Shown here in pieces: positions 1-64,000 of a stretch of 64,000 nucleotides of DNA. The DNA comes from a virus. The stretch is taken from the IMG/VR virus record IMGVR_UViG_3300025117_000028, positions 59,916-123,915 of that record; one strand, 5' to 3'. Position 1 is the first letter of the stretch. Every line of letters starts with the position of its first letter. A model generated the notes under the pieces. That model did not search any database, was not told the DNA's origin, and worked only from the letters and a program-made list of their open reading frames with translations. A program made the translations under genes and the position numbers.

Positions 1-2188
1 TTCTACTGCTACCGATCCACTTTTAACATATGATCCAACTTTTGATAATGTTTGTTGTGTCAGAGAGGGGGACGATAGTGATTTAGCCATGGTCCGCTGC
101 CAGGGAGTTAAGTTCCATGATGATAGTATCTCAACAGTTGTTGGACTAGAAGCTTCGGATAAACAACTGTGGACAGAAACATTTGAAAACTTTACTGTTA
201 TGAACGGGACTTATACTCTAAAGTCCCCTCCTCGTGCAGTTCATTATCACATGAATGAAAATGCCGGTGGAACTATTGCAGATTGTTCAGGAAATAGTAG
301 AACTGGCACTTTATCAAATACCAGTTGGGTCACTGGTAAAACTGGAAGTGGATTAGGTTTTGACGGACTACAGAGTTCTTTTACATTAGCCAATTCCTTA
401 AAGACAGTTTTTAATGCTCATGCAGGTGACGCAGCCGAACACAATACGACTAGTACTCCTATTTCCTCTGCTAATGCGACAACAATTACTACTCTCATTG
501 CTTTAACTACTGAACTACTTACAGATTATACAACTCACGATGATGATGTCGATAATAGTCCTCCGACTATACATATTACATCTTCGGCTTTAAATGCATT
601 GGCTTCAACAGCAGCTCCGACAACTCCCGCAGAGTGTGTCACAAGACTAAATGATATCAAAGCCAAATATAATTTACACGACGCCGACGCGACTTCACAT
701 ACTACCGGAGGAACCCATCAGGAAAGTACAGTAAATGCAGTAGATCCAGGTTACGTCTCTATCGGCGACTATTGTCAATATGAACAAACAGATTCTTGGA
801 CAGTAAAATTTTTTAGTAGAGTTCCTACTGCGTCGTCTACTATTCGGCCAGTAGTTGGGCGTGTAAATGTAGTTGCTGCCGATAGATATATAGGCTGGAG
901 GATCTGGTTCGATACTGGTGGTAATCTAAATTTTGGATTGTTTGCCGATACTGCTGGTGCTGCTTATAGAAAAATTTGGACAAGTTATTATACTAATAGT
1001 ACATCATATAAATTATGGACATTATGCTATGATGGGGTTACAAGTTCTCTAAGATTATATGTCGATTCTAGTAATATTGGACATACGGTTACAACAAATA
1101 CATTAGGAACAAGAAGTATTAGCCATAGTGGGGATATTCTTTATGTTGGGAAAAGTAGCGAATATTATTTTCATGGTTACATGGATGAGTTAGTAGTATT
1201 CGATCATAATTATTATAATATCCCAACTACTCAGATGGCAAACCAAACATATCAATGGACACAAGTTCTTAACAAAGAAAGTGAGAATAATTACCTAAGA
1301 TATGAGTGCATGCAAGGAACGGGTTATACAGGGATGACTCGCCTTAATACTACTGACTGGGGCGCCATAACAAGTATAACCGTATCTGCTATTGCTCCGA
1401 CAAATACTGAAATACGTTTTCTCTTTTCTAAAGACTTAGGAAGTACCTGGCAACGATATATAGCAGGATGGAGTACTATTGCTTTAGTGAATCTAGTGCC
1501 AGACGGAAATAGTTCCAGTAGCGTTACGGCTATTACTGCTGGACAATGGGCAACTTGGTTTGCTTCAGGAACACTAGACATTGTTTGTTTCTTAAAAACT
1601 TCTGAGTGTCAGGTTACACCCACTATAAATAGTATAACTATAGTACACGATGGAATTACAGAGGAAGCAACTTTTACTCCTAAAGTATATTTAGGTAATA
1701 CAACTAGGCCGCATTTAGAGTCTAAAACAACAACAGATCTAGATTTATCTGGTTGTGTTTTGACAGCAGATACTTCTCATGCAGAATGTTATATCAGTAC
1801 TGCTCTTACAACTACTCTAGATGTTAATGATACATTCGAGAAAGTTGTTTGTAGAACTACTGCTGGAGATTTGGCCAACTTTACCCATAATGGCATAGGA
1901 AGATTAACTTACAAAGGATCAAACCCTAAAACTTTTAAGGTAACCGCAACAGTTAGTGCCACTTCCGATACTGATGCTCGGCTACTTAGTGCTATGATAT
2001 ATAAAAGTGGAGTAGCTGTTACTAGTACACAAATAGATAATTATATTGTAACGGGCGCTAACGCTGTAACTTTGCAAGTCCAAGGGTTGATAGAATTAGT
2101 GGCCGATGATTATATAGAAATTTATGCCGCCGTTAATACTGCTACCGTCTTACTTACTGTTACTAAAATGTCTTTAACGATATATTGA
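1..2188 (+). CDS. Virion/tail protein with LamG (concanavalin A-like) domain; 5'-truncated by the window edge
   Basis: The frame is open from base 2 (STATDPLLTYDPTFDNV...) into the ATG at 89. LamG-like motifs VHYHMNENAGGTIADCSGNSRTGTL...GLGFDG and YFHGYMDELVVFD; Ser/Thr rich. Confidence 0.75.
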   Translation, partial: STATDPLLTYDPTFDNVCCVREGDDSDLAMVRCQGVKFHDDSISTVVGLEASDKQLWTETFENFTVMNGTYTLKSPPRAVHYHMNENAGGTIADCSGNSRTGTLSNTSWVTGKTGSGLGFDGLQSSFTLANSLKTVFNAHAGDAAEHNTTSTPISSANATTITTLIALTTELLTDYTTHDDDVDNSPPTIHITSSALNALASTAAPTTPAECVTRLNDIKAKYNLHDADATSHTTGGTHQESTVNAVDPGYVSIGDYCQYEQTDSWTVKFFSRVPTASSTIRPVVGRVNVVAADRYIGWRIWFDTGGNLNFGLFADTAGAAYRKIWTSYYTNSTSYKLWTLCYDGVTSSLRLYVDSSNIGHTVTTNTLGTRSISHSGDILYVGKSSEYYFHGYMDELVVFDHNYYNIPTTQMANQTYQWTQVLNKESENNYLRYECMQGTGYTGMTRLNTTDWGAITSITVSAIAPTNTEIRFLFSKDLGSTWQRYIAGWSTIALVNLVPDGNSSSSVTAITAGQWATWFASGTLDIVCFLKTSECQVTPTINSITIVHDGITEEATFTPKVYLGNTTRPHLESKTTTDLDLSGCVLTADTSHAECYISTALTTTLDVNDTFEKVVCRTTAGDLANFTHNGIGRLTYKGSNPKTFKVTATVSATSDTDARLLSAMIYKSGVAVTSTQIDNYIVTGANAVTLQVQGLIELVADDYIEIYAAVNTATVLLTVTKMSLTIY

Positions 2189-2189
2189 T

Positions 2190-2474
2190 ATGACTAAAAA
2201 AATCGAAAAAAAACTTCCGTCAGAATTTCAAATTACAAATGAACAATTTCTTTTGTATAAGAATATTATTTTGCAAATTGAGAATTTGAGGCTTAGATTT
2301 AAATTAGATTTGCAAGAATTAGATAATAAATTGTTGATCTTCAAAAGCGGTTTGGCCGATTCCAAGAATATTCCAACTTTAGAAGAATTAAATTGTTATG
2401 TTCTAGACGAGAAAAATTTAACCTTTCATTTATCAAAACCTAAAATTGAAGAGTTAATGAATGGGAATCCTTAA
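2190..2474 (+). CDS. Hypothetical protein, possible tail-fibre chaperone (coiled-coil)
   Basis: 94 aa, tightly coupled between tail genes; heptad-like segment. Confidence 0.5.
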   Translation: MTKKIEKKLPSEFQITNEQFLLYKNIILQIENLRLRFKLDLQELDNKLLIFKSGLADSKNIPTLEELNCYVLDEKNLTFHLSKPKIEELMNGNP

Positions 2475-3795
2475 TAGTTCATATACTCCTTACCCTTTTT
2501 CTATAAAAAAGGATTTTGTAACTACGGTTATTGCAAAACACATTAACGATCTTCAAGATGCGGTTAATGAGATTGTGCGCTTTTTGCGTCAACCAGGAGC
2601 CCTAAGTAATACAGTTTGGGATGTAGTTGTCACTCCTTATTTAAGTTCTCGTAATGTTTCAGTTCAAACAGCAATAGAAGAAATTTGCGGTTGGTTAGAT
2701 ACCTACTATAGCGGTGTTAGTTTCCCGGGAAATGCACTAAAAGTACTTAGAGTAAATGTTACTGAAACAGGATTAGAAGCTGTTGACGCTGGAGATGCAG
2801 TTGCAGATGCCTCTAATACAGTCGGAGATAAAACTACAACTCAAATGGAGTGTTCTAGAATTACTTTTTCCGATGATACGTATATTGAAACCGCCACCAA
2901 CAAAATTAAATATGAATTCGAGTTAGACCCAGATGAACAATATATCATAGATTTAGGTGCTGGAAATGAAATAACAGATAACAAATATTTATTTCAGTTG
3001 TTAGAGAAACCAACTACTGTTATCCCAGACGATGTAAACTATGATCTATATGAAGGAACTGCCCAAATCAATTGGAATACAGGAGATCTATTAAGTACTG
3101 ATTGGACAAGAGTAACAGATACTGGTAGTCAAGCAGACGGATATAGTCATCTAGGAAGAACAGTTTTATATCTCGTTACTCCAAGAGATGGTGCTGGTCT
3201 TGCCAATGGAGCACACAAAATAAATTGTGGCCCTCTTGATGCTTCTGATTATTACTTCCGATTAGGGTTAAGAACATCTGGTTTAGGAGCTTGGCCCGGA
3301 GGTGCAGGTTATTCAAATTCATTATGGATTGCTATCTCATGTAGTGCTTTAGCATATATTCATATCCAAATATTTTCTGATGGAATTTATTATTTAAATT
3401 TAGTGGGCGGAACATTTGTTAAGGCTTGTGATTGGACTGAAGATGTTTACCATGACATTGTTTTTAACTTTGATGGTTCAGTTGCAGGAGATGGAATCGC
3501 AATCAAAAATCTGTGGGTAGATGGGACTCTAGAAGGCTCTAGCTTTTTGAATTCAATGAGAGGGTCTGCTTGTACTCCTCAAATGGTTACTGTCTACAGT
3601 TATTCTACTGTTAATACTGGAGGCAATGAATATATTTATATAGATAAGATGGCTTTAGGGACACGCAACTATACTACTTATGCAGTTCCGGTTAATCCCG
3701 AAGACTATACTTTAGAATTAAGAGATGGACGTTATTTAGAAATAGTAAATAATAGAACTATTACTACAAGTCTTGTTGGAGTTTTAACAAGATGA
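2461..3795 (+). CDS. Putative tail fibre/baseplate-associated protein (paralog 1)
   Basis: N-terminal AKHINDLQDAVNEI motif and beta-rich C-terminus; paralogous to the next gene. Confidence 0.6.
   Translation: MGILNSSYTPYPFSIKKDFVTTVIAKHINDLQDAVNEIVRFLRQPGALSNTVWDVVVTPYLSSRNVSVQTAIEEICGWLDTYYSGVSFPGNALKVLRVNVTETGLEAVDAGDAVADASNTVGDKTTTQMECSRITFSDDTYIETATNKIKYEFELDPDEQYIIDLGAGNEITDNKYLFQLLEKPTTVIPDDVNYDLYEGTAQINWNTGDLLSTDWTRVTDTGSQADGYSHLGRTVLYLVTPRDGAGLANGAHKINCGPLDASDYYFRLGLRTSGLGAWPGGAGYSNSLWIAISCSALAYIHIQIFSDGIYYLNLVGGTFVKACDWTEDVYHDIVFNFDGSVAGDGIAIKNLWVDGTLEGSSFLNSMRGSACTPQMVTVYSYSTVNTGGNEYIYIDKMALGTRNYTTYAVPVNPEDYTLELRDGRYLEIVNNRTITTSLVGVLTR
2809..2840 (+). repeat. 32-bp near-identical repeat (second copy 4131-4162) between the tandem tail paralogs
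   Basis: gcctctaatacagt(c/t)ggagataaaactacaac. Confidence 0.85.
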
Positions 3796-5132
3796 GTATA
3801 TTAGATAGACGTTATTCCTTCTACCCTTTTGGAACAAAGTACGACAAGACCGATATATGTTTTGCCGAACATGTAAATGAACTCCAAGATTCTATACATG
3901 ATATTTGCGATTTTTTGCGAGGTACACACCCATATAATCTATGGGATTCAACTGCTGAAAATATAGTCGGGAGTAATAGTAACGTTATAGATTCCATAGA
4001 AAGTTTATGTTCTTATATTACTAGTGAACATAGTTCCATTGTTATATCTAGCCATTTGTTAGAAGGTATAATTGTTAATCTCGCAGAAACTCATTTAATC
4101 CCCGACGATTGGGGAGATATTGTTAGTAGCGCCTCTAATACAGTTGGAGATAAAACTACAACAGAATTAGAATGCGCAAAAATCACTTTCTCAGACGATA
4201 CTTATATTGAAACAACGGGCTTGAGTATCCATGAAATGGTTCTAGCAGTAGACGAACAAGGTCTTATTGATCTAGCGGGATATGAACCAAATACCGCTAA
4301 TCTTCAACATATTCAAATTTTAGAAAAACCAAAAACTGTTGTAAAAGATTCTGTCAATTATCATCTTAAAGAAGATGACGCTTATATAGGATGGGCCGAC
4401 GGAGAGTTATTAACTACTTATTGGAATATAGTTTTAGGCACTGGAACAGTAGATGACGGGATTAGTGATGCTGGCCGTGACGTTTTATATCTTTTAAGTA
4501 GTCGTTCAGCCGCTGAATATAATGGAGCCTATAAGACTAATTGTGGAAGCCTTAGTGTAGATAATATTGGATTACGTTTCAAATTAAAAACAAATAATTT
4601 CTCTAATGGGGCAGTTGGAGTAGATGAAAATACTACTTTAAAATTGGAATTAGTTCCAACTGATTCCACGCTTATTACTGTTTTTATTTATGAAGATAGT
4701 ATTTACTACCGCCCAAATCTTGGACCATTTATATACATATGTCCTTGGACAGCCGATGTCTATCATGATTTATTTTTTAAATTAGATGGAACTGCGGCTG
4801 CCGGAGGAATTGGAATTAAAGAAGTGTGGGTAGATAAAGTTTTGCAAGCATCAAATTTAGCAAGTTCCATGAGATCTTCTGTAGGAACTGGAAACAGTGT
4901 CTGGATGCGACTAAGAGGTAAAACCGCTGGTAATCCTGACATGCCAGGATCTGCCCATGCTTATATAGATTCTATAATTCTAGGAAGCGTAGACAATGAT
5001 ACTTATGCCGTCCCATATATAGGGTCTAGTTTTACAATGGACGCCTTAGATAATAGATATTATTATATTACTAATAACAATTCGACCGATAAGAGTATTG
5101 CTGTAGTATTTCAAAACGAAGGTAATTTATGA
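3792..5132 (+). CDS. Putative tail fibre/baseplate-associated protein (paralog 2)
   Basis: AEHVNELQDSIHDI motif; shares ASNTVGDKTTT.EC..ITFSDDTYIET with paralog 1; ATGA overlap. Confidence 0.6.
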   Translation: MSILDRRYSFYPFGTKYDKTDICFAEHVNELQDSIHDICDFLRGTHPYNLWDSTAENIVGSNSNVIDSIESLCSYITSEHSSIVISSHLLEGIIVNLAETHLIPDDWGDIVSSASNTVGDKTTTELECAKITFSDDTYIETTGLSIHEMVLAVDEQGLIDLAGYEPNTANLQHIQILEKPKTVVKDSVNYHLKEDDAYIGWADGELLTTYWNIVLGTGTVDDGISDAGRDVLYLLSSRSAAEYNGAYKTNCGSLSVDNIGLRFKLKTNNFSNGAVGVDENTTLKLELVPTDSTLITVFIYEDSIYYRPNLGPFIYICPWTADVYHDLFFKLDGTAAAGGIGIKEVWVDKVLQASNLASSMRSSVGTGNSVWMRLRGKTAGNPDMPGSAHAYIDSIILGSVDNDTYAVPYIGSSFTMDALDNRYYYITNNNSTDKSIAVVFQNEGNL

Positions 5133-7531
5133 AAAATTATGGGGATTTAAATTTTGTAAATAGTGCTGAGGCACAATTTGGGACATATTCTACCGGCGGC
5201 TATCCATTAATTATGTATGGAGATACTGCAAGCGATACAATATTCTTGCAAAGGACGATCACTACTCCTTCCGCTTCTACGACCTTTGAAATTATAGATA
5301 TAGATACTTTCAACTTTACGTCTTCTGCAGCAGCAGTAACCAATGGTTATGAGATAGAATTTATTTCTCCTGACGCTTCTGCGGCTGGAGTTGGAGGTAG
5401 TTTCAAGTTTACTTTTGGAGATGGATACTTCGGAGATATTGATGGTTCTTTAATACTATCTAACCCATATAGGGTAGATGTAGATGAAGCCTTTTTCATT
5501 ACTCAAGGACAAGGAAGTTTATATACAGGTTCCCTTGGTTTTGTTAATCCAAGTGTAAATAAAAACTCTTCTGTTCCTTGTACTGGCGTAAAAGCTCTTG
5601 CAGTTTTTGGTCATGATGGAACAAATTACATGGAAAGTTCTTTGTTTTCTTTTGATTACTTGGCAAACAAATATCTTTACATTGGAGGTCCAGGAACCTC
5701 TAATAAAATATTATTTGGCCCACAAGTAAATTGGTGGAGTGATAGCTTTACCAGTGGAAAAACTGGAGCAACAACTGCCTTTTTAGCAAGCAGTACAGTT
5801 TATTTTGATGGAGGGACAGGATATTTCCAAGGTATTAGTGGATATAAATCAACCGTACAAACTCAAACAGATTTCATTCTTAAAGCTGGTGACGCTGTTA
5901 CTGGAGCAATTGAAGGTGGAAGTCTCTTTTTACAACAAGGGGCGCCGGGTTGGGGGGGTGCGCCTACTCCTGAAAGAGGAGTTATTTTAGTTGCTTATAA
6001 ACCAAATGATGTGACACCATATACAATTGGATTTTTTGGAAAGGATAGTTCAACAACCTGTCCCCAAAGTATTGCTTTTGGACCGTGTCAGCCTTCGGGG
6101 TATACAGCAGCAACACCCAATCTAGGTCGGACAGACAATCGTTGGGGAACTCTTTATTGTAAATATGATTTAGAAGGTAATGAGGTTGCAATAGACCTTA
6201 TTGGAAACATTCGTTTTGATAATACTTACTCAGGTACAATTTTTGGAGAAGACAAAGCCTCAGGAACAGGAACTTCTTTAACGATACAAGCGGGTGGTGG
6301 TGGGACAGGAGTTGGCGGAATTCTATACCTCAAAGGAGGATCTGGAGCTAGTGCAACCGGTAATGTATGTATACAATCCAACACAACAAATTACTTAACT
6401 CTAGACGCAGATGAGTTTTATCCTTCCGAAACAAACACTATCTCATTAGGTATTAGTACTTCTAAACGTTGGTCTAATATATATACTCATATGTTAGATA
6501 TAAAAACACAAAATGACACACATGTTCCATTAGCTATTCAGAACGCAAGTGGAATAAGTACTTTTCAAATAGCAGGTTCTGGCAGTAATTATAATATTAC
6601 TGCTGCAGCTCAAAGTTTCACTATGAGTACTACTGGCGATTGTACTATTCAACCAGGTGGGTCTATTGGCAACAACATGACTCTTATTGCCGGGACTACT
6701 AGTAGTGGGGATGGAGGTACTTTATACCTTAAAGGTGGAGTTGGTGTTGCTAATGGCGGAAATATTGTTGTTCAAACTGGAGTACAAGGAACAACTACAG
6801 TTAGTCTTAAACATTATGTCACTAGCGTCTCTAAGACAGTAACATGGGGAAATAATTGTTTATACCCAGGTAATTCTTCTTATGATCTAGGAGCAACAAC
6901 TAATCCTTGGGGAGACCTCCATCTTGTAGGAGACATTTCCGCTGCTTCTATGACATTAACCGGAGATGCAACACTCAAAGATTTATATCTTACTGGTAAT
7001 TGTTATGTAGATAGCGCTATGGTTATCAGCGGAACTACACAAACTTGGGTTGGCTCTGGCGGTGTTGATACTAATGGAGTAGTTGATGGAGCCGGAGGGT
7101 TCAAAATAAATGGAGCGAGTACTGTCTCTAATACTAACCAGTTTAATGGAGCCGGGGGTGTCAATACCAGTGCATCAATCACTTCATCAGGAACATATAT
7201 TGCAGGTACAGGATCATGTTATGGTAGTTTTGCTGGTGGTGTCCAATCTGGTGGCACTAGTACTGCTTTTCGAAAGATAAGATGGGAAACCGTAAGTGGA
7301 TTATATATAAGTACTTCGGAATTTTCTGTGAATTGGACCCGAGGAAGCAAAGTAATAGTAGGAATCAGTGCTATTTGGTTCGACAATGATGCAGCAACTT
7401 ATTATGTTTTACCGTCACATAGTCATGATACAACTGCTTACTATACTGGAACTGCATTTAAAGCTACAAATACAGCAGATTTCCTAGCAGCAGATACAGT
7501 AACATTTACAGTATATTACTATATACCTTAA
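5129..7531 (+). CDS. Gly/Ser/Thr-rich tail fibre protein
   Basis: 800 aa; repeated L.I.AG....GG.LYL.GG and LG....W..(L/I)(Y/H) motifs typical of fibre shafts. Confidence 0.7.
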   Translation: MKNYGDLNFVNSAEAQFGTYSTGGYPLIMYGDTASDTIFLQRTITTPSASTTFEIIDIDTFNFTSSAAAVTNGYEIEFISPDASAAGVGGSFKFTFGDGYFGDIDGSLILSNPYRVDVDEAFFITQGQGSLYTGSLGFVNPSVNKNSSVPCTGVKALAVFGHDGTNYMESSLFSFDYLANKYLYIGGPGTSNKILFGPQVNWWSDSFTSGKTGATTAFLASSTVYFDGGTGYFQGISGYKSTVQTQTDFILKAGDAVTGAIEGGSLFLQQGAPGWGGAPTPERGVILVAYKPNDVTPYTIGFFGKDSSTTCPQSIAFGPCQPSGYTAATPNLGRTDNRWGTLYCKYDLEGNEVAIDLIGNIRFDNTYSGTIFGEDKASGTGTSLTIQAGGGGTGVGGILYLKGGSGASATGNVCIQSNTTNYLTLDADEFYPSETNTISLGISTSKRWSNIYTHMLDIKTQNDTHVPLAIQNASGISTFQIAGSGSNYNITAAAQSFTMSTTGDCTIQPGGSIGNNMTLIAGTTSSGDGGTLYLKGGVGVANGGNIVVQTGVQGTTTVSLKHYVTSVSKTVTWGNNCLYPGNSSYDLGATTNPWGDLHLVGDISAASMTLTGDATLKDLYLTGNCYVDSAMVISGTTQTWVGSGGVDTNGVVDGAGGFKINGASTVSNTNQFNGAGGVNTSASITSSGTYIAGTGSCYGSFAGGVQSGGTSTAFRKIRWETVSGLYISTSEFSVNWTRGSKVIVGISAIWFDNDAATYYVLPSHSHDTTAYYTGTAFKATNTADFLAADTVTFTVYYYIP

Positions 7532-7540
7532 GGAGTATTT

Positions 7541-8083
7541 ATGCTTAAGTTCATTTACTGGTTGTGGATGTTTTCTAGCTGGGTTATGAAATTTTGGTAT
7601 AATATCCGTTATGTTTTTAAAAAAAAGCAAGCACTCAAAGACCTGAAAGCTTGGGAAAAAACTTTTGCCGAGTGTGAATCTCTAGATGATATTAGTAAAC
7701 AGTTAAGTATCGCTCCCTTGCGATGGAAGTCAGATTATTTTGGTGGGACCTTAGATAATATATCTGAACCTTGGGTGACTCTTGCTGCTAAAGGTGGAGA
7801 CTGCGATAGTCTTGCAAGACTATGGTCTCATCTCTTAGAATTCTGTCCTATCGTCACTGACGTTTATCAGTTTGCTATGGTTGAAGGAGTTCGCGGCCAT
7901 GTTGTTGTCGTATTTAAAATGAGAGACAATCATAGATGGTTTGTAATAAGTAATTTCTTCCTTCTTGGATCTACATATGTTAAATTCTCTACGATAGGAG
8001 ATCGTTTTTATCGTTATTTTAGTCATGGATATCTTTACGACAACAATCTAAAACTAATACAAATAGTAAAACCAGGAGATTAA
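7541..8083 (+). CDS. Transglutaminase-like cysteine protease fold protein
   Basis: GGDCDSLA (catalytic Cys) and GHVVVVF (His) motifs; hydrophobic N-terminus. Confidence 0.6.
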   Translation: MLKFIYWLWMFSSWVMKFWYNIRYVFKKKQALKDLKAWEKTFAECESLDDISKQLSIAPLRWKSDYFGGTLDNISEPWVTLAAKGGDCDSLARLWSHLLEFCPIVTDVYQFAMVEGVRGHVVVVFKMRDNHRWFVISNFFLLGSTYVKFSTIGDRFYRYFSHGYLYDNNLKLIQIVKPGD

Positions 8084-8497
8084 ATGTACTTTAGTCCCGA
8101 AGAAAGAATTGCTAGAAGAGTAGGAAAGTTCAAACCTAAAACTATGAGTAAAGAATTTCCTATTAATTCTAATCATGTAAAAGAGATATCTGTTATTCGG
8201 GAAGTTAAAATTGTAGAACAGTTTGACAAGAAAAAGTTAAATGATATTGCGCGCGAATTAGCTAAAGAAATACTAAAAGAAATTTTAGCCTTAATTCCGC
8301 AACAACAATTAAAAGAAATTTCAAATAATATTGATAACTTAAAACCCAAAGGTTTAGATTTACAAATACCTATATTACCTGATAAAATAAAGGTTGAGAG
8401 AGTTGCTCCAGATGGGCTTGATAATGTCAAAGTCCAATCTCAGACAACTAGTTCAGACATAGATAATATCCTTGCAAAATTAGCAGGAGTTTTATGA
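8084..8497 (+). CDS. Hypothetical protein, possible partner/adaptor of the actin-like ATPase
   Basis: 137 aa; ATGA overlap with the actin gene; amphipathic C-terminal DIDNILAKL. Confidence 0.5.
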   Translation: MYFSPEERIARRVGKFKPKTMSKEFPINSNHVKEISVIREVKIVEQFDKKKLNDIARELAKEILKEILALIPQQQLKEISNNIDNLKPKGLDLQIPILPDKIKVERVAPDGLDNVKVQSQTTSSDIDNILAKLAGVL

Positions 8498-9534
8498 GTT
8501 TTTTCGGTCTTGATGTTGGTACTTCTAACTTAGTTTCCGCTTATGAATTAGGCGGAAAAATTCTTTATAAGAAAGTTAGAGATGCCTTTTATGTAATAAA
8601 TTTAGACAAAGGGATAGGAATAAATCCTTTACAAGCCGCTGGTGTTTCGTATCTAGAACAAGATGGCAAGATTTTTTTGTTAGGTGACGATGCGGTACGG
8701 TTTGCTGCTGGACAAAACCAACAGGCCAGACGCCCCATGAAGAATGGTCTTATATCTGATATAGACCTAGAGGCTGAAGGTATGATGATAAAGCTTTTAA
8801 GTGCGGTTACTTCTAACATACCAGAAGGAAGTATCGTGAAATTTTCTATCCCTGCCAAACAGTTGGGAGCAGATGATAGTCCATTGGTTATTCATTCGGA
8901 AATTATACAAGACATTTTACAGACATTAGGGTTTAAAGGAAGTCCAATAAATGAGGCTGCTTGTGTAGTTTTATCTGAATTGGCCGAATTAAAATTTACT
9001 GGTTTAGCTATTTCTGCTGGTGGTGGATTAATTAATTCTACGATTTGTAATCTTGGCCAACCCTTATCTGATTTCACTTTCAGTATACAGGGCTCTGGAG
9101 ATAAGATAGATCAGATAGTTGCTAATTCTTTACGAGGGCTTGGAGTCTCAACGACTTCTATTACTTTAGCCAAAGAAAGAATGAGTAAAGAGAAACGGGG
9201 TATTTATAATCCTGCAGGCAGAAATTCCAAAGAGCAAAGAATAGAGAAAGGTATTGCCTCTGCCTATAAGAGTATTATAGATAATTTCGTTGACAATTTA
9301 GAGATGGTATTTGCAACTTCTCACAATATTCCAAACTTTGAAGATAAACTAGCCTTTGTAGTTGCTGGAGGAACCGCTTTAATGCCTGGGTTCTGTGATT
9401 ATTTAAATGAAGCAATGGCGCGCAAAAAATTTCCTATAGAAATAGATCAGGCCCATTTAGCTTCTGAGCCACTAGATTGTGTGGCAAAAGGTGCTTTAAT
9501 TGCTGCGAGGTTGACAAATGGCCAATCAATTTAA
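8494..9534 (+). CDS. Actin-like ATPase (actin/Hsp70/MreB superfamily)
   Basis: Phosphate-1 GLDVGTSN, connect-1 PINEA, phosphate-2 AISAGGG, adenosine VAGGT and connect-2 VAKGAL motifs. Confidence 0.85.
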   Translation: MSFFGLDVGTSNLVSAYELGGKILYKKVRDAFYVINLDKGIGINPLQAAGVSYLEQDGKIFLLGDDAVRFAAGQNQQARRPMKNGLISDIDLEAEGMMIKLLSAVTSNIPEGSIVKFSIPAKQLGADDSPLVIHSEIIQDILQTLGFKGSPINEAACVVLSELAELKFTGLAISAGGGLINSTICNLGQPLSDFTFSIQGSGDKIDQIVANSLRGLGVSTTSITLAKERMSKEKRGIYNPAGRNSKEQRIEKGIASAYKSIIDNFVDNLEMVFATSHNIPNFEDKLAFVVAGGTALMPGFCDYLNEAMARKKFPIEIDQAHLASEPLDCVAKGALIAARLTNGQSI

Positions 9535-9745
9535 AGGTTTTATAGACAATATTAGTTTAATTGTTCAAATTATTATAGTCATAGGTGCTCTTTTAGGTTT
9601 GACTGGCTGGGCTTTAACAGAAGCTAGAAGTTATACAGATCTTCAAATTGAAGCAGTCGAAAAGTATAATATTACTGTACAAAATGACACAATTAAAAGA
9701 CTAGATAGAATTGAAAATAAACTAGACCGAATGCTAGAAAAATGA
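9518..9745 (+). CDS. Small single-TM protein, holin/XhlA-like
   Basis: One TM helix followed by coiled-coil LDRIENKLDRML. Confidence 0.45.
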   Translation: MANQFKGFIDNISLIVQIIIVIGALLGLTGWALTEARSYTDLQIEAVEKYNITVQNDTIKRLDRIENKLDRMLEK

Positions 9746-9987
9746 AATGGTTAACTGATCCTAAAGATAATACTCCCTCAGTAAGTTTAACACTCTTATT
9801 AGTAGCTTTCATGGCTACACTAGTATGTGTTTTATTTGGAGGTTCCAGCTTTTTACTAGGATCTATGACCATAGTTATTCCTAGCGCAGACACAACATTT
9901 TTAGCCACTATTGCTGGATTATATTTTACTCGACGCAATATTACATTTGGATTTAAAAGTTCTAATATAGAGAGACCAGAAATATGA
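9742..9987 (+). CDS. Small two-TM membrane protein, holin-like
   Basis: 81 aa, two hydrophobic segments, charged C-tail. Confidence 0.45.
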   Translation: MKWLTDPKDNTPSVSLTLLLVAFMATLVCVLFGGSSFLLGSMTIVIPSADTTFLATIAGLYFTRRNITFGFKSSNIERPEI

Positions 9988-10472
9988 GCGAAGTTACAGA
10001 GACCATTATAGTCCAACAAGTTGTTTTATCTGTAGCCGGAGCTTCTACAGTCGCATATGACATATTAGTTGATGGTCGTTATTGCAATTTTAATATCCTA
10101 GAAGAAGATGGAACTGATTATTTAAAAGTTAAAGACGATGATGCTAGGATAGGAGATATTGTAGTATGGCGCTCTTCGGATACTACTCCTAAGATTAGAA
10201 TTACTTTCACTTCTGCTTTTGAAGGATTGTTAGTTGTATTGGGTGGAGCAACTGAAACTTATGAAATTCTTGACCGTATAGATGATTTAGAAATCGCGGT
10301 TAATACTTTGATTAATGCTGCAAATTATAAATTTGCTAAAGTTGTTCCTGTAAGTTCTGCTATTGACATTGTATCCAATCGTTGTTCTACAGTAGAGACT
10401 CGTCTACTTGATATAGAAGAACAACTTACCCGTCTCAATCGTTACTTAAACACTACTACAGTGATTAGTTAA
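9984..10472 (+). CDS. Hypothetical protein (beta N-terminus, coiled-coil C-terminus)
   Basis: 162 aa ORF with ATGA coupling. Confidence 0.5.
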   Translation: MSEVTETIIVQQVVLSVAGASTVAYDILVDGRYCNFNILEEDGTDYLKVKDDDARIGDIVVWRSSDTTPKIRITFTSAFEGLLVVLGGATETYEILDRIDDLEIAVNTLINAANYKFAKVVPVSSAIDIVSNRCSTVETRLLDIEEQLTRLNRYLNTTTVIS

Positions 10473-10541
10473 CGAAACCCTTCTGTCTAATTAGTTTCTA
10501 AGTTACAATAAATTTTAATATAGTTTTATTTGGAGTATTTC

Positions 10542-11510
10542 ATGGGCGAATTACGTGATATTAATTTATTAGGTCGAATGAACCAAGCTGTAACCAGCAA
10601 AGTGACTTTACCATATCGTTCAGATTGGTTAAGACCCACAGAAGCATCAGTTATAGACATCCATGGTAACGTTCTGGGCCATTGCGCGCGTTCTATTTAC
10701 TACCGCATCAAAGGGGAAGGGGTTACCAATCCTATGTCTCTAAAGGCCTTAAAACGCGCTGAATTGGGCAACTATGTAGAAGAGGCAATTCGGAATAGAA
10801 TTCGCGACACTGGATTATATGTCGGATCTAATATGAGGTATAGAAACCAAGAATATAATATTTCTGGAGAAATGGATTGCTTAGTAAAACATGGAACTGA
10901 TTATATTGCCGTAGAAGTAAAAAGTTTCTGGGGGTATAACGCAGAACGTGAAATTATGGGAGGTTGGAGAGGTAGAGGAAATGGACGTTATTTTGAACCT
11001 GGTAAACCAAAGGATAATCATCTTTTACAATTATTAGTTTATATTTCTTCTTTTAATGAAACTAGAGCAGAAGAAAATAATGGTTTCTTTTTAACCGGAG
11101 GTAAATTAATTTATTCTTCGCGTGACACACAAGATGACAAAGAATTTGATGTAGAAATTGTAGAAGGAGCCAATGGAGTTCATCACGCAAAAGTATCTTG
11201 TTTGTGTGAAGACGGAAATTATCATAGAGTCCTAAGAGACGACTTTACTATAGAAGGACTATACGAACGTTATGTTTTTATCCAAGGCAAAATAAATAGG
11301 AACGAAATCCCAAACCGTGAATTTAGGAGATTTCTAACTAACGCTGAAATTACTACTGCTGCAGAAAGTGGAGAAATTTCTAAAACTACTTATGCAGAAT
11401 GGCAACGAAGTCCTAATGAGCTTAATACAGAAAAATGTGGAGGATCATGGCAATGTTGCTACTGCGATTTCAAACAAATTTGTACACCTTGGGCAGCTAG
11501 ACAAAACTAA
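10542..11510 (+). CDS. Cas4/RecB-like PD-(D/E)xK nuclease
   Basis: CARSIYY, SGEMDCLV, VEVKS, HLLQLLVY and C-terminal CCYCDFKQIC; start moved to the ATG at 10542 behind GGAG. Confidence 0.8.
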   Translation: MGELRDINLLGRMNQAVTSKVTLPYRSDWLRPTEASVIDIHGNVLGHCARSIYYRIKGEGVTNPMSLKALKRAELGNYVEEAIRNRIRDTGLYVGSNMRYRNQEYNISGEMDCLVKHGTDYIAVEVKSFWGYNAEREIMGGWRGRGNGRYFEPGKPKDNHLLQLLVYISSFNETRAEENNGFFLTGGKLIYSSRDTQDDKEFDVEIVEGANGVHHAKVSCLCEDGNYHRVLRDDFTIEGLYERYVFIQGKINRNEIPNREFRRFLTNAEITTAAESGEISKTTYAEWQRSPNELNTEKCGGSWQCCYCDFKQICTPWAARQN

Positions 11511-11536
11511 TCTGGGAGAATTGATTTTAAGGTACT

Positions 11537-14155
11537 ATGCGTATAAATAATTTAGATGAATTAATCCAAAATTTAAAACTGCGTTTAAAAGAATATTTAC
11601 AAATGCACGACATAGATACGTCGCGGCATTTTTTTTGTATAAACCCTGAGCATGAAGAAACTGTTCCTTCTTGTAGTATAGTTCCATCTAACCCATTGAT
11701 AGGACATTGCTTTTCCTGTTTAAATAGTTTTGATATATTTCGTGCTGCACATTGGTTAGAAGATTTGCCAGAAGAAGGGGATGATTTTGTTAAAATAACT
11801 GTCCCTACTTTAGCTGCAAAGTTTGGTTTATCAGTTGAATATACTGAAGCAACCGACGAAGAAAAATATCGGATCAAAACTTATGCGGCATATAAAGCTG
11901 CTGCAGAATATATCGCTTCTAATATTACTCCTTTGGCCATGGCTGAAATTGAACGTAGAGGTTGGCCTTTAGATTTAGTTAAAGAAGAATATATTGGTTC
12001 TGTCCCAGACTATAGAAGTTTTAGACAGCATCTTAAAAGTTTAGATTTTGAGGCGCGCTTTTTAGACGATATAGACTTAGATAGACAAGATATCTTCAAT
12101 GAAAATAATTTACTTTTTACTGTTTCTGACGAGTATGGTAAACCAGTTGGGTTTGCTGCTCGTAATCTTATGTATGAACAAGAAAGCAAAGACTTTGAAA
12201 ATAATAGAAGAGGCGAAGCACCTAAAAAATATATTAATTCTAAAACCGGAACTGGTCCTAAGTGCAATATATATCAAAAGTCAAAACGACTTTATATGTT
12301 ACATAGAGCAAAAAAATGGCAACCACCTCTCTATATAGTAGAAGGATATAGTGATGCTATTACTTTAGTTGCTCATGGAATAAATAATGTAGCCGCTTGT
12401 GGTGGGACTGCTTTTACAGATGACCACATAGATCTACTCAACCAATTAAAGATACGCGAAATTTGTCTTATGCTTGATGGAGATGAACCTGGACAAAAGC
12501 GTATGGAAAAAATCATTCAAGAAAAATTTTCTCAATATAGAAATTTTGAGATTGGAATTATTACAATTCCAGATAAGAAAGATCCCGATGATTATATCAG
12601 AGAATTTGGGCCAGAAGAATTTTTAAAGTTACCAGTATTTACTCCATTTGAATGGAAACTTCGTAGGTATGAAGACCGCGAAGATCCTAATAAGATTGTC
12701 GTCGAAATGATTCCTTTGATTATTACAGAGTCTTCTCATATTAAAAGAGAAGACATGATACGTGACTTAGCTACTCATACTGGATATTCCCAAGAAGCTA
12801 TCTTAGCAGAAGTTTCAAGAATGGAAGATAGTAGTGAAGAAGTTAAAATCAATGAATTTAAAAATGTCGGAACTTGGATTTCGTCAGAAATAAAAAGAAA
12901 TCCAGGGCAAATTGAACTCATTCTTTCTCAAGGTATAGAACGAGTTGGTAGTTTAACCGAGAATTTTAAAACCACAGATCTTTTTGACGTGTGTTTAAAG
13001 ACAGTTCAAGACAATAAACTAGAAGAAGAAGTAAGGCCAGCACAAGTTAAAGCCTTGAATCTTGGTCCTAACTTTACTGAACTATCTCGTTGTATAGAAG
13101 GAAACTGGTCCGATTCAGTTGCTTTCTTTATTGGAGGCGGAGCTAATGCAGGTAAATCTTTATGGCTTTCTCAGTTAGCTTACAATATTGCTAAACACAC
13201 TGAAGATGTAATTGTATTTGTACAAACACTAGACGACAATAAGTCTCAATGGGAAAGTAAAGTATTAGCTTGTATAGCCCAAAATCATATAGATAGAGAT
13301 ACACCCGCATACATTTCTATTAATAAGTTAAGAAATCCTAGTTATTATACGCAACCCGAATTACTAGAGAGAGAAGGAAATGACCAGCTATTAGCTATCA
13401 GAGATAAAGCATACAATGAATATATGGAGTTAATTAGAGGTCGTAAATTACTTGTGGTTGATGCCACCGGAAATGAAGCTGGATTAGGTAAATGTCCAGA
13501 TTTTAAAACTGCCATTACTTTCTTAACTATGCTTCGCAAGAAAAATCCTACTAAAAAGATAGTATGGGTGTTAGATAACTTCCATGATTTATTAGACGGA
13601 GACGCAGAAGATGAACCCGTCCGAGTCAAAAAATTAGCCAAACAATATCGAACTTTAGTCAAACGGCTAAAGCTTATTGCTTTCGCAAGCGTAGAATATA
13701 CCAAACTTGATCCTAAAGAAAGACCAAATAATCGTAAGATCGCATGGAGTGTCTCATTGGAATATGCAGCTAGTATGATTATCCATATCTATAACAAATT
13801 GAATGGATTCATACAATGTGGAGAAGGTGATCTATGTGATGCATACCACGAAGGGAAACCTTGGATGAGATCTCTAATGAACAATATAGAGAAAATGCCT
13901 ATTGTAGAATTGATTATTGGTAAAAATAAAATTACCAGTGTCAAAAATGAAGTATTCTATATGAAGATGTACCCTGATTTAGGACGACTTGAAGGTATTA
14001 CAAGTGAAGAATATAAACAGATTATTACCGAACATCAAGGTGAGATAGTACAAGACCTTAACGATGATAAGACAATGCAAGCTAAATATCTATGGAATAC
14101 TGAAGGTCTATTAAGTGAACATAAGAAGAAGTGGGCTAAAGAGATTGTTCAATGA
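11537..14155 (+). CDS. dnaG: DNA primase-helicase fusion (CHC2 Zn finger + Toprim + DnaB-like helicase)
   Basis: FCINPEH..HCFSC Zn finger; IVEGYSDA, MLDGDEPG and KDPDDY Toprim motifs; Walker A GGGANAGKS; Walker B WVLDNFH. Confidence 0.9.
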   Translation: MRINNLDELIQNLKLRLKEYLQMHDIDTSRHFFCINPEHEETVPSCSIVPSNPLIGHCFSCLNSFDIFRAAHWLEDLPEEGDDFVKITVPTLAAKFGLSVEYTEATDEEKYRIKTYAAYKAAAEYIASNITPLAMAEIERRGWPLDLVKEEYIGSVPDYRSFRQHLKSLDFEARFLDDIDLDRQDIFNENNLLFTVSDEYGKPVGFAARNLMYEQESKDFENNRRGEAPKKYINSKTGTGPKCNIYQKSKRLYMLHRAKKWQPPLYIVEGYSDAITLVAHGINNVAACGGTAFTDDHIDLLNQLKIREICLMLDGDEPGQKRMEKIIQEKFSQYRNFEIGIITIPDKKDPDDYIREFGPEEFLKLPVFTPFEWKLRRYEDREDPNKIVVEMIPLIITESSHIKREDMIRDLATHTGYSQEAILAEVSRMEDSSEEVKINEFKNVGTWISSEIKRNPGQIELILSQGIERVGSLTENFKTTDLFDVCLKTVQDNKLEEEVRPAQVKALNLGPNFTELSRCIEGNWSDSVAFFIGGGANAGKSLWLSQLAYNIAKHTEDVIVFVQTLDDNKSQWESKVLACIAQNHIDRDTPAYISINKLRNPSYYTQPELLEREGNDQLLAIRDKAYNEYMELIRGRKLLVVDATGNEAGLGKCPDFKTAITFLTMLRKKNPTKKIVWVLDNFHDLLDGDAEDEPVRVKKLAKQYRTLVKRLKLIAFASVEYTKLDPKERPNNRKIAWSVSLEYAASMIIHIYNKLNGFIQCGEGDLCDAYHEGKPWMRSLMNNIEKMPIVELIIGKNKITSVKNEVFYMKMYPDLGRLEGITSEEYKQIITEHQGEIVQDLNDDKTMQAKYLWNTEGLLSEHKKKWAKEIVQ

Positions 14156-14820
14156 CCTACGAAGATATTTATAGTTTTTTATATTGTCCTTATACTTTAA
14201 ATTTTGGAAAAGTTAAACGTCAAGTAGACGTAACAATTCTAGAAGATATGGCCGTAAGGACTTTTAGACAAGAAAAAGAACAAAAAACTTGTCTAACTCA
14301 AAATGAATTCACAAAATTATTCAATAAATATTTTTGGAGTAACAAGGAATTAAACGAAACGTCAATGACATTATCTAATCAATGGTATTCTATAGTTTTA
14401 CAATGGTTTAAATGGTATAAAAATTATGAAGGTGAATTACTTAATATATACGTTCCATTTTTATTAGATACTGTATTAGCTGATTATTTTATTGCGCCTT
14501 TAGTTTTTTTTGATAAAACATTAATTGTACATACATTTAATCAAAAATTAGATTCATTAGCTTTATTTAACAAAGATTTATATTACCGTACTTTAGGGTT
14601 AGCAATTTATCAACAATTTAAAGTTTACGCACATATAACAAATTGGTATGTTACTCCAAGAAATATAGTACGTAATTTTACGTTAGAGACTAACGATGCT
14701 TTTTTACATAGAACAGAAGAATTACTAGTTGAAATAATCAATCGTATACGAAATAAAACACGTTACCCGGTATTAGAAAGATGCAAGGATTGCTTGCACA
14801 AAGATATTTGTTTTTTGTGA
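14152..14820 (+). CDS. Degenerate Cas4/PD-(D/E)xK-like protein
   Basis: N-terminal YSFLYCPY and C-terminal RCKDCLHKDIC Cys pattern; no clear D..ExK catalytic motif. Confidence 0.5.
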   Translation: MTYEDIYSFLYCPYTLNFGKVKRQVDVTILEDMAVRTFRQEKEQKTCLTQNEFTKLFNKYFWSNKELNETSMTLSNQWYSIVLQWFKWYKNYEGELLNIYVPFLLDTVLADYFIAPLVFFDKTLIVHTFNQKLDSLALFNKDLYYRTLGLAIYQQFKVYAHITNWYVTPRNIVRNFTLETNDAFLHRTEELLVEIINRIRNKTRYPVLERCKDCLHKDICFL

Positions 14821-14826
14821 GGAATT

Positions 14827-15018
14827 ATGGATAAAACAATTATTATATATGAAGACAAAGAAATAGGAGAAACTATTAAGGAAGAAAAGAAAAAGAAGAG
14901 CAATAGAGATCCTATTTTTCTTGTTTGTCCCTACTGTGATACCGATATTGAAGTAGGAAACGATCGAGGCAGGATTCTTTGCTCATCTTGTGGAGGACTA
15001 GCTGGATACGTAAAATGA
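14827..15018 (+). CDS. Small Zn-ribbon protein
   Basis: CPYC...CSSC. Confidence 0.6.
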   Translation: MDKTIIIYEDKEIGETIKEEKKKKSNRDPIFLVCPYCDTDIEVGNDRGRILCSSCGGLAGYVK

Positions 15019-15401
15019 GCGTTTTAAATGATCTAGTTGGAAAAGCTATTAAAGAATCTGCTTACTTTAAGTTTCATAAAATTAAAGCTGAATATCCTTT
15101 AAATAGTATTAATCCCGATTGGAAATCTAAGAAAGAAAAAGTTGACTGGGCCATTCTATCTTGGGGAATAGCAATTGAAGTAGATGGAGAACATCATTCT
15201 AAACCTACAAGATATGGAGGTATATCAGAAGGAGAAGCCGAAGATAAATTTGTTTCTCAAGTACGAAGAGATGACTATAAAAACTTTTATTGTCATGAAG
15301 CAGGTTGGCAACTTATAAGAATAAGTTATTTAGAACGATTAAAAACCGAAGACGAAATTATAGACTTTATCTTAGATGAGGTAGTAAATGGGGCAGGTTA
15401 A
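15015..15401 (+). CDS. DUF559/Vsr-like endonuclease
   Basis: VDWAI..IAIEVDGEHH..RDDYKN..GWQLIRISY; start at 15015 by ATGA overlap. Confidence 0.8.
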   Translation: MSVLNDLVGKAIKESAYFKFHKIKAEYPLNSINPDWKSKKEKVDWAILSWGIAIEVDGEHHSKPTRYGGISEGEAEDKFVSQVRRDDYKNFYCHEAGWQLIRISYLERLKTEDEIIDFILDEVVNGAG

Positions 15402-15990
15402 AACTGATAAATGGATCCTACCCGAAGGAGAGACTTGGCCAAATAAAACAGCCCCAATCAAACACATTGTTTTACATTGTACTGATGTACAACCAGGAAT
15501 CAATCAAAAAGAATGGGATGTTATAGCCAATATAAACAAAAATTACAGACGACCAAATAATCACATAAGTACAAAACCACTACCATCAATACCATATCAT
15601 TACGCAATAGGTGAATCTCAAGTATGGTGGCTCTTGGATGAGAAAAAACTAACATGGCACGCTAAAGGGATTAATATGTCTTCAATAGGATTAGCTATGT
15701 TATATAGAGCTACAAATAGTAGATATTCGCCTCCTTACACTATGATGCTACGAGTAATAGATTTAATTGCTGAATTATTATTTAAATTTAAACTAAACTT
15801 AGATAGCACAAAACTTAGTCCAAACACATCGGTTATGGGTCATAGAGAAGTTGGAAAATACTTAGATATGACAACTGAGAAGGGTCCAACGGTGTTGAAA
15901 GAATGTCCAGGAAATCTTATAGACCTGGATTTACTACGGTATGAAGTTATGTTACGATATGAAATTTTATTTGGAGGAAAAAATGGATAA
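15388..15990 (+). CDS. N-acetylmuramoyl-L-alanine amidase (Amidase_2), probable endolysin
   Basis: IVLHCT, YHYAI, WHAKGIN, MGHREV and KECPG Zn-amidase motifs. Confidence 0.85.
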   Translation: MGQVKTDKWILPEGETWPNKTAPIKHIVLHCTDVQPGINQKEWDVIANINKNYRRPNNHISTKPLPSIPYHYAIGESQVWWLLDEKKLTWHAKGINMSSIGLAMLYRATNSRYSPPYTMMLRVIDLIAELLFKFKLNLDSTKLSPNTSVMGHREVGKYLDMTTEKGPTVLKECPGNLIDLDLLRYEVMLRYEILFGGKNG

Positions 15991-16135
15991 TTTATATATT
16001 AGCGAAGACGATCTTAAAAATGCAGTAACTAATTCAAACGCTTCACAGGTTTTCGTGGAAACTCTCTACGACGAAGATGAGGATATGTTAGAATATATAT
16101 TAGAGGCCGATAATTCTATCTTCTTTAATTGCTAA
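15983..16135 (+). CDS. Small acidic hypothetical protein
   Basis: GGAGG RBS before the ATG at 15983. Confidence 0.5.
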   Translation: MDNLYISEDDLKNAVTNSNASQVFVETLYDEDEDMLEYILEADNSIFFNC

Positions 16136-16136
16136 A

Positions 16137-16460
16137 ATGCATAGGTCAACTTGGAAAGCAATGGAAAGGAGAATAGCTCGGTTTTTTGGTGGGGAACGTA
16201 ATATAGGATCGGGGTCATTGAACAGACCGGATAGATCATCGTCAGATAGCACACATCCTACTCTCTATATAGAGTGTAAGAGTCGTAAGAGTTTTTCCCT
16301 ACTTACGCTTTGGCGCGACACACTTATAAAAGCTAATAAAGAAAAGAAAATTCCTTTGGTTGCCATTCACGAGCTTGGCAAACAGGGCGATTTTTTGCTT
16401 CTTAAAAAGGAGGATCTGCAAGCCATAGCAGCTCTTGTTTCGGAAGGTAAATTTGATTAA
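16137..16460 (+). CDS. Hjc-like Holliday junction resolvase
   Basis: WKAMERRIA..GSG..D..LYIECKSRK pattern. Confidence 0.7.
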   Translation: MHRSTWKAMERRIARFFGGERNIGSGSLNRPDRSSSDSTHPTLYIECKSRKSFSLLTLWRDTLIKANKEKKIPLVAIHELGKQGDFLLLKKEDLQAIAALVSEGKFD

Positions 16461-16491
16461 CCACTGCCCGTAAATTGAGTAGGAGAAAAAC

Positions 16492-17793
16492 ATGAATATC
16501 TGTATTGTTGACACAAATGTCCTTCTTGCCGATCCTTATATTGTAAATAAATTAGATGATGATCTCATTGTCGTTCCTCTTGCTGTCATAATGGAAATAG
16601 ACAAGAAGAAAAAAGAACAATCAGATATTGGAATTTCCGCTCGCGAAACTTCTCGGGTTTTAAATAAATTAATAAGTGCGCCTGAAGTTCTTAATGCCAA
16701 AGGCAAAAAAATCGAATTTAAAGACGCGCAGACTCTTTATCCTTGCGAATTAAATAGCAGACTTAATCCACTTTTTGCCGACGATGCCATTGTCATGATT
16801 GCAGCAGATTATGCAACGAATAATTTAAAAGACACAGTTGTTGTCTTCTCTGAAGATATTGCAGTAAGACTTAGAGCCAGAGCTTATGGAGTTAAGTTTA
16901 GAAGTCTAGATAAGTTTTCTATAAAGACTGAAGGTCTATATTCCGGCTGGAGAACTGTAACTGTTAAAACAGAAATCATTGACAGACTTTATGATAAAAG
17001 GATTGTAAAGGTAAAAGAAAAAGTTTTCTTCCCTAATGAGTGTGTTTTATTAAAATCTGAAGATGATAAAAGTCAAGCCTTAGCTCGTTTTGTTGAGAGT
17101 CGGGGAGGGTTAGTTCCTGTTACGACAAAGAATAAAAAAGCCTATGGTCTTGTATCTAAAAATCTAGAGCAGAGTTTTGCTTTAGATCTTTTATTTGACC
17201 CAGCAATTAAATTAGTAACTTTAACCGGAGAGAGTGGTACGGGTAAAACAATTCTTGCCTGTGCTGCTGCTCTTCAGCAAACACTCGAAGATCATGAATA
17301 TAGAAAGGTTTTAATTAGCCGTCCTATATTCCCATTAGGAAAAGACATCGGTTTCCTCCCTGGTCCGGCTTCTGAAAAATTAGACCCTTGGATGCAACCA
17401 ATTTATGATAATATTGAACTACTTAACTCGTTTAATCAACCAAAGAAAAATCACAAAGGTCAATCTAAAGAGAGAATAGTAGAAGAGTTAATAGAGGTCG
17501 AACCTATTACATATATTAGAGGACGTTCTATTCCACAACAATTTTTTATTATAGATGAAGCACAAAATACAACACGACACGAAATAAAAACAATTATCAC
17601 TCGTGTAGGAGAAGGAACTAAAATAGTCCTCACTGGAGATATTAAACAAATAGATAACCCTCATGTAGATATGTTCTCTAATGGACTGTCTTATGTGGCA
17701 GAGAAATTTAAGGGATATGCTATTGCTGGTCATCTTGCTTTAACAAAAGGAGAGAGATCAGATTTGGCGACTTTAGCTTCTAAAATTTTATGA
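16492..17793 (+). CDS. phoH: PIN-domain PhoH-family ATPase (PhoH2/YlaK type)
   Basis: VDTNVLL PIN start; GESGTGKT Walker A; RGRSI, IIDEAQN and GDIKQID motifs. Confidence 0.92.
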   Translation: MNICIVDTNVLLADPYIVNKLDDDLIVVPLAVIMEIDKKKKEQSDIGISARETSRVLNKLISAPEVLNAKGKKIEFKDAQTLYPCELNSRLNPLFADDAIVMIAADYATNNLKDTVVVFSEDIAVRLRARAYGVKFRSLDKFSIKTEGLYSGWRTVTVKTEIIDRLYDKRIVKVKEKVFFPNECVLLKSEDDKSQALARFVESRGGLVPVTTKNKKAYGLVSKNLEQSFALDLLFDPAIKLVTLTGESGTGKTILACAAALQQTLEDHEYRKVLISRPIFPLGKDIGFLPGPASEKLDPWMQPIYDNIELLNSFNQPKKNHKGQSKERIVEELIEVEPITYIRGRSIPQQFFIIDEAQNTTRHEIKTIITRVGEGTKIVLTGDIKQIDNPHVDMFSNGLSYVAEKFKGYAIAGHLALTKGERSDLATLASKIL

Positions 17794-17799
17794 GGTATA

Positions 17800-18136
17800 A
17801 TGAAAACAGTTACAAAAGAACAGTTTGTACAATTTTTGAATGAACTTTTAGCGCTAGACAAAGAAGCAATACAGAAATTATTTTTTTTATAGGGTACCAT
17901 GCAATAAATCCATGGCTGGTCATCCAACAGTACAGTGTAGAAAGATGAGCGACGAGACCTATTCAATGGGTCTTCTAGGATTATTGAATGGATTATTTGA
18001 TGGTCCTGATGAGCATCCTCATTGGGGAGCTTTTTATAGGAACGTAAATGTGGATGATAATGGTGACGAGATTGAACTTATTAGTTTTGGCGTTATAACT
18101 AATGAACTAATAAAAAGCTGGAAAGAACAAGAATAA
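17800..18136 (+). pseudogene. Phage hypothetical gene split by a +1 frameshift in a T8 run
   Basis: ATG 17800 (GAGG RBS) reads MKTVTKEQF...IQKLFFL-stop. Removing one T from 17881-17888 gives ...FFYRVPCNKSMAGHPTVQC, joining the 17912 ORF. Confidence 0.65.
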
Positions 18137-18150
18137 ATAAGGAGTTTTTT

Positions 18151-18219
18151 ATGGCAGATAAGAAAAAGAAGTGTGGGAAGAAGAAGAAGGATTGTCAAGA
18201 TTGCGATTGCGATTCTTGA
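18151..18219 (+). CDS. 22-aa Lys/Cys-rich micropeptide MADKKKKCGKKKKDCQDCDCDS
   Basis: AAGGAG RBS at about 18139-18144; below the ORF-track length cutoff. Confidence 0.5.
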   Translation: MADKKKKCGKKKKDCQDCDCDS

Positions 18220-18446
18220 GGAGTTTCTAGCACTCTAAAAAAATAATATTCTCTCATCTCATTTTTTCTCCATTTAATGCCTGGTATGCTATCAAGCATT
18301 TTATCTATATCCAAAGAACAAAGACAACATCCAAAATCTGAGATTTTATCATAAGCTTCGTCTTTAATTACTTGACCGCCTAAATGTTTGACGATCATTA
18401 TAAAGTCTTCTACTCTATCTATTTCGAATTTGGCTTTAGAGCACAT
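18195..18446 (-). CDS. Hypothetical protein
   Basis: 83 aa, GAGG RBS, GCCLC motif. Confidence 0.55.
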   Translation of the reverse strand: MCSKAKFEIDRVEDFIMIVKHLGGQVIKDEAYDKISDFGCCLCSLDIDKMLDSIPGIKWRKNEMREYYFFRVLETPQESQSQS

Positions 18447-18478
18447 ACGTCCTCTCTATTTGTTTTGTCTTTTTATTA

Positions 18479-18709
18479 TTAAACTTTTAAATGAAATATT
18501 TCTTCTAATAACTCTTTCGTAAGATGGTTGTATGGCTGTATTGATATTGTGTCATGTACCACGTCAAGCCAATACCATATACATGTCTCTTCTCCTGGGT
18601 TTTCCCGTTGTTTCCTCCGTATATCTTCGCCATGAATTTCAAGATAGTTGTTTACTATGTTATCGATTCCCTGGCGTATTGTGTCCATTACTTCTTTTGT
18701 TAATGGCAA
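18479..18709 (-). CDS. Hypothetical protein
   Basis: 76 aa ORF on the block strand. Confidence 0.45.
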   Translation of the reverse strand: MPLTKEVMDTIRQGIDNIVNNYLEIHGEDIRRKQRENPGEETCIWYWLDVVHDTISIQPYNHLTKELLEEIFHLKV

Positions 18710-18835
18710 TCCTACAAAGCTATTTAGGAAATTTCTAAGAGTGGCAGAGGAGTTAGATACAAGTTTGAGATAGAATTGATTCAGAGTATTTCATGCTTCT
18801 TCATTTTTATCGGTTCTCCTGATTTCGTTTTTACC

Positions 18836-19273
18836 TCACGGTGTTGGTCTTTTAGCGTTGCACCGATAGCATAATGGACGTCTACCGTCGTCCTGGTACA
18901 CGATGTTGCCAATTTCTGGAGCAAACCCACAGACATTACAGCATTCCCTTTCCTCTTCCTCGTCTTCTACTGTAGCCTTCCATTTCATATCTGCTTCTTG
19001 CGACGCCCTAAGAGCACTTTTACAAGCATAAGAGATTGATTCCTGGTTTCGTTTTAACCTGGCAATTTCTATCTCAGCAGTATTTAAATTTGCCGCAATA
19101 ATACGTATAGTTGCTTCGAGATAATCAATTAAACTACAAGGATCAGCATCAAGAGACTGAAGTTTTTCGCCCCTAAGTTGGTCTTGCTTCCCCTCTGTGT
19201 CGTAAATAATAGCATAAATGTAAGAATCGTATTCTTGTTCCTCTTCTTTTTCTTCGGTGGTCTCAATAATCAT
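18836..19273 (-). CDS. Hypothetical protein with C-terminal Zn ribbon
   Basis: CNVC...CYRC; coiled-coil middle. Confidence 0.55.
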   Translation of the reverse strand: MIIETTEEKEEEQEYDSYIYAIIYDTEGKQDQLRGEKLQSLDADPCSLIDYLEATIRIIAANLNTAEIEIARLKRNQESISYACKSALRASQEADMKWKATVEDEEEERECCNVCGFAPEIGNIVYQDDGRRPLCYRCNAKRPTP

Positions 19274-19494
19274 TCATCACCTGTCGTTTTGTCTTTAAAA
19301 AACTTACATGTCAAATATAAGACTCCTAGAGTGTCTCTTGATACTGCATAGTCATCTAGGTCAACTATTTCCTTACAGTTGTCCCAAGGACCCTTTGTGC
19401 AAAATTGGCAACAATAAAGTATGTGTTCAATATCTGCGAATTTATCTCTCTCTGGTAATCCTTCTGTCCACGCATATCCTGGTTGGTGACTCAT
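19270..19494 (-). CDS. Small Cys-rich hypothetical protein
   Basis: CCQFC..C..C; ATGA overlaps. Confidence 0.5.
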   Translation of the reverse strand: MSHQPGYAWTEGLPERDKFADIEHILYCCQFCTKGPWDNCKEIVDLDDYAVSRDTLGVLYLTCKFFKDKTTGDE

Positions 19495-19607
19495 GATTTC
19501 CTCCCGTACTTTTCTCGGTCTAACTCATCAACAGCACTCCTTTTCAGATATTCACCCTCAGCAAGGGCAAGCAGTAACTTTTCCCGAGCGATTTCCTTTT
19601 GCTTCAT
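19491..19607 (-). CDS. 38-aa hypothetical (MKQKEIAREKLLLALAEGEY...)
   Basis: Fills the gap on the block strand; stop overlaps the next ATG; GAGGAG upstream. Confidence 0.4.
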   Translation of the reverse strand: MKQKEIAREKLLLALAEGEYLKRSAVDELDREKYGRKS

Positions 19608-19664
19608 GTCACTGGCCGCAGACTCCTCGCTGGTAAACGATCTCGTTTCGATCTCGTGTAGAGT

Positions 19665-19967
19665 TCAAGACGAAATTCCTGCCGGGTGAATGAGTATTTT
19701 CCTCCCACACTCACATTGCACTGCAACATCCTGCTGAAAATTCAATTTTTCATTTCTCATCATTGAGAAAAACACTTTGTCCTTCGTTGCTTCGAATGCT
19801 GCTCTCGCACAGCATGGATGCTCCTCTATAAAATATGAGTCGCTGATCGGAGGGAAAACAGCGGTAATCGCCTCAGTTGGTATATTCATACCTCCCTCAA
19901 ATAAAACTTCCGCATTTAGGGTCGAAGTACCTTGGTGCCCTGGTTTAGGAATTGTATTAGTGGCCAT
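19665..19967 (-). CDS. Hypothetical Zn-binding protein
   Basis: HPCC...CECG. Confidence 0.5.
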   Translation of the reverse strand: MATNTIPKPGHQGTSTLNAEVLFEGGMNIPTEAITAVFPPISDSYFIEEHPCCARAAFEATKDKVFFSMMRNEKLNFQQDVAVQCECGRKILIHPAGISS

Positions 19968-20262
19968 ACTTTTTAGTTAAAAATGCTGTGGCTTCTTTTA
20001 TGCAGTCTTCCCATTGTTGGTCTTTATCTAAGATTGCTTTCCATCCAGTTGAGCCTGTAATATCTCGTAACTTAGACTTTGATAAAAGAACCTGAATCTG
20101 CTTGAAAACAATTCCTTCTGTAGTATTTTCATCCCAATCTTTATTCGCACTTGCTATATGTTTTTGCATAATATCAAGAGAGACTTTTCTTAATTCTATT
20201 TCAAGTAAAGCAATAGCTAAAATATCAATTATTTCTTGTTTGCTGATGTCGTCTGGAAACAT
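19957..20262 (-). CDS. Hypothetical protein
   Basis: 101 aa, coupled overlaps. Confidence 0.5.
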   Translation of the reverse strand: MFPDDISKQEIIDILAIALLEIELRKVSLDIMQKHIASANKDWDENTTEGIVFKQIQVLLSKSKLRDITGSTGWKAILDKDQQWEDCIKEATAFLTKKYGH

Positions 20263-20714
20263 TTTTTTACCTCTTCTGCTTGTCCTTTACATTCACACCG
20301 ACCCCAAATAGCACAACTGTTAATGAAGTCTTCAACCTCTTTTGGTAATTTTGGTTTCTCTCGTAGCTGTTTTTCTAATTCTAAAACTTTTTGATAATAT
20401 TCTTTGCTTGATCTCCACGCAATTGCCATCATACTATCCGAATTGTCAAAATGTTTTGTTTTTAAGTTTCCATATTCGAGTTTGAGTGTTCTTAACTCTT
20501 CTCCTTGGAGATAATTGTTTTTCTGGTGTTCTTTTAACTTTTCTCCATAAAACAATGTCTTTTCTACAGCTTCGGCACTTGCTTTTTCTTTGAATACGTT
20601 AAACGATATATCAAGATGCTTGGCGCGATGTTTCCAATAAACTTTGAAAAAGAGTGTTACTCCTAATAAAATTGTTTCAACAATAATAATCCCTATTAAT
20701 ATAGAGCTATACAT
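20229..20714 (-). CDS. N-terminally membrane-anchored coiled-coil protein
   Basis: One TM helix then heptads; AAGGAAG upstream. Confidence 0.55.
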   Translation of the reverse strand: MYSSILIGIIIVETILLGVTLFFKVYWKHRAKHLDISFNVFKEKASAEAVEKTLFYGEKLKEHQKNNYLQGEELRTLKLEYGNLKTKHFDNSDSMMAIAWRSSKEYYQKVLELEKQLREKPKLPKEVEDFINSCAIWGRCECKGQAEEVKKCFQTTSANKK

Positions 20715-20726
20715 AAACTTCCTTGC

Positions 20727-21242
20727 TTAACTCGGAACAACTTCTGGAGTTACAGATATTCTTTGATAATGCTTGTCTATAAGGGCAATCATCTTTGTGA
20801 AGAAATTGAAAGTATCAATTTTTTCTACTTCTAAAGCAAAATTATCTTCGATCCAAAAATCAAATGATTTACCTGGCAGTTGGAATGTTATCTGTAAATG
20901 TCTATATCCTACGTCGTCACTTAACAACCATGTAACAATATCTAAACCATCTGAAGTGTCATCATTTAATATACAATAACCTTTTATTGGTTCTTGATTT
21001 GGAACAAGATTTCTAAATGTTTCTTCTAAAGACTTAAATATATCCGATAGTTTAAGTAACATTTTTGTATCGCAATATAAAGATATAGTATGCGTTTGAT
21101 CTGCTAAAATTATTTGAACAGAATCTGAAACCCAAAACTCTGGAAATATTTCAAATTGATATTTAAAGTCAAAATTATTAGTTACATAAAGAAGGTCTCC
21201 TTCTTTGTCACCGTCTTTGAGTACTTGTTCAAGTAGTATCAT
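20727..21242 (-). CDS. Hypothetical protein
   Basis: 171 aa, AGGAG RBS. Confidence 0.55.
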   Translation of the reverse strand: MILLEQVLKDGDKEGDLLYVTNNFDFKYQFEIFPEFWVSDSVQIILADQTHTISLYCDTKMLLKLSDIFKSLEETFRNLVPNQEPIKGYCILNDDTSDGLDIVTWLLSDDVGYRHLQITFQLPGKSFDFWIEDNFALEVEKIDTFNFFTKMIALIDKHYQRISVTPEVVPS

Positions 21243-21249
21243 ATTTCTC

Positions 21250-23067
21250 CTATGAAAGTAGATGTGATTTTTTTATTTCATTATCTATTTCTTTTACCCA
21301 ATGAATCATTTCTCTAGTCCATGTAGTTAGAATTTTTAATTCTTTCTCTAACTCTTTTGACCTATTTAATGGAAGCGCATAGTATTCAATAAATAGTCTT
21401 GTATGGAATGGCAATATAACATCCATCAAGACCTTACTAAATAACGGGTAAAATGTTAGTATTTTATCTAAATGTTTTTCATAGTCTTTAATATTGCTAG
21501 AGAACTTTGACTCTAGCTTGACGAGAAATTCAGATAAGTCTGTATGTAAATTAGATAAAAAGTCTTGCGCCTCTTTTAATTTGTTTTTTATTTCTATTGT
21601 TGTTTCGTATATTGAAACCGGTTTGTTTGCCTCTCGTTTTAAAGGACAAATAACTTTTTGCGGAAGTATTCTTAACAGGTCATCAAAATCTATTCTTTTA
21701 GAATCGATTATTTGAATTCCATATTCTTTAGGTATAACATTATAAAAATTAAGTCCAAATTTATTAATCATAAAAGTAGTGGTATCTGAGAAGTAAGCCC
21801 AAATTTGATTTGTCTTACGAGGTAATTCACAATTACCCATTTTTTCTATGATTTTATCGTCTGTTTTTTCTATCTCTATGTCTGGATCGTTGTTAAGTAA
21901 TACGTTCTCTGTATGACTTTTGCCACTAAACGGATCATAAGCTAAATCATTTCCTAATACGGCAATAGTAGAACATCCCATTCTGTGTAACATAGCAATA
22001 GCTAAGTTTGAAACAGTAGGGCCTATATAGTTAGGTTCGAGTTTTGGGAATAGCCAATTAACAAAATGTAAAATTCCCGAACTAAATATTAATGGTCTGT
22101 TGCCATAAGTTTTCATGATCTCTGGATGTTGTAACGCCAAACAAAAGAGAGGAAGATCATTGGGTATACTATTCATTTCAAAGAATTTTTTAATTTCTTC
22201 ATGCCTTTCTAAGGTTGCTACAGCATCAAGTTCTAGTTGTGAATCTAACGAAATCTTTAATGAAGAATCGCAGCATATAATAACTGCGCGGCCATTTAAT
22301 TCCTTAAGTCTATCTTTATAGAGATCAAGAGAAGGACCAGAACATATAACTATCCCTGGTAATCCTTTGCATATATCTTTATACTCGACAGATCTATGAC
22401 TAGCAATAATCGTTTCTATATTTTGTATAATATGTTGCACGCCTAGAAAATAATCTGCACTTGAATTGCCGTAAGTTTTAATAACTGTTTTTATGGCTTC
22501 CATTGTTACAGCATCATAATCTTTATAGATTTGTAAAAATCTATTAGAAGTTTCTAGCAAAGTAACCCTTCTAATGCATTTCAAACTCATCCCCCAAGGG
22601 TGCCTACTAAGAATATCTATCAATGTCGTTTTAATACTAATAGGAACCATTCCTATTAAGAAGAATACGTTAGCATGGTTAATCAGATTAGTTCTATCAA
22701 CGGCATGTAAAAATGCACGAAATACTTCTATATCGTGTTCAAGAATTATGTGGCCAAAAGTTATTGGATTCTTTTTGGCGAGAATTTGATCTATTTGATG
22801 TCCTAGACCAAGACCATAATATAGGATAATCCTAGGAGGTGGAACATCTGTTTTCTGATTCTCAAAAGAAATTTTTAGATCTTCTTCTGCTGCTTTATAG
22901 TCACCTATGACTCTGGCTACTCCTTTGTCCTCAAAAGTCAGATATATATTTTTATTAAGTTGTTTCAGTTTATATCGCGGGTCTTCGGGAGTCTCTTTTA
23001 GATGTTTCCAGAGATCTGGATATCTATATTTTAAGGCATATAAGTTTTTTTTATAAAAATCTTTCAT
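21250..23067 (-). CDS. Maf (motility-associated factor)/DUF115 MptE-like glycosyltransferase
   Basis: N-terminal NLYALK..YPDL and YGLGLGH; DUF115 core ICSGPSLD, IICCDSS, TVSNLAIAML..MGC..IAVLGNDLAY; 605 aa. Confidence 0.8.
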   Translation of the reverse strand: MKDFYKKNLYALKYRYPDLWKHLKETPEDPRYKLKQLNKNIYLTFEDKGVARVIGDYKAAEEDLKISFENQKTDVPPPRIILYYGLGLGHQIDQILAKKNPITFGHIILEHDIEVFRAFLHAVDRTNLINHANVFFLIGMVPISIKTTLIDILSRHPWGMSLKCIRRVTLLETSNRFLQIYKDYDAVTMEAIKTVIKTYGNSSADYFLGVQHIIQNIETIIASHRSVEYKDICKGLPGIVICSGPSLDLYKDRLKELNGRAVIICCDSSLKISLDSQLELDAVATLERHEEIKKFFEMNSIPNDLPLFCLALQHPEIMKTYGNRPLIFSSGILHFVNWLFPKLEPNYIGPTVSNLAIAMLHRMGCSTIAVLGNDLAYDPFSGKSHTENVLLNNDPDIEIEKTDDKIIEKMGNCELPRKTNQIWAYFSDTTTFMINKFGLNFYNVIPKEYGIQIIDSKRIDFDDLLRILPQKVICPLKREANKPVSIYETTIEIKNKLKEAQDFLSNLHTDLSEFLVKLESKFSSNIKDYEKHLDKILTFYPLFSKVLMDVILPFHTRLFIEYYALPLNRSKELEKELKILTTWTREMIHWVKEIDNEIKKSHLLS

Positions 23068-23068
23068 A

Positions 23069-24247
23069 TTAAAAATTTGTTACATCATATAAATAAGTTG
23101 TTTCTTCTGCCTGTGCAAAGGCTTCATCTCGACTTTGTCCTTCTTGAATAGCTCGAATAGCACGTTTCTGAGACTGGCACTTTTCTCCAAATTCAATTTT
23201 GACTTGGTCAATTTTCTTCATATTTAGTTGAAGATTTTTCAACAGACCCCGTAAACTATCAAGACAATATTCCATTGTTCCAAAAATAATAGAACAAGTA
23301 ATCTTTTCATGAGCCGAGTGAGATATATCTCTATAGTTCCACAAAGGGATAGTACTATAGAGAGAATTACATAGGCTGATGATTAAATTAGTTAAACCAC
23401 AGATACGTTCTTCTAAAACCGGATTAACTTTATGAGGCATAGATGATGATCCTCTTTGATGAGGAGACTTATAGGTGATAAGTTCGTCTACACCTTCTAT
23501 TTGCATAAGTCTTAGGTCTTGAACAATTTTATGTATAGATCCTGCTAAAATTGCTATATTATTAAAATATGTTTGATATAGATCTCTGGAAATAATTTGC
23601 GTCGAAATATTTTCTTTTTCGAGAGATAAAGAATAAAGTGTTTTTTCTATCATACGTAGGTCTTGTTTTTGGAAGTATTTACTTTCCCCAACAGACCCAT
23701 TGAATTTGCCATAATAAATATGGCTTCCTAAATTCAATTGACTAGTTAAAAACATTTCATTCCAATTTTCAAATAGACTAGACACAGAAATTTCTTCTGC
23801 AAATTTTCCATGAGTTCTGATCAACATTGTTTTTTCAGAATAGTATAGTCCTAAATTTGTCAATTCATGTCTACACAAATTAAGGCTTTCCCTTATGATA
23901 TTAATACTGTCTCTCATCATAAGACTATAAGCTGTATCTTTTAAATCACTAGATGTTAACCCTGCATAATATTTACCAATATCTAAGTCTTGGAAAATGT
24001 ATTCCATTAATTCTAGAAAAGCATGTATATCATGTTTATAATAATCGTTTAAATGACTCCAGAGCTTGACGTTTTCGTCGGTTAATTCCACCAAACTTAG
24101 GTCTTCTAATGTGACAGATTGATGCTCATATCGCATTCGATAATAAATAAATGTTCCAAGGACTTTTGCCCAAGTTTCTAACATATATTTAAGTGACCAA
24201 ATTTTTTCACATTGAGGACCTATGTATGGAGAAATTAAATCTAACAT
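23069..24247 (-). CDS. purB: Adenylosuccinate lyase
   Basis: Fumarase-family signature GSSSMPHKVNP; RTHG catalytic His; HDIHAF; start at 24247 with GAGG RBS. Confidence 0.88.
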   Translation of the reverse strand: MLDLISPYIGPQCEKIWSLKYMLETWAKVLGTFIYYRMRYEHQSVTLEDLSLVELTDENVKLWSHLNDYYKHDIHAFLELMEYIFQDLDIGKYYAGLTSSDLKDTAYSLMMRDSINIIRESLNLCRHELTNLGLYYSEKTMLIRTHGKFAEEISVSSLFENWNEMFLTSQLNLGSHIYYGKFNGSVGESKYFQKQDLRMIEKTLYSLSLEKENISTQIISRDLYQTYFNNIAILAGSIHKIVQDLRLMQIEGVDELITYKSPHQRGSSSMPHKVNPVLEERICGLTNLIISLCNSLYSTIPLWNYRDISHSAHEKITCSIIFGTMEYCLDSLRGLLKNLQLNMKKIDQVKIEFGEKCQSQKRAIRAIQEGQSRDEAFAQAEETTYLYDVTNF

Positions 24248-25179
24248 GGTAATACCTCTATTTCTGGACCAGGTGACCAACTTAAATATTTTACCCTAGG
24301 AATTATACGACGAATGGCACCTAAATATTCGCTAATTGTGCAAAAATCGTGGCGCTCATTTTTGTATATAAAAGCTTTCATCGTGGTATGAACTAAGACA
24401 TCACATTTAGTAATAGCGATTTCGTCTATAGGAACCGTATTCAATACTGTCTTGATTTCGTCTAGATCTAGTAAATAACATTTACGAGGTCTACCTGTAG
24501 TAGTACCATATTCATGGCCTATCTCGCGTAGTAAGGGTAGGTCTTCCCTATATGGAGGTCCCTCACCTACTCTTGTTGTATAGGCCTTCATGACGCCTAC
24601 AATGCGTTTAATCCCATATCTACAAGATGGGAATATGCTTGATGAAGTAACGAATGGGTAATGACCGCAATCTACATCTAAGAAAAAGCCTTGGTTTCCC
24701 TCGAAGAGATAAGATCCATTATAGAAAATTTTATTTTCATATGACTGAAACGGAGTAATAGAATCTAAATCTCTAATACGGTGACCAATCCTCATCGCTT
24801 TATCTCGGTAACAAGGGCCATTACCACTTCCAGTTGTCCCTAGTTTATGGTTTGCGTCTTCTTCTTTATGAGAAGATGTAATGAGATGTGTATTTTTGTG
24901 GATATGTATTAGTTCGGGATCAAACCCGGTTGCTTCTTTTTGAAGTTTTTCTAAGTCTATTACCATTCCTGGTTCTAGATAGCAAGGAAGTCCTTCTACT
25001 ATCCCACATGGTAAGTGATGAAGCTTGTAAGTAGTTCCATCTTTTACTACAGTATGACCTGCGTTGCAGCCTCCTGAGTATCTGACACATCCTTCAAAAG
25101 TTTCATGCGTTACTAGATGGTGAACTACTTTTCCTTTACCTTCATCTCCATACTGCATTCCAAAAACTAATGTATTCAT
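24241..25179 (-). CDS. purA: Adenylosuccinate synthetase (short form)
   Basis: GMQYGDEGKGK, GGCNAGHT, GTTGSGNGP, FEGNQG, PFVTSS and YGTTTGRPR motifs. Confidence 0.92.
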   Translation of the reverse strand: MNTLVFGMQYGDEGKGKVVHHLVTHETFEGCVRYSGGCNAGHTVVKDGTTYKLHHLPCGIVEGLPCYLEPGMVIDLEKLQKEATGFDPELIHIHKNTHLITSSHKEEDANHKLGTTGSGNGPCYRDKAMRIGHRIRDLDSITPFQSYENKIFYNGSYLFEGNQGFFLDVDCGHYPFVTSSSIFPSCRYGIKRIVGVMKAYTTRVGEGPPYREDLPLLREIGHEYGTTTGRPRKCYLLDLDEIKTVLNTVPIDEIAITKCDVLVHTTMKAFIYKNERHDFCTISEYLGAIRRIIPRVKYLSWSPGPEIEVLPC

Positions 25180-25180
25180 A

Positions 25181-25432
25181 TTATTCTTCTTTTAATATTT
25201 CTGTTTTGATAACAAAAGCAACTTCTCTCGTTCCCCAAATATGATCTCCATTTTTTCCTCTCCATGTAGGATTCCATTCTTTTGGGAAATCAAGGCCTAG
25301 ACCAATGTAAGAGATATTATATTTGTGATCATTTTCGTCATATATGATAAGCTGACTAGTTGCTGTAGAAACACAATATTGCCACTGTTTATTATTAACA
25401 CATATTTTATGGAAGTTTTTTCTATGTTTCAT
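25181..25432 (-). CDS. Hypothetical protein
   Basis: 83 aa, coupled. Confidence 0.5.
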   Translation of the reverse strand: MKHRKNFHKICVNNKQWQYCVSTATSQLIIYDENDHKYNISYIGLGLDFPKEWNPTWRGKNGDHIWGTREVAFVIKTEILKEE

Positions 25433-25821
25433 TACGATTTTAGCATATCAGCAATTTCTGATAATGTTTTAGTTTTAAGCCAGTCTACACTAACCATTAC
25501 ATCTTTATAGCAAGGGACATCTTTTACAAAAACTACATAGTAAGGTTCTGAGTTTTTAACTAAAAGAGCTGACCCACAATAATAGATATAACTTCGAGCG
25601 CCTGCTCTTGTGAGGTCATAACACCACAATGGATGATCTTCTATAAATTGAAACTTTATTGAAAGTATTGCTTTGGTCTCTAGATCAGTCAAACTTAAAA
25701 TTTCCCAAAAGTAGGGTAGTCTCCATCCTACAGGAATTTGTATTTCATTTTTTGGCAAAGGACCAAAATGATTTGACCATAGTTTATTATTGTATGTCCA
25801 GAGTGTTGTATTTTCAGTCAT
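25432..25821 (-). CDS. Divergent DUF1566/Lcl-C-like protein
   Basis: GWRLPYFWEI..LWC...YYVVFVK resembles the WRLPT..EL..W..YVR.V pattern of the family. Confidence 0.45.
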   Translation of the reverse strand: MTENTTLWTYNNKLWSNHFGPLPKNEIQIPVGWRLPYFWEILSLTDLETKAILSIKFQFIEDHPLWCYDLTRAGARSYIYYCGSALLVKNSEPYYVVFVKDVPCYKDVMVSVDWLKTKTLSEIADMLKS

Positions 25822-25836
25822 AAATGTCCCCGGATT

Positions 25837-26781
25837 TTAATTTTCATCATCTTCATATTCGTCGTCGTCGTTTTTGAATCCGCCCATCATCGCCATCATC
25901 ATCATAGGATTCATGGTTCCTTGGGCTTGGCCGCCCATCATTCCGCTCATTGCCATCATCATCATCATGTTTTTATCTATTTTACCTTTATCCCCTTGCA
26001 TCATGAGCAACATTGGTAACATAGGATTCTGTGTTCCGGTGGACATATCAAACAACTGTTTAACACACATGAAACCCGATTGACCAAGCATCTGTACTTT
26101 TCCAGCTTGCACTATGGTTTTTCTGCTGTCTGGTTTTAAAACCTCAAGTGAACTTTCAAGTTTTTTAATAACCCAACCAAGAGGTTCTCCATCAGCACCA
26201 AGAATAATATCGCCTAAGGAGATGGCAGTAATAGGTTGGCGCATAGCGAATGCAGGTAACGCTACTTCGAACTCAACTAAACAACGTTCAGTAACGTATT
26301 CTTCTCCTTCCTTGACTAGTAGTGTTACGCCATCCTTTGTAACAATACCAGTTTTGCCGCTCATTACATCCCATACAATTTTATCTGTTTGGCAAAATAG
26401 ATGTTTTGCTACATTTCCCATCTTCATAGTAATACTCCTTTTTTTCTTTTCTGTCTTTTTATTTAAAGGTGTTATGTTTTTTTGATCTGATTTTCTTTTT
26501 TCTTCTTCAAAACAAAAATCTTCTAATTTATCCTTAGTGGTTACCATTATTCCATAAGAGGGATGACGAACAGTACATTTGTCTCCATCAGTATTTAAAA
26601 CTGTGACAATATTATTGTTATATGGAAGTGTCTTGAGCCGAGCTATTTTTGTTTCTTTTTCTGGTTCTAGATCAGGTGTCCCATAAAACTGACATTCTGG
26701 ATAACATATTGAACTAGCCGTAATAGTTCCACTAGGCATATTCCGTTTTCGTGGAGACCCAATTTCCCAAACTTGTCCCAT
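25837..26781 (-). CDS. Phage protein with Met/Gly-rich C-terminal tail; internal start likely at 26427
   Basis: NPMLPMLLMM...MMMMMAM...NPMMMMAMMGG; AAGGAG RBS precedes the in-frame ATG at 26427. Confidence 0.6.
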   Translation of the reverse strand: MGQVWEIGSPRKRNMPSGTITASSICYPECQFYGTPDLEPEKETKIARLKTLPYNNNIVTVLNTDGDKCTVRHPSYGIMVTTKDKLEDFCFEEEKRKSDQKNITPLNKKTEKKKRSITMKMGNVAKHLFCQTDKIVWDVMSGKTGIVTKDGVTLLVKEGEEYVTERCLVEFEVALPAFAMRQPITAISLGDIILGADGEPLGWVIKKLESSLEVLKPDSRKTIVQAGKVQMLGQSGFMCVKQLFDMSTGTQNPMLPMLLMMQGDKGKIDKNMMMMMAMSGMMGGQAQGTMNPMMMMAMMGGFKNDDDEYEDDEN

Positions 26782-26782
26782 A

Positions 26783-27163
26783 TTACATCATATCTTTAGG
26801 ATCTTCTTTAGGAAGTTGAGTCAAGCGCTTAACGCACTCAGGCATAATTTGCACCCAAAGTAATTTTGATGGGTCCATTAACTTCCCATTAACTAATGAC
26901 ATGAATAAAGTTTCATCTAAAGTCTTTTGACACATTGATTCACTTGGAAAAATTGCACTTACTTTATTTTCAGAAGTCTTCCAAAATGCAATTTCTGGAA
27001 AAAATGGACAACTAATTGCTTGTTCTAAGTCTGCGTGAGGAATGTCTTTGGCAACACATTCGTATTTTTGACTATCAACATTTTGCTCTATAAAATAAGT
27101 AGTAAAATGTCCGGGTTTGGCAAAACATCCTGTAAGTAATAATACTAAAAATAAATATTTCAT
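26783..27163 (-). CDS. Putative lipoprotein
   Basis: Signal peptide II with lipobox LTGC ([13 protein letters not shown]). Confidence 0.65.
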   Translation of the reverse strand: MKYLFLVLLLTGCFAKPGHFTTYFIEQNVDSQKYECVAKDIPHADLEQAISCPFFPEIAFWKTSENKVSAIFPSESMCQKTLDETLFMSLVNGKLMDPSKLLWVQIMPECVKRLTQLPKEDPKDMM

Positions 27164-28173
27164 ATAGCCCCTTTGCGAATTTGATTTTCAATTATAGTGT
27201 TACTGGAGACTTCTACCATTGTTAAATTTCTTTTTTCTGCAAACGAATGTATATTCCCGTAAGAAAAACCACTTCGGATTCCACCGATTAGTTCTGTAAT
27301 GATATGTTCGGCAGATCCTTTATACTTTACTAATGTACTTTCTCCTTCGGTATGTTTATTGGTATTAGCATAGTATTCTACCTGGAAATCTCGGCTAGCT
27401 TGGCCTCTATACTTTTTATATGCGACGCCGTCTATAATAATCAAATTTCCGGGAGTTTCATCTGTTCCAGAAAGTAAAGATCCTATCATGACAGTATCTG
27501 CTCCTGCTGCAAAAGCTTTAACCATATCACCGCTATTACGAATCCCTCCGTCAGCAATAATGGGAATATAATTTTCTTCATCTCGACCATAATCGCATTG
27601 CATAATGGCCGATAGTTGGGGTATCCCAAACCCTGTTACTAACCGGGTTTTACACATTGCACCGCAACCCACCCCTACTTTAATAGCATCAGCACCCCAA
27701 TCTGCAAGGCTGATAAAACCTTGTTCAGTGCAAACATTTCCTGCAATTATGTCGATATGATCTCTAACAGCCTTTTTTATTTTTGTAATTGCTTCCTTCA
27801 TTAAGATATGGTGACCATGTGCCATATCTATACAAATGATATCTACACCTGCTTCGTCTAGAGCTTGAGCCCTTTCTATAAAGTCATCTTTGACTCCAAC
27901 GGCTGCAGCAACAAGTTCGCAGTTTGTATCAGAAACTTCATTGACTTGTTCTTGGATAGATAAAAAACGGTGGATAATACCTAAGCCACCTGTTTTTGCC
28001 ATTAAACAGGCCATTTCGCCTTCGGTAATAGTATCCATATTAGAAGATATAATTGGCTGACTGATACTATATCTTTTGGTTACTTTTGTAGTTAAATCAA
28101 TTTGGTTGTTAAACCGGGATAGTATGTCTGAAAATTTTGGCCTTAATAAAACATCATCAAATGTTAGTAGCAT
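27160..28173 (-). CDS. GMP reductase / IMP dehydrogenase family enzyme without CBS domains (GMPR favoured)
   Basis: [24 protein letters not shown], catalytic loop [30 protein letters not shown]. Confidence 0.88.
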
Positions 28174-29737
28174 AATTTCCTCCTAGTTGATTTTCCATCA
28201 ATCGCATTTGTTCTTGGTAACGACTATAGGGATTATCTAAATCTTTGTCATTAACAAACCCTAAGAACGGAGCAATATATGGTTCGCGTGAAATTGCTTG
28301 CTTGGCAATTTCGACACAGATTGCCCTATAAGTAGGATGTCCATTTACTTGTGTTCTTAACTCACATAAATGTTGAAGTTCGGCAAGATTCATCCCTATC
28401 ATCCATCTGACTTTATGACCATATAGGGTGCAGTATTCAGAAGCACCACTTTCTGATGCATCTACTAGGTTAAATAAACCCGTAACTCGGTCTACTAGAT
28501 CATAAGCTTCTTGATCCAAATGAATTTCGTTAAATTCTTTTGGTAATACAAATCCAATATCAACTGTTAATAGTTGTCGTTGTTGAGTCCCCACCCGATG
28601 TCGTTGCAAGTCTCTATATTCAGAGAATGGGCATTCAATTTCGAATGTAAATGGATAGCCTATTTCTAATCCGCGTCCTAATTTACTTCTTCTAGAAAGA
28701 CGAGCTGCTACTAAATTTTCAAGAAATTTAGTGCTATCAGTTTGTAATAACATACCATAATTGTGATTTAAACTATTAAAAGGTATATCTAAATAAGGAT
28801 ATAGAATAGATGTCATAAAAACATCACTTGATAATAGTGATGTAGGGATATACGTCACTTTAAATAAACTATTGTCTTTTTGAGGCAATGGAATACTATT
28901 GGTTATCTCTAAAATATCTGAAATATCTATACTGTTAATTGGCCTAGGAGGCTCTTTGTGTATTAGAAAAGTTGGAATTATTTTTTCTAGTTCTTGTAGT
29001 AGTTCAGTCCCTAAGGAATTGTTTTCTAGATCGTCAGAATAAATTAATGAATATACTAGATGTCTGAAAAATCGGGCATTTCCTGCTATACCAACATTGG
29101 TAAGTGTAGAAGCAGGAAGTAGGCAACGTGCGACATCTAAAGCTGCACATTTGATAATGTTTTCATAAGTCTTATTGTACATTTTCCTAGTCTTAGGAGC
29201 GTATAATAGCTTATCTTCTTTAGGAAATTTTGCGCGGAAATATCCAATTAGGTAACTAACTGCCTTGTTGTATAAGACGAAACATTCATCCATTACTTTT
29301 ACATATAAGTCTTGATATTGGCCTATCCCTTCTGGAGCCTGTAAATATTTCCATTGCTCTTGACCCGTTAGTGGGTCAATATACTTTTGATCATATTGAT
29401 TATAACGAGATGACTGTTCTATAAAAGAACAACCCACTCTATGATTTTCTATTGCTTTGGCTTGGATTTGGCTAATATTTTCTATACCAACATGAAGATA
29501 TTCTAATTCAGCAACAGATTCGTCACCAAATTGGTTAACGACTCTATTGATTAAAATAGAACCCGCCTCTACATTAGGTTCTCCGTCTTTAAAGAATTCT
29601 TGAGTCAAAGTTTCTCGAATACTTTTTGTACTACGAGAATACCGTGCCATAGCTGCACTTGTCATTTCAGGAGGTAATCCTTGAATAACAAAGATATTAG
29701 AATTATCATTAGAAAAATATTTGCTCATATCCCTCAC
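28157..29737 (-). CDS. thyX: FAD-dependent thymidylate synthase, tandem two-domain type
   Basis: Two Thy1-like motifs (NHRVGCSFIEQSSRY and RDLQRHRVGTQQRQ); HLCELRT..GHP.YR. Confidence 0.85.
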   Translation of the reverse strand: MRDMSKYFSNDNSNIFVIQGLPPEMTSAAMARYSRSTKSIRETLTQEFFKDGEPNVEAGSILINRVVNQFGDESVAELEYLHVGIENISQIQAKAIENHRVGCSFIEQSSRYNQYDQKYIDPLTGQEQWKYLQAPEGIGQYQDLYVKVMDECFVLYNKAVSYLIGYFRAKFPKEDKLLYAPKTRKMYNKTYENIIKCAALDVARCLLPASTLTNVGIAGNARFFRHLVYSLIYSDDLENNSLGTELLQELEKIIPTFLIHKEPPRPINSIDISDILEITNSIPLPQKDNSLFKVTYIPTSLLSSDVFMTSILYPYLDIPFNSLNHNYGMLLQTDSTKFLENLVAARLSRRSKLGRGLEIGYPFTFEIECPFSEYRDLQRHRVGTQQRQLLTVDIGFVLPKEFNEIHLDQEAYDLVDRVTGLFNLVDASESGASEYCTLYGHKVRWMIGMNLAELQHLCELRTQVNGHPTYRAICVEIAKQAISREPYIAPFLGFVNDKDLDNPYSRYQEQMRLMENQLGGNYATNI

Positions 29738-29982
29738 AATTTTTTAAGTTCATTTAATAATTCTTCTGGTGTCATAGAGTCATATTCTTTTATCTGCTTT
29801 TTCATTTCTTCCAAAGACAAGGGAGGAGGAGGCAAATCTACTACGATTTTCTTTTCGAGTTCCAGAATTGAATCTGTTTTAGAAGGTTCTTTCTGTCTCC
29901 AGAAAAAGAATAAAGTTAAAAGACCCATTCCAAACCCACAAATAATTTGCCAATACTTTTTTATAAATTGCATAAACGCCAT
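29734..29982 (-). CDS. Small single-TM protein
   Basis: AGGAG RBS before the ATG at 29982; TM helix then PPPP and coiled segment. Confidence 0.55.
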   Translation of the reverse strand: MAFMQFIKKYWQIICGFGMGLLTLFFFWRQKEPSKTDSILELEKKIVVDLPPPPLSLEEMKKQIKEYDSMTPEELLNELKKL

Positions 29983-30158
29983 CTGTTTTCTCCTGGTTTT
30001 AATTGATTCCAATCTTCAAAAAATTTTTTCCATCCTCCAATGGATCTGTAAATTTGGGCCTCTTCTTTATATGTGGTATAATCAATCTCGCCATCATATT
30101 GATTTATATAGGCTATATACCCTTGTCGTTTGTTATCAAAAACAATAAATTCTTCCAT
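29961..30158 (-). CDS. Hypothetical protein
   Basis: 65 aa. Confidence 0.45.
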   Translation of the reverse strand: MEEFIVFDNKRQGYIAYINQYDGEIDYTTYKEEAQIYRSIGGWKKFFEDWNQLKPGENRWRLCNL

Positions 30159-30166
30159 AAACCCTT

Positions 30167-30619
30167 ATGTTTAAAATAAATAAGACATTATTAGCTCGTA
30201 TTGCAGATATATATATACGAAGAGGAGGTCTCATCTCCTCAAAGCGAGATATTATGAAATATCTTAATCAATTTATAGACGATAAATTCTTAGATGAGAA
30301 TAGGATTTTTTTTCAATTAAGAAATAAAAATCTTAATATTATTGCTAAAGTTTTAGCTGATGATTTACATTATCGAATTAATGATATTACTTTCCAAGGT
30401 ACAAGTATAGGCGAAGTTGAAATCCCTTATTCGGATAACAACCTGCCTAATACTTGTTCTATTCTTAAGGAAGACTACTGCAATTATCTTAAAGAAATTG
30501 GATTGAGCAAAAGAAATTATACTAGGGTCATTCCTCAGTCTGTTCGGTTTGCTTTTGGAATTCTTGCTTCTTCTCCTCAACGGCTTGAGAATCTCGATAC
30601 GCCCGAATTGTCTCTTTGA
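30167..30619 (+). CDS. Hypothetical protein, lone plus-strand ORF in the minus block
   Basis: 150 aa ORF; no long minus-strand alternative over most of its length. Confidence 0.45.
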   Translation: MFKINKTLLARIADIYIRRGGLISSKRDIMKYLNQFIDDKFLDENRIFFQLRNKNLNIIAKVLADDLHYRINDITFQGTSIGEVEIPYSDNNLPNTCSILKEDYCNYLKEIGLSKRNYTRVIPQSVRFAFGILASSPQRLENLDTPELSL

Positions 30620-30872
30620 CTTTTACTTTTAATTCTTCTTCTGAGAAGATTTGTTTGTCTATTAGTAACGATTCGACACTCTGGATAATTGTTCCCATCT
30701 CCATTGAGAAAGGTTTCAGTTCCATAAGAGAAGCAACAATTTGTGCTAATCGTTTTTCTAGGGTATCTACTCGAACTTTAGTATCTGCTAAAATAGTCTC
30801 TAAAAGCCGAGTAGAAGCTCCTAGATTATCAGTTAATTTTTCCAGTAAGCTTTCTAATTTTTCTTCGTTCAT
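30528..30872 (-). CDS. Coiled-coil hypothetical protein
   Basis: AAGGA RBS before the ATG at 30872; heptads. Confidence 0.55.
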   Translation of the reverse strand: MNEEKLESLLEKLTDNLGASTRLLETILADTKVRVDTLEKRLAQIVASLMELKPFSMEMGTIIQSVESLLIDKQIFSEEELKVKVKETIRAYRDSQAVEEKKQEFQKQTEQTEE

Positions 30873-30879
30873 AAATCCT

Positions 30880-31188
30880 TTATTCAATTTGAATTATTTT
30901 TTGAGTTTGTTTGGGTTTTTCTGTTTCTATGATAAGCAAACCATTATCATATTTAGCTATAATTCTTACTGTTGTATCGTCTAACATACAATGATATTCG
31001 AAGCCAGGTTTATAATCCTTTTCTTTGTCTCCTTTACCTGTAATGACCAAACAATCATTTTCAATTTTAAGAGTTAAATCTTCTTTGGCATAACCAGCAA
31101 CTGGAATTTGCCATTGACCAGTTGACGATATAGGGAACAATTCTGTCAGTAGATAGTCAAACGGATTACGGTAACTGCAATAGGGCAT
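30880..31188 (-). CDS. Small heat-shock protein (Hsp20/alpha-crystallin)
   Basis: VAGYAKEDLTLKIENDCLVITG and AKYDNGLLII motifs. Confidence 0.85.
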   Translation of the reverse strand: MPYCSYRNPFDYLLTELFPISSTGQWQIPVAGYAKEDLTLKIENDCLVITGKGDKEKDYKPGFEYHCMLDDTTVRIIAKYDNGLLIIETEKPKQTQKIIQIE

Positions 31189-31219
31189 ATGATTACCTCC
31201 AATGAATTAAACATGTCTA

Positions 31220-31247
31220 ATAATAATTCTTACCTGTTTTCTGTCAA
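31220..31247 (-). promoter_or_regulatory. Sigma70-like promoter upstream of the sHSP gene
   Basis: TTGACA-16 nt-TATTAT on the minus strand in a true intergenic gap, followed by a GGAGG RBS. Confidence 0.55.
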
Positions 31248-31297
31248 GAAATAAGCGTAAATTAAAACTATTACTATTGTCATAACAATTAAAAAGC

Positions 31298-31555
31298 TCA
31301 TGTTACTTTCCTAATCTCGATCCATAAGTCTTCTTTGGATTTCATTAGTTTACTGAGATCCAGGTTCATATGTTCAATCTTATATTTTTTTTCTCCTGTC
31401 TCTTCACATTCTGGGCAATCCATAGACTCTAAGTTTATGTTTGTTGGTTTCTTTTCGAGTCCTTTAGGAGTCCATTCATAATGAGTGGCACCATAGGTAA
31501 ACCCACAATGAAGACATTTGAAGCAGAATCCATGATCAAATATTGTTGCTTTCAA
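31298..31555 (-). CDS. Zn-ribbon protein (TTG start)
   Basis: FKCLHCG...CPECE. Confidence 0.6.
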   Translation of the reverse strand: MKATIFDHGFCFKCLHCGFTYGATHYEWTPKGLEKKPTNINLESMDCPECEETGEKKYKIEHMNLDLSKLMKSKEDLWIEIRKVT

Positions 31556-31620
31556 GGAAACCTCTTATGCATTAAATACCAACCACCCATTATAATGAGA
31601 GAGATCAAGAAAAGATCCAT
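31552..31620 (-). CDS. 22-aa hydrophobic micropeptide MDLFLISLIIMGGWYLMHKRFP
   Basis: GAGG RBS; its TGA overlaps the TTG start of the next gene; fills the gap exactly. Confidence 0.5.
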   Translation of the reverse strand: MDLFLISLIIMGGWYLMHKRFP

Positions 31621-31624
31621 GATC

Positions 31625-32686
31625 TTATTTAACCTCTATCATATATTGCCAAGTGGTTTTGTATTTATTAGAAACTCCAAACAACCATTGACCTGGGATT
31701 GCCGACACTGACATACGTTCAGATAAGTCGTCTCCATTCATCAAAGATGAATTTCTGAAAACGCGTAAATCTTTATTTACATCGAACATAGTAAAGTGAT
31801 GCCAATGGCCATATAACATAATCTGACATTTATGTAGGTTATGCCAACCTTCAAATTTACATTGAGAGGCATATGTTCCTGAATGTTTAGGAGCAGTATG
31901 GCGCGCCTGCATTCTCCAGCCTTTAACATCAAAATTGATAAAGTCTGTTCTGGAATAGCAGACACTTACATTAGTAAGTTCGTGGCAAGTATTTTTTAGT
32001 TCATCTACGAAAAATTCAAGCTGAGTATATAAGGCCAAATCATGATTAGATTCTTCACTATGATCTTTGCCCGCAGAACCATGATTACCTTTTACACAAT
32101 ATACTTTTACACTAGTAAATATTTCGCTGACTGTTTTGAGAAGAGCAATCAGTTCATGAAGAACTGCACGCATTTGAAAGGGAGGAGTATCTTCTATATG
32201 ATAGGCTTGTGTAGGATATATAGAATCGCCGTCTACTAGATCTCCGGCTAAGACTAAGATTAATTCATCTATAGGAGTGTTATGAGAAACGCGTTTTATA
32301 ACCTTTAGACTATTAGATAATATCTTATGTAATCTTTCAGAGGCAATAGCCATATTATAGGTTACTGTTCCATCTTCGTCTCTGACTTCTTTACCAAAGT
32401 GTAAGTCTGAGAGTAATAAGACAGCTGCTTCTGCTTGGTCGTCTGGTTTCTTTTTGGGCTTTGTCTCTAACTTTGGTGTTTGAAGCATTTCGCGAAGAGC
32501 GTGTACAATAGCAATTTCTTTTTCTGCTAATTCGGTAACTGTTTTTCTTGTAAGAGATTTGTCTTTTTGGTTTCTTATATCTAGAGCCATTGCTTCTACA
32601 AGAAGATCAAAGTCCCAGAATTCTCTATCTTTTTCAGTCATTGTATCGTAATATTTTTTGGCCCTACTAATTAATGTGTCTTCCAT
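31625..32686 (-). CDS. Calcineurin-like metallophosphoesterase
   Basis: SDLHFG, GDLVDG, GNHG and GHWH motifs. Confidence 0.85.
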   Translation of the reverse strand: MEDTLISRAKKYYDTMTEKDREFWDFDLLVEAMALDIRNQKDKSLTRKTVTELAEKEIAIVHALREMLQTPKLETKPKKKPDDQAEAAVLLLSDLHFGKEVRDEDGTVTYNMAIASERLHKILSNSLKVIKRVSHNTPIDELILVLAGDLVDGDSIYPTQAYHIEDTPPFQMRAVLHELIALLKTVSEIFTSVKVYCVKGNHGSAGKDHSEESNHDLALYTQLEFFVDELKNTCHELTNVSVCYSRTDFINFDVKGWRMQARHTAPKHSGTYASQCKFEGWHNLHKCQIMLYGHWHHFTMFDVNKDLRVFRNSSLMNGDDLSERMSVSAIPGQWLFGVSNKYKTTWQYMIEVK

Positions 32687-32706
32687 ACAATCCTTAATAA
32701 AACTTT

Positions 32707-33027
32707 TTACTGATCTTTGTTTTGATTTTTTTCTTGTTTCTTCTCTTCAAAGTTTATCACATTTCCGGTCATACGTTTATCACGTAAAACAAATTTATTG
32801 TCTTCTACGGAAATCATGTACGCACAAGGATTTTCTCTTTCTCTTTCACAATATGAACATTCACAATTATCGTCATAACCATTTGTTTTAGCTAACTGTA
32901 AAAATAAATTCAAGATAGCGATAGGTGAACACTCTTCGCGAATAGATATCATTCCTTGTTTACCTTCGAGAGGTAATGAATTTAAAAATTTCAATATATC
33001 TTTCGACGAAACAAAAACTTCTTGCAT
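32707..33027 (-). CDS. Hypothetical protein
   Basis: Start at 33027 (TAATG overlap); CECSYC motif. Confidence 0.5.
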   Translation of the reverse strand: MQEVFVSSKDILKFLNSLPLEGKQGMISIREECSPIAILNLFLQLAKTNGYDDNCECSYCERERENPCAYMISVEDNKFVLRDKRMTGNVINFEEKKQEKNQNKDQ

Positions 33028-33374
33028 TATAGAACCTCTACTTCTATAGGTTTCCACATTATAAAAGGATGGCGGGTATGAGTACTGTTAAACGAGCAAT
33101 AACTGAAAATAATTTGGCTATTAAGAATCCAAGCTGTATGTGTAAAAAATTTATCAGAAGAATCAGATCGATTTTTAACATAAAACTCTATACCGACTTC
33201 AGTTAAAGGACTATGACGAAGCTCTTCCTCTACTTCTAATAAGTCTTGTATACTAGCAAGAGTAAATCCTTCCTGGGGAGCTGTTTTTAATTTTACGTCT
33301 TGAGGTTCAGTAAACATCCATATCTTCGGGTCACCTTTTTTGGTAATGGTATATATGTCTCCAATTCTCAACAT
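33027..33374 (-). CDS. Hypothetical protein
   Basis: 115 aa, coupled to dnaE. Confidence 0.5.
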   Translation of the reverse strand: MLRIGDIYTITKKGDPKIWMFTEPQDVKLKTAPQEGFTLASIQDLLEVEEELRHSPLTEVGIEFYVKNRSDSSDKFFTHTAWILNSQIIFSYCSFNSTHTRHPFIMWKPIEVEVL

Positions 33375-36300
33375 ACTCTTTTTCCAAATATAGATTTTAA
33401 TTTATTTAAATTAATTTTCAATTCTTTATTTAACAGGTATTTATATTTATCTATTAAGTAATAAATATTTACTTTGTCCTCTCCGGTTTCATTTAAGAAA
33501 TCCAAATCTGACAGAGTTTCTACTTTAAAAGATCCACGACGAATAGGTTTAGTTGGAATTCTCTTTTCTATTTTTCGAGGATAAATAGATAGAGTGCGTT
33601 CTTCGGCAAATTCTTTAAACCTACATTGACCTTCTATATAGTAGACAGCGCCTGCTTCAATAGTATCTTTTATGCGTGTCCATTTATCTGAAAACAAGAC
33701 TACATCCGCTGTCCCAGTTAAATCTTCTACTGTTAAGATAGCCATTAATTGACCAGCATTTCTGCCGTTTTTAATAGTAATTTCTTTCACAGCTGTTATA
33801 AGAAATAAAAATTCGGAGTTAAAACTCTCTAATCCTTCTTCTAACACTCTTTCAATAGATGAATATCCGGCTTTATCTATCTCTGAAAATTCATCTAATG
33901 GATGACCGCTAAAATAAGTTCCCACTAAACTCTTTTCCAAAGACAATAAATCTAAGTTAGAATATTCGCCAAGTTTAACCCTATACCACCAAGGGTTTTC
34001 TACATCTCTATTAAAGAGTGCATCATCTATTGCATACTCTATATGCTCTTTTCTAGTGTGAGGAAATTCATTTAATGCTCCTGCTTGAGCAAGAACATTT
34101 AAAGTTCGTGCCGTCAATTCTTTACAGGAATAGAGTCGGCCTGACAACTCATAGATGTCAGTGTATTTTCCTTGTTTTTCTCTTTCGTTAATAATAGAGT
34201 CGCATGCTACTTTAGAAGCTCCTTTAATACAAGATAAACCATAAAATATTTTTTTGTCTTTAATTCTGAAATCCGAATCTGAAACATTGACATTCGGAGC
34301 TAAGACATCAATTCCATTTTTTTTACACCAAGTTAAATACTTAGGAATATAAGAACGAGATTTCTCTGAGTTGTCTTTTCCTTTTACATAAAATAGAGCG
34401 GCCATAAACTCAGCAGGATAATGTGTTTTAAGATAGGCCATTATATAAGTTATTAGAGAGTAACTCATGGCATGTGATTTATTGAAACCATAGAGGCCAA
34501 ATTTTTCTATGGCATCAAATATTTCATTTGATGTTTTTTCTGTTATTCTATTTAATTTTGCTTGATCGACAAATTTTTTACGTTCAAGACGCAACTCGTT
34601 GATTTTCTTCTTCCCAACATGCTTTCGAAGGGTGTCCGATTCGGCCATTGTATAACAAGCAACGGCTTTACTAATTTCCATTAACTGCTCTTGATAGATA
34701 AGTAATCCCTGCGTCTTCTCAAGGATTCTTATCACCTGTTCTTGTACTTGTGGATTTTCTGGGATATGGAATAAGATATTTATGTCGTTGGTTTCTTTGG
34801 CTCTAATGTATTCGTGGTGGAGTCCACTATCAATTGGGCCTGGTCGGACAATACTGACAATTTCTGATATATTTTCAATGCATCTGGGTTTTGTCCGAGC
34901 ACAAATTTCTGAAAATAGTTGGGACCCTTCGAGCTGAAATATTCCAAGCATGTCTCCAGTCCCCAAATTATCATAAGTCTCCCCATCATTTTCACATATG
35001 GATTCAATAATAAAGGTGGAATCATTTTTCTTAATAAACTCCTCTGTCTTCGAAATAACCCGTAAAGAATCTAGTCCTAGAATATCAAATTTAACTAAAC
35101 CTGCGGCTTCTAAGTCTCCCATGTCCCATTGACATGAGGTTACGCGTTTTTCATATTTAATACCTTCTTGATTTTCTAATCCTACATTTAAGGTATATGT
35201 AGGAACTATATCTGTAATTGGTATAGGTGAAACAATTATTCCTGAAGGGTGAACACTTAAACTTGTGATGACGCCATCAAATGTTTTGGCATATTTAAAT
35301 AAATCTTTATATTTAGAATCATTATAATAAATAAAAATATCGTGATCTTTTGGTAAGAGTTCAAGCCTATCTAAATCAAAATTAATCCCACGGTTTGAAT
35401 CGGGGATTGCCTTAGCAATCATATCTGCTTCATTAAGAGGTATATTTAAAACGCGCGCAACTCCTCTGATTGCTCCTTTTGCCGCAAAAGGTTTAAAGAC
35501 ATTAATATGTAAAACTTTTTCTGGACTGTGCTTCTTGATACAGTATTCTATAACGCTGTCTCTATCTTCAAAGTCACAGTCTAGGTCGGGTAAACTTACT
35601 CGTGATGGGTTTAAAAAACGCTCAAATATTAAATTATATTTAACTGGATCTACATCAGTAACTCCTAATAGATAAAATATTAAACTACCTGCTCCACTTC
35701 CACGTCCTGGACCAACTCTTATCTTATTCTTTTTTGCCCATTGTACATAGTCTGAAACAGCCGCGAAATAGGAAGCAAATTCCATCTTCTCTATAACGGA
35801 CATTTCATATTCTAAACGCTTTATGTATATATCTTTTTTATTTTCTGGTACTTGTTCTTCTAAACTTTTTAGCGCTGTTTCTTTTAGCCATTTAAGTGAA
35901 TCAATTGAATTGCCATAGCAATCTAAATGTTTAGGAAATAAATAACCTTTATAGTCTAACTTACAGTTACAACGTTCTGCTATTTTGACAGTATTAGCTA
36001 CAAATTCTGGATGATCTTTCCACGTTTCTTCTATTTCTTCTGGAGCCTGGAGATGACATTTCTCTGTATCCATATTAAATCTATCTTCATCAAGTAAGGT
36101 AGATTTAGTTTTAAGACACAATAGAATTTCGTGCGCCTTTTTATCTTCTTTATTAAGCCAATGAACATCATTGGTAATAACACAAGAAAGACCTGTCTCT
36201 TGTGCTGCTTGTATTAAATTTCCTGTTAAAAGATCCTGAATCTCCAATCCCAATCTTTGAAGTTCAATGTAGAAATAGTCCTTGCCAAACGTGCTCGCAA

Positions 36301-36748
36301 ACCAATCCAATAAAGGTCTATCCACATTGCCATCTCCTGTATGGAGTAGAGTAGCCAGACAACCGCTAAGTATAATAAGTCCATTTTTGTGTTTCTCCAA
36401 AAGTTCTAATGTAATACGAGGCTTTTTATAGAAATATTTTTCACTATATGCAAGACTTGAAAGCTTAACTAAGTTAAGCCACCCCTGTTGATTTTCACAC
36501 AGTAAAGTTATATGTGATATATCTTTACTTTCTAGATCTCTAGAGATATAAGCTTCCATCCCTAAGATGGGTTTTACTGTGCTGCTTTTAAATTCTTGAT
36601 AAAATTTGTAAGCGGAAAATAAATTTCCATGTTCAGTAATAGCAACGGCGGGAAGCCCTAACTTTTCTGCTTTTTTCTTGAGTCCTTCGATAGAGACAAG
36701 TCCATCTAAGATACTATACTGAGTATGGAGATGAAGGGGCACATACAT
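33368..36748 (-). CDS. dnaE: DNA polymerase III alpha subunit (family C)
   Basis: PHP HLHTQYSILDG; GPGRGSGAGS, FERFLNPSRVSLPDLDCD, SVHPSG, GLVKFDILG and YGFNKSHA motifs; C-terminal OB fold. Confidence 0.97.
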   Translation of the reverse strand: MYVPLHLHTQYSILDGLVSIEGLKKKAEKLGLPAVAITEHGNLFSAYKFYQEFKSSTVKPILGMEAYISRDLESKDISHITLLCENQQGWLNLVKLSSLAYSEKYFYKKPRITLELLEKHKNGLIILSGCLATLLHTGDGNVDRPLLDWFASTFGKDYFYIELQRLGLEIQDLLTGNLIQAAQETGLSCVITNDVHWLNKEDKKAHEILLCLKTKSTLLDEDRFNMDTEKCHLQAPEEIEETWKDHPEFVANTVKIAERCNCKLDYKGYLFPKHLDCYGNSIDSLKWLKETALKSLEEQVPENKKDIYIKRLEYEMSVIEKMEFASYFAAVSDYVQWAKKNKIRVGPGRGSGAGSLIFYLLGVTDVDPVKYNLIFERFLNPSRVSLPDLDCDFEDRDSVIEYCIKKHSPEKVLHINVFKPFAAKGAIRGVARVLNIPLNEADMIAKAIPDSNRGINFDLDRLELLPKDHDIFIYYNDSKYKDLFKYAKTFDGVITSLSVHPSGIIVSPIPITDIVPTYTLNVGLENQEGIKYEKRVTSCQWDMGDLEAAGLVKFDILGLDSLRVISKTEEFIKKNDSTFIIESICENDGETYDNLGTGDMLGIFQLEGSQLFSEICARTKPRCIENISEIVSIVRPGPIDSGLHHEYIRAKETNDINILFHIPENPQVQEQVIRILEKTQGLLIYQEQLMEISKAVACYTMAESDTLRKHVGKKKINELRLERKKFVDQAKLNRITEKTSNEIFDAIEKFGLYGFNKSHAMSYSLITYIMAYLKTHYPAEFMAALFYVKGKDNSEKSRSYIPKYLTWCKKNGIDVLAPNVNVSDSDFRIKDKKIFYGLSCIKGASKVACDSIINEREKQGKYTDIYELSGRLYSCKELTARTLNVLAQAGALNEFPHTRKEHIEYAIDDALFNRDVENPWWYRVKLGEYSNLDLLSLEKSLVGTYFSGHPLDEFSEIDKAGYSSIERVLEEGLESFNSEFLFLITAVKEITIKNGRNAGQLMAILTVEDLTGTADVVLFSDKWTRIKDTIEAGAVYYIEGQCRFKEFAEERTLSIYPRKIEKRIPTKPIRRGSFKVETLSDLDFLNETGEDKVNIYYLIDKYKYLLNKELKINLNKLKSIFGKRVC

Positions 36749-36755
36749 ATAATCC

Positions 36756-37607
36756 TTATAATGTTTCTGCGTCTGAAACTGCCATAATAATGGCTTGTTG
36801 CTCTAGCTCATGAGGGGTCCTATAATAACTTTTAATCTTGTTAAATAGCTGAATAGCAATTTCTGGATTTTTGTCTATTAAAAATAGTGCAGCAGCAAAA
36901 ATATAACCATATTCTTGTTGAAGAATTTCTGGATCAACAACGTTTTGCCTTAGTAAATATTTATACTTATCTATTTCAGTTGTTATTCGAAAATAATCAT
37001 AATGTTCTTGTTTGGAAAAATATTCCAACCACTCACCTTGGTATGGCGAATCACGCATTGTCTGAAAGTACTCTTCTCTATAATACTTATGATCCAATAA
37101 ATCAATTTTTGACTCTTTAATAAAAAGAGGAATTGGTCCCATGAGAAGGGTAGAAGAGAAATATGTAATTAGAGGTAAATCTAATGACATATTTTTTAAT
37201 ATTCGGTATATTTCATCATGATAAACTAAATCTTGTAATACAGATCCATCTACTCGTGAGAGATACTGATGTTTATTTTCTACGCTTGAAATAAAGTTTA
37301 TATAGTCATGGTTTGTTAATATTCGAGAAAGACTGCAAGGTGTAAGTTTGTAGAAGTAACAAGAAACTTGTAGTGGTAATGAAGCTTGAACAGAAATACG
37401 TATATAATACATTTTTGTAAATTTAGACATAGTTTTTATCTCGTCTAAAGTTACAAACTCAAATGGATATTGGAAACCATCATAACGCAATGTTTTCTGT
37501 TCGAAATCAATAGGAGAATAGAAACGTTCTCTTCGTGTTTTAAAAGCTGGATCATTAATCTTTATTAAAATATATCGGCTATGTCTCTCTTCATAGAAGT
37601 ATTGCAT
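36756..37607 (-). CDS. Hypothetical protein (Tyr-rich)
   Basis: 283 aa ORF. Confidence 0.6.
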   Translation of the reverse strand: MQYFYEERHSRYILIKINDPAFKTRRERFYSPIDFEQKTLRYDGFQYPFEFVTLDEIKTMSKFTKMYYIRISVQASLPLQVSCYFYKLTPCSLSRILTNHDYINFISSVENKHQYLSRVDGSVLQDLVYHDEIYRILKNMSLDLPLITYFSSTLLMGPIPLFIKESKIDLLDHKYYREEYFQTMRDSPYQGEWLEYFSKQEHYDYFRITTEIDKYKYLLRQNVVDPEILQQEYGYIFAAALFLIDKNPEIAIQLFNKIKSYYRTPHELEQQAIIMAVSDAETL

Positions 37608-37971
37608 CTTTCCTCTTAATTAGATTTTTATGTGGTTTGAATTCTATAAAAGTTTGTTCTGTCTCATAGACATCCACAATATTTTCTTTTTTATGTTTAA
37701 TATAAGTGTCATGCCCAACTAAAGTTTCTGTTTCTGAAACTAAAACTTCTGAAACAGGAATGACGTTAGTAAAAGCTTCCTTTTTTGAGGTCGCTTTAAA
37801 ATTCATATATTTATATTTAATATCTAAAAAATCATCTATTTTAAAAGGCAACTCTAAATTAATTGCTTTCTCAATCTCCTGGAAGATAGAAGTAAATATT
37901 AATTCAATATCTTCAACTGATATTTTCTGCAACTTCGGGTTCTGGCATATTTCTTTCAAGATATTCGGCAT
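37591..37971 (-). CDS. HU/IHF-like DNA-binding protein with a long arm
   Basis: Helix I..IF..I..AI followed by I..F..I strand and C-terminal FIEFKPHKNL. Confidence 0.5.
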   Translation of the reverse strand: MPNILKEICQNPKLQKISVEDIELIFTSIFQEIEKAINLELPFKIDDFLDIKYKYMNFKATSKKEAFTNVIPVSEVLVSETETLVGHDTYIKHKKENIVDVYETEQTFIEFKPHKNLIKRKDAILL

Positions 37972-38428
37972 CTTCTACCATCTCATCAAAGTGTGGTTGT
38001 ATCTCTTTTACTATATTAATCAATCGCAAAAAAGTTTCCTCAATGACAGCAACGCTGCACAGAGCAGTAACAATTCCAAATCCTACCTCCATTTGTAAAT
38101 TGTAGGCAGGATGATCGTCTTCTACTTTTTCTTCTAACCAAACATTATAAATTTTAGTCCCATTCTCATACATGAAGGGGAGAAGAGAAGTAATGACAGC
38201 AGGTGGGTCATATTTAATTGGAATATTTAATTCGACCGGAATAGAAATATGAACCGTTGATGCATCTTGCCATAGAATACTAAAAATTAACGAAATTTGT
38301 TCTGAATTAAAAGTAATACTATAGCGTGATCTTTCCATGCAGTCTTCAATTTTGATGTCTAATTCTTGTTCATCTTTTAAAATTTGTGCAAATTCGAGTA
38401 TTGATTCTCTTAAAAAGTCATTTATCAT
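37913..38428 (-). CDS. Hypothetical protein
   Basis: 171 aa, acidic. Confidence 0.55.
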   Translation of the reverse strand: MINDFLRESILEFAQILKDEQELDIKIEDCMERSRYSITFNSEQISLIFSILWQDASTVHISIPVELNIPIKYDPPAVITSLLPFMYENGTKIYNVWLEEKVEDDHPAYNLQMEVGFGIVTALCSVAVIEETFLRLINIVKEIQPHFDEMVEDAEYLERNMPEPEVAENIS

Positions 38429-39771
38429 AATTCCTCAATTCGTGTTAAATCTACAGAGTAACCATTTTGTGCATAAGTTCTTGCTAGTTTTCTAGCATAA
38501 CCCTTATATATATTATTACTATCTACTAAATAGTAAACGACAGAATCTTTTAGTCTTTCGGTTCTTCCTATACTTTGGAAGGCTGGTATATATCCAGCAA
38601 AGGGAGAGGCTAGAATAAGAGCATTGAGTCCAGGAATATCTAGACCCGTAGACAGAATAGACATTGTTGCAATAATAATAGGTTTATCGTATTGCTGTTC
38701 TCTATGATCTTTTTTTCTATTGTCTCCTGTTATAACTCCACGATCTTCTATTTTTTCAGCTAAATAATATATTTGCTTCTTGCGACAAGAAAGAATTAAA
38801 GTTTTTTTTTCTTGTTCTCGTAAGTCGTCAACTAAACTTAAAATTAAGTTATTGCGTCTTTCGTTTTCGCATATGTTGTTCATCATTCTCGAATCGTTTA
38901 GTTTCGATCCTTGTTTGGTGTATCTGTATTGTTCTTTTATTCTAATAAAAGTTGGGTAAAATATAATTTTTGCTTTTCCTGTTTCCCTAATAGGCTTAGA
39001 ATAAATAACTGGACCAATATGTAAATATAGTAAGCGCTGTAAACCATCATCCCTATCAACTGTAGCAGTAAGACCAATCCTACTTTTAGCAGGAAACAAA
39101 GACAAAACTCTTTGTCTTTCTGGCGAGCACATAGTATGTGCTTCATCGTATATACATACGCCGATTTTATTTATTACTTCTTTGGGAAAATCTAGCTTAT
39201 ATCCAGTTTGAACTAAACAAATGTAGCCCATTCTATCTTCCCATTCTCTTTTTCCTAAACCTATCACACCAATGTCTTCTGTTTTTAAATTGGTAAATTC
39301 TACGATTTTATCAATCCATTGTGTTATTAATGGTTCTACATGAACAAAGATAATAAATTGTCTTTTTAGTGTTGCTAAATATTTAATTGCTAAAGCAGTT
39401 TTTCCAGCGCCCGTATGTAAATGTAAAATTCCATTACGATTTTTAAGTGCGGCATCATAAGCTTCAATTTGAGTTTGATCGCGCAATAAAATATGGTCTA
39501 TTATATTTATATACCTACCAGTTTCTGTCTCGTCTTGGGTTTCCCACCCTAATTCAGCGCGTCTTTCAGAAGTATTAAGCATACGAGGGACATATAAGTA
39601 ATCATCATCTTCATGATATGCATTTATATATTGAGAAATATCTGTGGCATATCCGCTTTTAATTACTTTGTCATAAGCCTTGTTTTCTACAGTTAAGAAT
39701 TTTTTTAATTCAGCACAAAGTTCAACTTCTAGTCTAGGAATTTGTATATGATTGTTTATCTTAACTTTCAT
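38425..39771 (-). CDS. Superfamily 2 DNA/RNA helicase (UvsW/XPB/ResIII-like)
   Basis: LHTGAGKT, YDEAH, GLTAT, STGLDIP and QSIGRTER motifs. Confidence 0.9.
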   Translation of the reverse strand: MKVKINNHIQIPRLEVELCAELKKFLTVENKAYDKVIKSGYATDISQYINAYHEDDDYLYVPRMLNTSERRAELGWETQDETETGRYINIIDHILLRDQTQIEAYDAALKNRNGILHLHTGAGKTALAIKYLATLKRQFIIFVHVEPLITQWIDKIVEFTNLKTEDIGVIGLGKREWEDRMGYICLVQTGYKLDFPKEVINKIGVCIYDEAHTMCSPERQRVLSLFPAKSRIGLTATVDRDDGLQRLLYLHIGPVIYSKPIRETGKAKIIFYPTFIRIKEQYRYTKQGSKLNDSRMMNNICENERRNNLILSLVDDLREQEKKTLILSCRKKQIYYLAEKIEDRGVITGDNRKKDHREQQYDKPIIIATMSILSTGLDIPGLNALILASPFAGYIPAFQSIGRTERLKDSVVYYLVDSNNIYKGYARKLARTYAQNGYSVDLTRIEEL

Positions 39772-40121
39772 TCTATTTTGACCCACTTCCCTTCTTCATC
39801 TTTCCCTTCTACTTTTATTTCGCGCTCTATATTTTGTTCTATTTTCTCTTCAATATTTTTCAATGTGCCAGTTATACGAGCAGCCTCAAATATAAGCCAA
39901 TCTTGAAATTTTTTACTATTGACCATTCTACGAAACGCTAACTTTTTATTCTGATTTTGAGATCTTTCGTCGGCTGCGTTTCCTATCGCTCCTGAAGGTT
40001 CATGAGTACATCGAACTGCTGTATCTCTTTTGTTTCTATTCTGGCCTCCATTTCCTGAAGCCCTATAATATTCCCATTTTATATCTTTGGCTGTAACGCT
40101 AAAAAGTTTTTCTTTATCCAT
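39768..40121 (-). CDS. RF-1-domain peptidyl-tRNA hydrolase (ArfB/PrfH-like)
   Basis: YYRASGNGGQNRNK..TAVR.TH.PSG...ERSQ.QN; intact GGQ. Confidence 0.88.
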   Translation of the reverse strand: MDKEKLFSVTAKDIKWEYYRASGNGGQNRNKRDTAVRCTHEPSGAIGNAADERSQNQNKKLAFRRMVNSKKFQDWLIFEAARITGTLKNIEEKIEQNIEREIKVEGKDEEGKWVKIE

Positions 40122-40389
40122 TCGTCAATACTTTGAATAATTTTTCTTTAGCATTGGGAAATTGTTTTTCGTATTCTGGGTCAATTTCTCCTAGAAGATA
40201 TTCTCTAGATTCACAAATAATGATATTGTCTTCTGGTTTTGCTCCTATAATTTTACTGGTCGTAATTAATTTGCCATCTTCTTTATTGGGGTAATTATAT
40301 ATTTCACCTACTAAATGGGAAGAGATTAATTCAGGAGCTTGGTAAGCATTTCCTCGTTGTATGACAAACCAATTTTCAATTCTAACCAT
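40114..40389 (-). CDS. Conserved phage hypothetical protein
   Basis: IENW..YQAPE..L.GEIY..DGK.I.TS pattern. Confidence 0.55.
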   Translation of the reverse strand: MVRIENWFVIQRGNAYQAPELISSHLVGEIYNYPNKEDGKLITTSKIIGAKPEDNIIICESREYLLGEIDPEYEKQFPNAKEKLFKVLTNG

Positions 40390-40735
40390 TTTTTACCTCA
40401 ACTATGTTATACTCAAAATTTATAATGTAATTTCGATTTAGCAAATATGATTGATTGTAATTCTCTCCATAAACAAATAAATAATATTGTCTTTCACTAA
40501 AGAACCATTTTATAAAATTTCTCATTTCATTGTTTTCAGTAGGTTTCTTTGAAGGATCCCAAGGTCGAATATTCCATATAGCAGAAGATCTTGGCCAACC
40601 TTCTTTAAAGTTTATTTTTAAAACTAAATCATAGATTTTGGGTTTGGGGACATCCTCTATTTGATTCTTTTTAGACTTTTCCTCTGTTGATTCTTTGCAT
40701 TCACAAGGTTTTTGTTTCTTGAAAAACCATTTCAT
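40382..40735 (-). CDS. Hypothetical protein
   Basis: 117 aa, ATGA-coupled. Confidence 0.5.
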   Translation of the reverse strand: MKWFFKKQKPCECKESTEEKSKKNQIEDVPKPKIYDLVLKINFKEGWPRSSAIWNIRPWDPSKKPTENNEMRNFIKWFFSERQYYLFVYGENYNQSYLLNRNYIINFEYNIVEVKNG

Positions 40736-41094
40736 AGTATCTCCGTGTTTATATTAAAAAGATTTTTTAATGTTTCGAAATCAAAAGGTTGTACATACCG
40801 TACATAATAGGTGTATATATCTTTAGAATCGCAACCAAGATCTCCACATTCAAGGCTTACAAGTTCAATGTAATCGATATTGTGATTGGGATGAGGTGTC
40901 GAAGACCAGAACCAACTCTCTGTAAATCCCCAAACTTTATCAAAAAACGCTTGTTGTAGCTCTTCACTTGTTGGAAGTCTCCAGTTGTCTTTTTCTAAGT
41001 CTTTGGCTTGAAACCAAGTCATTGGTTTTTGGGTTGGTCCCCAAATTAATCTTCTTTGGAAGTCAATTGTAAGGCCATTGATTACTTTAAACAT
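40732..41094 (-). CDS. DUF1566/Lcl-C (C-type lectin-like) protein, copy A
   Basis: ID...LIWG...MTW..A...WRLPTSEEL...FWSS...YVRYV. Confidence 0.8.
   Translation of the reverse strand: MFKVINGLTIDFQRRLIWGPTQKPMTWFQAKDLEKDNWRLPTSEELQQAFFDKVWGFTESWFWSSTPHPNHNIDYIELVSLECGDLGCDSKDIYTYYVRYVQPFDFETLKNLFNINTEIL
41004..41094 (-). repeat. 91-bp perfect direct repeat shared by Lcl copies A and G (second copy 59637-59727)
   Basis: Base-by-base identity of the 5' ends of the two genes. Confidence 0.9.
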
Positions 41095-41096
41095 AT

Positions 41097-41471
41097 TTAT
41101 TTGTCCTGATTATGATGTCTTCTTCTCTTATCGATAAGACCTGTCATTTCTTGTAAAATGCCAGAGACGGGGACATATCTTAATCCACTAATAATTTTTT
41201 CTAATTTACTTATATAAGAAGAAGAAGCATTATAATAATATACTTTACCTTTAAACTTTATATCTTTAATAGCTTGTGCAACTTGTATTAAACCTTTTAG
41301 TTTTTCATGTTTTATAAAACTAAGGAATATATATTTATAAGTATCCCCGTTTAGATATATTTCATCTAATATCCCTTCAACGGTTTTATAAGATTTTATC
41401 CAATCAAAAGGTAATACTTTTTTGTAGTTGTTAACCATTTCATCGTTATCATCATAAACTAAAATTTTCAT
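41097..41471 (-). CDS. Receiver-domain-like protein
   Basis: MKILVYDDN N-terminus with alternating beta/alpha pattern; no clear phospho-acceptor Asp. Confidence 0.4.
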   Translation of the reverse strand: MKILVYDDNDEMVNNYKKVLPFDWIKSYKTVEGILDEIYLNGDTYKYIFLSFIKHEKLKGLIQVAQAIKDIKFKGKVYYYNASSSYISKLEKIISGLRYVPVSGILQEMTGLIDKRRRHHNQDK

Positions 41472-41860
41472 AGTTGTTGTCCGTTAGAGTTTATACCATT
41501 TAATAAATAAAGAGTCATCTGCTCTGCAGGGTAGTCTTCTTCCTCTAAAAAAATATCTAATAATGTCATATTTGGAGAAAAATAATAAGAATTTTCAAGA
41601 ATACACATTTCGTCTATCTCTTTTTTTTCAGTATGACCTATTTCGAATGACTCTAGAGTCCCTATATAGTTTTTAGTATTTAATATATCTGTAATTTTTA
41701 TAAAATATTGTTCTACAAACTTTAGGTGTTGTATAAGATAAAGGAGAATCATCCCTTTTTGTGGTTCTAGATTATTAACCATTGGAAGGTCTGTTATAGA
41801 TATACAGTCTTTATCTTTTTTCCTTGATATCCTTAATGGATTTCTTTTAAAATAAATCAT
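41468..41860 (-). CDS. Hypothetical protein, tandem paralog 1 of 3
   Basis: MIYFKRNPLRI...LPMVNNL...GMILL. Confidence 0.6.
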   Translation of the reverse strand: MIYFKRNPLRISRKKDKDCISITDLPMVNNLEPQKGMILLYLIQHLKFVEQYFIKITDILNTKNYIGTLESFEIGHTEKKEIDEMCILENSYYFSPNMTLLDIFLEEEDYPAEQMTLYLLNGINSNGQQL

Positions 41861-42234
41861 AATTCTTCCTGTGATTCATTAAGTAGATAGACATTCACAT
41901 TTCTTAAACTTGCTATTCCACAAGAAAATATTTCTGTCATTGTCATATTTGAATTATATTGATAAAACATATGGCCAAGACACATTTTACTTACATCAGT
42001 ATGTCTTTCATGTCGTAGACAAGTTTCCCATGTTTCCATTCCACAGGTATATATTGTATGAATTTTAGTGATATATGTTACCCTTCTTACAGATGGGTCA
42101 ATATAATCAATTAAAAGCAACATACCTGTCATAAGTTTTAGATTATTAACAACAGGAAGAGTCGTTATAGGTATACAGTCTGCATTTATCTTTCTTTTGT
42201 ATATTCGTAACGGATTTCTTCTGAAATATATCAT
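41857..42234 (-). CDS. Hypothetical protein, tandem paralog 2 of 3
   Basis: MIYFRRNPLRI...LPVVNNL...GMLLL. Confidence 0.6.
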   Translation of the reverse strand: MIYFRRNPLRIYKRKINADCIPITTLPVVNNLKLMTGMLLLIDYIDPSVRRVTYITKIHTIYTCGMETWETCLRHERHTDVSKMCLGHMFYQYNSNMTMTEIFSCGIASLRNVNVYLLNESQEEL

Positions 42235-42596
42235 AGCTTTTCTATATTTGATAAAAATGGATATAAATAACAGGAGGAAGAAAAAAGAAGCCCTAAACTA
42301 TTTTTAGGATCATAACTACCACAAATATTAACTCCAAATTTTGTGTCTATTATAGACTGGAGAGAAATTTGGTTTCTATTTGTTTCCAAAAGTTGATACA
42401 TATACCTTACAGATATATCTGTCGTCTCTATAATTTTTATTAAATAATAAGTACGCTCTGTATTTTTACAGAAAAGAACCATATTAGCTTGAGGTTTAAT
42501 ATTTGTTATATCTGGTAAAAATCGAAATTCATATAAATCTCCACGATCTGAAGGAAATGTTGTTAAGAGAACTGGATCTTTCTTTATATATAACAT
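42231..42596 (-). CDS. Hypothetical protein, tandem paralog 3 of 3 (divergent)
   Basis: MLYIKKDPVLL...LPDITNI...NMVLF. Confidence 0.5.
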   Translation of the reverse strand: MLYIKKDPVLLTTFPSDRGDLYEFRFLPDITNIKPQANMVLFCKNTERTYYLIKIIETTDISVRYMYQLLETNRNQISLQSIIDTKFGVNICGSYDPKNSLGLLFSSSCYLYPFLSNIEKL

Positions 42597-44839
42597 TAGT
42601 TCCTTTTTAAACTACAGGTGCCTCCCGAGCAAGCTGCTGTGGCTAATTGATCCGTCGAATCTATGACCTCATAGTAAGTTAGTTTTGAAAAATCTATATT
42701 TTTAAGGACTGAAACACGCTTTTCGTATTCCTCTTTACTAATCCTTTCTTTTGGAGCTAAGCGATATATATTGTCGCCATCTTCTTTAGGAAAGAAAGAT
42801 AATCCGCCAACTATATCCCAATTTTCATAAACCCAAGCAGCAACCAACAACCATTCACCTTCTCCTACATATATGGTGCAACTTGGATTATGCTCACAGT
42901 AATTAATTTTAACCATCTTCCAATATTCTAATTGCTCAATAGCTGACAAAGTATTAGAAAATACTTCGGCTCCTTCAGGAGCCCTAACCGGGAATTCTAC
43001 TGACCATATCGTTTCGTCATATTGATAACATGGAACGTTTTGATCTTTTAATAGTTTGAGCATTGGATCGGTATTAGAAATTTGAATTCTATTAATATAG
43101 TAAGGTGCATAATGTGTGTGCATCCCTTCGGAAGCACCTACTACTTTAGATAAAGTGCCCGACGGTTTAATGGCTGTAATAGCAGAAGCAGGATTAATGT
43201 TAAATTGTTTCGCGTAGTAAGTATTAACTTCTATAGTTCTGTCGCGCAAAATCCTTAGAACTTCTGGGTTTCTTACCATAGGACAATCCCATTGCCCAGT
43301 GATAGAAACTCCTAGAAGTCTTTCTTCTTTACAATTTTGTTCCCATTCGGGTGACATATCTGGAAAATAAGTCAATGTAGATTGATATGTCCCAATTAAA
43401 GTAGCAACATCTATTTTATGCAATAAGTTTTCTAGAGTATCATCAAAACGAACTACAATCTCGCTTAAATTACATAAACTATTAGATTGCAATACTATTT
43501 CCCCACAAGGGTTTACCCCTAGACTATTAATTCTTTTACCCAATAATTTAATTCTTCTAGGAGGTAAAGTTTTTCTAAAGGAATAGCGGTTGATAATTCC
43601 CCTCTCTCCCGACCCACTTTTAACTAAGTTTAACCATTCTTCCATAAAGACAGCTTCGCTTGGCTTATCAAATACCGGGTAAGCTACAGAATTATTTGCC
43701 CACATTCTCTGTTTGTTTGTAGACAGCCAATCGCCTGCTTTAGCTAGCCGCATATGTATATCGTCTAGTTCAGAAATGGAAATTAAAGCACTTCTTCGTG
43801 TTGAACCCGCTTCGGTACATTGTCCAATTTTACAGAGAATATCATGTATGTCTATACTCTTTAATCTTGATCCTTGATTGGCCAAAATTCTATTGCGCGC
43901 AAAATTTACTAAGTCTATAAAAGGACGATCTCCAGAAGCACGACCACCCATTGTCTTTAAGGGAGTTCCTACTGGACGAATTTGAGATGTGTCTAAAACA
44001 AAATTTTGTCCATTATATAATAACTCTAATATATAATTAAAACTTTTGACCCAACCTTCTCTTGAATCTTCAACTATAATTACTTCTGGATCTACTCGCT
44101 TTTGATATTTAATTTTTGGAAGATCATGAATAATACTATTCTCAACGGAGAACCCTACTCCTACTCCAAGCATGAGTAAGTTCATGGCCTCTCCGAAGCG
44201 TTGTAGCTCATTGGGAGTGAGATAGGAACAGTTATATGCACAGATATTAGTTCTATCTATTGGGAGTCCGGCTAGCTGAAAATGCCTCATAGAGAACATT
44301 GCTTTTTGTTCTAGTACTGATTCTCTAATTGTGTTGTAAGTAGGCTCGTCTAAAAGACCTCCTAACTGACGTCTCATATAATTAACGCTACGATCTACAG
44401 TCTCTTCGTATACTTCTCTTCTATTATGTTGTGGAAGCCAACGAGCATATGTTCTTGCATAAACAAATTCTCGACGTAAGTCGTGATCAAAATATTGTTT
44501 ATTTCGAATTACTAAATCTCTATATTCTTGAGAAGGAGCATACTTTTTATTCTTTTTTCTTTCCTCTCTATAAAGAATAAAGTTCTTAGCAGTCTTGTGC
44601 ATTTGTAGAGTTAAGAATACATATTCTACAACATCTTGTAACTCTTCTACATGAGGAATGTATTCTAGGTTTTCACTTAATTTTAGTTCAAAAAAATGTG
44701 AAATTTTATTTAGAACATCGTTATATAATCCTTGTTCTTCAATAGCTAAGGCATTTTTTATTGCTTTTTCTAATTTTTCTTCATCGAAAGAGACTGTTGT
44801 CCCGTTTCTTTTAATGATTTGATTTAAAATTTTATTCAT
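42596..44839 (-). CDS. nrdJ: Class II (B12-dependent) ribonucleoside-triphosphate reductase with N-terminal ATP cone
   Basis: IIKRNG..FD..K ATP cone; YARTYAR, AYNCSY, NPCGEI, TAIKPSGT and C-terminal ACSGGTC; no small subunit nearby. Confidence 0.9.
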   Translation of the reverse strand: MNKILNQIIKRNGTTVSFDEEKLEKAIKNALAIEEQGLYNDVLNKISHFFELKLSENLEYIPHVEELQDVVEYVFLTLQMHKTAKNFILYREERKKNKKYAPSQEYRDLVIRNKQYFDHDLRREFVYARTYARWLPQHNRREVYEETVDRSVNYMRRQLGGLLDEPTYNTIRESVLEQKAMFSMRHFQLAGLPIDRTNICAYNCSYLTPNELQRFGEAMNLLMLGVGVGFSVENSIIHDLPKIKYQKRVDPEVIIVEDSREGWVKSFNYILELLYNGQNFVLDTSQIRPVGTPLKTMGGRASGDRPFIDLVNFARNRILANQGSRLKSIDIHDILCKIGQCTEAGSTRRSALISISELDDIHMRLAKAGDWLSTNKQRMWANNSVAYPVFDKPSEAVFMEEWLNLVKSGSGERGIINRYSFRKTLPPRRIKLLGKRINSLGVNPCGEIVLQSNSLCNLSEIVVRFDDTLENLLHKIDVATLIGTYQSTLTYFPDMSPEWEQNCKEERLLGVSITGQWDCPMVRNPEVLRILRDRTIEVNTYYAKQFNINPASAITAIKPSGTLSKVVGASEGMHTHYAPYYINRIQISNTDPMLKLLKDQNVPCYQYDETIWSVEFPVRAPEGAEVFSNTLSAIEQLEYWKMVKINYCEHNPSCTIYVGEGEWLLVAAWVYENWDIVGGLSFFPKEDGDNIYRLAPKERISKEEYEKRVSVLKNIDFSKLTYYEVIDSTDQLATAACSGGTCSLKRN

Positions 44840-44847
44840 AATTACTC

Positions 44848-45201
44848 TTATAAAATTTCTATTGTAAAATTTAATTCTTTTAAAATCAAAGAATCAAGTG
44901 GTTTTACATATCGTACATAGTAGGTAAAACATTCATCCTCGTAGTCGGTATAGCCACTATAGAAAAGTATAACCCGTGAATAACCAGTATAATTAAAGTA
45001 GGGAGATGACGACCAAAAGTAATGTGATATAAATCCAGGAACTTTATCTATACATGCTTGTTTTAATTCATCAATTGTTGGAAGTCTCCAACTGTCTTTT
45101 TCTAAGTCTTTGGCTTTATTCCAGCTTCTTGGTTCTTGGGTTAATCCCCAAACTAATTTATTCTTGAAATCGATTGTAAGACCATTGATTACTTTAAACA
45201 T
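44848..45201 (-). CDS. DUF1566/Lcl-C protein, copy B
   Basis: WRLPTIDEL...FWSSS...YVRYVKPLDSLILKELNF. Confidence 0.8.
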   Translation of the reverse strand: MFKVINGLTIDFKNKLVWGLTQEPRSWNKAKDLEKDSWRLPTIDELKQACIDKVPGFISHYFWSSSPYFNYTGYSRVILFYSGYTDYEDECFTYYVRYVKPLDSLILKELNFTIEIL

Positions 45202-45203
45202 AT

Positions 45204-45659
45204 TTATTTTCCTGTTGAACCAAACCCACCTTTACGTATTTCTTGTTTAATCTCCAAACCTGTTCTTACGATTGGGATCAAAATACCTTGCGCAATACGA
45301 TCAAATATATTCAAAAAAATTGTTTCTTCTGTTGGGTTATAAACTGGGATTAAGATTTCATCTCTATAATCACTATCTATAACACCACTTCCAACAAAGA
45401 CTAACCCTTGTTTAGCTATTGAACTACGCAAACGAACATCTAAAAACATATTAGATGACATTTTTTTGATAAACAATCCGGTTTGCAGCATGACTATTTC
45501 TTTAGGTTTGATTAACAATTGAGAAAGACATTCTTCCCATTCTATTGGGGCAAGAATAATATCAAAAGCTGCAGAACCTGTTGTCGCATAATGGGGCATT
45601 TTTTCTGTAGGATATAATCTATCTTCTGCTACTTTTAATTCAAATATATATTCTGTCAT
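45204..45659 (-). CDS. dut: dUTPase (trimeric)
   Basis: GSAAFD, RSSIA, GVIDSDYR, RIAQ and RKGGFGSTG motifs; start at 45659 by ATGA overlap. Confidence 0.93.
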   Translation of the reverse strand: MTEYIFELKVAEDRLYPTEKMPHYATTGSAAFDIILAPIEWEECLSQLLIKPKEIVMLQTGLFIKKMSSNMFLDVRLRSSIAKQGLVFVGSGVIDSDYRDEILIPVYNPTEETIFLNIFDRIAQGILIPIVRTGLEIKQEIRKGGFGSTGK

Positions 45660-46015
45660 AATACCTCTAAGTTTTTTATAACTCCAAGCACTTCTAAAAT
45701 TGAGGAGTTTAATGGTTGCACATAACGTGTAAGACAATAGTCATCTTTATAGGTGTAATAAGGTATGCCAAAACCGAAATTTACAGTCCATACATAGTCA
45801 GTGAAATTCTCATAAGGTGTCGAAGACCAGAACCAACTCTTTGTAAATCCAAGAACTTCGTCAATAAATGCTTGTTTTAATTCTTCACTTGTCGGAAGTC
45901 TCCAACCGTCTTTTTCTAAGACCTTGGCTTTATCCCAATTCATTGATCCTTGAACTGGTCCCCAAATTAATCTTCTATTAAAGTCAATTGTATAACCATT
46001 GATTTTTTTAAACAT
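45656..46015 (-). CDS. DUF1566/Lcl-C protein, copy C
   Basis: WRLPTSEEL...FWSSTP...VWTVNFGFG...RYVQP. Confidence 0.8.
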   Translation of the reverse strand: MFKKINGYTIDFNRRLIWGPVQGSMNWDKAKVLEKDGWRLPTSEELKQAFIDEVLGFTKSWFWSSTPYENFTDYVWTVNFGFGIPYYTYKDDYCLTRYVQPLNSSILEVLGVIKNLEVL

Positions 46016-46889
46016 TTAACAGGTTCCCTATTGTTAAATATATTTTCGAGAGTTCTTCTTTGATAGAAGTTTCCTCTCTCTTTATAGATAAATTTCCAAA
46101 ATACATTTCTAAACATTCTAATAGTAAATCTTTTATTTTAGATTCATTAGGACTATATTGGAGAGTACTTTCTAAGTATATTTTTTCAAGAGATTTTTCT
46201 TTATCTGCGAACCAATTTTCTAGATATTCTAAAGTCCATTCTCCTCTTCGTATAGCCTTAAGTTGTTCTCTATTTCTTTCTAAATCTATGTCATGCTCTG
46301 ATAAAATTTGTTCAACTTCATTTAATAGTCTTACTACATGATAACCAAACTTTATATCCCAACCATATTGACTGATAAGTTCAGCTCTATTTCCTTCAGG
46401 ATTTTTTGTTTTGATTTTATGTAGCCGAGAATAGGCATAACCCTTAAAGGTATGCCATGCTTTTTTAGATAAGAATAGTTTTCTATTCTCTCGCACTCTT
46501 TGTCCTACTGGTGTTATATGAATAATACATCTTTCAGGAACAAATAATGAATCTATCATATTAGGGTTACAATTCATACATAAATCAAAATAACGAACGA
46601 TATTATAGATATCAATATCATACTCCTTATCTTGATCCTTGATATGATGCTGTTGAAAATTTTGAAATCGCAGAGATTGTGTTCCGAACCCTTGTATTTC
46701 TCCAGCTTCATGAGGGAATATCATAGTACGAGAAGGCAGAGCAAAGCCATATATATCAATATCCGAAGTATTGCTGCTTGCTCCATATGCAGTTGAGCCC
46801 ATAATAACTTCATATTGAACAGACTTATCTATACCATATGGGCAATTAATAAGTTGTTTAGATTGTAATTTAGATATTAAACTTCCCAT
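46008..46889 (-). CDS. Nucleotidyltransferase (RlaP/YcgL-like, Pol-beta superfamily)
   Basis: GSTAYG....SDIDIYG, NPNMIDSL and YAYSRL motifs. Confidence 0.8.
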   Translation of the reverse strand: MGSLISKLQSKQLINCPYGIDKSVQYEVIMGSTAYGASSNTSDIDIYGFALPSRTMIFPHEAGEIQGFGTQSLRFQNFQQHHIKDQDKEYDIDIYNIVRYFDLCMNCNPNMIDSLFVPERCIIHITPVGQRVRENRKLFLSKKAWHTFKGYAYSRLHKIKTKNPEGNRAELISQYGWDIKFGYHVVRLLNEVEQILSEHDIDLERNREQLKAIRRGEWTLEYLENWFADKEKSLEKIYLESTLQYSPNESKIKDLLLECLEMYFGNLSIKREETSIKEELSKIYLTIGNLLNV

Positions 46890-47152
46890 ATATCCTTTTT
46901 TACTTCGAGTTTTTCTTTTTCGCTTAACTCTAATAGTAATTCTTTACTAATTTGATTTACCGGGTATATATATACTGTTCCTGAATAACATTCGATGGTT
47001 ATACACACTTATTCAGAATCTTTAATCGTTCCGCCTTTATCTATATACATTTGACGCAATGTATCTACAATAAGGTTAGTGAATTCTTCAAGATTTTCCT
47101 TTGATGTAATTTTTCCTTTAAATTTATCGATTTTCATTTTAATACCTTTTAC

Positions 47153-47776
47153 TTAAAGTAGTACTGCTGCTAACTTTTGGGTTTCTTTCAGGATTTTCTT
47201 TAGTGCGGTTTCTATGGTTTCTTCTTCTTCTCCGTGATACAATGCAAAATATTCCCAGCCGTCGTCTTTCTTAGCCATAGCAGAGAAGAGTTCAAAACTT
47301 AAAGATGCCTGGCACTTGATATAAGCTTTTAGTTCTTCGTACCCAGCTTGCCAATCCGGCTTGACGTCCGCAGGAAGTTTGAGGCGTTCTGCGTATCTCA
47401 GATACACATGAGCCGGTGGAAAGGTTTTTGTAACTAAAGGTTTTTTATGTAGACACTTCAGGGCATTGTCTATATAATAGTCTTTGCGCCATTTCTTATG
47501 GAGCGCCCTTTCGTAGGGTTCAAGGAGATGGTCTGGCTGCTGGTATGAGAAAAAGTCTCTGCGCGCGACTTTCACATGGCGACGCAGTAATCTTTTAAAG
47601 TTACTAAAAGAAATGTCTTGTACGCCTAAATCTCCTTCTGCTTGTACCATTTCTCCTTGATACCAATAATGCACCCCAGAGTTATCTAGGTAAAACTCAG
47701 ACAATAATTCTATGTGATTTTTTGCAACCAAAGGGTACATATTAGCAAAATAGAGTAGTTGGCGTTTTAGACTCAT
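47153..47776 (-). CDS. Hypothetical protein
   Basis: 207 aa; visibly more G+C than its neighbours. Confidence 0.6.
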   Translation of the reverse strand: MSLKRQLLYFANMYPLVAKNHIELLSEFYLDNSGVHYWYQGEMVQAEGDLGVQDISFSNFKRLLRRHVKVARRDFFSYQQPDHLLEPYERALHKKWRKDYYIDNALKCLHKKPLVTKTFPPAHVYLRYAERLKLPADVKPDWQAGYEELKAYIKCQASLSFELFSAMAKKDDGWEYFALYHGEEEETIETALKKILKETQKLAAVLL

Positions 47777-47794
47777 TTTAATTCCTTATTTTTA

Positions 47795-48097
47795 TTATGG
47801 TCGCACACAACAGATATAACGACTATTATATTTGATGTCACTTCCAATAAAATTGTGCCTTACATAATAATATTGTTTTGACATTCGACATCTAGAAGAT
47901 GACCATAAAGATTTATTTTTTATATACTTTTTAATTTCTTCTGGTCCATTCTCAAATAAATCAATAAGTTCTTCTTTAGAAGGGCATCTTCCTTTTTGTT
48001 CTTCACACTAGATTTGAGTTTTCCTCCATGACATTGACTTTTCAGAGATTGGTCCCCACTTTAATCCGGTCCTAGGATCTTTGATCCATTCATTCAT
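47795..48097 (-). pseudogene. DUF1566/Lcl-C gene with an in-frame amber (copy H), missed by the ORF track
   Basis: MNEWIKDPRTGLKWGPISEKSMSWRKTQI*CEEQKGRCPSKEEL...LWSSS...CVRP*; TAG at 48008-48010; ATG overlaps the UDG stop (ATGA). Confidence 0.75.
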
Positions 48098-48693
48098 TTT
48101 AAATTTTCTGTGTAAAAATTATAAAAAATCTGTGCATGTTCTTTTGCTAAGTCCATCATAGATGGGTTACGTAAAATGTATGCTGGATGCATTAACGGCA
48201 TTACCTTATAAGTTTTACCTTCTAATAAATATTTTTTAACCTTACCACAATATTCTTTTACCCAATTTTGGATAACAGTATCAGTTAATGCTTGATATGT
48301 TGGCTTACCAAAAGTAATAATAAAACGCGGTTTTAATAAATTTATCATATTGTTTAAATGTGTTTTACACACATCATATTCTTCTGGCCGTGGATCTCGA
48401 TCTTTAAATTGACCATTGACCATTGTTCTATGTAGGACTATATTTGTCCAAAATATATCTTTGTGAGGATCTATCCCAATAGATTCGAACATTTCATTTG
48501 CAAATTGACCACTTGGTCCTACGAATGGCAGACCTTGTTTTTGTTCTTGTTCTCCGGGTCCCATACCTATGACCATAATATCGGCCAGATAAGATCCCCG
48601 ATTAACAACTATCTTAGAATTATTAGTATTTAGAGAACAAAGGGTGCAATTTTTTTCTTTAAGTTCTGTGCAATATGTTTCAAGCTGGTTCAT
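48094..48693 (-). CDS. udg: Uracil-DNA glycosylase family 4
   Basis: CTLCSL, GPGEQE, PFVGPSG, RDP..E...C and HPAYILR motifs. Confidence 0.9.
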   Translation of the reverse strand: MNQLETYCTELKEKNCTLCSLNTNNSKIVVNRGSYLADIMVIGMGPGEQEQKQGLPFVGPSGQFANEMFESIGIDPHKDIFWTNIVLHRTMVNGQFKDRDPRPEEYDVCKTHLNNMINLLKPRFIITFGKPTYQALTDTVIQNWVKEYCGKVKKYLLEGKTYKVMPLMHPAYILRNPSMMDLAKEHAQIFYNFYTENLK

Positions 48694-49735
48694 TCTTTGT
48701 CTCTATTGTGGTTAACCCATAGGATCTATCTAGCAAAAGTTTTAATTCTTCTGGGGGCATTGTTGCTAAATATTCAGCCATTCCATTTCTGCCTTGTGCT
48801 ACTTTTGTCCCATTAAGATAGTACCAAGCACCAGAATTTTCTAAGATACCTTTAGAACGTAATAAATCTACAGTACCAGCCCAAGGACTAAATCCTTGTC
48901 CAAACAGTAAATCTACTTCTGCTGTTCTAAATGGAGTAAATACCTTATTCTTTGCTGTCTTAATTTTACAAGTAAAACCTATTGGTGTTTCTTTTGGACC
49001 CACCCAATCTCCTTTTCGTAATTCTAATCTAATAGTTGCATAGAATTTTAATGCGTTTCCGCCGGATACCACATCTGGAGAACCATAAGAAATTCCAATT
49101 TTCTGACGAAATTGGTTTATCCAAATAAAAGTACAATTAGCTTGTTGGGCTAATGGGTTAAGCTTGCGCAAAGCCTTAGACATCATACGAGCTTGAAGGC
49201 CCATTTGTTGATCTTCCATTGTCCCATCTAATTCAGCTTTAGGAATTAAAGTCGCAACAGAATCTATAATAATTAAGCCATAAGAACCAGTTCTACATAA
49301 AGTTTCTGCAATATCTAACGCTTGCTCACCGTAATCAGGTTGACTAATTGTAAGCCGATTCAAATCGACTTCTAATTTCTGTGCATAATCTAGTTCTAGT
49401 GCGTGCTCAGAATCTATATATGCAACTAATAACCCCTGTTTTTGTGCTTGCGCACAAGCATGTAATGCAAGACTACTTTTGCCTGTTGCTTCCCATCCAT
49501 ATAATTCTATATGCCTTCCTCTTGGTAATCCCCTTCCTTTAGACAAATTATAATCTAAGTTTGGAAGACCCATAGGTATCCAATCTTTAATAGTGCATAT
49601 ATCTAAATCTTCGTTGGAAGCAATACAAGCTAAGCCTTCTCCAAATTGTTTAGCAATTAACTTAAGAGATAACTCTATTTCTTTTTGCTTTTCATCGTCT
49701 AAATTTTCAACAACTTCTGTATCTTTTTTAACCAT
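48680..49735 (-). CDS. recA: Recombinase RecA
   Basis: GWEATGKS Walker A; YIDSEHALE, ISQPDYGEQAL, IIDSVA, QARMMSKALRK and GGNALKFYA motifs. Confidence 0.97.
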   Translation of the reverse strand: MVKKDTEVVENLDDEKQKEIELSLKLIAKQFGEGLACIASNEDLDICTIKDWIPMGLPNLDYNLSKGRGLPRGRHIELYGWEATGKSSLALHACAQAQKQGLLVAYIDSEHALELDYAQKLEVDLNRLTISQPDYGEQALDIAETLCRTGSYGLIIIDSVATLIPKAELDGTMEDQQMGLQARMMSKALRKLNPLAQQANCTFIWINQFRQKIGISYGSPDVVSGGNALKFYATIRLELRKGDWVGPKETPIGFTCKIKTAKNKVFTPFRTAEVDLLFGQGFSPWAGTVDLLRSKGILENSGAWYYLNGTKVAQGRNGMAEYLATMPPEELKLLLDRSYGLTTIETKNEPA

Positions 49736-49742
49736 ATAATCC

Positions 49743-50114
49743 TTATAATATATCTAAGATTGGAGCTTCTTTAATTAAAAGTATTCGACCTCCTCCGCTC
49801 TTAACACGATATACACGAGGAAGCCATTTGGAAAAGGGTATTTTGTCTCTATCTTGTCCTGGAGTACCTACAGCATAAGGAACATCAAGACACCAAAGGT
49901 ATCTTGTTCCAACATGAAGGAAAGGACAGAATCTAATATAATTATTGTATTCTGCTTCTTGTAATTCAAATATTTCTTTTAAGGTAGGTAATCTAAAGTC
50001 TGAATTAGACGCACAAATTCTATCTTTCCTTTCTTCTCCCCAAAAGGTTTGAATGGGCGGATCCCAAAATTCTGTAGCAATATATTTACCTGAGAAAAAG
50101 ATTAAGTTTTGCAT
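49743..50114 (-). CDS. Divergent DUF1566/Lcl-C-like protein
   Basis: FRLPTLKEI...YLWC...ILLIK. Confidence 0.5.
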   Translation of the reverse strand: MQNLIFFSGKYIATEFWDPPIQTFWGEERKDRICASNSDFRLPTLKEIFELQEAEYNNYIRFCPFLHVGTRYLWCLDVPYAVGTPGQDRDKIPFSKWLPRVYRVKSGGGRILLIKEAPILDIL

Positions 50115-50123
50115 TTTAAATCC

Positions 50124-50480
50124 TTATAGAATTTCTTTATAAAGATCTCGAACTAATAGAACCCTTCCATCTTTAACAGGGAAAGAATTACGGGTTGAAC
50201 CTGAATGAATATGATAAGCAACTTGACCTTGTCCCTCTTGGCACCAAACAAATCTTCCACCAAATTTATAAAAGCGTTTATCAGGGTATTGGTTTAGACA
50301 ATCGTTAAGTTCAAATACTTCAGTTAATGTTGGAAGTCGATAATCTGGATGTTGGCTTAATTTACACATTGCTGCATCATGTTCTACACAAGCAATTTCT
50401 CTGTATTCTATTTTATAATATTTAATAAATACTAACAGTCTATTAAGTATAAATAAATCTTCTCCTATACAGTGATTCAC
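50124..50480 (-). CDS. Divergent DUF1566/Lcl-C-like protein
   Basis: C..HPDYRLPTLTEV...FVWC...VAYH...VLLVR. Confidence 0.55.
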   Translation of the reverse strand: MNHCIGEDLFILNRLLVFIKYYKIEYREIACVEHDAAMCKLSQHPDYRLPTLTEVFELNDCLNQYPDKRFYKFGGRFVWCQEGQGQVAYHIHSGSTRNSFPVKDGRVLLVRDLYKEIL

Positions 50481-50500
50481 TATAATCTCCTTGCAAAAGT

Positions 50501-51154
50501 TTATTTTACCTTAATATTTATTTGGATAGGACTATGAATTAATTTATTAGCGTCATCACATAAGGCTGCGTTAATAGAAATTTTATTATTTATTGCATGG
50601 GTTTCTACCATTCCATAGTTCTCATGAATATGACCAAAAACATGTAATTTAAGAGATATATTTAAAAGTCTATCTTTTAAGTCTTGGCAACCTATTCTAT
50701 TTCCCTTAGAGAAGTCTAAGCAATCTCTAGGAGGTGTATGGGTAATGAGAATATCGGTATTATGTGGAATTTTTTCCCAAACTTTACGTAAGGGTTCTCC
50801 TACTGGTAGATTAAAAGCCCAATTATAAAATACTGGTTGCCAAGGCGAACCATAAATATGTAAACCTTTAAATTGATAACTGTCATCTTCTAAATAAATA
50901 CAATTTTGATGTTTATTAATAGCCAAACTAGCTTTTTCTTTTCTTGATTGAAAAGCTAAATCATGATTTCCGGCTATAACAATTTTCAAATCATGTGGTT
51001 GTATTTTTAACCAATTACCAAATTCTTCAATTTCTTTTAAAGAACCAAATGTGGTTATATCTCCAGCAATAATTAAAAGGTCTCCATTCGGAACTTCAAG
51101 ATCTTTATAATGACCATGAAGATCAGCCATGCAGACAACTTGGATGTCTGACAT
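50501..51154 (-). CDS. Metallophosphoesterase (MPPED-like)
   Basis: ADLHG, AGDIT, AGNHD, THTPP and FGHIHE motifs. Confidence 0.9.
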   Translation of the reverse strand: MSDIQVVCMADLHGHYKDLEVPNGDLLIIAGDITTFGSLKEIEEFGNWLKIQPHDLKIVIAGNHDLAFQSRKEKASLAINKHQNCIYLEDDSYQFKGLHIYGSPWQPVFYNWAFNLPVGEPLRKVWEKIPHNTDILITHTPPRDCLDFSKGNRIGCQDLKDRLLNISLKLHVFGHIHENYGMVETHAINNKISINAALCDDANKLIHSPIQINIKVK

Positions 51155-51167
51155 ATGAACTCCTAAT

Positions 51168-51632
51168 TCAACCCCATCTACGAAGGAGGTTAATAGCTTG
51201 TTCGGGATTTTGGTGTATAATCTTTTTGAGTTTTGTTGAATGAATACTTAATAAATCACAGAGTTCAGAATATGTAAGATCAAATTTCCCAAAACTGAAA
51301 CTTCCGTTTTTCATTAAAAAATATTCAGAAACTTGGAAATGATACGAACAGGTTAATAAAGGAATCTTTTGATGTTCAAATTCAAAGGCCTCTATTTCTC
51401 TGTTGTAATTTGTATTAATAATATGATTATTCAATGGGCAAGAAGAGCAATCAGGAGATAACGAACAAACTGTCTCGGGTTCATTATGGTAATCTCGTAT
51501 AAATGAGATTAAGATTTCTATTAAGAGTCTTTGGACTCTCACGCCTTCGATAAATTCGTCCATTGTGTATTCAATTGTTTTAAAGTAAGGCCCAAACCGC
51601 AATATTTGCGATGTGTTTTGCTTTTTTTGCAA
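51168..51632 (-). CDS. Hypothetical Cys-containing protein (start uncertain)
   Basis: CSLSPDCSSCP motif; overlaps the upstream ORF. Confidence 0.5.
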   Translation of the reverse strand: MQKKQNTSQILRFGPYFKTIEYTMDEFIEGVRVQRLLIEILISFIRDYHNEPETVCSLSPDCSSCPLNNHIINTNYNREIEAFEFEHQKIPLLTCSYHFQVSEYFLMKNGSFSFGKFDLTYSELCDLLSIHSTKLKKIIHQNPEQAINLLRRWG

Positions 51633-51868
51633 ATAGGGCAGGGAGTAATTGTACTTAATAAATTCATGAGTATTGGAAGCTCAAAATTGTTTCCTAATTC
51701 TCCCTTAGAAAAAGTACTTGTAATTTGGTCTAAAGTAATAACTTTGTTATTAATTAAATGATCTACTGTTGCCACTGATATATAATACGATATTAGATTA
51801 GAAACACCAAATGTTTTTTGTATTTTTACTAAAGATGTCTTAAACGCTTCTAGTAATTCATCCTTCAT
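51539..51868 (-). CDS. Hypothetical protein
   Basis: 109 aa; CPIC. Confidence 0.45.
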   Translation of the reverse strand: MKDELLEAFKTSLVKIQKTFGVSNLISYYISVATVDHLINNKVITLDQITSTFSKGELGNNFELPILMNLLSTITPCPICKKSKTHRKYCGLGLTLKQLNTQWTNLSKA

Positions 51869-52193
51869 AATCTTCTTCTTGGTCAGCTAAATCTTTATCA
51901 TGTTCTTCACAAACATGAAGAATTTTGCCATCCGGAAATTCCCATTTTGCAATTGAAGCTGCTCCACATCTTACTTTATGAGTCGTTTCATTCCAAGGAA
52001 GAACAATCTCCACTTCACAACACGGTAAACTGGTCCTGACGGGTTTACAAGCGCAGTCATGTATTAACTCTCCGCATTTAAAACAAAAGTTTTCGGTATT
52101 GGTATAATATTTATCTTCTTTCTGTTTATGAACAATAGTTCCAGGAGCAGTAGGAATACGAGGTTCAGTGATTTTACGGATAGTCTTTCCCAT
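51858..52193 (-). CDS. Cys-rich Zn-binding protein
   Basis: CFKC..C.C, CCE..C..CEEH. Confidence 0.55.
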   Translation of the reverse strand: MGKTIRKITEPRIPTAPGTIVHKQKEDKYYTNTENFCFKCGELIHDCACKPVRTSLPCCEVEIVLPWNETTHKVRCGAASIAKWEFPDGKILHVCEEHDKDLADQEEDYEG

Positions 52194-52202
52194 TTTTCTC
52201 TC

Positions 52203-52766
52203 TCAGTATTGATTTAGTTTACGTTCTGTTCCATTTAAAATCGCGGCAATATTTAATGCTTTTTGCGCATATTCTAATTTTTTAAGTACATTAGACCAAA
52301 ATTCATATGCAATTTCTATTGCCATAGTTGTTGTCGTTAAAACTGCCACTTCGCTTTTAGCCAACTTTTCGCAATGCGCTCTATTAGTTAAAGCTTTACG
52401 AGAACCATCTTTTCTTTCTACTTGTCTCATAAAAGTTTTATATAATTGCCCTTGTTGGTTGTTTTCTGTAGAACGATTTGCATAAAGCATTGCCTGATAG
52501 CGACTTTTATAGTTTGAAGCTAATTGATATAGCTTAACTAAAGTAGCTACTGCCGTTCTACATTCAGAAATTGACATGTTTGGATCAAAGTGAATAGCAA
52601 AATCTTTTTCCCAATCAACTAATGTTTTTCCATCAATAGTAAAACTATTAAGGAAAATGTCAGTAAATTTAGACAACATAAATTTACCGATGTTAATTTC
52701 TTGGTCTAAATCATTTAATGGTTTTTCCGTATTGATAACTTCTTGTTCAGTGTGTTCTTCTGTCAT
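52203..52766 (-). CDS. Helical coiled-coil hypothetical protein
   Basis: 187 aa, all-alpha pattern. Confidence 0.55.
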   Translation of the reverse strand: MTEEHTEQEVINTEKPLNDLDQEINIGKFMLSKFTDIFLNSFTIDGKTLVDWEKDFAIHFDPNMSISECRTAVATLVKLYQLASNYKSRYQAMLYANRSTENNQQGQLYKTFMRQVERKDGSRKALTNRAHCEKLAKSEVAVLTTTTMAIEIAYEFWSNVLKKLEYAQKALNIAAILNGTERKLNQY

Positions 52767-53302
52767 TTTATTTCTTCTATTATAATTTTTCCGCCAAATG
52801 TTTTAACCATTTTATATAAAATGTCTAAGTCTTCCATAGTTAATTCATTGCTATACATACCTCTTTTTTTATTGTCTGGATATACTGCAATTGTATGCCC
52901 AGATTTTAGTGTTGTTGTAAACATTTTATTTGCCGAAGAACCCGTATGAGTTAAATTAATAATATCTTGGGGTTCTAACTCCAAATTAGGTTTTTCACAC
53001 ATTAACACTGGTTCAGGTATAGAACATGTTTGTCTCAAAAGATTTTCTAAGTTTTGAGTTGTAACATTTTTAGTCCATATAATAATTTCACGGTTCGGAA
53101 GAACGGATTTCCAAATTGTAATAGCTCGTTCTCCGTATAATATGCAATTATATGTATTGCTAAAATTTGTTAAAGTTGTTAATAGATCTTTAGTTTTAAT
53201 ATTAGTGATACTAACAGTATTATAATTATATTCTAAAGAATCTAATTGAGACTGTAATATCTGTAAATCATCAGCAGTTGAGTAAAGAATAATAGGAAGC
53301 AA
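52763..53302 (-). CDS. Hypothetical protein (TTG start)
   Basis: AGGAG upstream. Confidence 0.5.
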   Translation of the reverse strand: MLPIILYSTADDLQILQSQLDSLEYNYNTVSITNIKTKDLLTTLTNFSNTYNCILYGERAITIWKSVLPNREIIIWTKNVTTQNLENLLRQTCSIPEPVLMCEKPNLELEPQDIINLTHTGSSANKMFTTTLKSGHTIAVYPDNKKRGMYSNELTMEDLDILYKMVKTFGGKIIIEEIK

Positions 53303-53795
53303 TCAATTCTCCTTTCATTTCGTAATTATTATTATAAATATATACTTTAGGTAAATGAGCTATAATTTTTAGACTCTCGCTTTCGAAGTCTTTTGTTTTA
53401 CCCAATAGACAATCATATAAGGTTTCCGACTCGCCTAAAAATATATGTAATACTTTTTTGGCGGCCATTAATTCTCTCATCTCCATAAATGGGATAGCTG
53501 CTAAAATTGAAGCTAAAGTTCTATCAACAGTCAATAAAGTTTCATCTTCAATTAGTCTAGGAGGATTGGTGTAGATATTATCATTGATAATGCCTATAAT
53601 TTTCTTGGGTTTGTTTTCAATAATAGAAGCAGTAGTAATATAAATATCTTCTGAAGGATTAACTTCTTTTACTAAACTTAAACTTTCTAGTATGTCGTTA
53701 AAGTAATATATAGTGTCTACATGAGGATTCCATTGTTTGTCTTTTAAATTTTTTCTCATTGAGAGAACTGTTTTGTATAGTAATTTTTGATTCAT
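53271..53795 (-). CDS. Hypothetical protein
   Basis: 174 aa; ATGA overlap with copy D. Confidence 0.55.
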   Translation of the reverse strand: MNQKLLYKTVLSMRKNLKDKQWNPHVDTIYYFNDILESLSLVKEVNPSEDIYITTASIIENKPKKIIGIINDNIYTNPPRLIEDETLLTVDRTLASILAAIPFMEMRELMAAKKVLHIFLGESETLYDCLLGKTKDFESESLKIIAHLPKVYIYNNNYEMKGELIASYYSLLNC

Positions 53796-54145
53796 AAAAT
53801 TTCCATTGTAAAATTTAATTCTTTTAAAATCAAAGAATCAAATGGTCGTATATACCGTGCTGCAAGCCTGTAAGTTTTAAGACCTTCGACAACGTAACCG
53901 TTGTCGAAATCCACGTACCATGCGTGGTCGGCGTTGTCGATAAAGGACGATGACGACCAAAACCTATCCTCTGTAAATCCAGGCACTTTATCAAAAAACG
54001 CTTGTTTTAACTCATCTTTTACCGGAAGTCTCCAACTGTCTTTTTCTAAGTCTTTGGCTTGATTCCAAGTCATTAGTCCTTGGACTGGTCCCCAAATTAA
54101 TTTATTTTTAAAGTCGATTGTAAGGCCATTGATTTCTTTAAACAT
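53792..54145 (-). CDS. DUF1566/Lcl-C protein, copy D (DGR-type variable region)
   Basis: FWSSSSFIDNADHAWYVDFDNGYV; NNC-codon-rich segment. Confidence 0.85.
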   Translation of the reverse strand: MFKEINGLTIDFKNKLIWGPVQGLMTWNQAKDLEKDSWRLPVKDELKQAFFDKVPGFTEDRFWSSSSFIDNADHAWYVDFDNGYVVEGLKTYRLAARYIRPFDSLILKELNFTMEIL

Positions 54146-54152
54146 ATTTATC

Positions 54153-54470
54153 CTAAGGCATTAGATGTATCTTGTCTTGTAAAAACCATAAAGCTAAAGA
54201 TATAAAAATGCCAATATAAGCAGCGGCAACAACAGCGTGAATGCCTCCACCTAGACTAAAAAAAGTTAATATACTAAAAAGTGCGTCAGTAATAATATGA
54301 TGTCTGACCATAAATTTTTGAAGTCTTATTGGAAGTTTATTAAATAAAATTAAGAAAACAAAAAATATTATTCCTCCTAAAATTAAACCCGTTAAGGCTA
54401 TTCCGCCAATTATGAATGTCAAAATAAATAAAGTAATCAAACCTACGACAATTAAATTTTTACTTACCAT
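54153..54470 (-). CDS. Multi-TM membrane protein
   Basis: 3-4 hydrophobic helices. Confidence 0.65.
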   Translation of the reverse strand: MVSKNLIVVGLITLFILTFIIGGIALTGLILGGIIFFVFLILFNKLPIRLQKFMVRHHIITDALFSILTFFSLGGGIHAVVAAAYIGIFISLALWFLQDKIHLMP

Positions 54471-54976
54471 CCAAGAATCTTAGAAAGTGCAGTACGAAGC
54501 ATTATTTGACAAGATAACATTTCTTCAGGCGACATAAAAAATGTTCTAACATTCTCTTCTCCATTTTCTTTATGGCGAAGAGTAAATCCAAAAGATGTTC
54601 CATTAAAGAAAACACTTAGTTGATTAATAACAGATCCCATTGCTTCTGTTTGTGCATTAGGATCATGGATCAAAGCTATTGATTTTCCTTTTTCATCATT
54701 ATCTTGTAAAGCATAAGGCAATGTTTTTTCTAGCCAGTAAAGAATTTTTTCAATATCAATAAATCCTAACTTAAAACGTTGGATTTGTTCTAGTTGCATT
54801 TGATTATTTGCCATTGGGCAAATAGTTAACATTACAGAACCAGCCTGTAATTCTGTACATTTTTGTCCAGCAGAATTTGTCCATTCAGGTCCTTCTTTCG
54901 GTGAATATAACTCTAATTGAAGGCATGAAGTCTTCTTATATTTTTCAAATTTTGCAGGTCGAATAATTTTTTCCAT
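54464..54976 (-). CDS. Hypothetical protein, possibly Whirly/PC4-like ssDNA-binding
   Basis: Duplicated strands-then-helix pattern ending ...LRTALSKILGW; fold inferred by eye only. Confidence 0.35.
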   Translation of the reverse strand: MEKIIRPAKFEKYKKTSCLQLELYSPKEGPEWTNSAGQKCTELQAGSVMLTICPMANNQMQLEQIQRFKLGFIDIEKILYWLEKTLPYALQDNDEKGKSIALIHDPNAQTEAMGSVINQLSVFFNGTSFGFTLRHKENGEENVRTFFMSPEEMLSCQIMLRTALSKILGW

Positions 54977-54984
54977 AATAATCC

Positions 54985-55338
54985 TTATAAAATTTCCATT
55001 GTAAAATTTAATTCTTTTAAAATCAAAGAGTCAAGCGGCCGCACACATCTTACATAATAGTCGAGAGCTTTATTATCATAGTCGGCGAAGCCGTAGCCGA
55101 GATGCACGTACCATGCGTAGTTGGTATACTTAATGAGAGACAACGATGACCAGAACCTATCTTTTGCAAATCCAGGAACTTTATCTATAAATGCTTGTTT
55201 TAATTCATCTCTTGTTGGAAGTCTCCAACCGTCTTTTTCTAAGTTCATGGCTCTACTCCAGCTTCTTGGTTCTTGGGTTAATCCCCAAACTAATTTATTC
55301 TTGAAGTCAATTGTAAAGCCATTGATTTCTTTGAACAT
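54985..55338 (-). CDS. DUF1566/Lcl-C protein, copy E (DGR-type variable region)
   Basis: FWSSLSLIKYTNYAWYVHLGYGFADYDNKALDYYVRCVRP. Confidence 0.85.
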   Translation of the reverse strand: MFKEINGFTIDFKNKLVWGLTQEPRSWSRAMNLEKDGWRLPTRDELKQAFIDKVPGFAKDRFWSSLSLIKYTNYAWYVHLGYGFADYDNKALDYYVRCVRPLDSLILKELNFTMEIL

Positions 55339-55340
55339 AT

Positions 55341-55592
55341 TTAGTCTGTAGTTTGAAGTTTATCTATGAACTTCATTAAGTCTAAAGCTTCTACTAACAG
55401 TAGAGTAGCTAAGTTAGGATGAGAAAGATGATCGAGCATTAGTTGATCAACTTTATCTCCATATTGGATTGGAGATACTGCGTCTCCTAAGGCTGCTATG
55501 ACCTGAGCCAATACTCGTGCTTGATCATTGTCATTTAATGCTGATTGATTAAGAATATTTATTATTTGATTAGCTGTTTCAATTATAGTCAT
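55341..55592 (-). CDS. Hypothetical protein
   Basis: 83 aa, coupled. Confidence 0.5.
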   Translation of the reverse strand: MTIIETANQIINILNQSALNDNDQARVLAQVIAALGDAVSPIQYGDKVDQLMLDHLSHPNLATLLLVEALDLMKFIDKLQTTD

Positions 55593-55951
55593 AATAACCG
55601 TAGTCTAAAATTACATATTTCTTTGCCAAGATCTTCTAAAGAAGTGACAGTATTGAGGATATTAAATAGGTCGGAAAATCCATCGTCTGTATATAAGGGG
55701 GTAACTGTTTTAAGGAAATTAAGGATTTGTAACCTATTCATATGAAATAATCTAAACCAATTTCCTAATTCTAGTAAACTACAATCTTGCGAATAGGATA
55801 TTTCAGAGCGGGGATATTTAGTAGGATCAAGAAAAGCTCTTGTGTCTTCTATAAAGAATCCGCAAAGCTTTCCCTGATCCTCCCAAATTAGGATAGGCCA
55901 TAGATTTTTCTCAAATAGATCTTCGACTAATTGAGTAATATCCATGGCCAT
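55589..55951 (-). CDS. Hypothetical protein
   Basis: 120 aa, coupled. Confidence 0.5.
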   Translation of the reverse strand: MAMDITQLVEDLFEKNLWPILIWEDQGKLCGFFIEDTRAFLDPTKYPRSEISYSQDCSLLELGNWFRLFHMNRLQILNFLKTVTPLYTDDGFSDLFNILNTVTSLEDLGKEICNFRLRLL

Positions 55952-55954
55952 TTT

Positions 55955-56299
55955 TTACCACCTAGGTTTAGTTGAAGTAGTAGTTGCAGGAGTAGTATTC
56001 TCTTGCTGAGTATTAAACTTAGTTAAAATAAAAGTATTTAATGCCTCGCGTTCTTCTTTACCCTTAGGGAAAGCTCCTTCTTGGGTGAATTTGCCTGATT
56101 TATCCTTCATGATATTCCCTTCCTTGTCCCTTTCAACGGGCCAGGAAACCCAAGTCTTATCATCTTTCTTAAAGATTGCGAATTTTACTGTGATTAAATC
56201 ACAGAAAGTAATCATTCCTGCTCCAGCCAACACACCACTATTGATATTCCGTAGTGTAAAGTTTGTAACAGCACTTTCAATCTTTGTCTTTACGTCCAT
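55955..56299 (-). CDS. spoVG: SpoVG-like nucleic-acid-binding protein
   Basis: A.GMITF..ITV..FAIF...WVSWP..R...G.F...FP..KE.RE.L..FIL matches the SpoVG pattern; AGGAG RBS at the 56299 start. Confidence 0.6.
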   Translation of the reverse strand: MDVKTKIESAVTNFTLRNINSGVLAGAGMITFCDLITVKFAIFKKDDKTWVSWPVERDKEGNIMKDKSGKFTQEGAFPKGKEEREALNTFILTKFNTQQENTTPATTTSTKPRW

Positions 56300-56309
56300 A
56301 ATCTTTCTC

Positions 56310-57806
56310 CTAAATAATTTTACCATCTTTACATACTAATACTTTTTTCTCACCATTGATGGTAGAACCTAGTATAACTGATCTTTTCCAGATTTTTTCC
56401 ATATATCTCATGACTACTTCACATTCATCAAGTTTTAATTCAAGTCCAAATTCTTGAAAATCTTGATGGTTTTCATGAGCTAAAATTAAAGCTCCAGAAT
56501 CTGCAACTCCTTGTATTGTGATTCTGGGAACACCATAATCGTAGGACATAGCAGATTGTTCAAAGCAGAAATCTTCAATACTCCTATTCTTGAGAATAAC
56601 TTCCCCTGTTTCGTTATCTCTTTGCATTGTACATAAATGTAACTTGTACATAAGTTTGTCAGTTAAGTAAGTTCTATAAAAAGATGGATCGTCTTCGAAT
56701 TTAACTACTTCTAGAACTTTATCCCATCCTTTAATAGTTGCTTTAACAATGTTTCCATCTTCGTCTCGAAACCTTTGGTTGTCATCTTGTGGATAAGGAT
56801 ATAATTTCATATCTTTAGGAAGGCCATTGGTATAATAGTCGTCCCATCTTTCCCAGATGTCTCTAAGAATTTTATATCCTATATAATATGGGTTATGCCC
56901 CATACGTCCAATCATGTGTTCTTCATCCCATCCCGGATTGATGACAGCAGAATTTAATGCGGCAAAATCAACCATATCCATATCGTTTAAGTACTTTTCC
57001 ATAATTACGATATGAACAAGACTTGCAAATCCTTCATTAATAGTTTTAGTTAAGAATTGAGGATAGAAATAATAACTTTCTGCTCTCACTGTTAAGAGTA
57101 CATCTTTTTGCCATTCTTCTAGATCAGGTGCGTAATGCGCAAGAAACCATAATAAATCAGGTTCTTTTCTTGGAGGAAATGTTTCGTAATTCCAAGAGAC
57201 TTTACTTGTTACTTGAGGGCTTTCTTGTGTTAATAAGTCAATGATATCGGGTTCCGTATAACTAATTGTCCTTTCCTTCTTGGGATATAGTGGTCTATTC
57301 TCGCCTTTTTGGGTATATGTAAACCAATCCAAATGACGCTCAAGAGCAAATGCCATAGTGATAAAGTCTTCTACTTCTTTCTCTCCATACATTTCTTTAT
57401 AACGCTCTACGCGCAAACAAGAATCAGCAGCTCTTTGTACCATATCTTTAGGTACTTTAGATAATTGAATATTGTTTTTAAAAACATGTGCATGACCCAT
57501 GCAATGGGCAATAATTAACTTATTAGTAACTAAATTGTTACTCGCATGCATAAAGGCATAAGTGGGGTTATTATTAATAATGGTTTCTAACGCTACCATA
57601 CCATATTCGCTAGCGGCTTTTTGTTGTGTCCATGTAGGAGCATAGGAGAAATGACGCATACGTAGGGGTAGCCCATAGGTTGCGATAATCGCCATTAATT
57701 TTGGAGGAACTGTTTCCCAAATAATAGGATCCCAAGACAATCCCATTTCGTGTGCTATTTCACTAATGGCTTTTACTTCTTCGTCGATGTGTCCTTCAAC
57801 GAGCAT
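56310..57806 (-). CDS. spoVR: SpoVR/YcgB family protein
   Basis: YGLP.R..HFS, E.IIN..P.YA, LIIAHCMGHAHVFKNN, TKTINEGFAS and NPY..G motifs. Confidence 0.92.
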   Translation of the reverse strand: MLVEGHIDEEVKAISEIAHEMGLSWDPIIWETVPPKLMAIIATYGLPLRMRHFSYAPTWTQQKAASEYGMVALETIINNNPTYAFMHASNNLVTNKLIIAHCMGHAHVFKNNIQLSKVPKDMVQRAADSCLRVERYKEMYGEKEVEDFITMAFALERHLDWFTYTQKGENRPLYPKKERTISYTEPDIIDLLTQESPQVTSKVSWNYETFPPRKEPDLLWFLAHYAPDLEEWQKDVLLTVRAESYYFYPQFLTKTINEGFASLVHIVIMEKYLNDMDMVDFAALNSAVINPGWDEEHMIGRMGHNPYYIGYKILRDIWERWDDYYTNGLPKDMKLYPYPQDDNQRFRDEDGNIVKATIKGWDKVLEVVKFEDDPSFYRTYLTDKLMYKLHLCTMQRDNETGEVILKNRSIEDFCFEQSAMSYDYGVPRITIQGVADSGALILAHENHQDFQEFGLELKLDECEVVMRYMEKIWKRSVILGSTINGEKKVLVCKDGKII

Positions 57807-57807
57807 C

Positions 57808-59010
57808 TTATTTCTCCTTTTTCGTTGTCCCAAAGAAGAACTGTAAGGTTTTATCTACATCTTCCTTGCCATTAATTAAAATAGCCTGGAATTTTTCATC
57901 AGTAATTTTGTTTCTAAGTAAGGAATATAATTCAGACCCTGAATTTGAGCTTACTTCCCATTGAAGTCCATAATTTCCCCATCCTAGATGTGGGTTTATC
58001 TCTCCATAACCAATCATAGAACATTTAGTTAATAACTTATCCACAAGTTTAACGTATAAGCGGTTATCATCGTCTCCCCAATTTCCACCGTCAGTTAAAT
58101 GTACTATATAATTATTACATTTTGAAGGAGGGTGATGTTTGTCTATATGTTCGTCGGCTAATTTCAAAGCACTAGAACAAATAGTTCCTCCTCCCCAAGA
58201 TACTTCAAAGAATTTCTTTTCTTCCTCAAACCAAGCTTGAGTATCGTGCGCAATAAAATATATATCTACTTTTTTATAATTATATTTGAGGAATTGGACT
58301 ATCCAGAAAAAGATCATTTTTGCAACGACACGAATTTCTTCAGTCATAGAACCACTGACATCCATTAATAAATAGACAGCTGCATGAGTAGTATATTGAG
58401 GAATTTCTTCATAAGAAATTTTTACTAAATCTTCTTGTTTAAAATCTCCTACATATGCCTTTCCTGTCTCTGCTGCATTACGAATGATATTTCTTAAAAT
58501 AGTTTCTTCAATATCAGCGTTTGATATTGTATCAGTTGGCCTATAGGTGTTGTACTTTGTTTCAATAGACTCTACTGTCCTTTGCTCTTTTTCTCGTAAA
58601 TTAGGAAGCCCTAACTGTCGAATCATTTCTTCGATAATGTCTTGTAAGTCAATCTCTACAGTATAAGTTGGATCTCCATGTTCATTGCCTGCTTGTGGAC
58701 CTTGTCCTTGACTAAAGGGGTCTCCAGGTTTAAGGACATCTCCTTCTTCTCCTAAAGCTTCTCCACTCGTATCAGAATAATCTGGTTGTGGTGTATCTTT
58801 GTTGGTACCCCAAATAAAACGCCTTTGTTTAATAGTCGGGATACGTACTTTAACTTTTTTGCCAGCACTATCAGATGTAATAATATCTTCAGAGTTAATA
58901 ATATCTTTCGCGCCGGATTTAATCGCTTCTTTTACACGTTCGGTATGTTTTCGCTCTTCCATATCAGTCTGGTTATTTAAATCCCAGATGTCATAGATGC
59001 TATCGCTCAT
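57808..59010 (-). CDS. yeaH: YeaH/YhbH (DUF444) vWA-domain protein
   Basis: LGLPNL.EK, LMDVSGSM, GGTICSSAL, HLTDGGNW.DDN motifs. Confidence 0.92.
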   Translation of the reverse strand: MSDSIYDIWDLNNQTDMEERKHTERVKEAIKSGAKDIINSEDIITSDSAGKKVKVRIPTIKQRRFIWGTNKDTPQPDYSDTSGEALGEEGDVLKPGDPFSQGQGPQAGNEHGDPTYTVEIDLQDIIEEMIRQLGLPNLREKEQRTVESIETKYNTYRPTDTISNADIEETILRNIIRNAAETGKAYVGDFKQEDLVKISYEEIPQYTTHAAVYLLMDVSGSMTEEIRVVAKMIFFWIVQFLKYNYKKVDIYFIAHDTQAWFEEEKKFFEVSWGGGTICSSALKLADEHIDKHHPPSKCNNYIVHLTDGGNWGDDDNRLYVKLVDKLLTKCSMIGYGEINPHLGWGNYGLQWEVSSNSGSELYSLLRNKITDEKFQAILINGKEDVDKTLQFFFGTTKKEK

Positions 59011-59375
59011 AGTTCCTCACGATTAAACCCAAGTTCTAACAGTGTGTAAGAATCGAATGGTCGTATATAACATACAAAAAGAGGTCTCTCTTTTTCTTCG
59101 TTATAAATATTACCGTCAGTTAATCTTATACACCAAGCATAGTCACCAAATTGATTACCTATGCTGTAAGCTGAATTTGTCCAGTAATAATCTTTGATAA
59201 ATCCTGGAGCTTCAAGTTCCCATATTCGTTTTAGTTGTTTAGCTGTTGGTAATGTCCATTCATATTGTTCTTGTCTTAAGGCTGTCCACCAACTCATTTT
59301 AATAGACTCTAATTTCCAAATTTGTTTTCTTTCGGTGTCGATTACGAAATTTTCAATTTGTTGGAATATACTCAT
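59007..59375 (-). CDS. DUF1566/Lcl-C protein, copy F (divergent scaffold)
   Basis: IDTERKQIW...MSW...WTLPT..QL...YYWT...AWCIRLTDG...VCYIRPFD. Confidence 0.75.
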   Translation of the reverse strand: MSIFQQIENFVIDTERKQIWKLESIKMSWWTALRQEQYEWTLPTAKQLKRIWELEAPGFIKDYYWTNSAYSIGNQFGDYAWCIRLTDGNIYNEEKERPLFVCYIRPFDSYTLLELGFNREEL

Positions 59376-59727
59376 AACTTTTCCATTATAATTCCAAATT
59401 CTTTTAAAATCAAAGAGTCAAGTGGTCTCACACGCCGCACGTAGAAGATGGAGGACCTATATCATAATAGGCATCGCCATAGAAGAGGGACACGCTCCAC
59501 ACATAGCTTTGAAGGTAGTAGGTGTAGAGAGATGAAGACCAGAAGCGAGCACTTTTAAATCCAGGAACTTTATCTATAAATGCTTGTCTTAACTCATCTT
59601 TTGTCGGCAATCTCCAACCGTCTTTTTCTAAGTTCATGGCTTGAAACCAAGTCATTGGTTTTTGGGTTGGTCCCCAAATTAATCTTCTTTGGAAGTCAAT
59701 TGTAAGGCCATTGATTACTTTAAACAT
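59372..59727 (-). pseudogene. DUF1566/Lcl-C gene, copy G, with a 1-nt deletion in the variable region
   Basis: The ORF ends early at 59428; the alternative frame gives FYVRRVRPLDSLILKEFGIIMEKL* ending at 59372 with an ATGA overlap on the next gene. Confidence 0.8.
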
Positions 59728-59731
59728 AAAG

Positions 59732-61756
59732 TTATTTTTTAGAGGCGCGGTTCACAAAAATAGTATTAACATATTTAATTAAAGCTTCTGCGCAAGATTC
59801 ACAATATCCACGTTCTTGCAATCTTTTCCTGATAGCTTTTAAAACCTTCTCTCCATCTTTACCAGGCTTAGCTTTATCTAAGTGTTTGTCGAATGGGATA
59901 CGTAACGTTTGCTTTGCTTTTGAGTATAAATATTTCTCAATTGCTTCACGTAAACGATCATGAGAATTCCACTTGAATTCCCCTCCTGCTTGTGTTACTT
60001 CCCAATGTTTACGAAATATTTCATGACGGAATTCACGTTTAGATGAAGAATTTACACCAATAGCAGATTCAATTGAATTCATCAATTCATCATCCAATGG
60101 GATTTCATTCCCCATCTCATCTCTGGGTTTTTCTTCGGATAAGAAATTATTAATATTATCAATATAACGAGAGAATAATTCTTGAGCACGACTATCGATA
60201 TCGGCAAGTAGTGCTCCTGCAACAGCCTTCTCGGCCATATCGTTATATTCTTCTAGAACAGTTCCAATATGACCTAGCCATTCTTTACGTGACTCTTCTT
60301 TGACTTCAGGATTCTCTTGTAAATACTTCTTAATCTTTGCAAGAATAGTTACTGGGTTAATACATGGGAATTCTGTATTGTCATTAATTTGATCAGCCAT
60401 TGCACGATTAATACAATCTACGATCTTTCTGGGTCCTAGTCCCTCGAATCCTTCTCTGGTATGTTCAAGACGTAGAGGGCGCAAATCTGATTTGTTTAAG
60501 CCGAATACGTCTTCTCCTGCATAGAAACGGATCTTCTGTTTAAGTCCAACAGCAGATCCTTTTGGTGGCTTTAGGCGAGTAAGCATTGCGTAAAATGCTG
60601 CCACTTCTAAAGTATGTGGAGCAATATGAATTTTATCGCGATTTTGGTTTTGACGAAGAATCTTTTGATAAATCTTTTCTTCGTCCTTATAGCTTAAACA
60701 ATAAGGCCAACCAATAGTCCATACGCGATCTTGTGTTGCTTCTTCTGTTAGATCTTCCATGAACTTACGGAATTCCGATTCGTTTGTATGCGAAATAATG
60801 AGTTCGTCTACGTCGATCATGGGGAGATTTTCAATTTTTAACTGTTTCTCTTGAGTTAAACTTAGTAAATCCATTCGCATATCTTTGGAAATCTTTAAAA
60901 TTTCCATAAGTTCCATGATCCCACGATTTGCGTAATTAATTTCACCGGAATAATCATAACTAAACGGATCACTTAGACCATGTTGGCTCAATGTACTAAT
61001 ATTTTTTGTTCCTTTGAGGTCACTAGCTTTTTGAGACTTAGGATCTCCGGGCATAAAGTTACCGATACCTTGACGCTGACTAATACTAATCAAAAATCGT
61101 TGTGATAAGAATTTCGAAATATCATCATTCAAGAACTTAGTTAGAACCTTTGCGCAATGTGGGCATAAATGGCCTTCGATTTTGATACCTGTTGCTGTGA
61201 AAAAGTCTTCCCTAAGTTCATCGGGTAAGGCTCGTAATGGGTCTTCATTGATAGGACAATGGTTCTTCACGAGACCATACTTGTGACTTTCTTCGTCTGT
61301 GAATGGATACTTGATCCGGTAAATAGCACCATCATCAGTATTGCTATATTCAGCTAGATTTCTTTTAATTTTGTCAACAACATCACTCTTTCCGCTTCCT
61401 ACTGGTCCCATGAATAGGAGTAGGCGGCGGCTTGCATCACTTTTATTTGCAGCAGATTTAAGATACTGCATTAGCATGCCAATATTATCCTGAATTCCAA
61501 AGAATTGTTTTTCAAAGAAGTCATAAATTTCAATTTTCTTTCCCTTTTCCAGGGCATATTGATCTAGTTCGTATCGAATACCATGTCGATGAATCGAATT
61601 ATAGACACGCCCAGCAGCATTAGCTGCAATACTAGGCTTATTTTTAACTAATTCGATATATTCAGATAAAGAGATAGTATGTAATTCTACCTTGAGTTTG
61701 TCGTGCTTGGCCATTAATTGAGCAAGAAGATTCTCTTTGACCTCAGTGGTTGCCAT
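59732..61756 (-). CDS. prkA: PrkA/YeaG AAA+ serine kinase-like protein
   Basis: LLFMGPVGSGKS, CPINEDPL, ANRGIME..E..K and DE.IISHTNE motifs; AGGAGG RBS at the 61756 start. Confidence 0.93.
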   Translation of the reverse strand: MATTEVKENLLAQLMAKHDKLKVELHTISLSEYIELVKNKPSIAANAAGRVYNSIHRHGIRYELDQYALEKGKKIEIYDFFEKQFFGIQDNIGMLMQYLKSAANKSDASRRLLLFMGPVGSGKSDVVDKIKRNLAEYSNTDDGAIYRIKYPFTDEESHKYGLVKNHCPINEDPLRALPDELREDFFTATGIKIEGHLCPHCAKVLTKFLNDDISKFLSQRFLISISQRQGIGNFMPGDPKSQKASDLKGTKNISTLSQHGLSDPFSYDYSGEINYANRGIMELMEILKISKDMRMDLLSLTQEKQLKIENLPMIDVDELIISHTNESEFRKFMEDLTEEATQDRVWTIGWPYCLSYKDEEKIYQKILRQNQNRDKIHIAPHTLEVAAFYAMLTRLKPPKGSAVGLKQKIRFYAGEDVFGLNKSDLRPLRLEHTREGFEGLGPRKIVDCINRAMADQINDNTEFPCINPVTILAKIKKYLQENPEVKEESRKEWLGHIGTVLEEYNDMAEKAVAGALLADIDSRAQELFSRYIDNINNFLSEEKPRDEMGNEIPLDDELMNSIESAIGVNSSSKREFRHEIFRKHWEVTQAGGEFKWNSHDRLREAIEKYLYSKAKQTLRIPFDKHLDKAKPGKDGEKVLKAIRKRLQERGYCESCAEALIKYVNTIFVNRASKK

Positions 61757-62492
61757 TATTCCTCCTGAATTTATTAAGATTATTTTGGATATGATCAAGG
61801 TCTTCTTGATTAATTTGCTGAATATAATTAAGAATGCCTAAGGAATAAGATTCTTGATTAGAATTAACTAGCTTAAGGCTTAATTTTCTTTTAGTTCTAC
61901 GAGATAAAGAAATGATATTGTTTTGAACTGTTATGCCTAAGACTCCAAATTTTTCAGTTTTAGGAATAATAGACTTAACTGGGCATTTTAAATTGCCAAT
62001 TGAATAGATATTTTTGAATAAACGAATAACATTTGGAATGTTATCTCTGCGGCATGAAATAATGATGTTGTCTACATAACGAGACCATACAAAATCTTGA
62101 TGAGTTTCGTATAATGATCTTTCTAAATATTGTATAAAACATTCGGCTAAAATTGGACTTGCAGGACTACCTTGCGGTAAGCTGTTTTGATAAAAACATA
62201 TATCAAGCTCTTCATTTGTTAATAAATTCGGATATAGCCTAACAAAATTTTCTTTTATAATAGAGGGGAAAAACTTTTTAATATCTAATTCTATCCAATA
62301 ATCATATTCAAATGGAAAATGATAATTAATAGTATTAAGAACAGATCTGAAACTAAAAATATTTTCTTTTATAGAAATAGAATTATATATTCTTTTATGA
62401 ATTTTTTTTAATTTCACTTTTGTCTCAGGATCAGGGATATTAATGTCTCTAAATTTATTATTAACTTTTCTAAGTTTTATACTAGTATACAT
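61743..62492 (-). CDS. Compact retron-like reverse transcriptase with YVDN in place of YxDD
   Basis: KFRDINIP, NTINYH, LDIKKFFPSI, LPQGSPASPILA, RYVDNIIIS and VLGITV motifs; about 249 aa from the ATG at 62492. Confidence 0.85.
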   Translation of the reverse strand: MYTSIKLRKVNNKFRDINIPDPETKVKLKKIHKRIYNSISIKENIFSFRSVLNTINYHFPFEYDYWIELDIKKFFPSIIKENFVRLYPNLLTNEELDICFYQNSLPQGSPASPILAECFIQYLERSLYETHQDFVWSRYVDNIIISCRRDNIPNVIRLFKNIYSIGNLKCPVKSIIPKTEKFGVLGITVQNNIISLSRRTKRKLSLKLVNSNQESYSLGILNYIQQINQEDLDHIQNNLNKFRRNNGNH

Positions 62493-62521
62493 ATTTATTA
62501 CATTTTTTTTTAGGAAAAGAG

Positions 62522-62820
62522 ACACCAAGACTATAAGTAATCTAAATTGATATAGTTAACAACAATCTTTAATATTGGAATTGGTCCCTATAAAGGGACT
62601 CTCCCATAGCAAAGAGGTTATTAAGTATCGCCTTAGATTACTTATAGCTATCCTTGATTTTCATCTAGATACTTGGTGTATTTCACTCGATTCAAATTAT
62701 TTGAATCGAGAACTGGCCGAGTCCAGCTGCAGTCCAGTTCTAACTAACTTTATTTGAATGTAACCATTCAAATAAATTTAGTTTGTGAAATACATTTAAG
62801 ATACTTATTTCTAAGTATCT
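62522..62820 (-). ncRNA. Putative structured ncRNA (msr-msd-like) upstream of the RT
   Basis: 15-bp perfect inverted repeat 62531-62545/62633-62647 flanked by G-U pairs on the minus strand; stem 62677-86/62785-94 enclosing 11-, 7- and 12-bp hairpins; GAAA-loop hairpin at 62799-62820. Confidence 0.7.
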
Positions 62821-63548
62821 AATGTGAAATATGTAAATTGACTATTGCTACTTAAACTAAATGTAATTTGTGTTGTTTTTAACATTTTTGTGATAAATAT
62901 TTCGCTTAATATAGCCAAAGCATGTAAAGCCGTCATCTGATTAATTAACATATTTTGTGGTGGACCATCTGCACATGAACGTTCATGTGGTTTAGCATTA
63001 TTTATTTCAGGATATAATTTCACAACATCATCTAAAATAACTTTTTGCTTATATGTTTCGTTATTAATTGGATTAGTAACAGCCATTTGCCCTAAGTTAC
63101 CTCCTAAGATAACTTGGCCTGTATCTAAATCATTGCCGCAATCCAAATAAAAATATTTGGCTTTCTTATAGCGATTTGCGCACAAAAGCCGAGCTTCGTC
63201 ATTATCACAGCAACAAATTATAAGAGGGAGACAATCATAATAGTCATTCTTTATTGGTGTTTCTTTTGTTAAGAATTGAGGTTTAGCTATGATAGTTACT
63301 CCATAAGCGCGTGAGTATCTTTCTGCTAATACCTCAGCTTTATTTTTACCAATATCAGAAGCAATGAAGTTTTGTCTTAGAATATTTTTGTCGCTAACAA
63401 CATCTCCGTCCATAATATGAATATTAACTGGGCAAGATTTAAGAAATTTAATTAACCAAGGAATTAGCCAACTTCCTGTACCTCCTGCTCCAATAATTTC
63501 TATATGTCCAATGAAGTTTTGAGGTATGTTAATTAGTCCTATCTTCAT
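62811..63548 (-). CDS. ThiF/E1-like adenylyltransferase (PRTRC/prokaryotic ubiquitin-system type)
   Basis: IIGAGGTGSW, DGDVV..KNILRQNF, GKNKAEVL, CCDNDEAR, LDCGN and ERSCAD motifs. Confidence 0.88.
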   Translation of the reverse strand: MKIGLINIPQNFIGHIEIIGAGGTGSWLIPWLIKFLKSCPVNIHIMDGDVVSDKNILRQNFIASDIGKNKAEVLAERYSRAYGVTIIAKPQFLTKETPIKNDYYDCLPLIICCCDNDEARLLCANRYKKAKYFYLDCGNDLDTGQVILGGNLGQMAVTNPINNETYKQKVILDDVVKLYPEINNAKPHERSCADGPPQNMLINQMTALHALAILSEIFITKMLKTTQITFSLSSNSQFTYFTLDT

Positions 63549-64000
63549 GGTTTGGTCGTCCTAAAGAAATCTCGACGGGTTTTTTTAGCACCGGGACAAA
63601 AGCGTTCAAAATATTCTTCTTCGTCATCTGTCAAATCTTTGACTGGTGTTGGATGAAGACCTATTGCTCGGGGTTCTATAATGGCCTTTTCAACCACTTT
63701 ATAAGGCTTATCCATTGCTATTCTTGATAATGCATCTTCTGGATATGTGATACATGATAAATCATTTTCTTTTAGAATCTCTTTTAGTGTTAATTGTTCG
63801 GTGTCGAATAAGTCTTTTAAGGAAATTTTCCCTTCTTCTTTGCCCATCATACACCATCTACCAGTAAAGGTAGGATCGGTAAAGATGTTTCCGATAACAC
63901 CATAAAATCTAGTTTCTGCATTATCTTTGTCATCTGTCTCACTATGGAAAGCTCCCATAGAATTATGAGAATGAATTTGCATAACCTGTAAGTTTTTAGA
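63545..64000 (-). CDS. JAB/MPN-domain metalloprotease (PRTRC protein A-like); 5' end beyond the window
   Basis: QIHSHNSMGAFHSETDD JAB motif; the frame is open to the window edge. Confidence 0.8.
   Translation of the reverse strand, partial: SKNLQVMQIHSHNSMGAFHSETDDKDNAETRFYGVIGNIFTDPTFTGRWCMMGKEEGKISLKDLFDTEQLTLKEILKENDLSCITYPEDALSRIAMDKPYKVVEKAIIEPRAIGLHPTPVKDLTDDEEEYFERFCPGAKKTRRDFFRTTKP

Follow-up and report, generated by a model that had tools for sequence, protein, structure and literature searches.

The DNA analysed here is a stretch of 64,000 nucleotides (the window) from a groundwater phage genome of 190 kb and 33% GC. The genome is closed, its ends being bridged by two contigs. An initial annotation had described in the window a dispersed family of about 11 C-type-lectin-like genes, behaving like a multi-target diversification system. 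All the listed genes were found at their coordinates, all on the minus strand (Table 1). The profile search that it had proposed was done with Pfam Lcl_C (PF07603, DUF1566; gathering score 34.9 bits), and matched 7 copies in the window: four are above the gathering score (37.4-48.5 bits), and three (40732, 59007 and 59428) are under it, with E from 5e-5 to 1e-6. Genome-wide, 18 matches were obtained, 12 of them over the gathering score, and the family reaches about 24 members once fragments and distant candidates are added. The figure of about 11 is thus right for the window, and too small for the genome. Two types of genes were distinguished. The A-type copies (8) carry an extra 17-residue tail beyond the variable segment (VR), and the proteins of the second subfamily, B (about 12 copies or fragments), end with ...CVRP-stop.

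Table 1. Lcl_C-like genes and other features of the window.
Feature	Position	Strand	Size	Evidence or remark
Distant candidate member	25432..25821	-	129 aa	ESM Atlas placement
A-type Lcl_C copy, intact	40732..41094	-	120 aa	Lcl_C E 3.1e-6, 27.9 bits, below cut-off
A-type Lcl_C copy, intact	44848..45201	-	117 aa	Lcl_C 37.4 bits; VR largely ameliorated
dUTPase gene	45204-45737			Adjoins copy 45656
A-type Lcl_C copy	45656..46015	-	119 aa	Lcl_C 38.5 bits; directly upstream of the dUTPase gene
B-type copy, pseudogene	47795..48097	-		In-frame TAG; ends ...CCVRP-stop; own-family HMM E 0.018
Distant candidate member	49743..50114	-	123 aa	ESM Atlas placement
Distant candidate member	50124..50480	-	118 aa	Only (Y/W)RLPT..E motif in common
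A-type Lcl_C copy	53792..54145	-	117 aa	Lcl_C 38.7 bits
VR of copy 53792, decayed DGR-type	53843..53962	-		GC3 and non-A skeleton match
A-type Lcl_C copy	54985..55338	-	117 aa	Lcl_C 48.5 bits, top Pfam score of the window
VR of copy 54985, decayed DGR-type	55036..55155	-		GC3 and non-A skeleton match
Divergent A-type copy, intact	59007..59375	-	122 aa	Lcl_C E 5.3e-5, 23.9 bits
Broken A-type copy	59372..59727	-		1-nt deletion inside VR; Lcl_C E 1.4e-6
Reverse transcriptase (RT)	61743..62528	-		RVT_1 54.8 bits; only one of the genome

The AF2 model of copy 54985 (pLDDT 93.6, pTM 0.85) has a C-type-lectin (CLec) fold. Compared to the PDB with Foldseek, it retrieved snaclecs and the Legionella Lcl-C structure 8q4e (E 6e-5 to 1.5e-4, TM 0.62-0.65). 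Inspection of the N-termini of these short proteins revealed no signal peptide, and the genes are surrounded by DNA-metabolism genes, not tail genes. We conclude that the family is made of small single-domain Lcl_C/DUF1566 proteins with a C-type-lectin fold, leaderless as had been proposed.

The three distant genes that had been included in the family, 25432, 49743 and 50124, were not matched by Lcl_C, 49743 having no Pfam hit at all, and their hhalign probabilities were 4%, 2.5% and 1.5% respectively. Their membership is unsupported by Pfam or hhalign. In the ESM Atlas, 49743 has a feature score of 0.95 to viral Lcl_C clusters, with a model TM of 0.6 to DUF1566 clusters, and 25432 a score of 0.94 and a TM of 0.59 to small viral Lcl_C clusters. 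We keep the three genes as candidates only.

The location of the divergence was determined in copies 44848, 53792 and 54985. Pairs of copies have a nucleotide identity of 0.83 over the scaffold (nt 1-183); this value falls to 0.56 in the FWSS..RP segment (nt 184-303) and to 0.49 in the VR core (codons 66-94), and rises to 0.96 in the constant tail. When the 87-nt core is compared with the remainder for the number of differences, Fisher p values are 4.6e-4 to 1.1e-12. Divergence is concentrated between FWSS and (Y/C)VRP, not spread evenly, which bears out the hypervariable segment initially described. The scaffold differences are equally distributed over codon positions. Blocks of 90 nt at the N-terminal end are identical between paralogs, as in the mosaic pattern of copies 40732 and 59372-59727, and a 17-nt patch in one scaffold varies between assemblies. 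From these sequence patterns, gene conversion among paralogs appears evident.

Window VRs are static in the assemblies compared. The 43.8-64 kb region is 100% identical in several of them, all VRs are identical across at least eight, and the VRs of B copies are unchanged in ten loci. No VR-restricted polymorphism was found among these assemblies, which are consensus (Logan) contigs, in which minor variants cannot be seen. The exact protein of copy 53792 was found on 23 contigs. Stasis extends to the damaged copies: the sequence of 47795 is identical in other assemblies, and so, at 100% identity, is the frameshift of 59372-59727, whose ORF (59428-59727) ends after 99 aa because the 1-nt deletion shifts the frame, the tail being readable in a different frame. 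Three protein changes separate the population variants P0001 and P0002 from the window copies, and all three are inside the VR; P0002 is a population variant of copy 44848, with two different residues, both in the VR. These few sequences give a hint that rare VR change may be ongoing. Another protein, P0021 (117 aa, same tail type as copy 45656), adjoins a dUTPase on another contig, and is a relative of copy 45656 at the syntenic position in a related phage.

The clearest VRs were found outside the window, in three copies at positions 143641, 145305 and 152424 of the genome, referred to below as fresh. They align without gap over 129 nt, variation occupies 35 columns, 33 of them at codon positions 1-2, and the skeleton is adenine-poor, with an A in 10 of the 94 invariant columns. 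VR GC is 0.55-0.57 in this 33%-GC genome, and VR GC3 is 0.85-0.88 versus 0.25 for phage genes. In copy 152424, the GC-rich VR is borne by a native AT-rich scaffold with a GC3 of 0.23 (p=6e-11), therefore only the VR was replaced. These three copies carry a textbook DGR VR footprint. The last six VR codons, adenine-free, G/C-rich and ending with CGG CCG before the stop, are conserved in the VRs of the phage and of a bacterial MAG described below; five B copies also share a conserved flank of about 25 nt past the stop, and no significant hairpin was detected downstream of the VR. In an unrelated phage DGR, the template repeat (TR) located beside Avd and RT translates to the frame AW.V.F..G....K.....VR, as in the phage VRs. 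By homology, the variable segment corresponds to the canonical DGR VR of DUF1566 targets, in agreement with the DGR target class initially proposed; the class for comparison is category 'd'/CLec2 (PMC5758913).

Adenine-site variation is present in three to four of the outside copies, in part in 53792 and 54985, and absent from the other five window copies. The compositional trace likewise concerns 2 of the 7 window copies, 53792 and 54985, in a decayed, GC-rich form. VR GC3 is 0.53 versus 0.31 in the scaffold of 53792 (p=0.039), and 0.60 versus 0.28 in 54985 (p=0.0018). Both VRs have an NNC codon bias, and the final four codons of 54985, TGT GTG CGG CCG, are those of the fresh copies. No footprint was found in the other five when GC3 was compared between VR and scaffold. 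In 40732 (GC3 0.31 in the scaffold, 0.29 in the VR) the variable segment bears no mark of a DGR in its composition, and the VR of 59007 is AT-rich (0.24 and 0.21). The B-type pseudogene 47795, not one of the seven, has a fully AT-rich VR (GC 0.29). For the five trace-less window copies, a DGR origin would be inherited by homology only.

Ranked by their match to the non-A skeleton, the copies form a series: 96-100% in the fresh copies, 76% in both 53792 and 54985, 57-59% in 44848 and 45656, and 34% in a copy at genome position 136007. Along this series, nearly all mismatches are GC>AT: 18 versus 1 AT>GC in 53792, and 30 of 35 in 44848, which matches 57% of the skeleton. Unrelated DUF1566-type VRs already reach 68-74% of the inferred skeleton; the 76% of 53792 and 54985 therefore speaks for an origin of DGR type, while the template may have been a different one.

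The 123-nt VR skeleton is also present in contigs of 60-61% GC and in the MAG Deltaproteobacteria bacterium RIFOXYA12_FULL_61_11 (Rifle, 61% GC), with 94-99% identity at non-A sites. In the MAG it belongs to native Lcl_C genes bearing signal peptides, and DNA similarity between phage and MAG is limited to the VR. The clean footprint suggests that the template was GC-rich and located elsewhere than in the phage. The MAG also contains a CRISPR array of 20 repeats adjoining cas1, and its spacer 17 matches the phage at 30 of 31 positions (E 2e-10). This host link is thin: it consists of one spacer with one mismatch, whose target sits in a GC-rich island of the phage genome, and it presupposes correct binning of the MAG. 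It would also be unusual for a phage of 33% GC to infect a host of 61% GC, and the GC gap between phage and template is 28 points.

DGR machinery was searched for in both partners. In the closed phage genome, self-BLAST yielded no template repeat, i.e. no pair with a single-base mismatch bias >0.60; a search for the ends of the skeleton, with up to 3 mismatches, found VRs only and no TR; Avd (PF05635) gave no match; and no DGR-clade RT was found, the single RVT_1 match being of retron type. The top PADLOC models for this RT are retron RT_II-A and RT_III-A, the NCBIfam retron St85 model scores 97 bits, motif 4 is QGSPASP where a DGR RT would have ..SQ, and YVDN occupies the active site. As a DGR enzyme it is excluded by the retron models and by its motif 4. 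On the bacterial side, no RT was found in the MAG, which is fragmentary, and PF05635 has a single stand-alone match in it, with no TR beside. Forty relatives showed neither a VR nor a TR. In metagenome contigs, a TR-specific scan was empty, and general scans returned VRs only.

We consider it fairly probable that the hypervariable segments are frozen, mostly fossil DGR VRs, written from a template outside the phage. Each would be a DGR VR, written at different times in different paralogs, from an adenine-mutagenised, GC-rich template repeat probably located off the phage genome. The most likely source would be a DGR of the host lineage (the 61%-GC Rifle Deltaproteobacterium), or some other element in the host. 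Writing may have taken either of two routes: retrohoming in trans in infected cells, or recombination with the VR DNA of the host, restricted to the VR. Once written, a VR would freeze and drift toward the AT-rich composition of the phage, passing from the fresh state (three to four outside B copies) to half-decayed (53792 and 54985) and, for the remaining copies of the window, to full amelioration. Gene conversion among paralogs would keep scaffolds and tails similar.

The initial proposal was read here as that of a self-contained phage DGR, currently working and still diversifying some 11 targets. It would account for the VR framework and NNC codon bias of 53792 and 54985, for an RT gene within the window, and for the P0001/P0002 protein differences, all three in the VR. 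However, a working system is already contradicted by the closed genome, where TR, DGR-clade RT and Avd are missing and the RT is retron-type (QGSPASP and YVDN), and by the window VRs, 100% identical across independent assemblies and, for 5 of 7, devoid of footprint. We hold it to be highly improbable. Hardly credible at all is a non-canonical diversifier made of the retron-type RT (61743-62528) and the structured RNA upstream of it. This is the sole RT of the genome and lies less than 2 kb from two copies, but in self-BLAST the region upstream has no similarity to any VR, motif 4 and the catalytic YVDN are of retron type, and the GC-rich skeleton is common to bacterial genes.

Two other explanations make relics or ordinary paralogs of the VRs. 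The phage lineage may once have possessed its own DGR cassette, of a template lineage that horizontal transfer made common to phage and Deltaproteobacterium, and have lost it recently, leaving the VRs as cis relics. DGR cassettes are mobile and often phage-borne (PMC5758913), and the fossil series would suit a writing that ceased at different times. Against this, the GC3-saturated skeleton (0.85-0.88) is what one expects of a genome with 61% GC rather than of a phage with 33%, no cassette-bearing relative was seen in IMG/VR or metagenome scans, and the other jumbo phage with Lcl_C arrays is also devoid of RT; we find such a loss unlikely. Alternatively, no DGR would ever have acted on the window copies: an Lcl_C ancestor, perhaps captured from a DGR-bearing bacterium, would have duplicated, its loop diverging by point mutation under diversifying selection while the flanks were homogenised by gene conversion. 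Five window copies in which VR and scaffold have the same composition, scaffold differences equal across codon positions, evident gene conversion, and the frequency of small single-domain Lcl_C proteins in phages all go in this direction. Such a paralog family leaves unexplained, however, the fresh copies, with GC-rich VRs identical at all non-A sites on AT-rich native scaffolds, as well as the significantly higher GC3 and the purely GC>AT decay of 53792 and 54985, and we regard it as quite unlikely.

Returning to fossil VRs written from outside, a bolder version, which we offer as tentative, is that a host DGR rewrites the leaderless lectin-fold genes of a retroelement-free large lytic-type phage, by cross-replicon mutagenic retrohoming during infection, and that the genome keeps a dated fossil series. 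The proteins are presumed to be ligand binders, intracellular or virion-associated, whose specificities would be frozen and not currently renewing. The graded decay may offer a natural time course of VRs that are no longer written. Should writing in trans prove true, hypermutation machinery could be exploited across replicons, and shared VR skeletons could serve as a new phage-host link. Small stand-alone Lcl_C proteins, common in phage metagenomes, are a binder class deserving functional study.

The usual description of DGRs is that of self-contained cassettes, which in phages diversify tail fibres. The present case departs from this by some 20 non-structural, apparently cytoplasmic DGR-type targets in a phage with no cassette, and by a template skeleton found also in a bacterium whose CRISPR array contains a spacer matching the phage. 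The DGR of Bordetella phage BPP-1 (mtd-avd-TR-brt) likewise diversifies a phage-encoded C-type-lectin-fold protein, and adenine-site-restricted variation, mostly at codon positions 1-2, is a shared feature. BPP-1, however, has one tail-fibre target and a full cis cassette, whereas here the proteins are small and non-structural, in a DNA-metabolism neighbourhood, with no cassette. The Legionella Lcl C-terminal domain (8q4e), with which the predicted fold of 54985 aligns (TM 0.65, 21% identity), belongs to a large collagen-like adhesin that is not a DGR target, whereas 54985 is a stand-alone protein of 117 aa.

A close likeness is to category 'd' DGR targets (DUF1566/DUF823/Fib_succ_major, with CLec2 VRs), of which Legionella pneumophila LdtA is an example (Wu et al. 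2017, PMC5758913); about half of these targets are short DUF1566-only proteins (PMC5758913). Pfam family, VR position at or near the C-terminus and the frame FWSS...AW.V.F..G....K....(Y/A)(V/R)RCVRP are the same as in the phage copies. LdtA and its MAG counterparts are lipoproteins or secreted proteins whose genes adjoin a TR-RT cassette or lie close to one, whereas the phage copies are leaderless; compared to LdtA, they also number about 20, have the A-type tail of 17 residues, and lack a TR or DGR-type RT in their genome. Dispersed targets served by one template are known from Treponema denticola, with seven non-adjacent targets (PMC5758913), and from other remote-target DGRs. Avd, TR and RT are able to work in trans (PMC5758913, citing plasmid experiments), and remote targets were argued not to be expected for phage-associated DGRs (PMC5758913). 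In T. denticola, targets and cassette lie in one genome, whereas in the present case a phage bears the targets and the template would seem to lie on another replicon.

Seven ORFs of the window matched the Pfam Lcl_C model (DUF1566) in an HMM search, four of them over the gathering score, in line with the initial annotation, which had proposed a family of C-type-lectin-like genes. For copy 54985 (window copies are named by their start coordinate), structure prediction with AF2 gave a C-type-lectin-like domain with a pLDDT of 93.6, and the C-terminal domain of Legionella Lcl is among the nearest solved structures. The proteins had been described as leaderless, and by inspection the N-termini of all copies lack a hydrophobic leader. 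Three distant members proposed at 25432, 49743 and 50124 are no more than candidates, as they failed both Pfam and hhalign; in the ESM Atlas, 49743 and 25432 fall beside small viral Lcl_C clusters. Genome-wide, the family HMM and the Pfam model together gave about 20 copies, more than the window shows.

The copies have in common an N-terminal scaffold (MFK.INGLTIDF...WRLPT..EL.QAF.DKVPGF), followed by a poorly aligning segment that begins at FWSS and ends at (Y/C)V(R/K)P and, in most copies, by the tail LDSLILKELNFTMEIL. Among three gap-free copies, the nucleotide identity of the scaffold (0.83) and of the tail (0.96) was well above that of the variable stretch (0.56). Divergence is focused, as had been claimed, between FWSS and (Y/C)V(R/K)P, with an excess in an 87-nt core (Fisher p from 4.6e-4 to 1.1e-12). 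Two copies are damaged, 59372-59727 by a 1-nt deletion and 47795-48097 by an in-frame TAG.

Two subfamilies, A-type and B-type, were distinguished (Table). Scaffold differences among A-type copies amount to ∼20%, equally over the three codon positions. The first 90 nt of copies 40732 and 59372 do not differ at all, beyond which the two diverge, and this mosaic structure of A-type scaffolds argues for gene conversion among paralogs. A tail of this kind is also present in A-type relatives on phage contigs other than this one, in one case again next to a dUTPase gene, which means that it is a protein feature belonging to a long-established resident family; a homology between the A-type tail and the B-type 3′ flank was considered, and found unconvincing by eye. 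The only phage contig retrieved by an A-type alignment search for related loci was L016 (IMGVR_UViG_3300035665_000001, 306 kb), where ten Lcl_C domains are clustered, some three per protein; no RVT_1 match was found in this record.

The clearest footprint of a diversity-generating retroelement (DGR) was found outside the window, in "fresh" B-type copies. The variable regions (VR) of copies 143641, 145305 and 152424 have an invariant skeleton, TTC TGG TCG TCG TCG TCC ... GCG CGT TGT GTG CGG CCG stop, also present with one indel in copy 146086. In the codon alignment, the stretch between the skeleton ends is filled with NNC/NNT codons. Over 129 gap-free nt, 33 of the 35 variable columns lie at codon positions 1-2, and A occupies 10 of the 94 invariant columns. 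The GC content of fresh VRs is 0.55-0.57, and their GC3 0.85-0.88, versus 0.25 in long phage genes. Within copy 152424, GC3 drops from 0.85 in the VR to 0.23 in the scaffold (p=6e-11). The latter is of the native AT-rich B kind, with 82-83% DNA identity to paralog 141546, so that the VR alone was replaced. Folding of the VR 3′ flanks gave no significant z-score except one (−2.5), and no conserved hairpin. The fresh VR genes are surrounded by GC-rich islands, whose GC content is 0.43-0.55 against 33% for the phage, and these islands have low or zero cover in run X12 (Logan contigs); one Logan contig of run X10 joins across copy 143641 and its neighbour, a weak hint of presence/absence variation.

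Does the phage encode the machinery for such replacement? The viral contig, of which the window covers bases 59916-123915, is 190,284 bp long, and CheckV gives the record a completeness of 84%. Its last and first genes are joined, with one extra base between them, in two independent contigs (one is 190,340 bp long), meaning that the genome is closed and that no missing part could hide anything relevant. An all-against-all BLAST of the genome gave no pair of repeats whose mismatches were biased to one base by more than 0.60, a fuzzy search for the skeleton ends returned VRs and no template repeat (TR), and no protein of the DGR accessory type (Avd) was present. The sole RVT_1 gene (window 61743-62528) is retron-type according to PADLOC and NCBIfam, with QGSPASP as motif 4 and YVDN as active site. 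We conclude that the diversification system suggested by the initial annotation is not a working phage DGR, since the closed genome has no TR, DGR-type reverse transcriptase (RT) or Avd. What it had observed was nevertheless correct, and in kind so was the connection it drew to DGR targets.

Active diversification had also been expected to appear as polymorphism restricted to the variable segment. In a comparison made on assembled Logan contigs rather than raw reads, none was seen in phage VRs. Window positions 43.8-64 kb, including every VR, were 100% identical in independent assemblies, with few and scattered polymorphic sites in others. VRs of the B region were unchanged across ten loci; differences cluster there at one place alone, a patch of 17 nt within the copy 141546 scaffold that stems either from gene conversion between paralogs or from chimeric assembly, and in one assembly a 1-nt insertion restores the frame of copy 145305. 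A 14-site variant on copy 143641 (run X13) was discarded as phage variation, being a cross-mapped deltaproteobacterial VR of the GC-rich metagenome contig L045. Two database protein variants differ from window copies inside the VR only, by three changes in total, which is suggestive, and too few to count.

To place the window copies relative to the fresh ones, a template of 120 nt (38 A, 82 non-A) was inferred, leaving out A-type copies, and each VR was scored at the non-A sites (Table). Nearly every mismatch was GC>AT, with ratios such as 18:1 and 16:2. As a calibration, true DUF1566 VRs taken from unrelated phages match this template at 68-74%, so that the score of 53792 and 54985 shows a DGR-type origin, and not by itself the same template. 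End motifs of the fresh lineage, TCG TCA TCG TCC in 53792 and TGT GTG CGG CCG in 54985, point to the same template lineage as the fresh copies. As an internal control, GC3 was 0.60 in the VR versus 0.28 in the scaffold for 54985 (p=0.0018), and 0.53 versus 0.31 for 53792 (p=0.039), an excess absent in the other five window copies. By this comparison two of the window VRs are half decayed and five are fully ameliorated, and the window would mostly represent the decayed end of the VR series.

Table. Location of the features, and match of variable regions to the inferred template
Feature	Location	Strand	Non-A site match	Remarks
Three fresh B copies	outside window		96-100%	
Copies 53792 and 54985	window		76%	
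Copies 44848 and 45656	window		57-59%	
Copy 136007	genome		34%	
Random genome windows			22 ± 5%	
A-type	window copies and one at genome 136007			carry tail
B-type	genome 134-153 kb and window pseudogene 47795			start MTCKILEKLQELCQECEH..., stop directly after ...ARCVRP
Small RT locus	window 61743-62810	−		retron-type, ∼250 aa; YVDN replaces YxDD; stop overlaps prkA start
PrkA, DUF444 (YeaH-like), SpoVR	window 56310-61798	−		phage-encoded trio
ThiF-family (E1-like) and JAB-like genes	window 62811-63982	−		adjoining; possible ubiquitin-like conjugation/deconjugation pair
Three tandem paralogous small ORFs	window 41468-42596	−		121-130 aa; common N-terminal M(I/L)YF(K/R)RNPLRI motif
tRNA-Ile (anticodon TAT)	L007:8707-8780	−		ORF-poor 1-kb region flanked by B-type copies
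GC-rich islands	L007:9200-10400, 11800-12800, 13400-14000 (genome ∼142.7-147.5 kb)			
CRISPR array	MAG contig G002:C209 (L064:1818-3110)			contig 34.8 kb, 59% GC; spacer 17 to phage genome 145665-145695 (L007:12166-12196)
Lcl_C cluster of L016	contig 217-224.6 kb			

The source of the skeleton was searched among JGI metagenome contigs and GTDB genomes with a degenerate pattern fitting both VRs and TR. Besides the phage's own contigs, same-skeleton VRs were found in DNA of 60-61% GC, namely contigs L045 and L049 and the metagenome-assembled genome (MAG) of Deltaproteobacteria bacterium RIFOXYA12_FULL_61_11. These GC-rich VRs are 94-99% identical to the phage-inferred skeleton at non-A sites, and the bacterial ones terminate native GC-rich Lcl_C genes with signal peptides or long N-terminal domains. 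The MAG has at least 10 Lcl_C domains, and its DNA similarity to the phage GC-rich region is limited to the ∼123-nt VR. A separate 31-nt phage-MAG match (30/31, E 2e-10) corresponds to spacer 17 in a CRISPR array with 20 repeats that adjoins cas1. Two independent lines, the common skeleton and the spacer, thus tie the phage to this bacterium, which is a candidate host despite a 28-point difference in GC. The TR itself escaped detection: a TR-specific pattern found nothing in metagenome contigs, no RT was found in the MAG, whose assembly is fragmentary, its Avd-like gene has neither TR nor RT beside it, and 40 relatives of the MAG had no VR or TR motif. In IMG/VR, exact scans for the skeleton 3′ end gave chance matches in high-GC phages alone, a framework-pattern scan gave DUF1566 VRs and a single TR, all unrelated, and one further scan was empty.

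The phage recurs across many Rifle-type groundwater metagenome assemblies, and its GC content is 31-39%. No cultured relative is apparent from GenBank phages, where copy 54985 had no match (tblastn) and PrkA just distant ones in Thermus and jumbo phages. The genes studied here are encoded on the minus strand, and the copies neighbour genes for RNR, dUTPase, RlaP, UDG, RecA, a phosphoesterase, SpoVR/DUF444/PrkA, the small RT and ThiF/JAB. Their surroundings are a replication or early-type module, not a tail module. The RT is immediately preceded by a structured non-coding region of ∼280 nt. Rfam at gathering thresholds found no family in the whole window, and PHROGs gave weak matches alone, all of unknown function. 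Upstream of the genome's first gene, variants L039 and L041 from related strains have other genes, such as one of 289 aa and one for a 474-aa Laminin_G_3 protein, between a capsid-module gene and a 452-aa gene; this looks like a variable structural-module hotspot.

The best-supported account, which we hold with moderate confidence, is that VRs of this paralog family would have been written episodically from a GC-rich template outside the phage, probably residing in the CRISPR-linked Deltaproteobacterium lineage, after which they would have frozen and decayed. Writing could have relied on retrohoming in trans, or else on recombination limited to the VR.

Translation of the true TR from the DGR (Avd-TR-RT) of an unrelated phage gives HWSS..NNAWNVNFNNGN.NNNNKNNNN.VRP, and the present VRs are in the same frame, in agreement with the DUF1566/CLec2 class (PMC5758913). 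This case stands out by its scale, by its series of decaying VRs and by a template probably shared between the phage and its candidate host.

Follow-up and report, generated by a model that had tools for sequence, protein, structure and literature searches.

The Lcl lectin genes of the phage analyzed here are mosaics: segmental recombination among orphan lectin genes of the type targeted by diversity-generating retroelements (DGRs) is confirmed, with scaffolds that are ~80% alike and yet are joined by exact tracts of 24–91 nt with changing partners. The copies are likely to be dispersed lectin paralogs that became mosaic through ectopic homologous recombination or gene conversion, with the phage RecA as a plausible agent, and that carry a former DGR element as their 3' tail. 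This recombination is deduced from comparison of the genes, the events themselves not having been directly seen. The process that gives rise to the mosaicism is known, being ordinary gene conversion, and the setting represents a modest novelty: a complete phage genome that has 18 DGR-type lectin genes, lacks a DGR, and holds nearly all of its long repeats in this family. No report of such a phage gene family was found in the literature searched.

The phage record, from groundwater runs, comprises 190,284 nt, of which the window (the whole 64,000-nt stretch analyzed, to which positions refer unless given for the genome) is a part. The genome is circular and complete: contigs from other samples link the end of the record to its start, with one extra base. 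It contains 18 matches to Lcl_C (PF07603), all on the same strand, and the Lcl genes account for 4% of its DNA. Seven copies lie in the window, all on the minus strand: A (40732–41094; 120 aa; PF07603 E = 3e-6, below the cut-off), B (44848–45201; 117 aa; between dut and nrdJ), C (45656–46015; 119 aa), D (53792–54145; 117 aa), E (54985–55338; 117 aa), the divergent F (59007–59375; 122 aa; ~50% DNA identity), and G (59372–59727). They have a scaffold in common with the close copy J (genome 136,007–136,360, outside the window), which shares 41, 35, and 31 nt with G, D, and E, respectively, and was overlooked by the earlier, sequence-only reading of this DNA. A second Lcl scaffold family is located at genome 134–153 kb, also outside the window. 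The genes consist of a 183-nt scaffold, a variable region (VR) of 117–123 nt, and a tail of ~54 nt; in G, loss of 1 nt near 59460, a change that is fixed across contigs from independent runs, shifts the frame to a stop at 59428, which leaves an open reading frame of 99 aa (59428–59727) and the tail out of frame. The predicted structure of copy E is a C-type lectin domain (pLDDT 93.6) with fold matches that include Legionella Lcl (8q4e), and its tail is predicted to form a short helix (residues 104–109). The combination of an Lcl_C or C-type lectin domain with a C-terminal VR is that of a DGR target gene. The 123- and 118-aa genes at 49743–50480 were excluded from the family, having no Lcl_C hit; this pair and three genes at 41468–42596 (starting MxY) are small paralog sets without exact 24-nt tracts.

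Among copies A, B, C, D, E, G, and J, 16 pairwise exact tracts of at least 24 nt were counted. The scaffold holds 11 of them and the tail four; one more lies at the VR edge, and the VR core has none. As the sequence-only reading had claimed, A and G are identical at their 5' ends over gene nt 1–91 (41004–41094 and 59637–59727, 18,633 nt apart; this and all following tracts are on the minus strand); beyond nt 91, 63 of the remaining 92 scaffold positions are identical. The block MNLEKDGWRLPT common to G and E is identical as protein, with an exact DNA tract of 31 nt (59611–59641 and 55222–55252), and the block of about 48 nt noted for B and E proved to be 49 nt (45120–45168 and 55257–55305), with seven private bases in common. 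Scaffold tracts also connect B with D (37 nt; 45080–45116 and 54024–54060) and G with J (41 nt; 59556–59596 in G), 31 nt of the latter also being present in E. A and C share 26 nt at the scaffold/VR edge (40894–40919 and 45815–45840), and C and E share 27 nt; these two tracts and the 37-nt B/D tract had been missed. The near-identical 3' tail of B, D, and E is exact over 43 nt in D/E (53794–53836 and 54987–55029), 37 nt in B/D (44861–44897 and 53805–53841), and 32 nt in B/E, and the tails of these three copies are 94–96% identical vs 51–60% for their VRs. G does possess DSLILKE as DNA (26 nt exact with E; 59397–59422 and 55010–55035), but past its stop, such that the frameshift leaves it untranslated. 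Copy F has no exact tract longer than 14 nt with any other copy. Genome-wide, 22 of the 23 exact repeats of at least 24 nt are in Lcl genes, and all are direct, with none inverted.

A single history is rejected by each of the approaches to recombination detection. PHI gave p = 0.0002 for the scaffold and p = 0.04–0.07 for the VR, with a weaker result at the codon level (p = 0.04–0.05), and a permutation run test on polymorphic sites identified A–G, B–D, B–E, D–J, and G–J as significant pairs after Bonferroni correction. In AU tests, the trees of nt 1–91, nt 92–183, and the tail were mutually rejected (p < 0.04), and nt 92–183 rejected the combined tree (p = 0.016), although these values are optimistic given seven short sequences and a breakpoint (nt 91) picked post hoc. 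Simulation under the best single tree (1000 alignments) gave no run of at least 91 nt (the longest never exceeded 72 nt) and no PHI ratio as low as the observed 0.66 (0/1000); the simulated probability of seven pairs with runs of at least 31 nt was 0.002. The second scaffold family outside the window is also mosaic (PHI p = 0.012). It is highly improbable that the apparent tracts reflect purifying selection and AT-rich codon bias acting on one tree; the scaffold is short and conserved, and the tail helix is preserved at the protein level in F, J, and relatives, as such selection would have it, but the tracts span columns that vary in other copies (34 in A/G, 23 in B/E), include privately shared bases, and were not reproduced by simulation with site-rate variation. 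Thus, no single tree without breakpoints accounts for the segments, and the description of each copy as a patchwork stands.

Creation of the identities by assembly collapse or chimerism, which the sequence-only reading had raised against its own claim, is the least credible explanation. It draws on five short phage contigs that are chimeric exactly at the tracts (L012, E to D; L015, C to A; L016, B to D; L017, C to E to G; and L018, at its end), with switches inside the longest tracts. Against this, stretches of 14–20 kb of the window are matched at 100% identity by long contigs from other samples and assemblers, and contigs of three runs, which break at the tracts, read into them from unique flanking sequence with no mismatch and at raised depth; independent assemblies therefore show the same arrangement. 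We rejected the chimeric contigs as signs of live recombination, as they are indistinguishable from assembly errors, and left them out as evidence because de Bruijn assemblers make multi-switch paths; no chimeric joints are listed in the four runs examined, and the five contigs are more likely to be assembly paths than molecules. With respect to age, zero differences in 91 nt limit divergence since the A/G event to ≤~3% (95%, by our own calculation) vs ~30% in the flanking scaffold, and strain variants that differ by ~0.1–0.4% retain the tracts they cover, so that the events predate the sampled population. The proposal of recent gene conversion or recombination is therefore supported as to conversion, whereas “recent” applies only relative to scaffold divergence; no close relative genome for dating the events was found, nor any relatives of the phage in viral contigs queried with copy E and with YeaH. 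Separately, around the region upstream of udg (47069–48184), two runs have minority alleles that make up 12–20% of the depth and show short skips as well as many differences.

The VRs of three Lcl copies outside the window (genome 143,641–146,394 and 152,424–152,804; L028), which are on different scaffolds, have 54–56% GC, and their mutual differences by codon position are 11/10/0 and 11/9/1; this bias to codon positions 1 and 2 is, judged from the sequences, a DGR signature. One of these fresh-VR copies (genome 145.3–145.6 kb) is frameshifted just 5' of its VR. Compared with the fresh VRs, those of B, C, D, and E show differences at 12–24 of the 39 third codon positions, for the most part from GC to AT, and D and E differ from each other by 18/13/16 across codon positions (copy J rows were left out of this comparison). 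Given this third-position drift from GC to AT, the window VRs appear to descend from DGR targets but not to have undergone late rewriting. The VRs would first have been written by a DGR without a counterpart in the phage genome. Strain variants have few, ordinary VR changes, and contigs of four runs, at up to 300x, have no VR variants at ≥5%.

Fresh VRs are also encoded elsewhere. A related phage (L063, L064; sample ERZ27256953) has Lcl genes of the same head-and-tail type whose VRs are fresh; one of these genes lies between recA and dut, and two of its genes with fresh VRs on the A–G scaffold differ by 7/10/1 across codon positions. Another phage-like contig (L040:1–663) has a neighboring pair of Lcl genes with DGR-like VRs, next to genes for primase, helicase, and polymerase. 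The MAG Deltaproteobacteria bacterium RIFOXYA12_FULL_61_11 (L043/L042, G001 contig 287; L048), apparently from the same aquifer, encodes Lcl genes that match the fresh phage VRs in their VR and VR end. Its VR differs from two fresh phage VRs by 12/12/1 and 6/11/1 across codon positions; at fixed columns the agreement is 87/87 for two phage VRs and 82/87 for the third, although the 87 columns were defined from two phage VRs together with the MAG VR, so that the codon-position split is the non-circular figure. The VR ends agree as well. No reverse transcriptase (RT) or template was found in the RIFOXYA12_FULL_61_11 assembly, and the VR pattern was absent from 60 relatives of the MAG. The MAG is a possible lead to the phage host.

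The tail looks like a relic of a DGR target-side element, to go by its motif and position. In DGRs, the IMH is located downstream of the VR and is distinct in sequence from its counterpart at the template (PMC5758913, PMC3240598), and for this reason we read the tail as an ancestral element of that kind. A tandem TT(T/G)G element, which is contained in the 37-nt B/D tail tract, follows the VR in 8 of 10 targets of Desulfobacteria-class DGRs vs none of three templates in a first set; the pattern having been defined post hoc, it was retested on new loci, where it occurred in 7 of 15 target VRs vs 0/3 templates, against a background of ~2%. In the phage, the element is present in B, D, E, and G, and absent from A, C, F, and J. 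The proposal that the tail serves as an IMH-like homing site thus stands as to likeness in sequence and position, but signs of present function are absent: in B and D the GC-rich IMH start is lost and the VRs have decayed, and the DGR machinery is missing, so that the tail is probably not an active homing site in the window copies. In the related phage, the tails of the two genes with fresh VRs differ at 12 of 39 nt, many of the differences being synonymous; since tails vary even beside fresh VRs, we attribute the near-identity of the B, D, and E tails to conversion over homing constraint. A mere ribosome-site signature was rejected, as it explains at most the last codons of the tail (E-x-L ends 8 of 102 other genes).

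The sequence-only reading had also suggested RT-mediated shuffling. In such a route, cDNA of one copy's transcript would be pasted into another copy, with the tail as homing site. The sole RT of the genome (61743–62528, minus strand) is encoded 2 kb from G, and the tail has an element resembling that of DGR targets, but this RT is retron-like with a YVDN site, and no link between it and the tracts was found. Searches of the complete circular genome for a DGR-class RT, the accessory gene Avd, and a template repeat with intact adenines found none, and the inferred template, searched in exact and degenerate form, matched this phage alone. Adenines are the bases altered by DGR copying (PMC5758913); in fresh VRs about half of them remain, vs 227 of 227 adenines unchanged in the 16 pairwise tracts. 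In addition, with homing from the tail the VR should be the first part to be copied, but the VR core is never shared. RT-mediated shuffling is therefore very unlikely, and its DGR form is rejected on account of the retron-like RT, the absent machinery, and the intact adenines; a faithful, non-DGR cDNA route for the tracts stays, strictly speaking, conceivable.

Ectopic homologous recombination between direct-repeat paralogs would instead occur during phage replication, probably by means of the phage RecA, the gene for which (48680–49735, minus strand; TIGR02012, 351.6 bits, cut-off 325.3) sits in the middle of the Lcl array; RecT, Erf, and Rad52 were not found in the phage genome. RecA mediation is plausible, and we infer which enzyme acts and in which direction sequence is transferred. 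As the direct repeats flank replication genes, a single crossover would remove or duplicate genes such as nrdJ, dut, and recA and should be purged, so that the survivors would mostly be short conversions or double crossovers. The tracts are shorter than the ~50%-divergent VRs, which would accordingly not be copied, and the outcome would be that scaffold and tail evolve in concert around VRs that stay unique. The tail, which would have begun as a DGR target-side element and is now presumably read as a short helix, would have been passed between B, D, E, and G through this recombination as well. A RecA-independent origin, by template switching at short identities or by chimeric birth from excised circles or pieces of a co-infecting relative inserted at new sites, is unlikely but of more weight than the RT route. 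Most tracts are short (24–49 nt), both ends of the copies fall at gene junctions with stop/start overlaps, in the manner of mobile units, and a gene of this type is found next to recA and dut in the related phage. Such an origin would yield an identical patchwork and is not cleanly separable; however, the multiple overlapping tracts in each gene are more in keeping with repeated exchange than with one birth event, and RecA is encoded in the genome. All tracts are in the scaffold, the tail, or the VR edge, and the ligand-binding VR core is untouched; since tracts avoid that core, shuffling alters the framework and not the binding region. The effect of the exchange is mainly homogenizing, and the case for it as a second layer of diversity, as had been suggested, is weak.

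Concerted evolution by ectopic gene conversion is established for dispersed multigene families such as rRNA operons and tuf genes. The phage Lcl genes are like these in having short identical tracts between diverged paralogs and conflicting segment trees, but differ in that each copy keeps a unique central segment. Segmental conversion also underlies antigenic variation at Neisseria pilS/pilE and Borrelia vls, where patchwork genes likewise arise from short tracts; there, silent cassettes supply one expression site and the variable segment is copied, whereas in the phage the conserved parts are copied among apparently expressed genes. For lambda Red, homeologous recombination between genes 22% diverged has been documented (Martinsohn et al., 2008; PMC2327257); both systems exchange ~20% diverged genes to give mosaics, although here the exchange is within one genome and would involve RecA, a Red-like recombinase not having been found. 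CLec2/DUF1566 (Lcl_C, PF07603) targets of the Legionella DGR class (Wu et al., 2018; PMC5758913) resemble the phage copies in C-type lectin fold, VR layout, codon-position signature (fresh copies), and the tandem element after the VR; in contrast, the phage has no TR, RT, or Avd of this kind, the window VRs have decayed, and the scaffolds recombine. The phage has 18 copies, vs a maximum of eight targets when adjacent or seven when remote in the DGR survey (PMC5758913). The nearest real DGRs, with RT, Avd, template, and targets, are those of Desulfobacterium N47 and Desulfobacteraceae (L033, L035); in the Desulfobacteria DGRs L033, L035, and L031, there is overlap between the template and the beginning of the RT reading frame.

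The phage thus offers a view of DGR targets after loss of the retroelement, in which frameworks are homogenized and binding regions freeze and drift to A+T. A further scenario, which we consider doubtful though somewhat less so than the RecA-independent origin, is that a host DGR rewrites the orphan targets of the phage in trans during infection, and that recombination spreads the 3' recognition element and scaffold, making new targets. We entertain it because the three fresh VRs outside the window match the MAG VR and the related phage has fresh VRs. If a host DGR does still write some copies, the phage would be borrowing the hypermutation system of its host, and the shared VR would also hint at the identity of that host.

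Two other features of the genome were observed. The window encodes a phage-borne prkA–yeaH–spoVR triad (56310–61798), in which prkA and yeaH are separated by copies G and F. At the junction of genome end and start (L054:2037–3528), one strain has different genes (a 289-aa protein, then a laminin G protein); these strain-variable genes come after a 175-aa gene that follows the capsid gene, and this variable site near the capsid gene is the point at which the record was broken.
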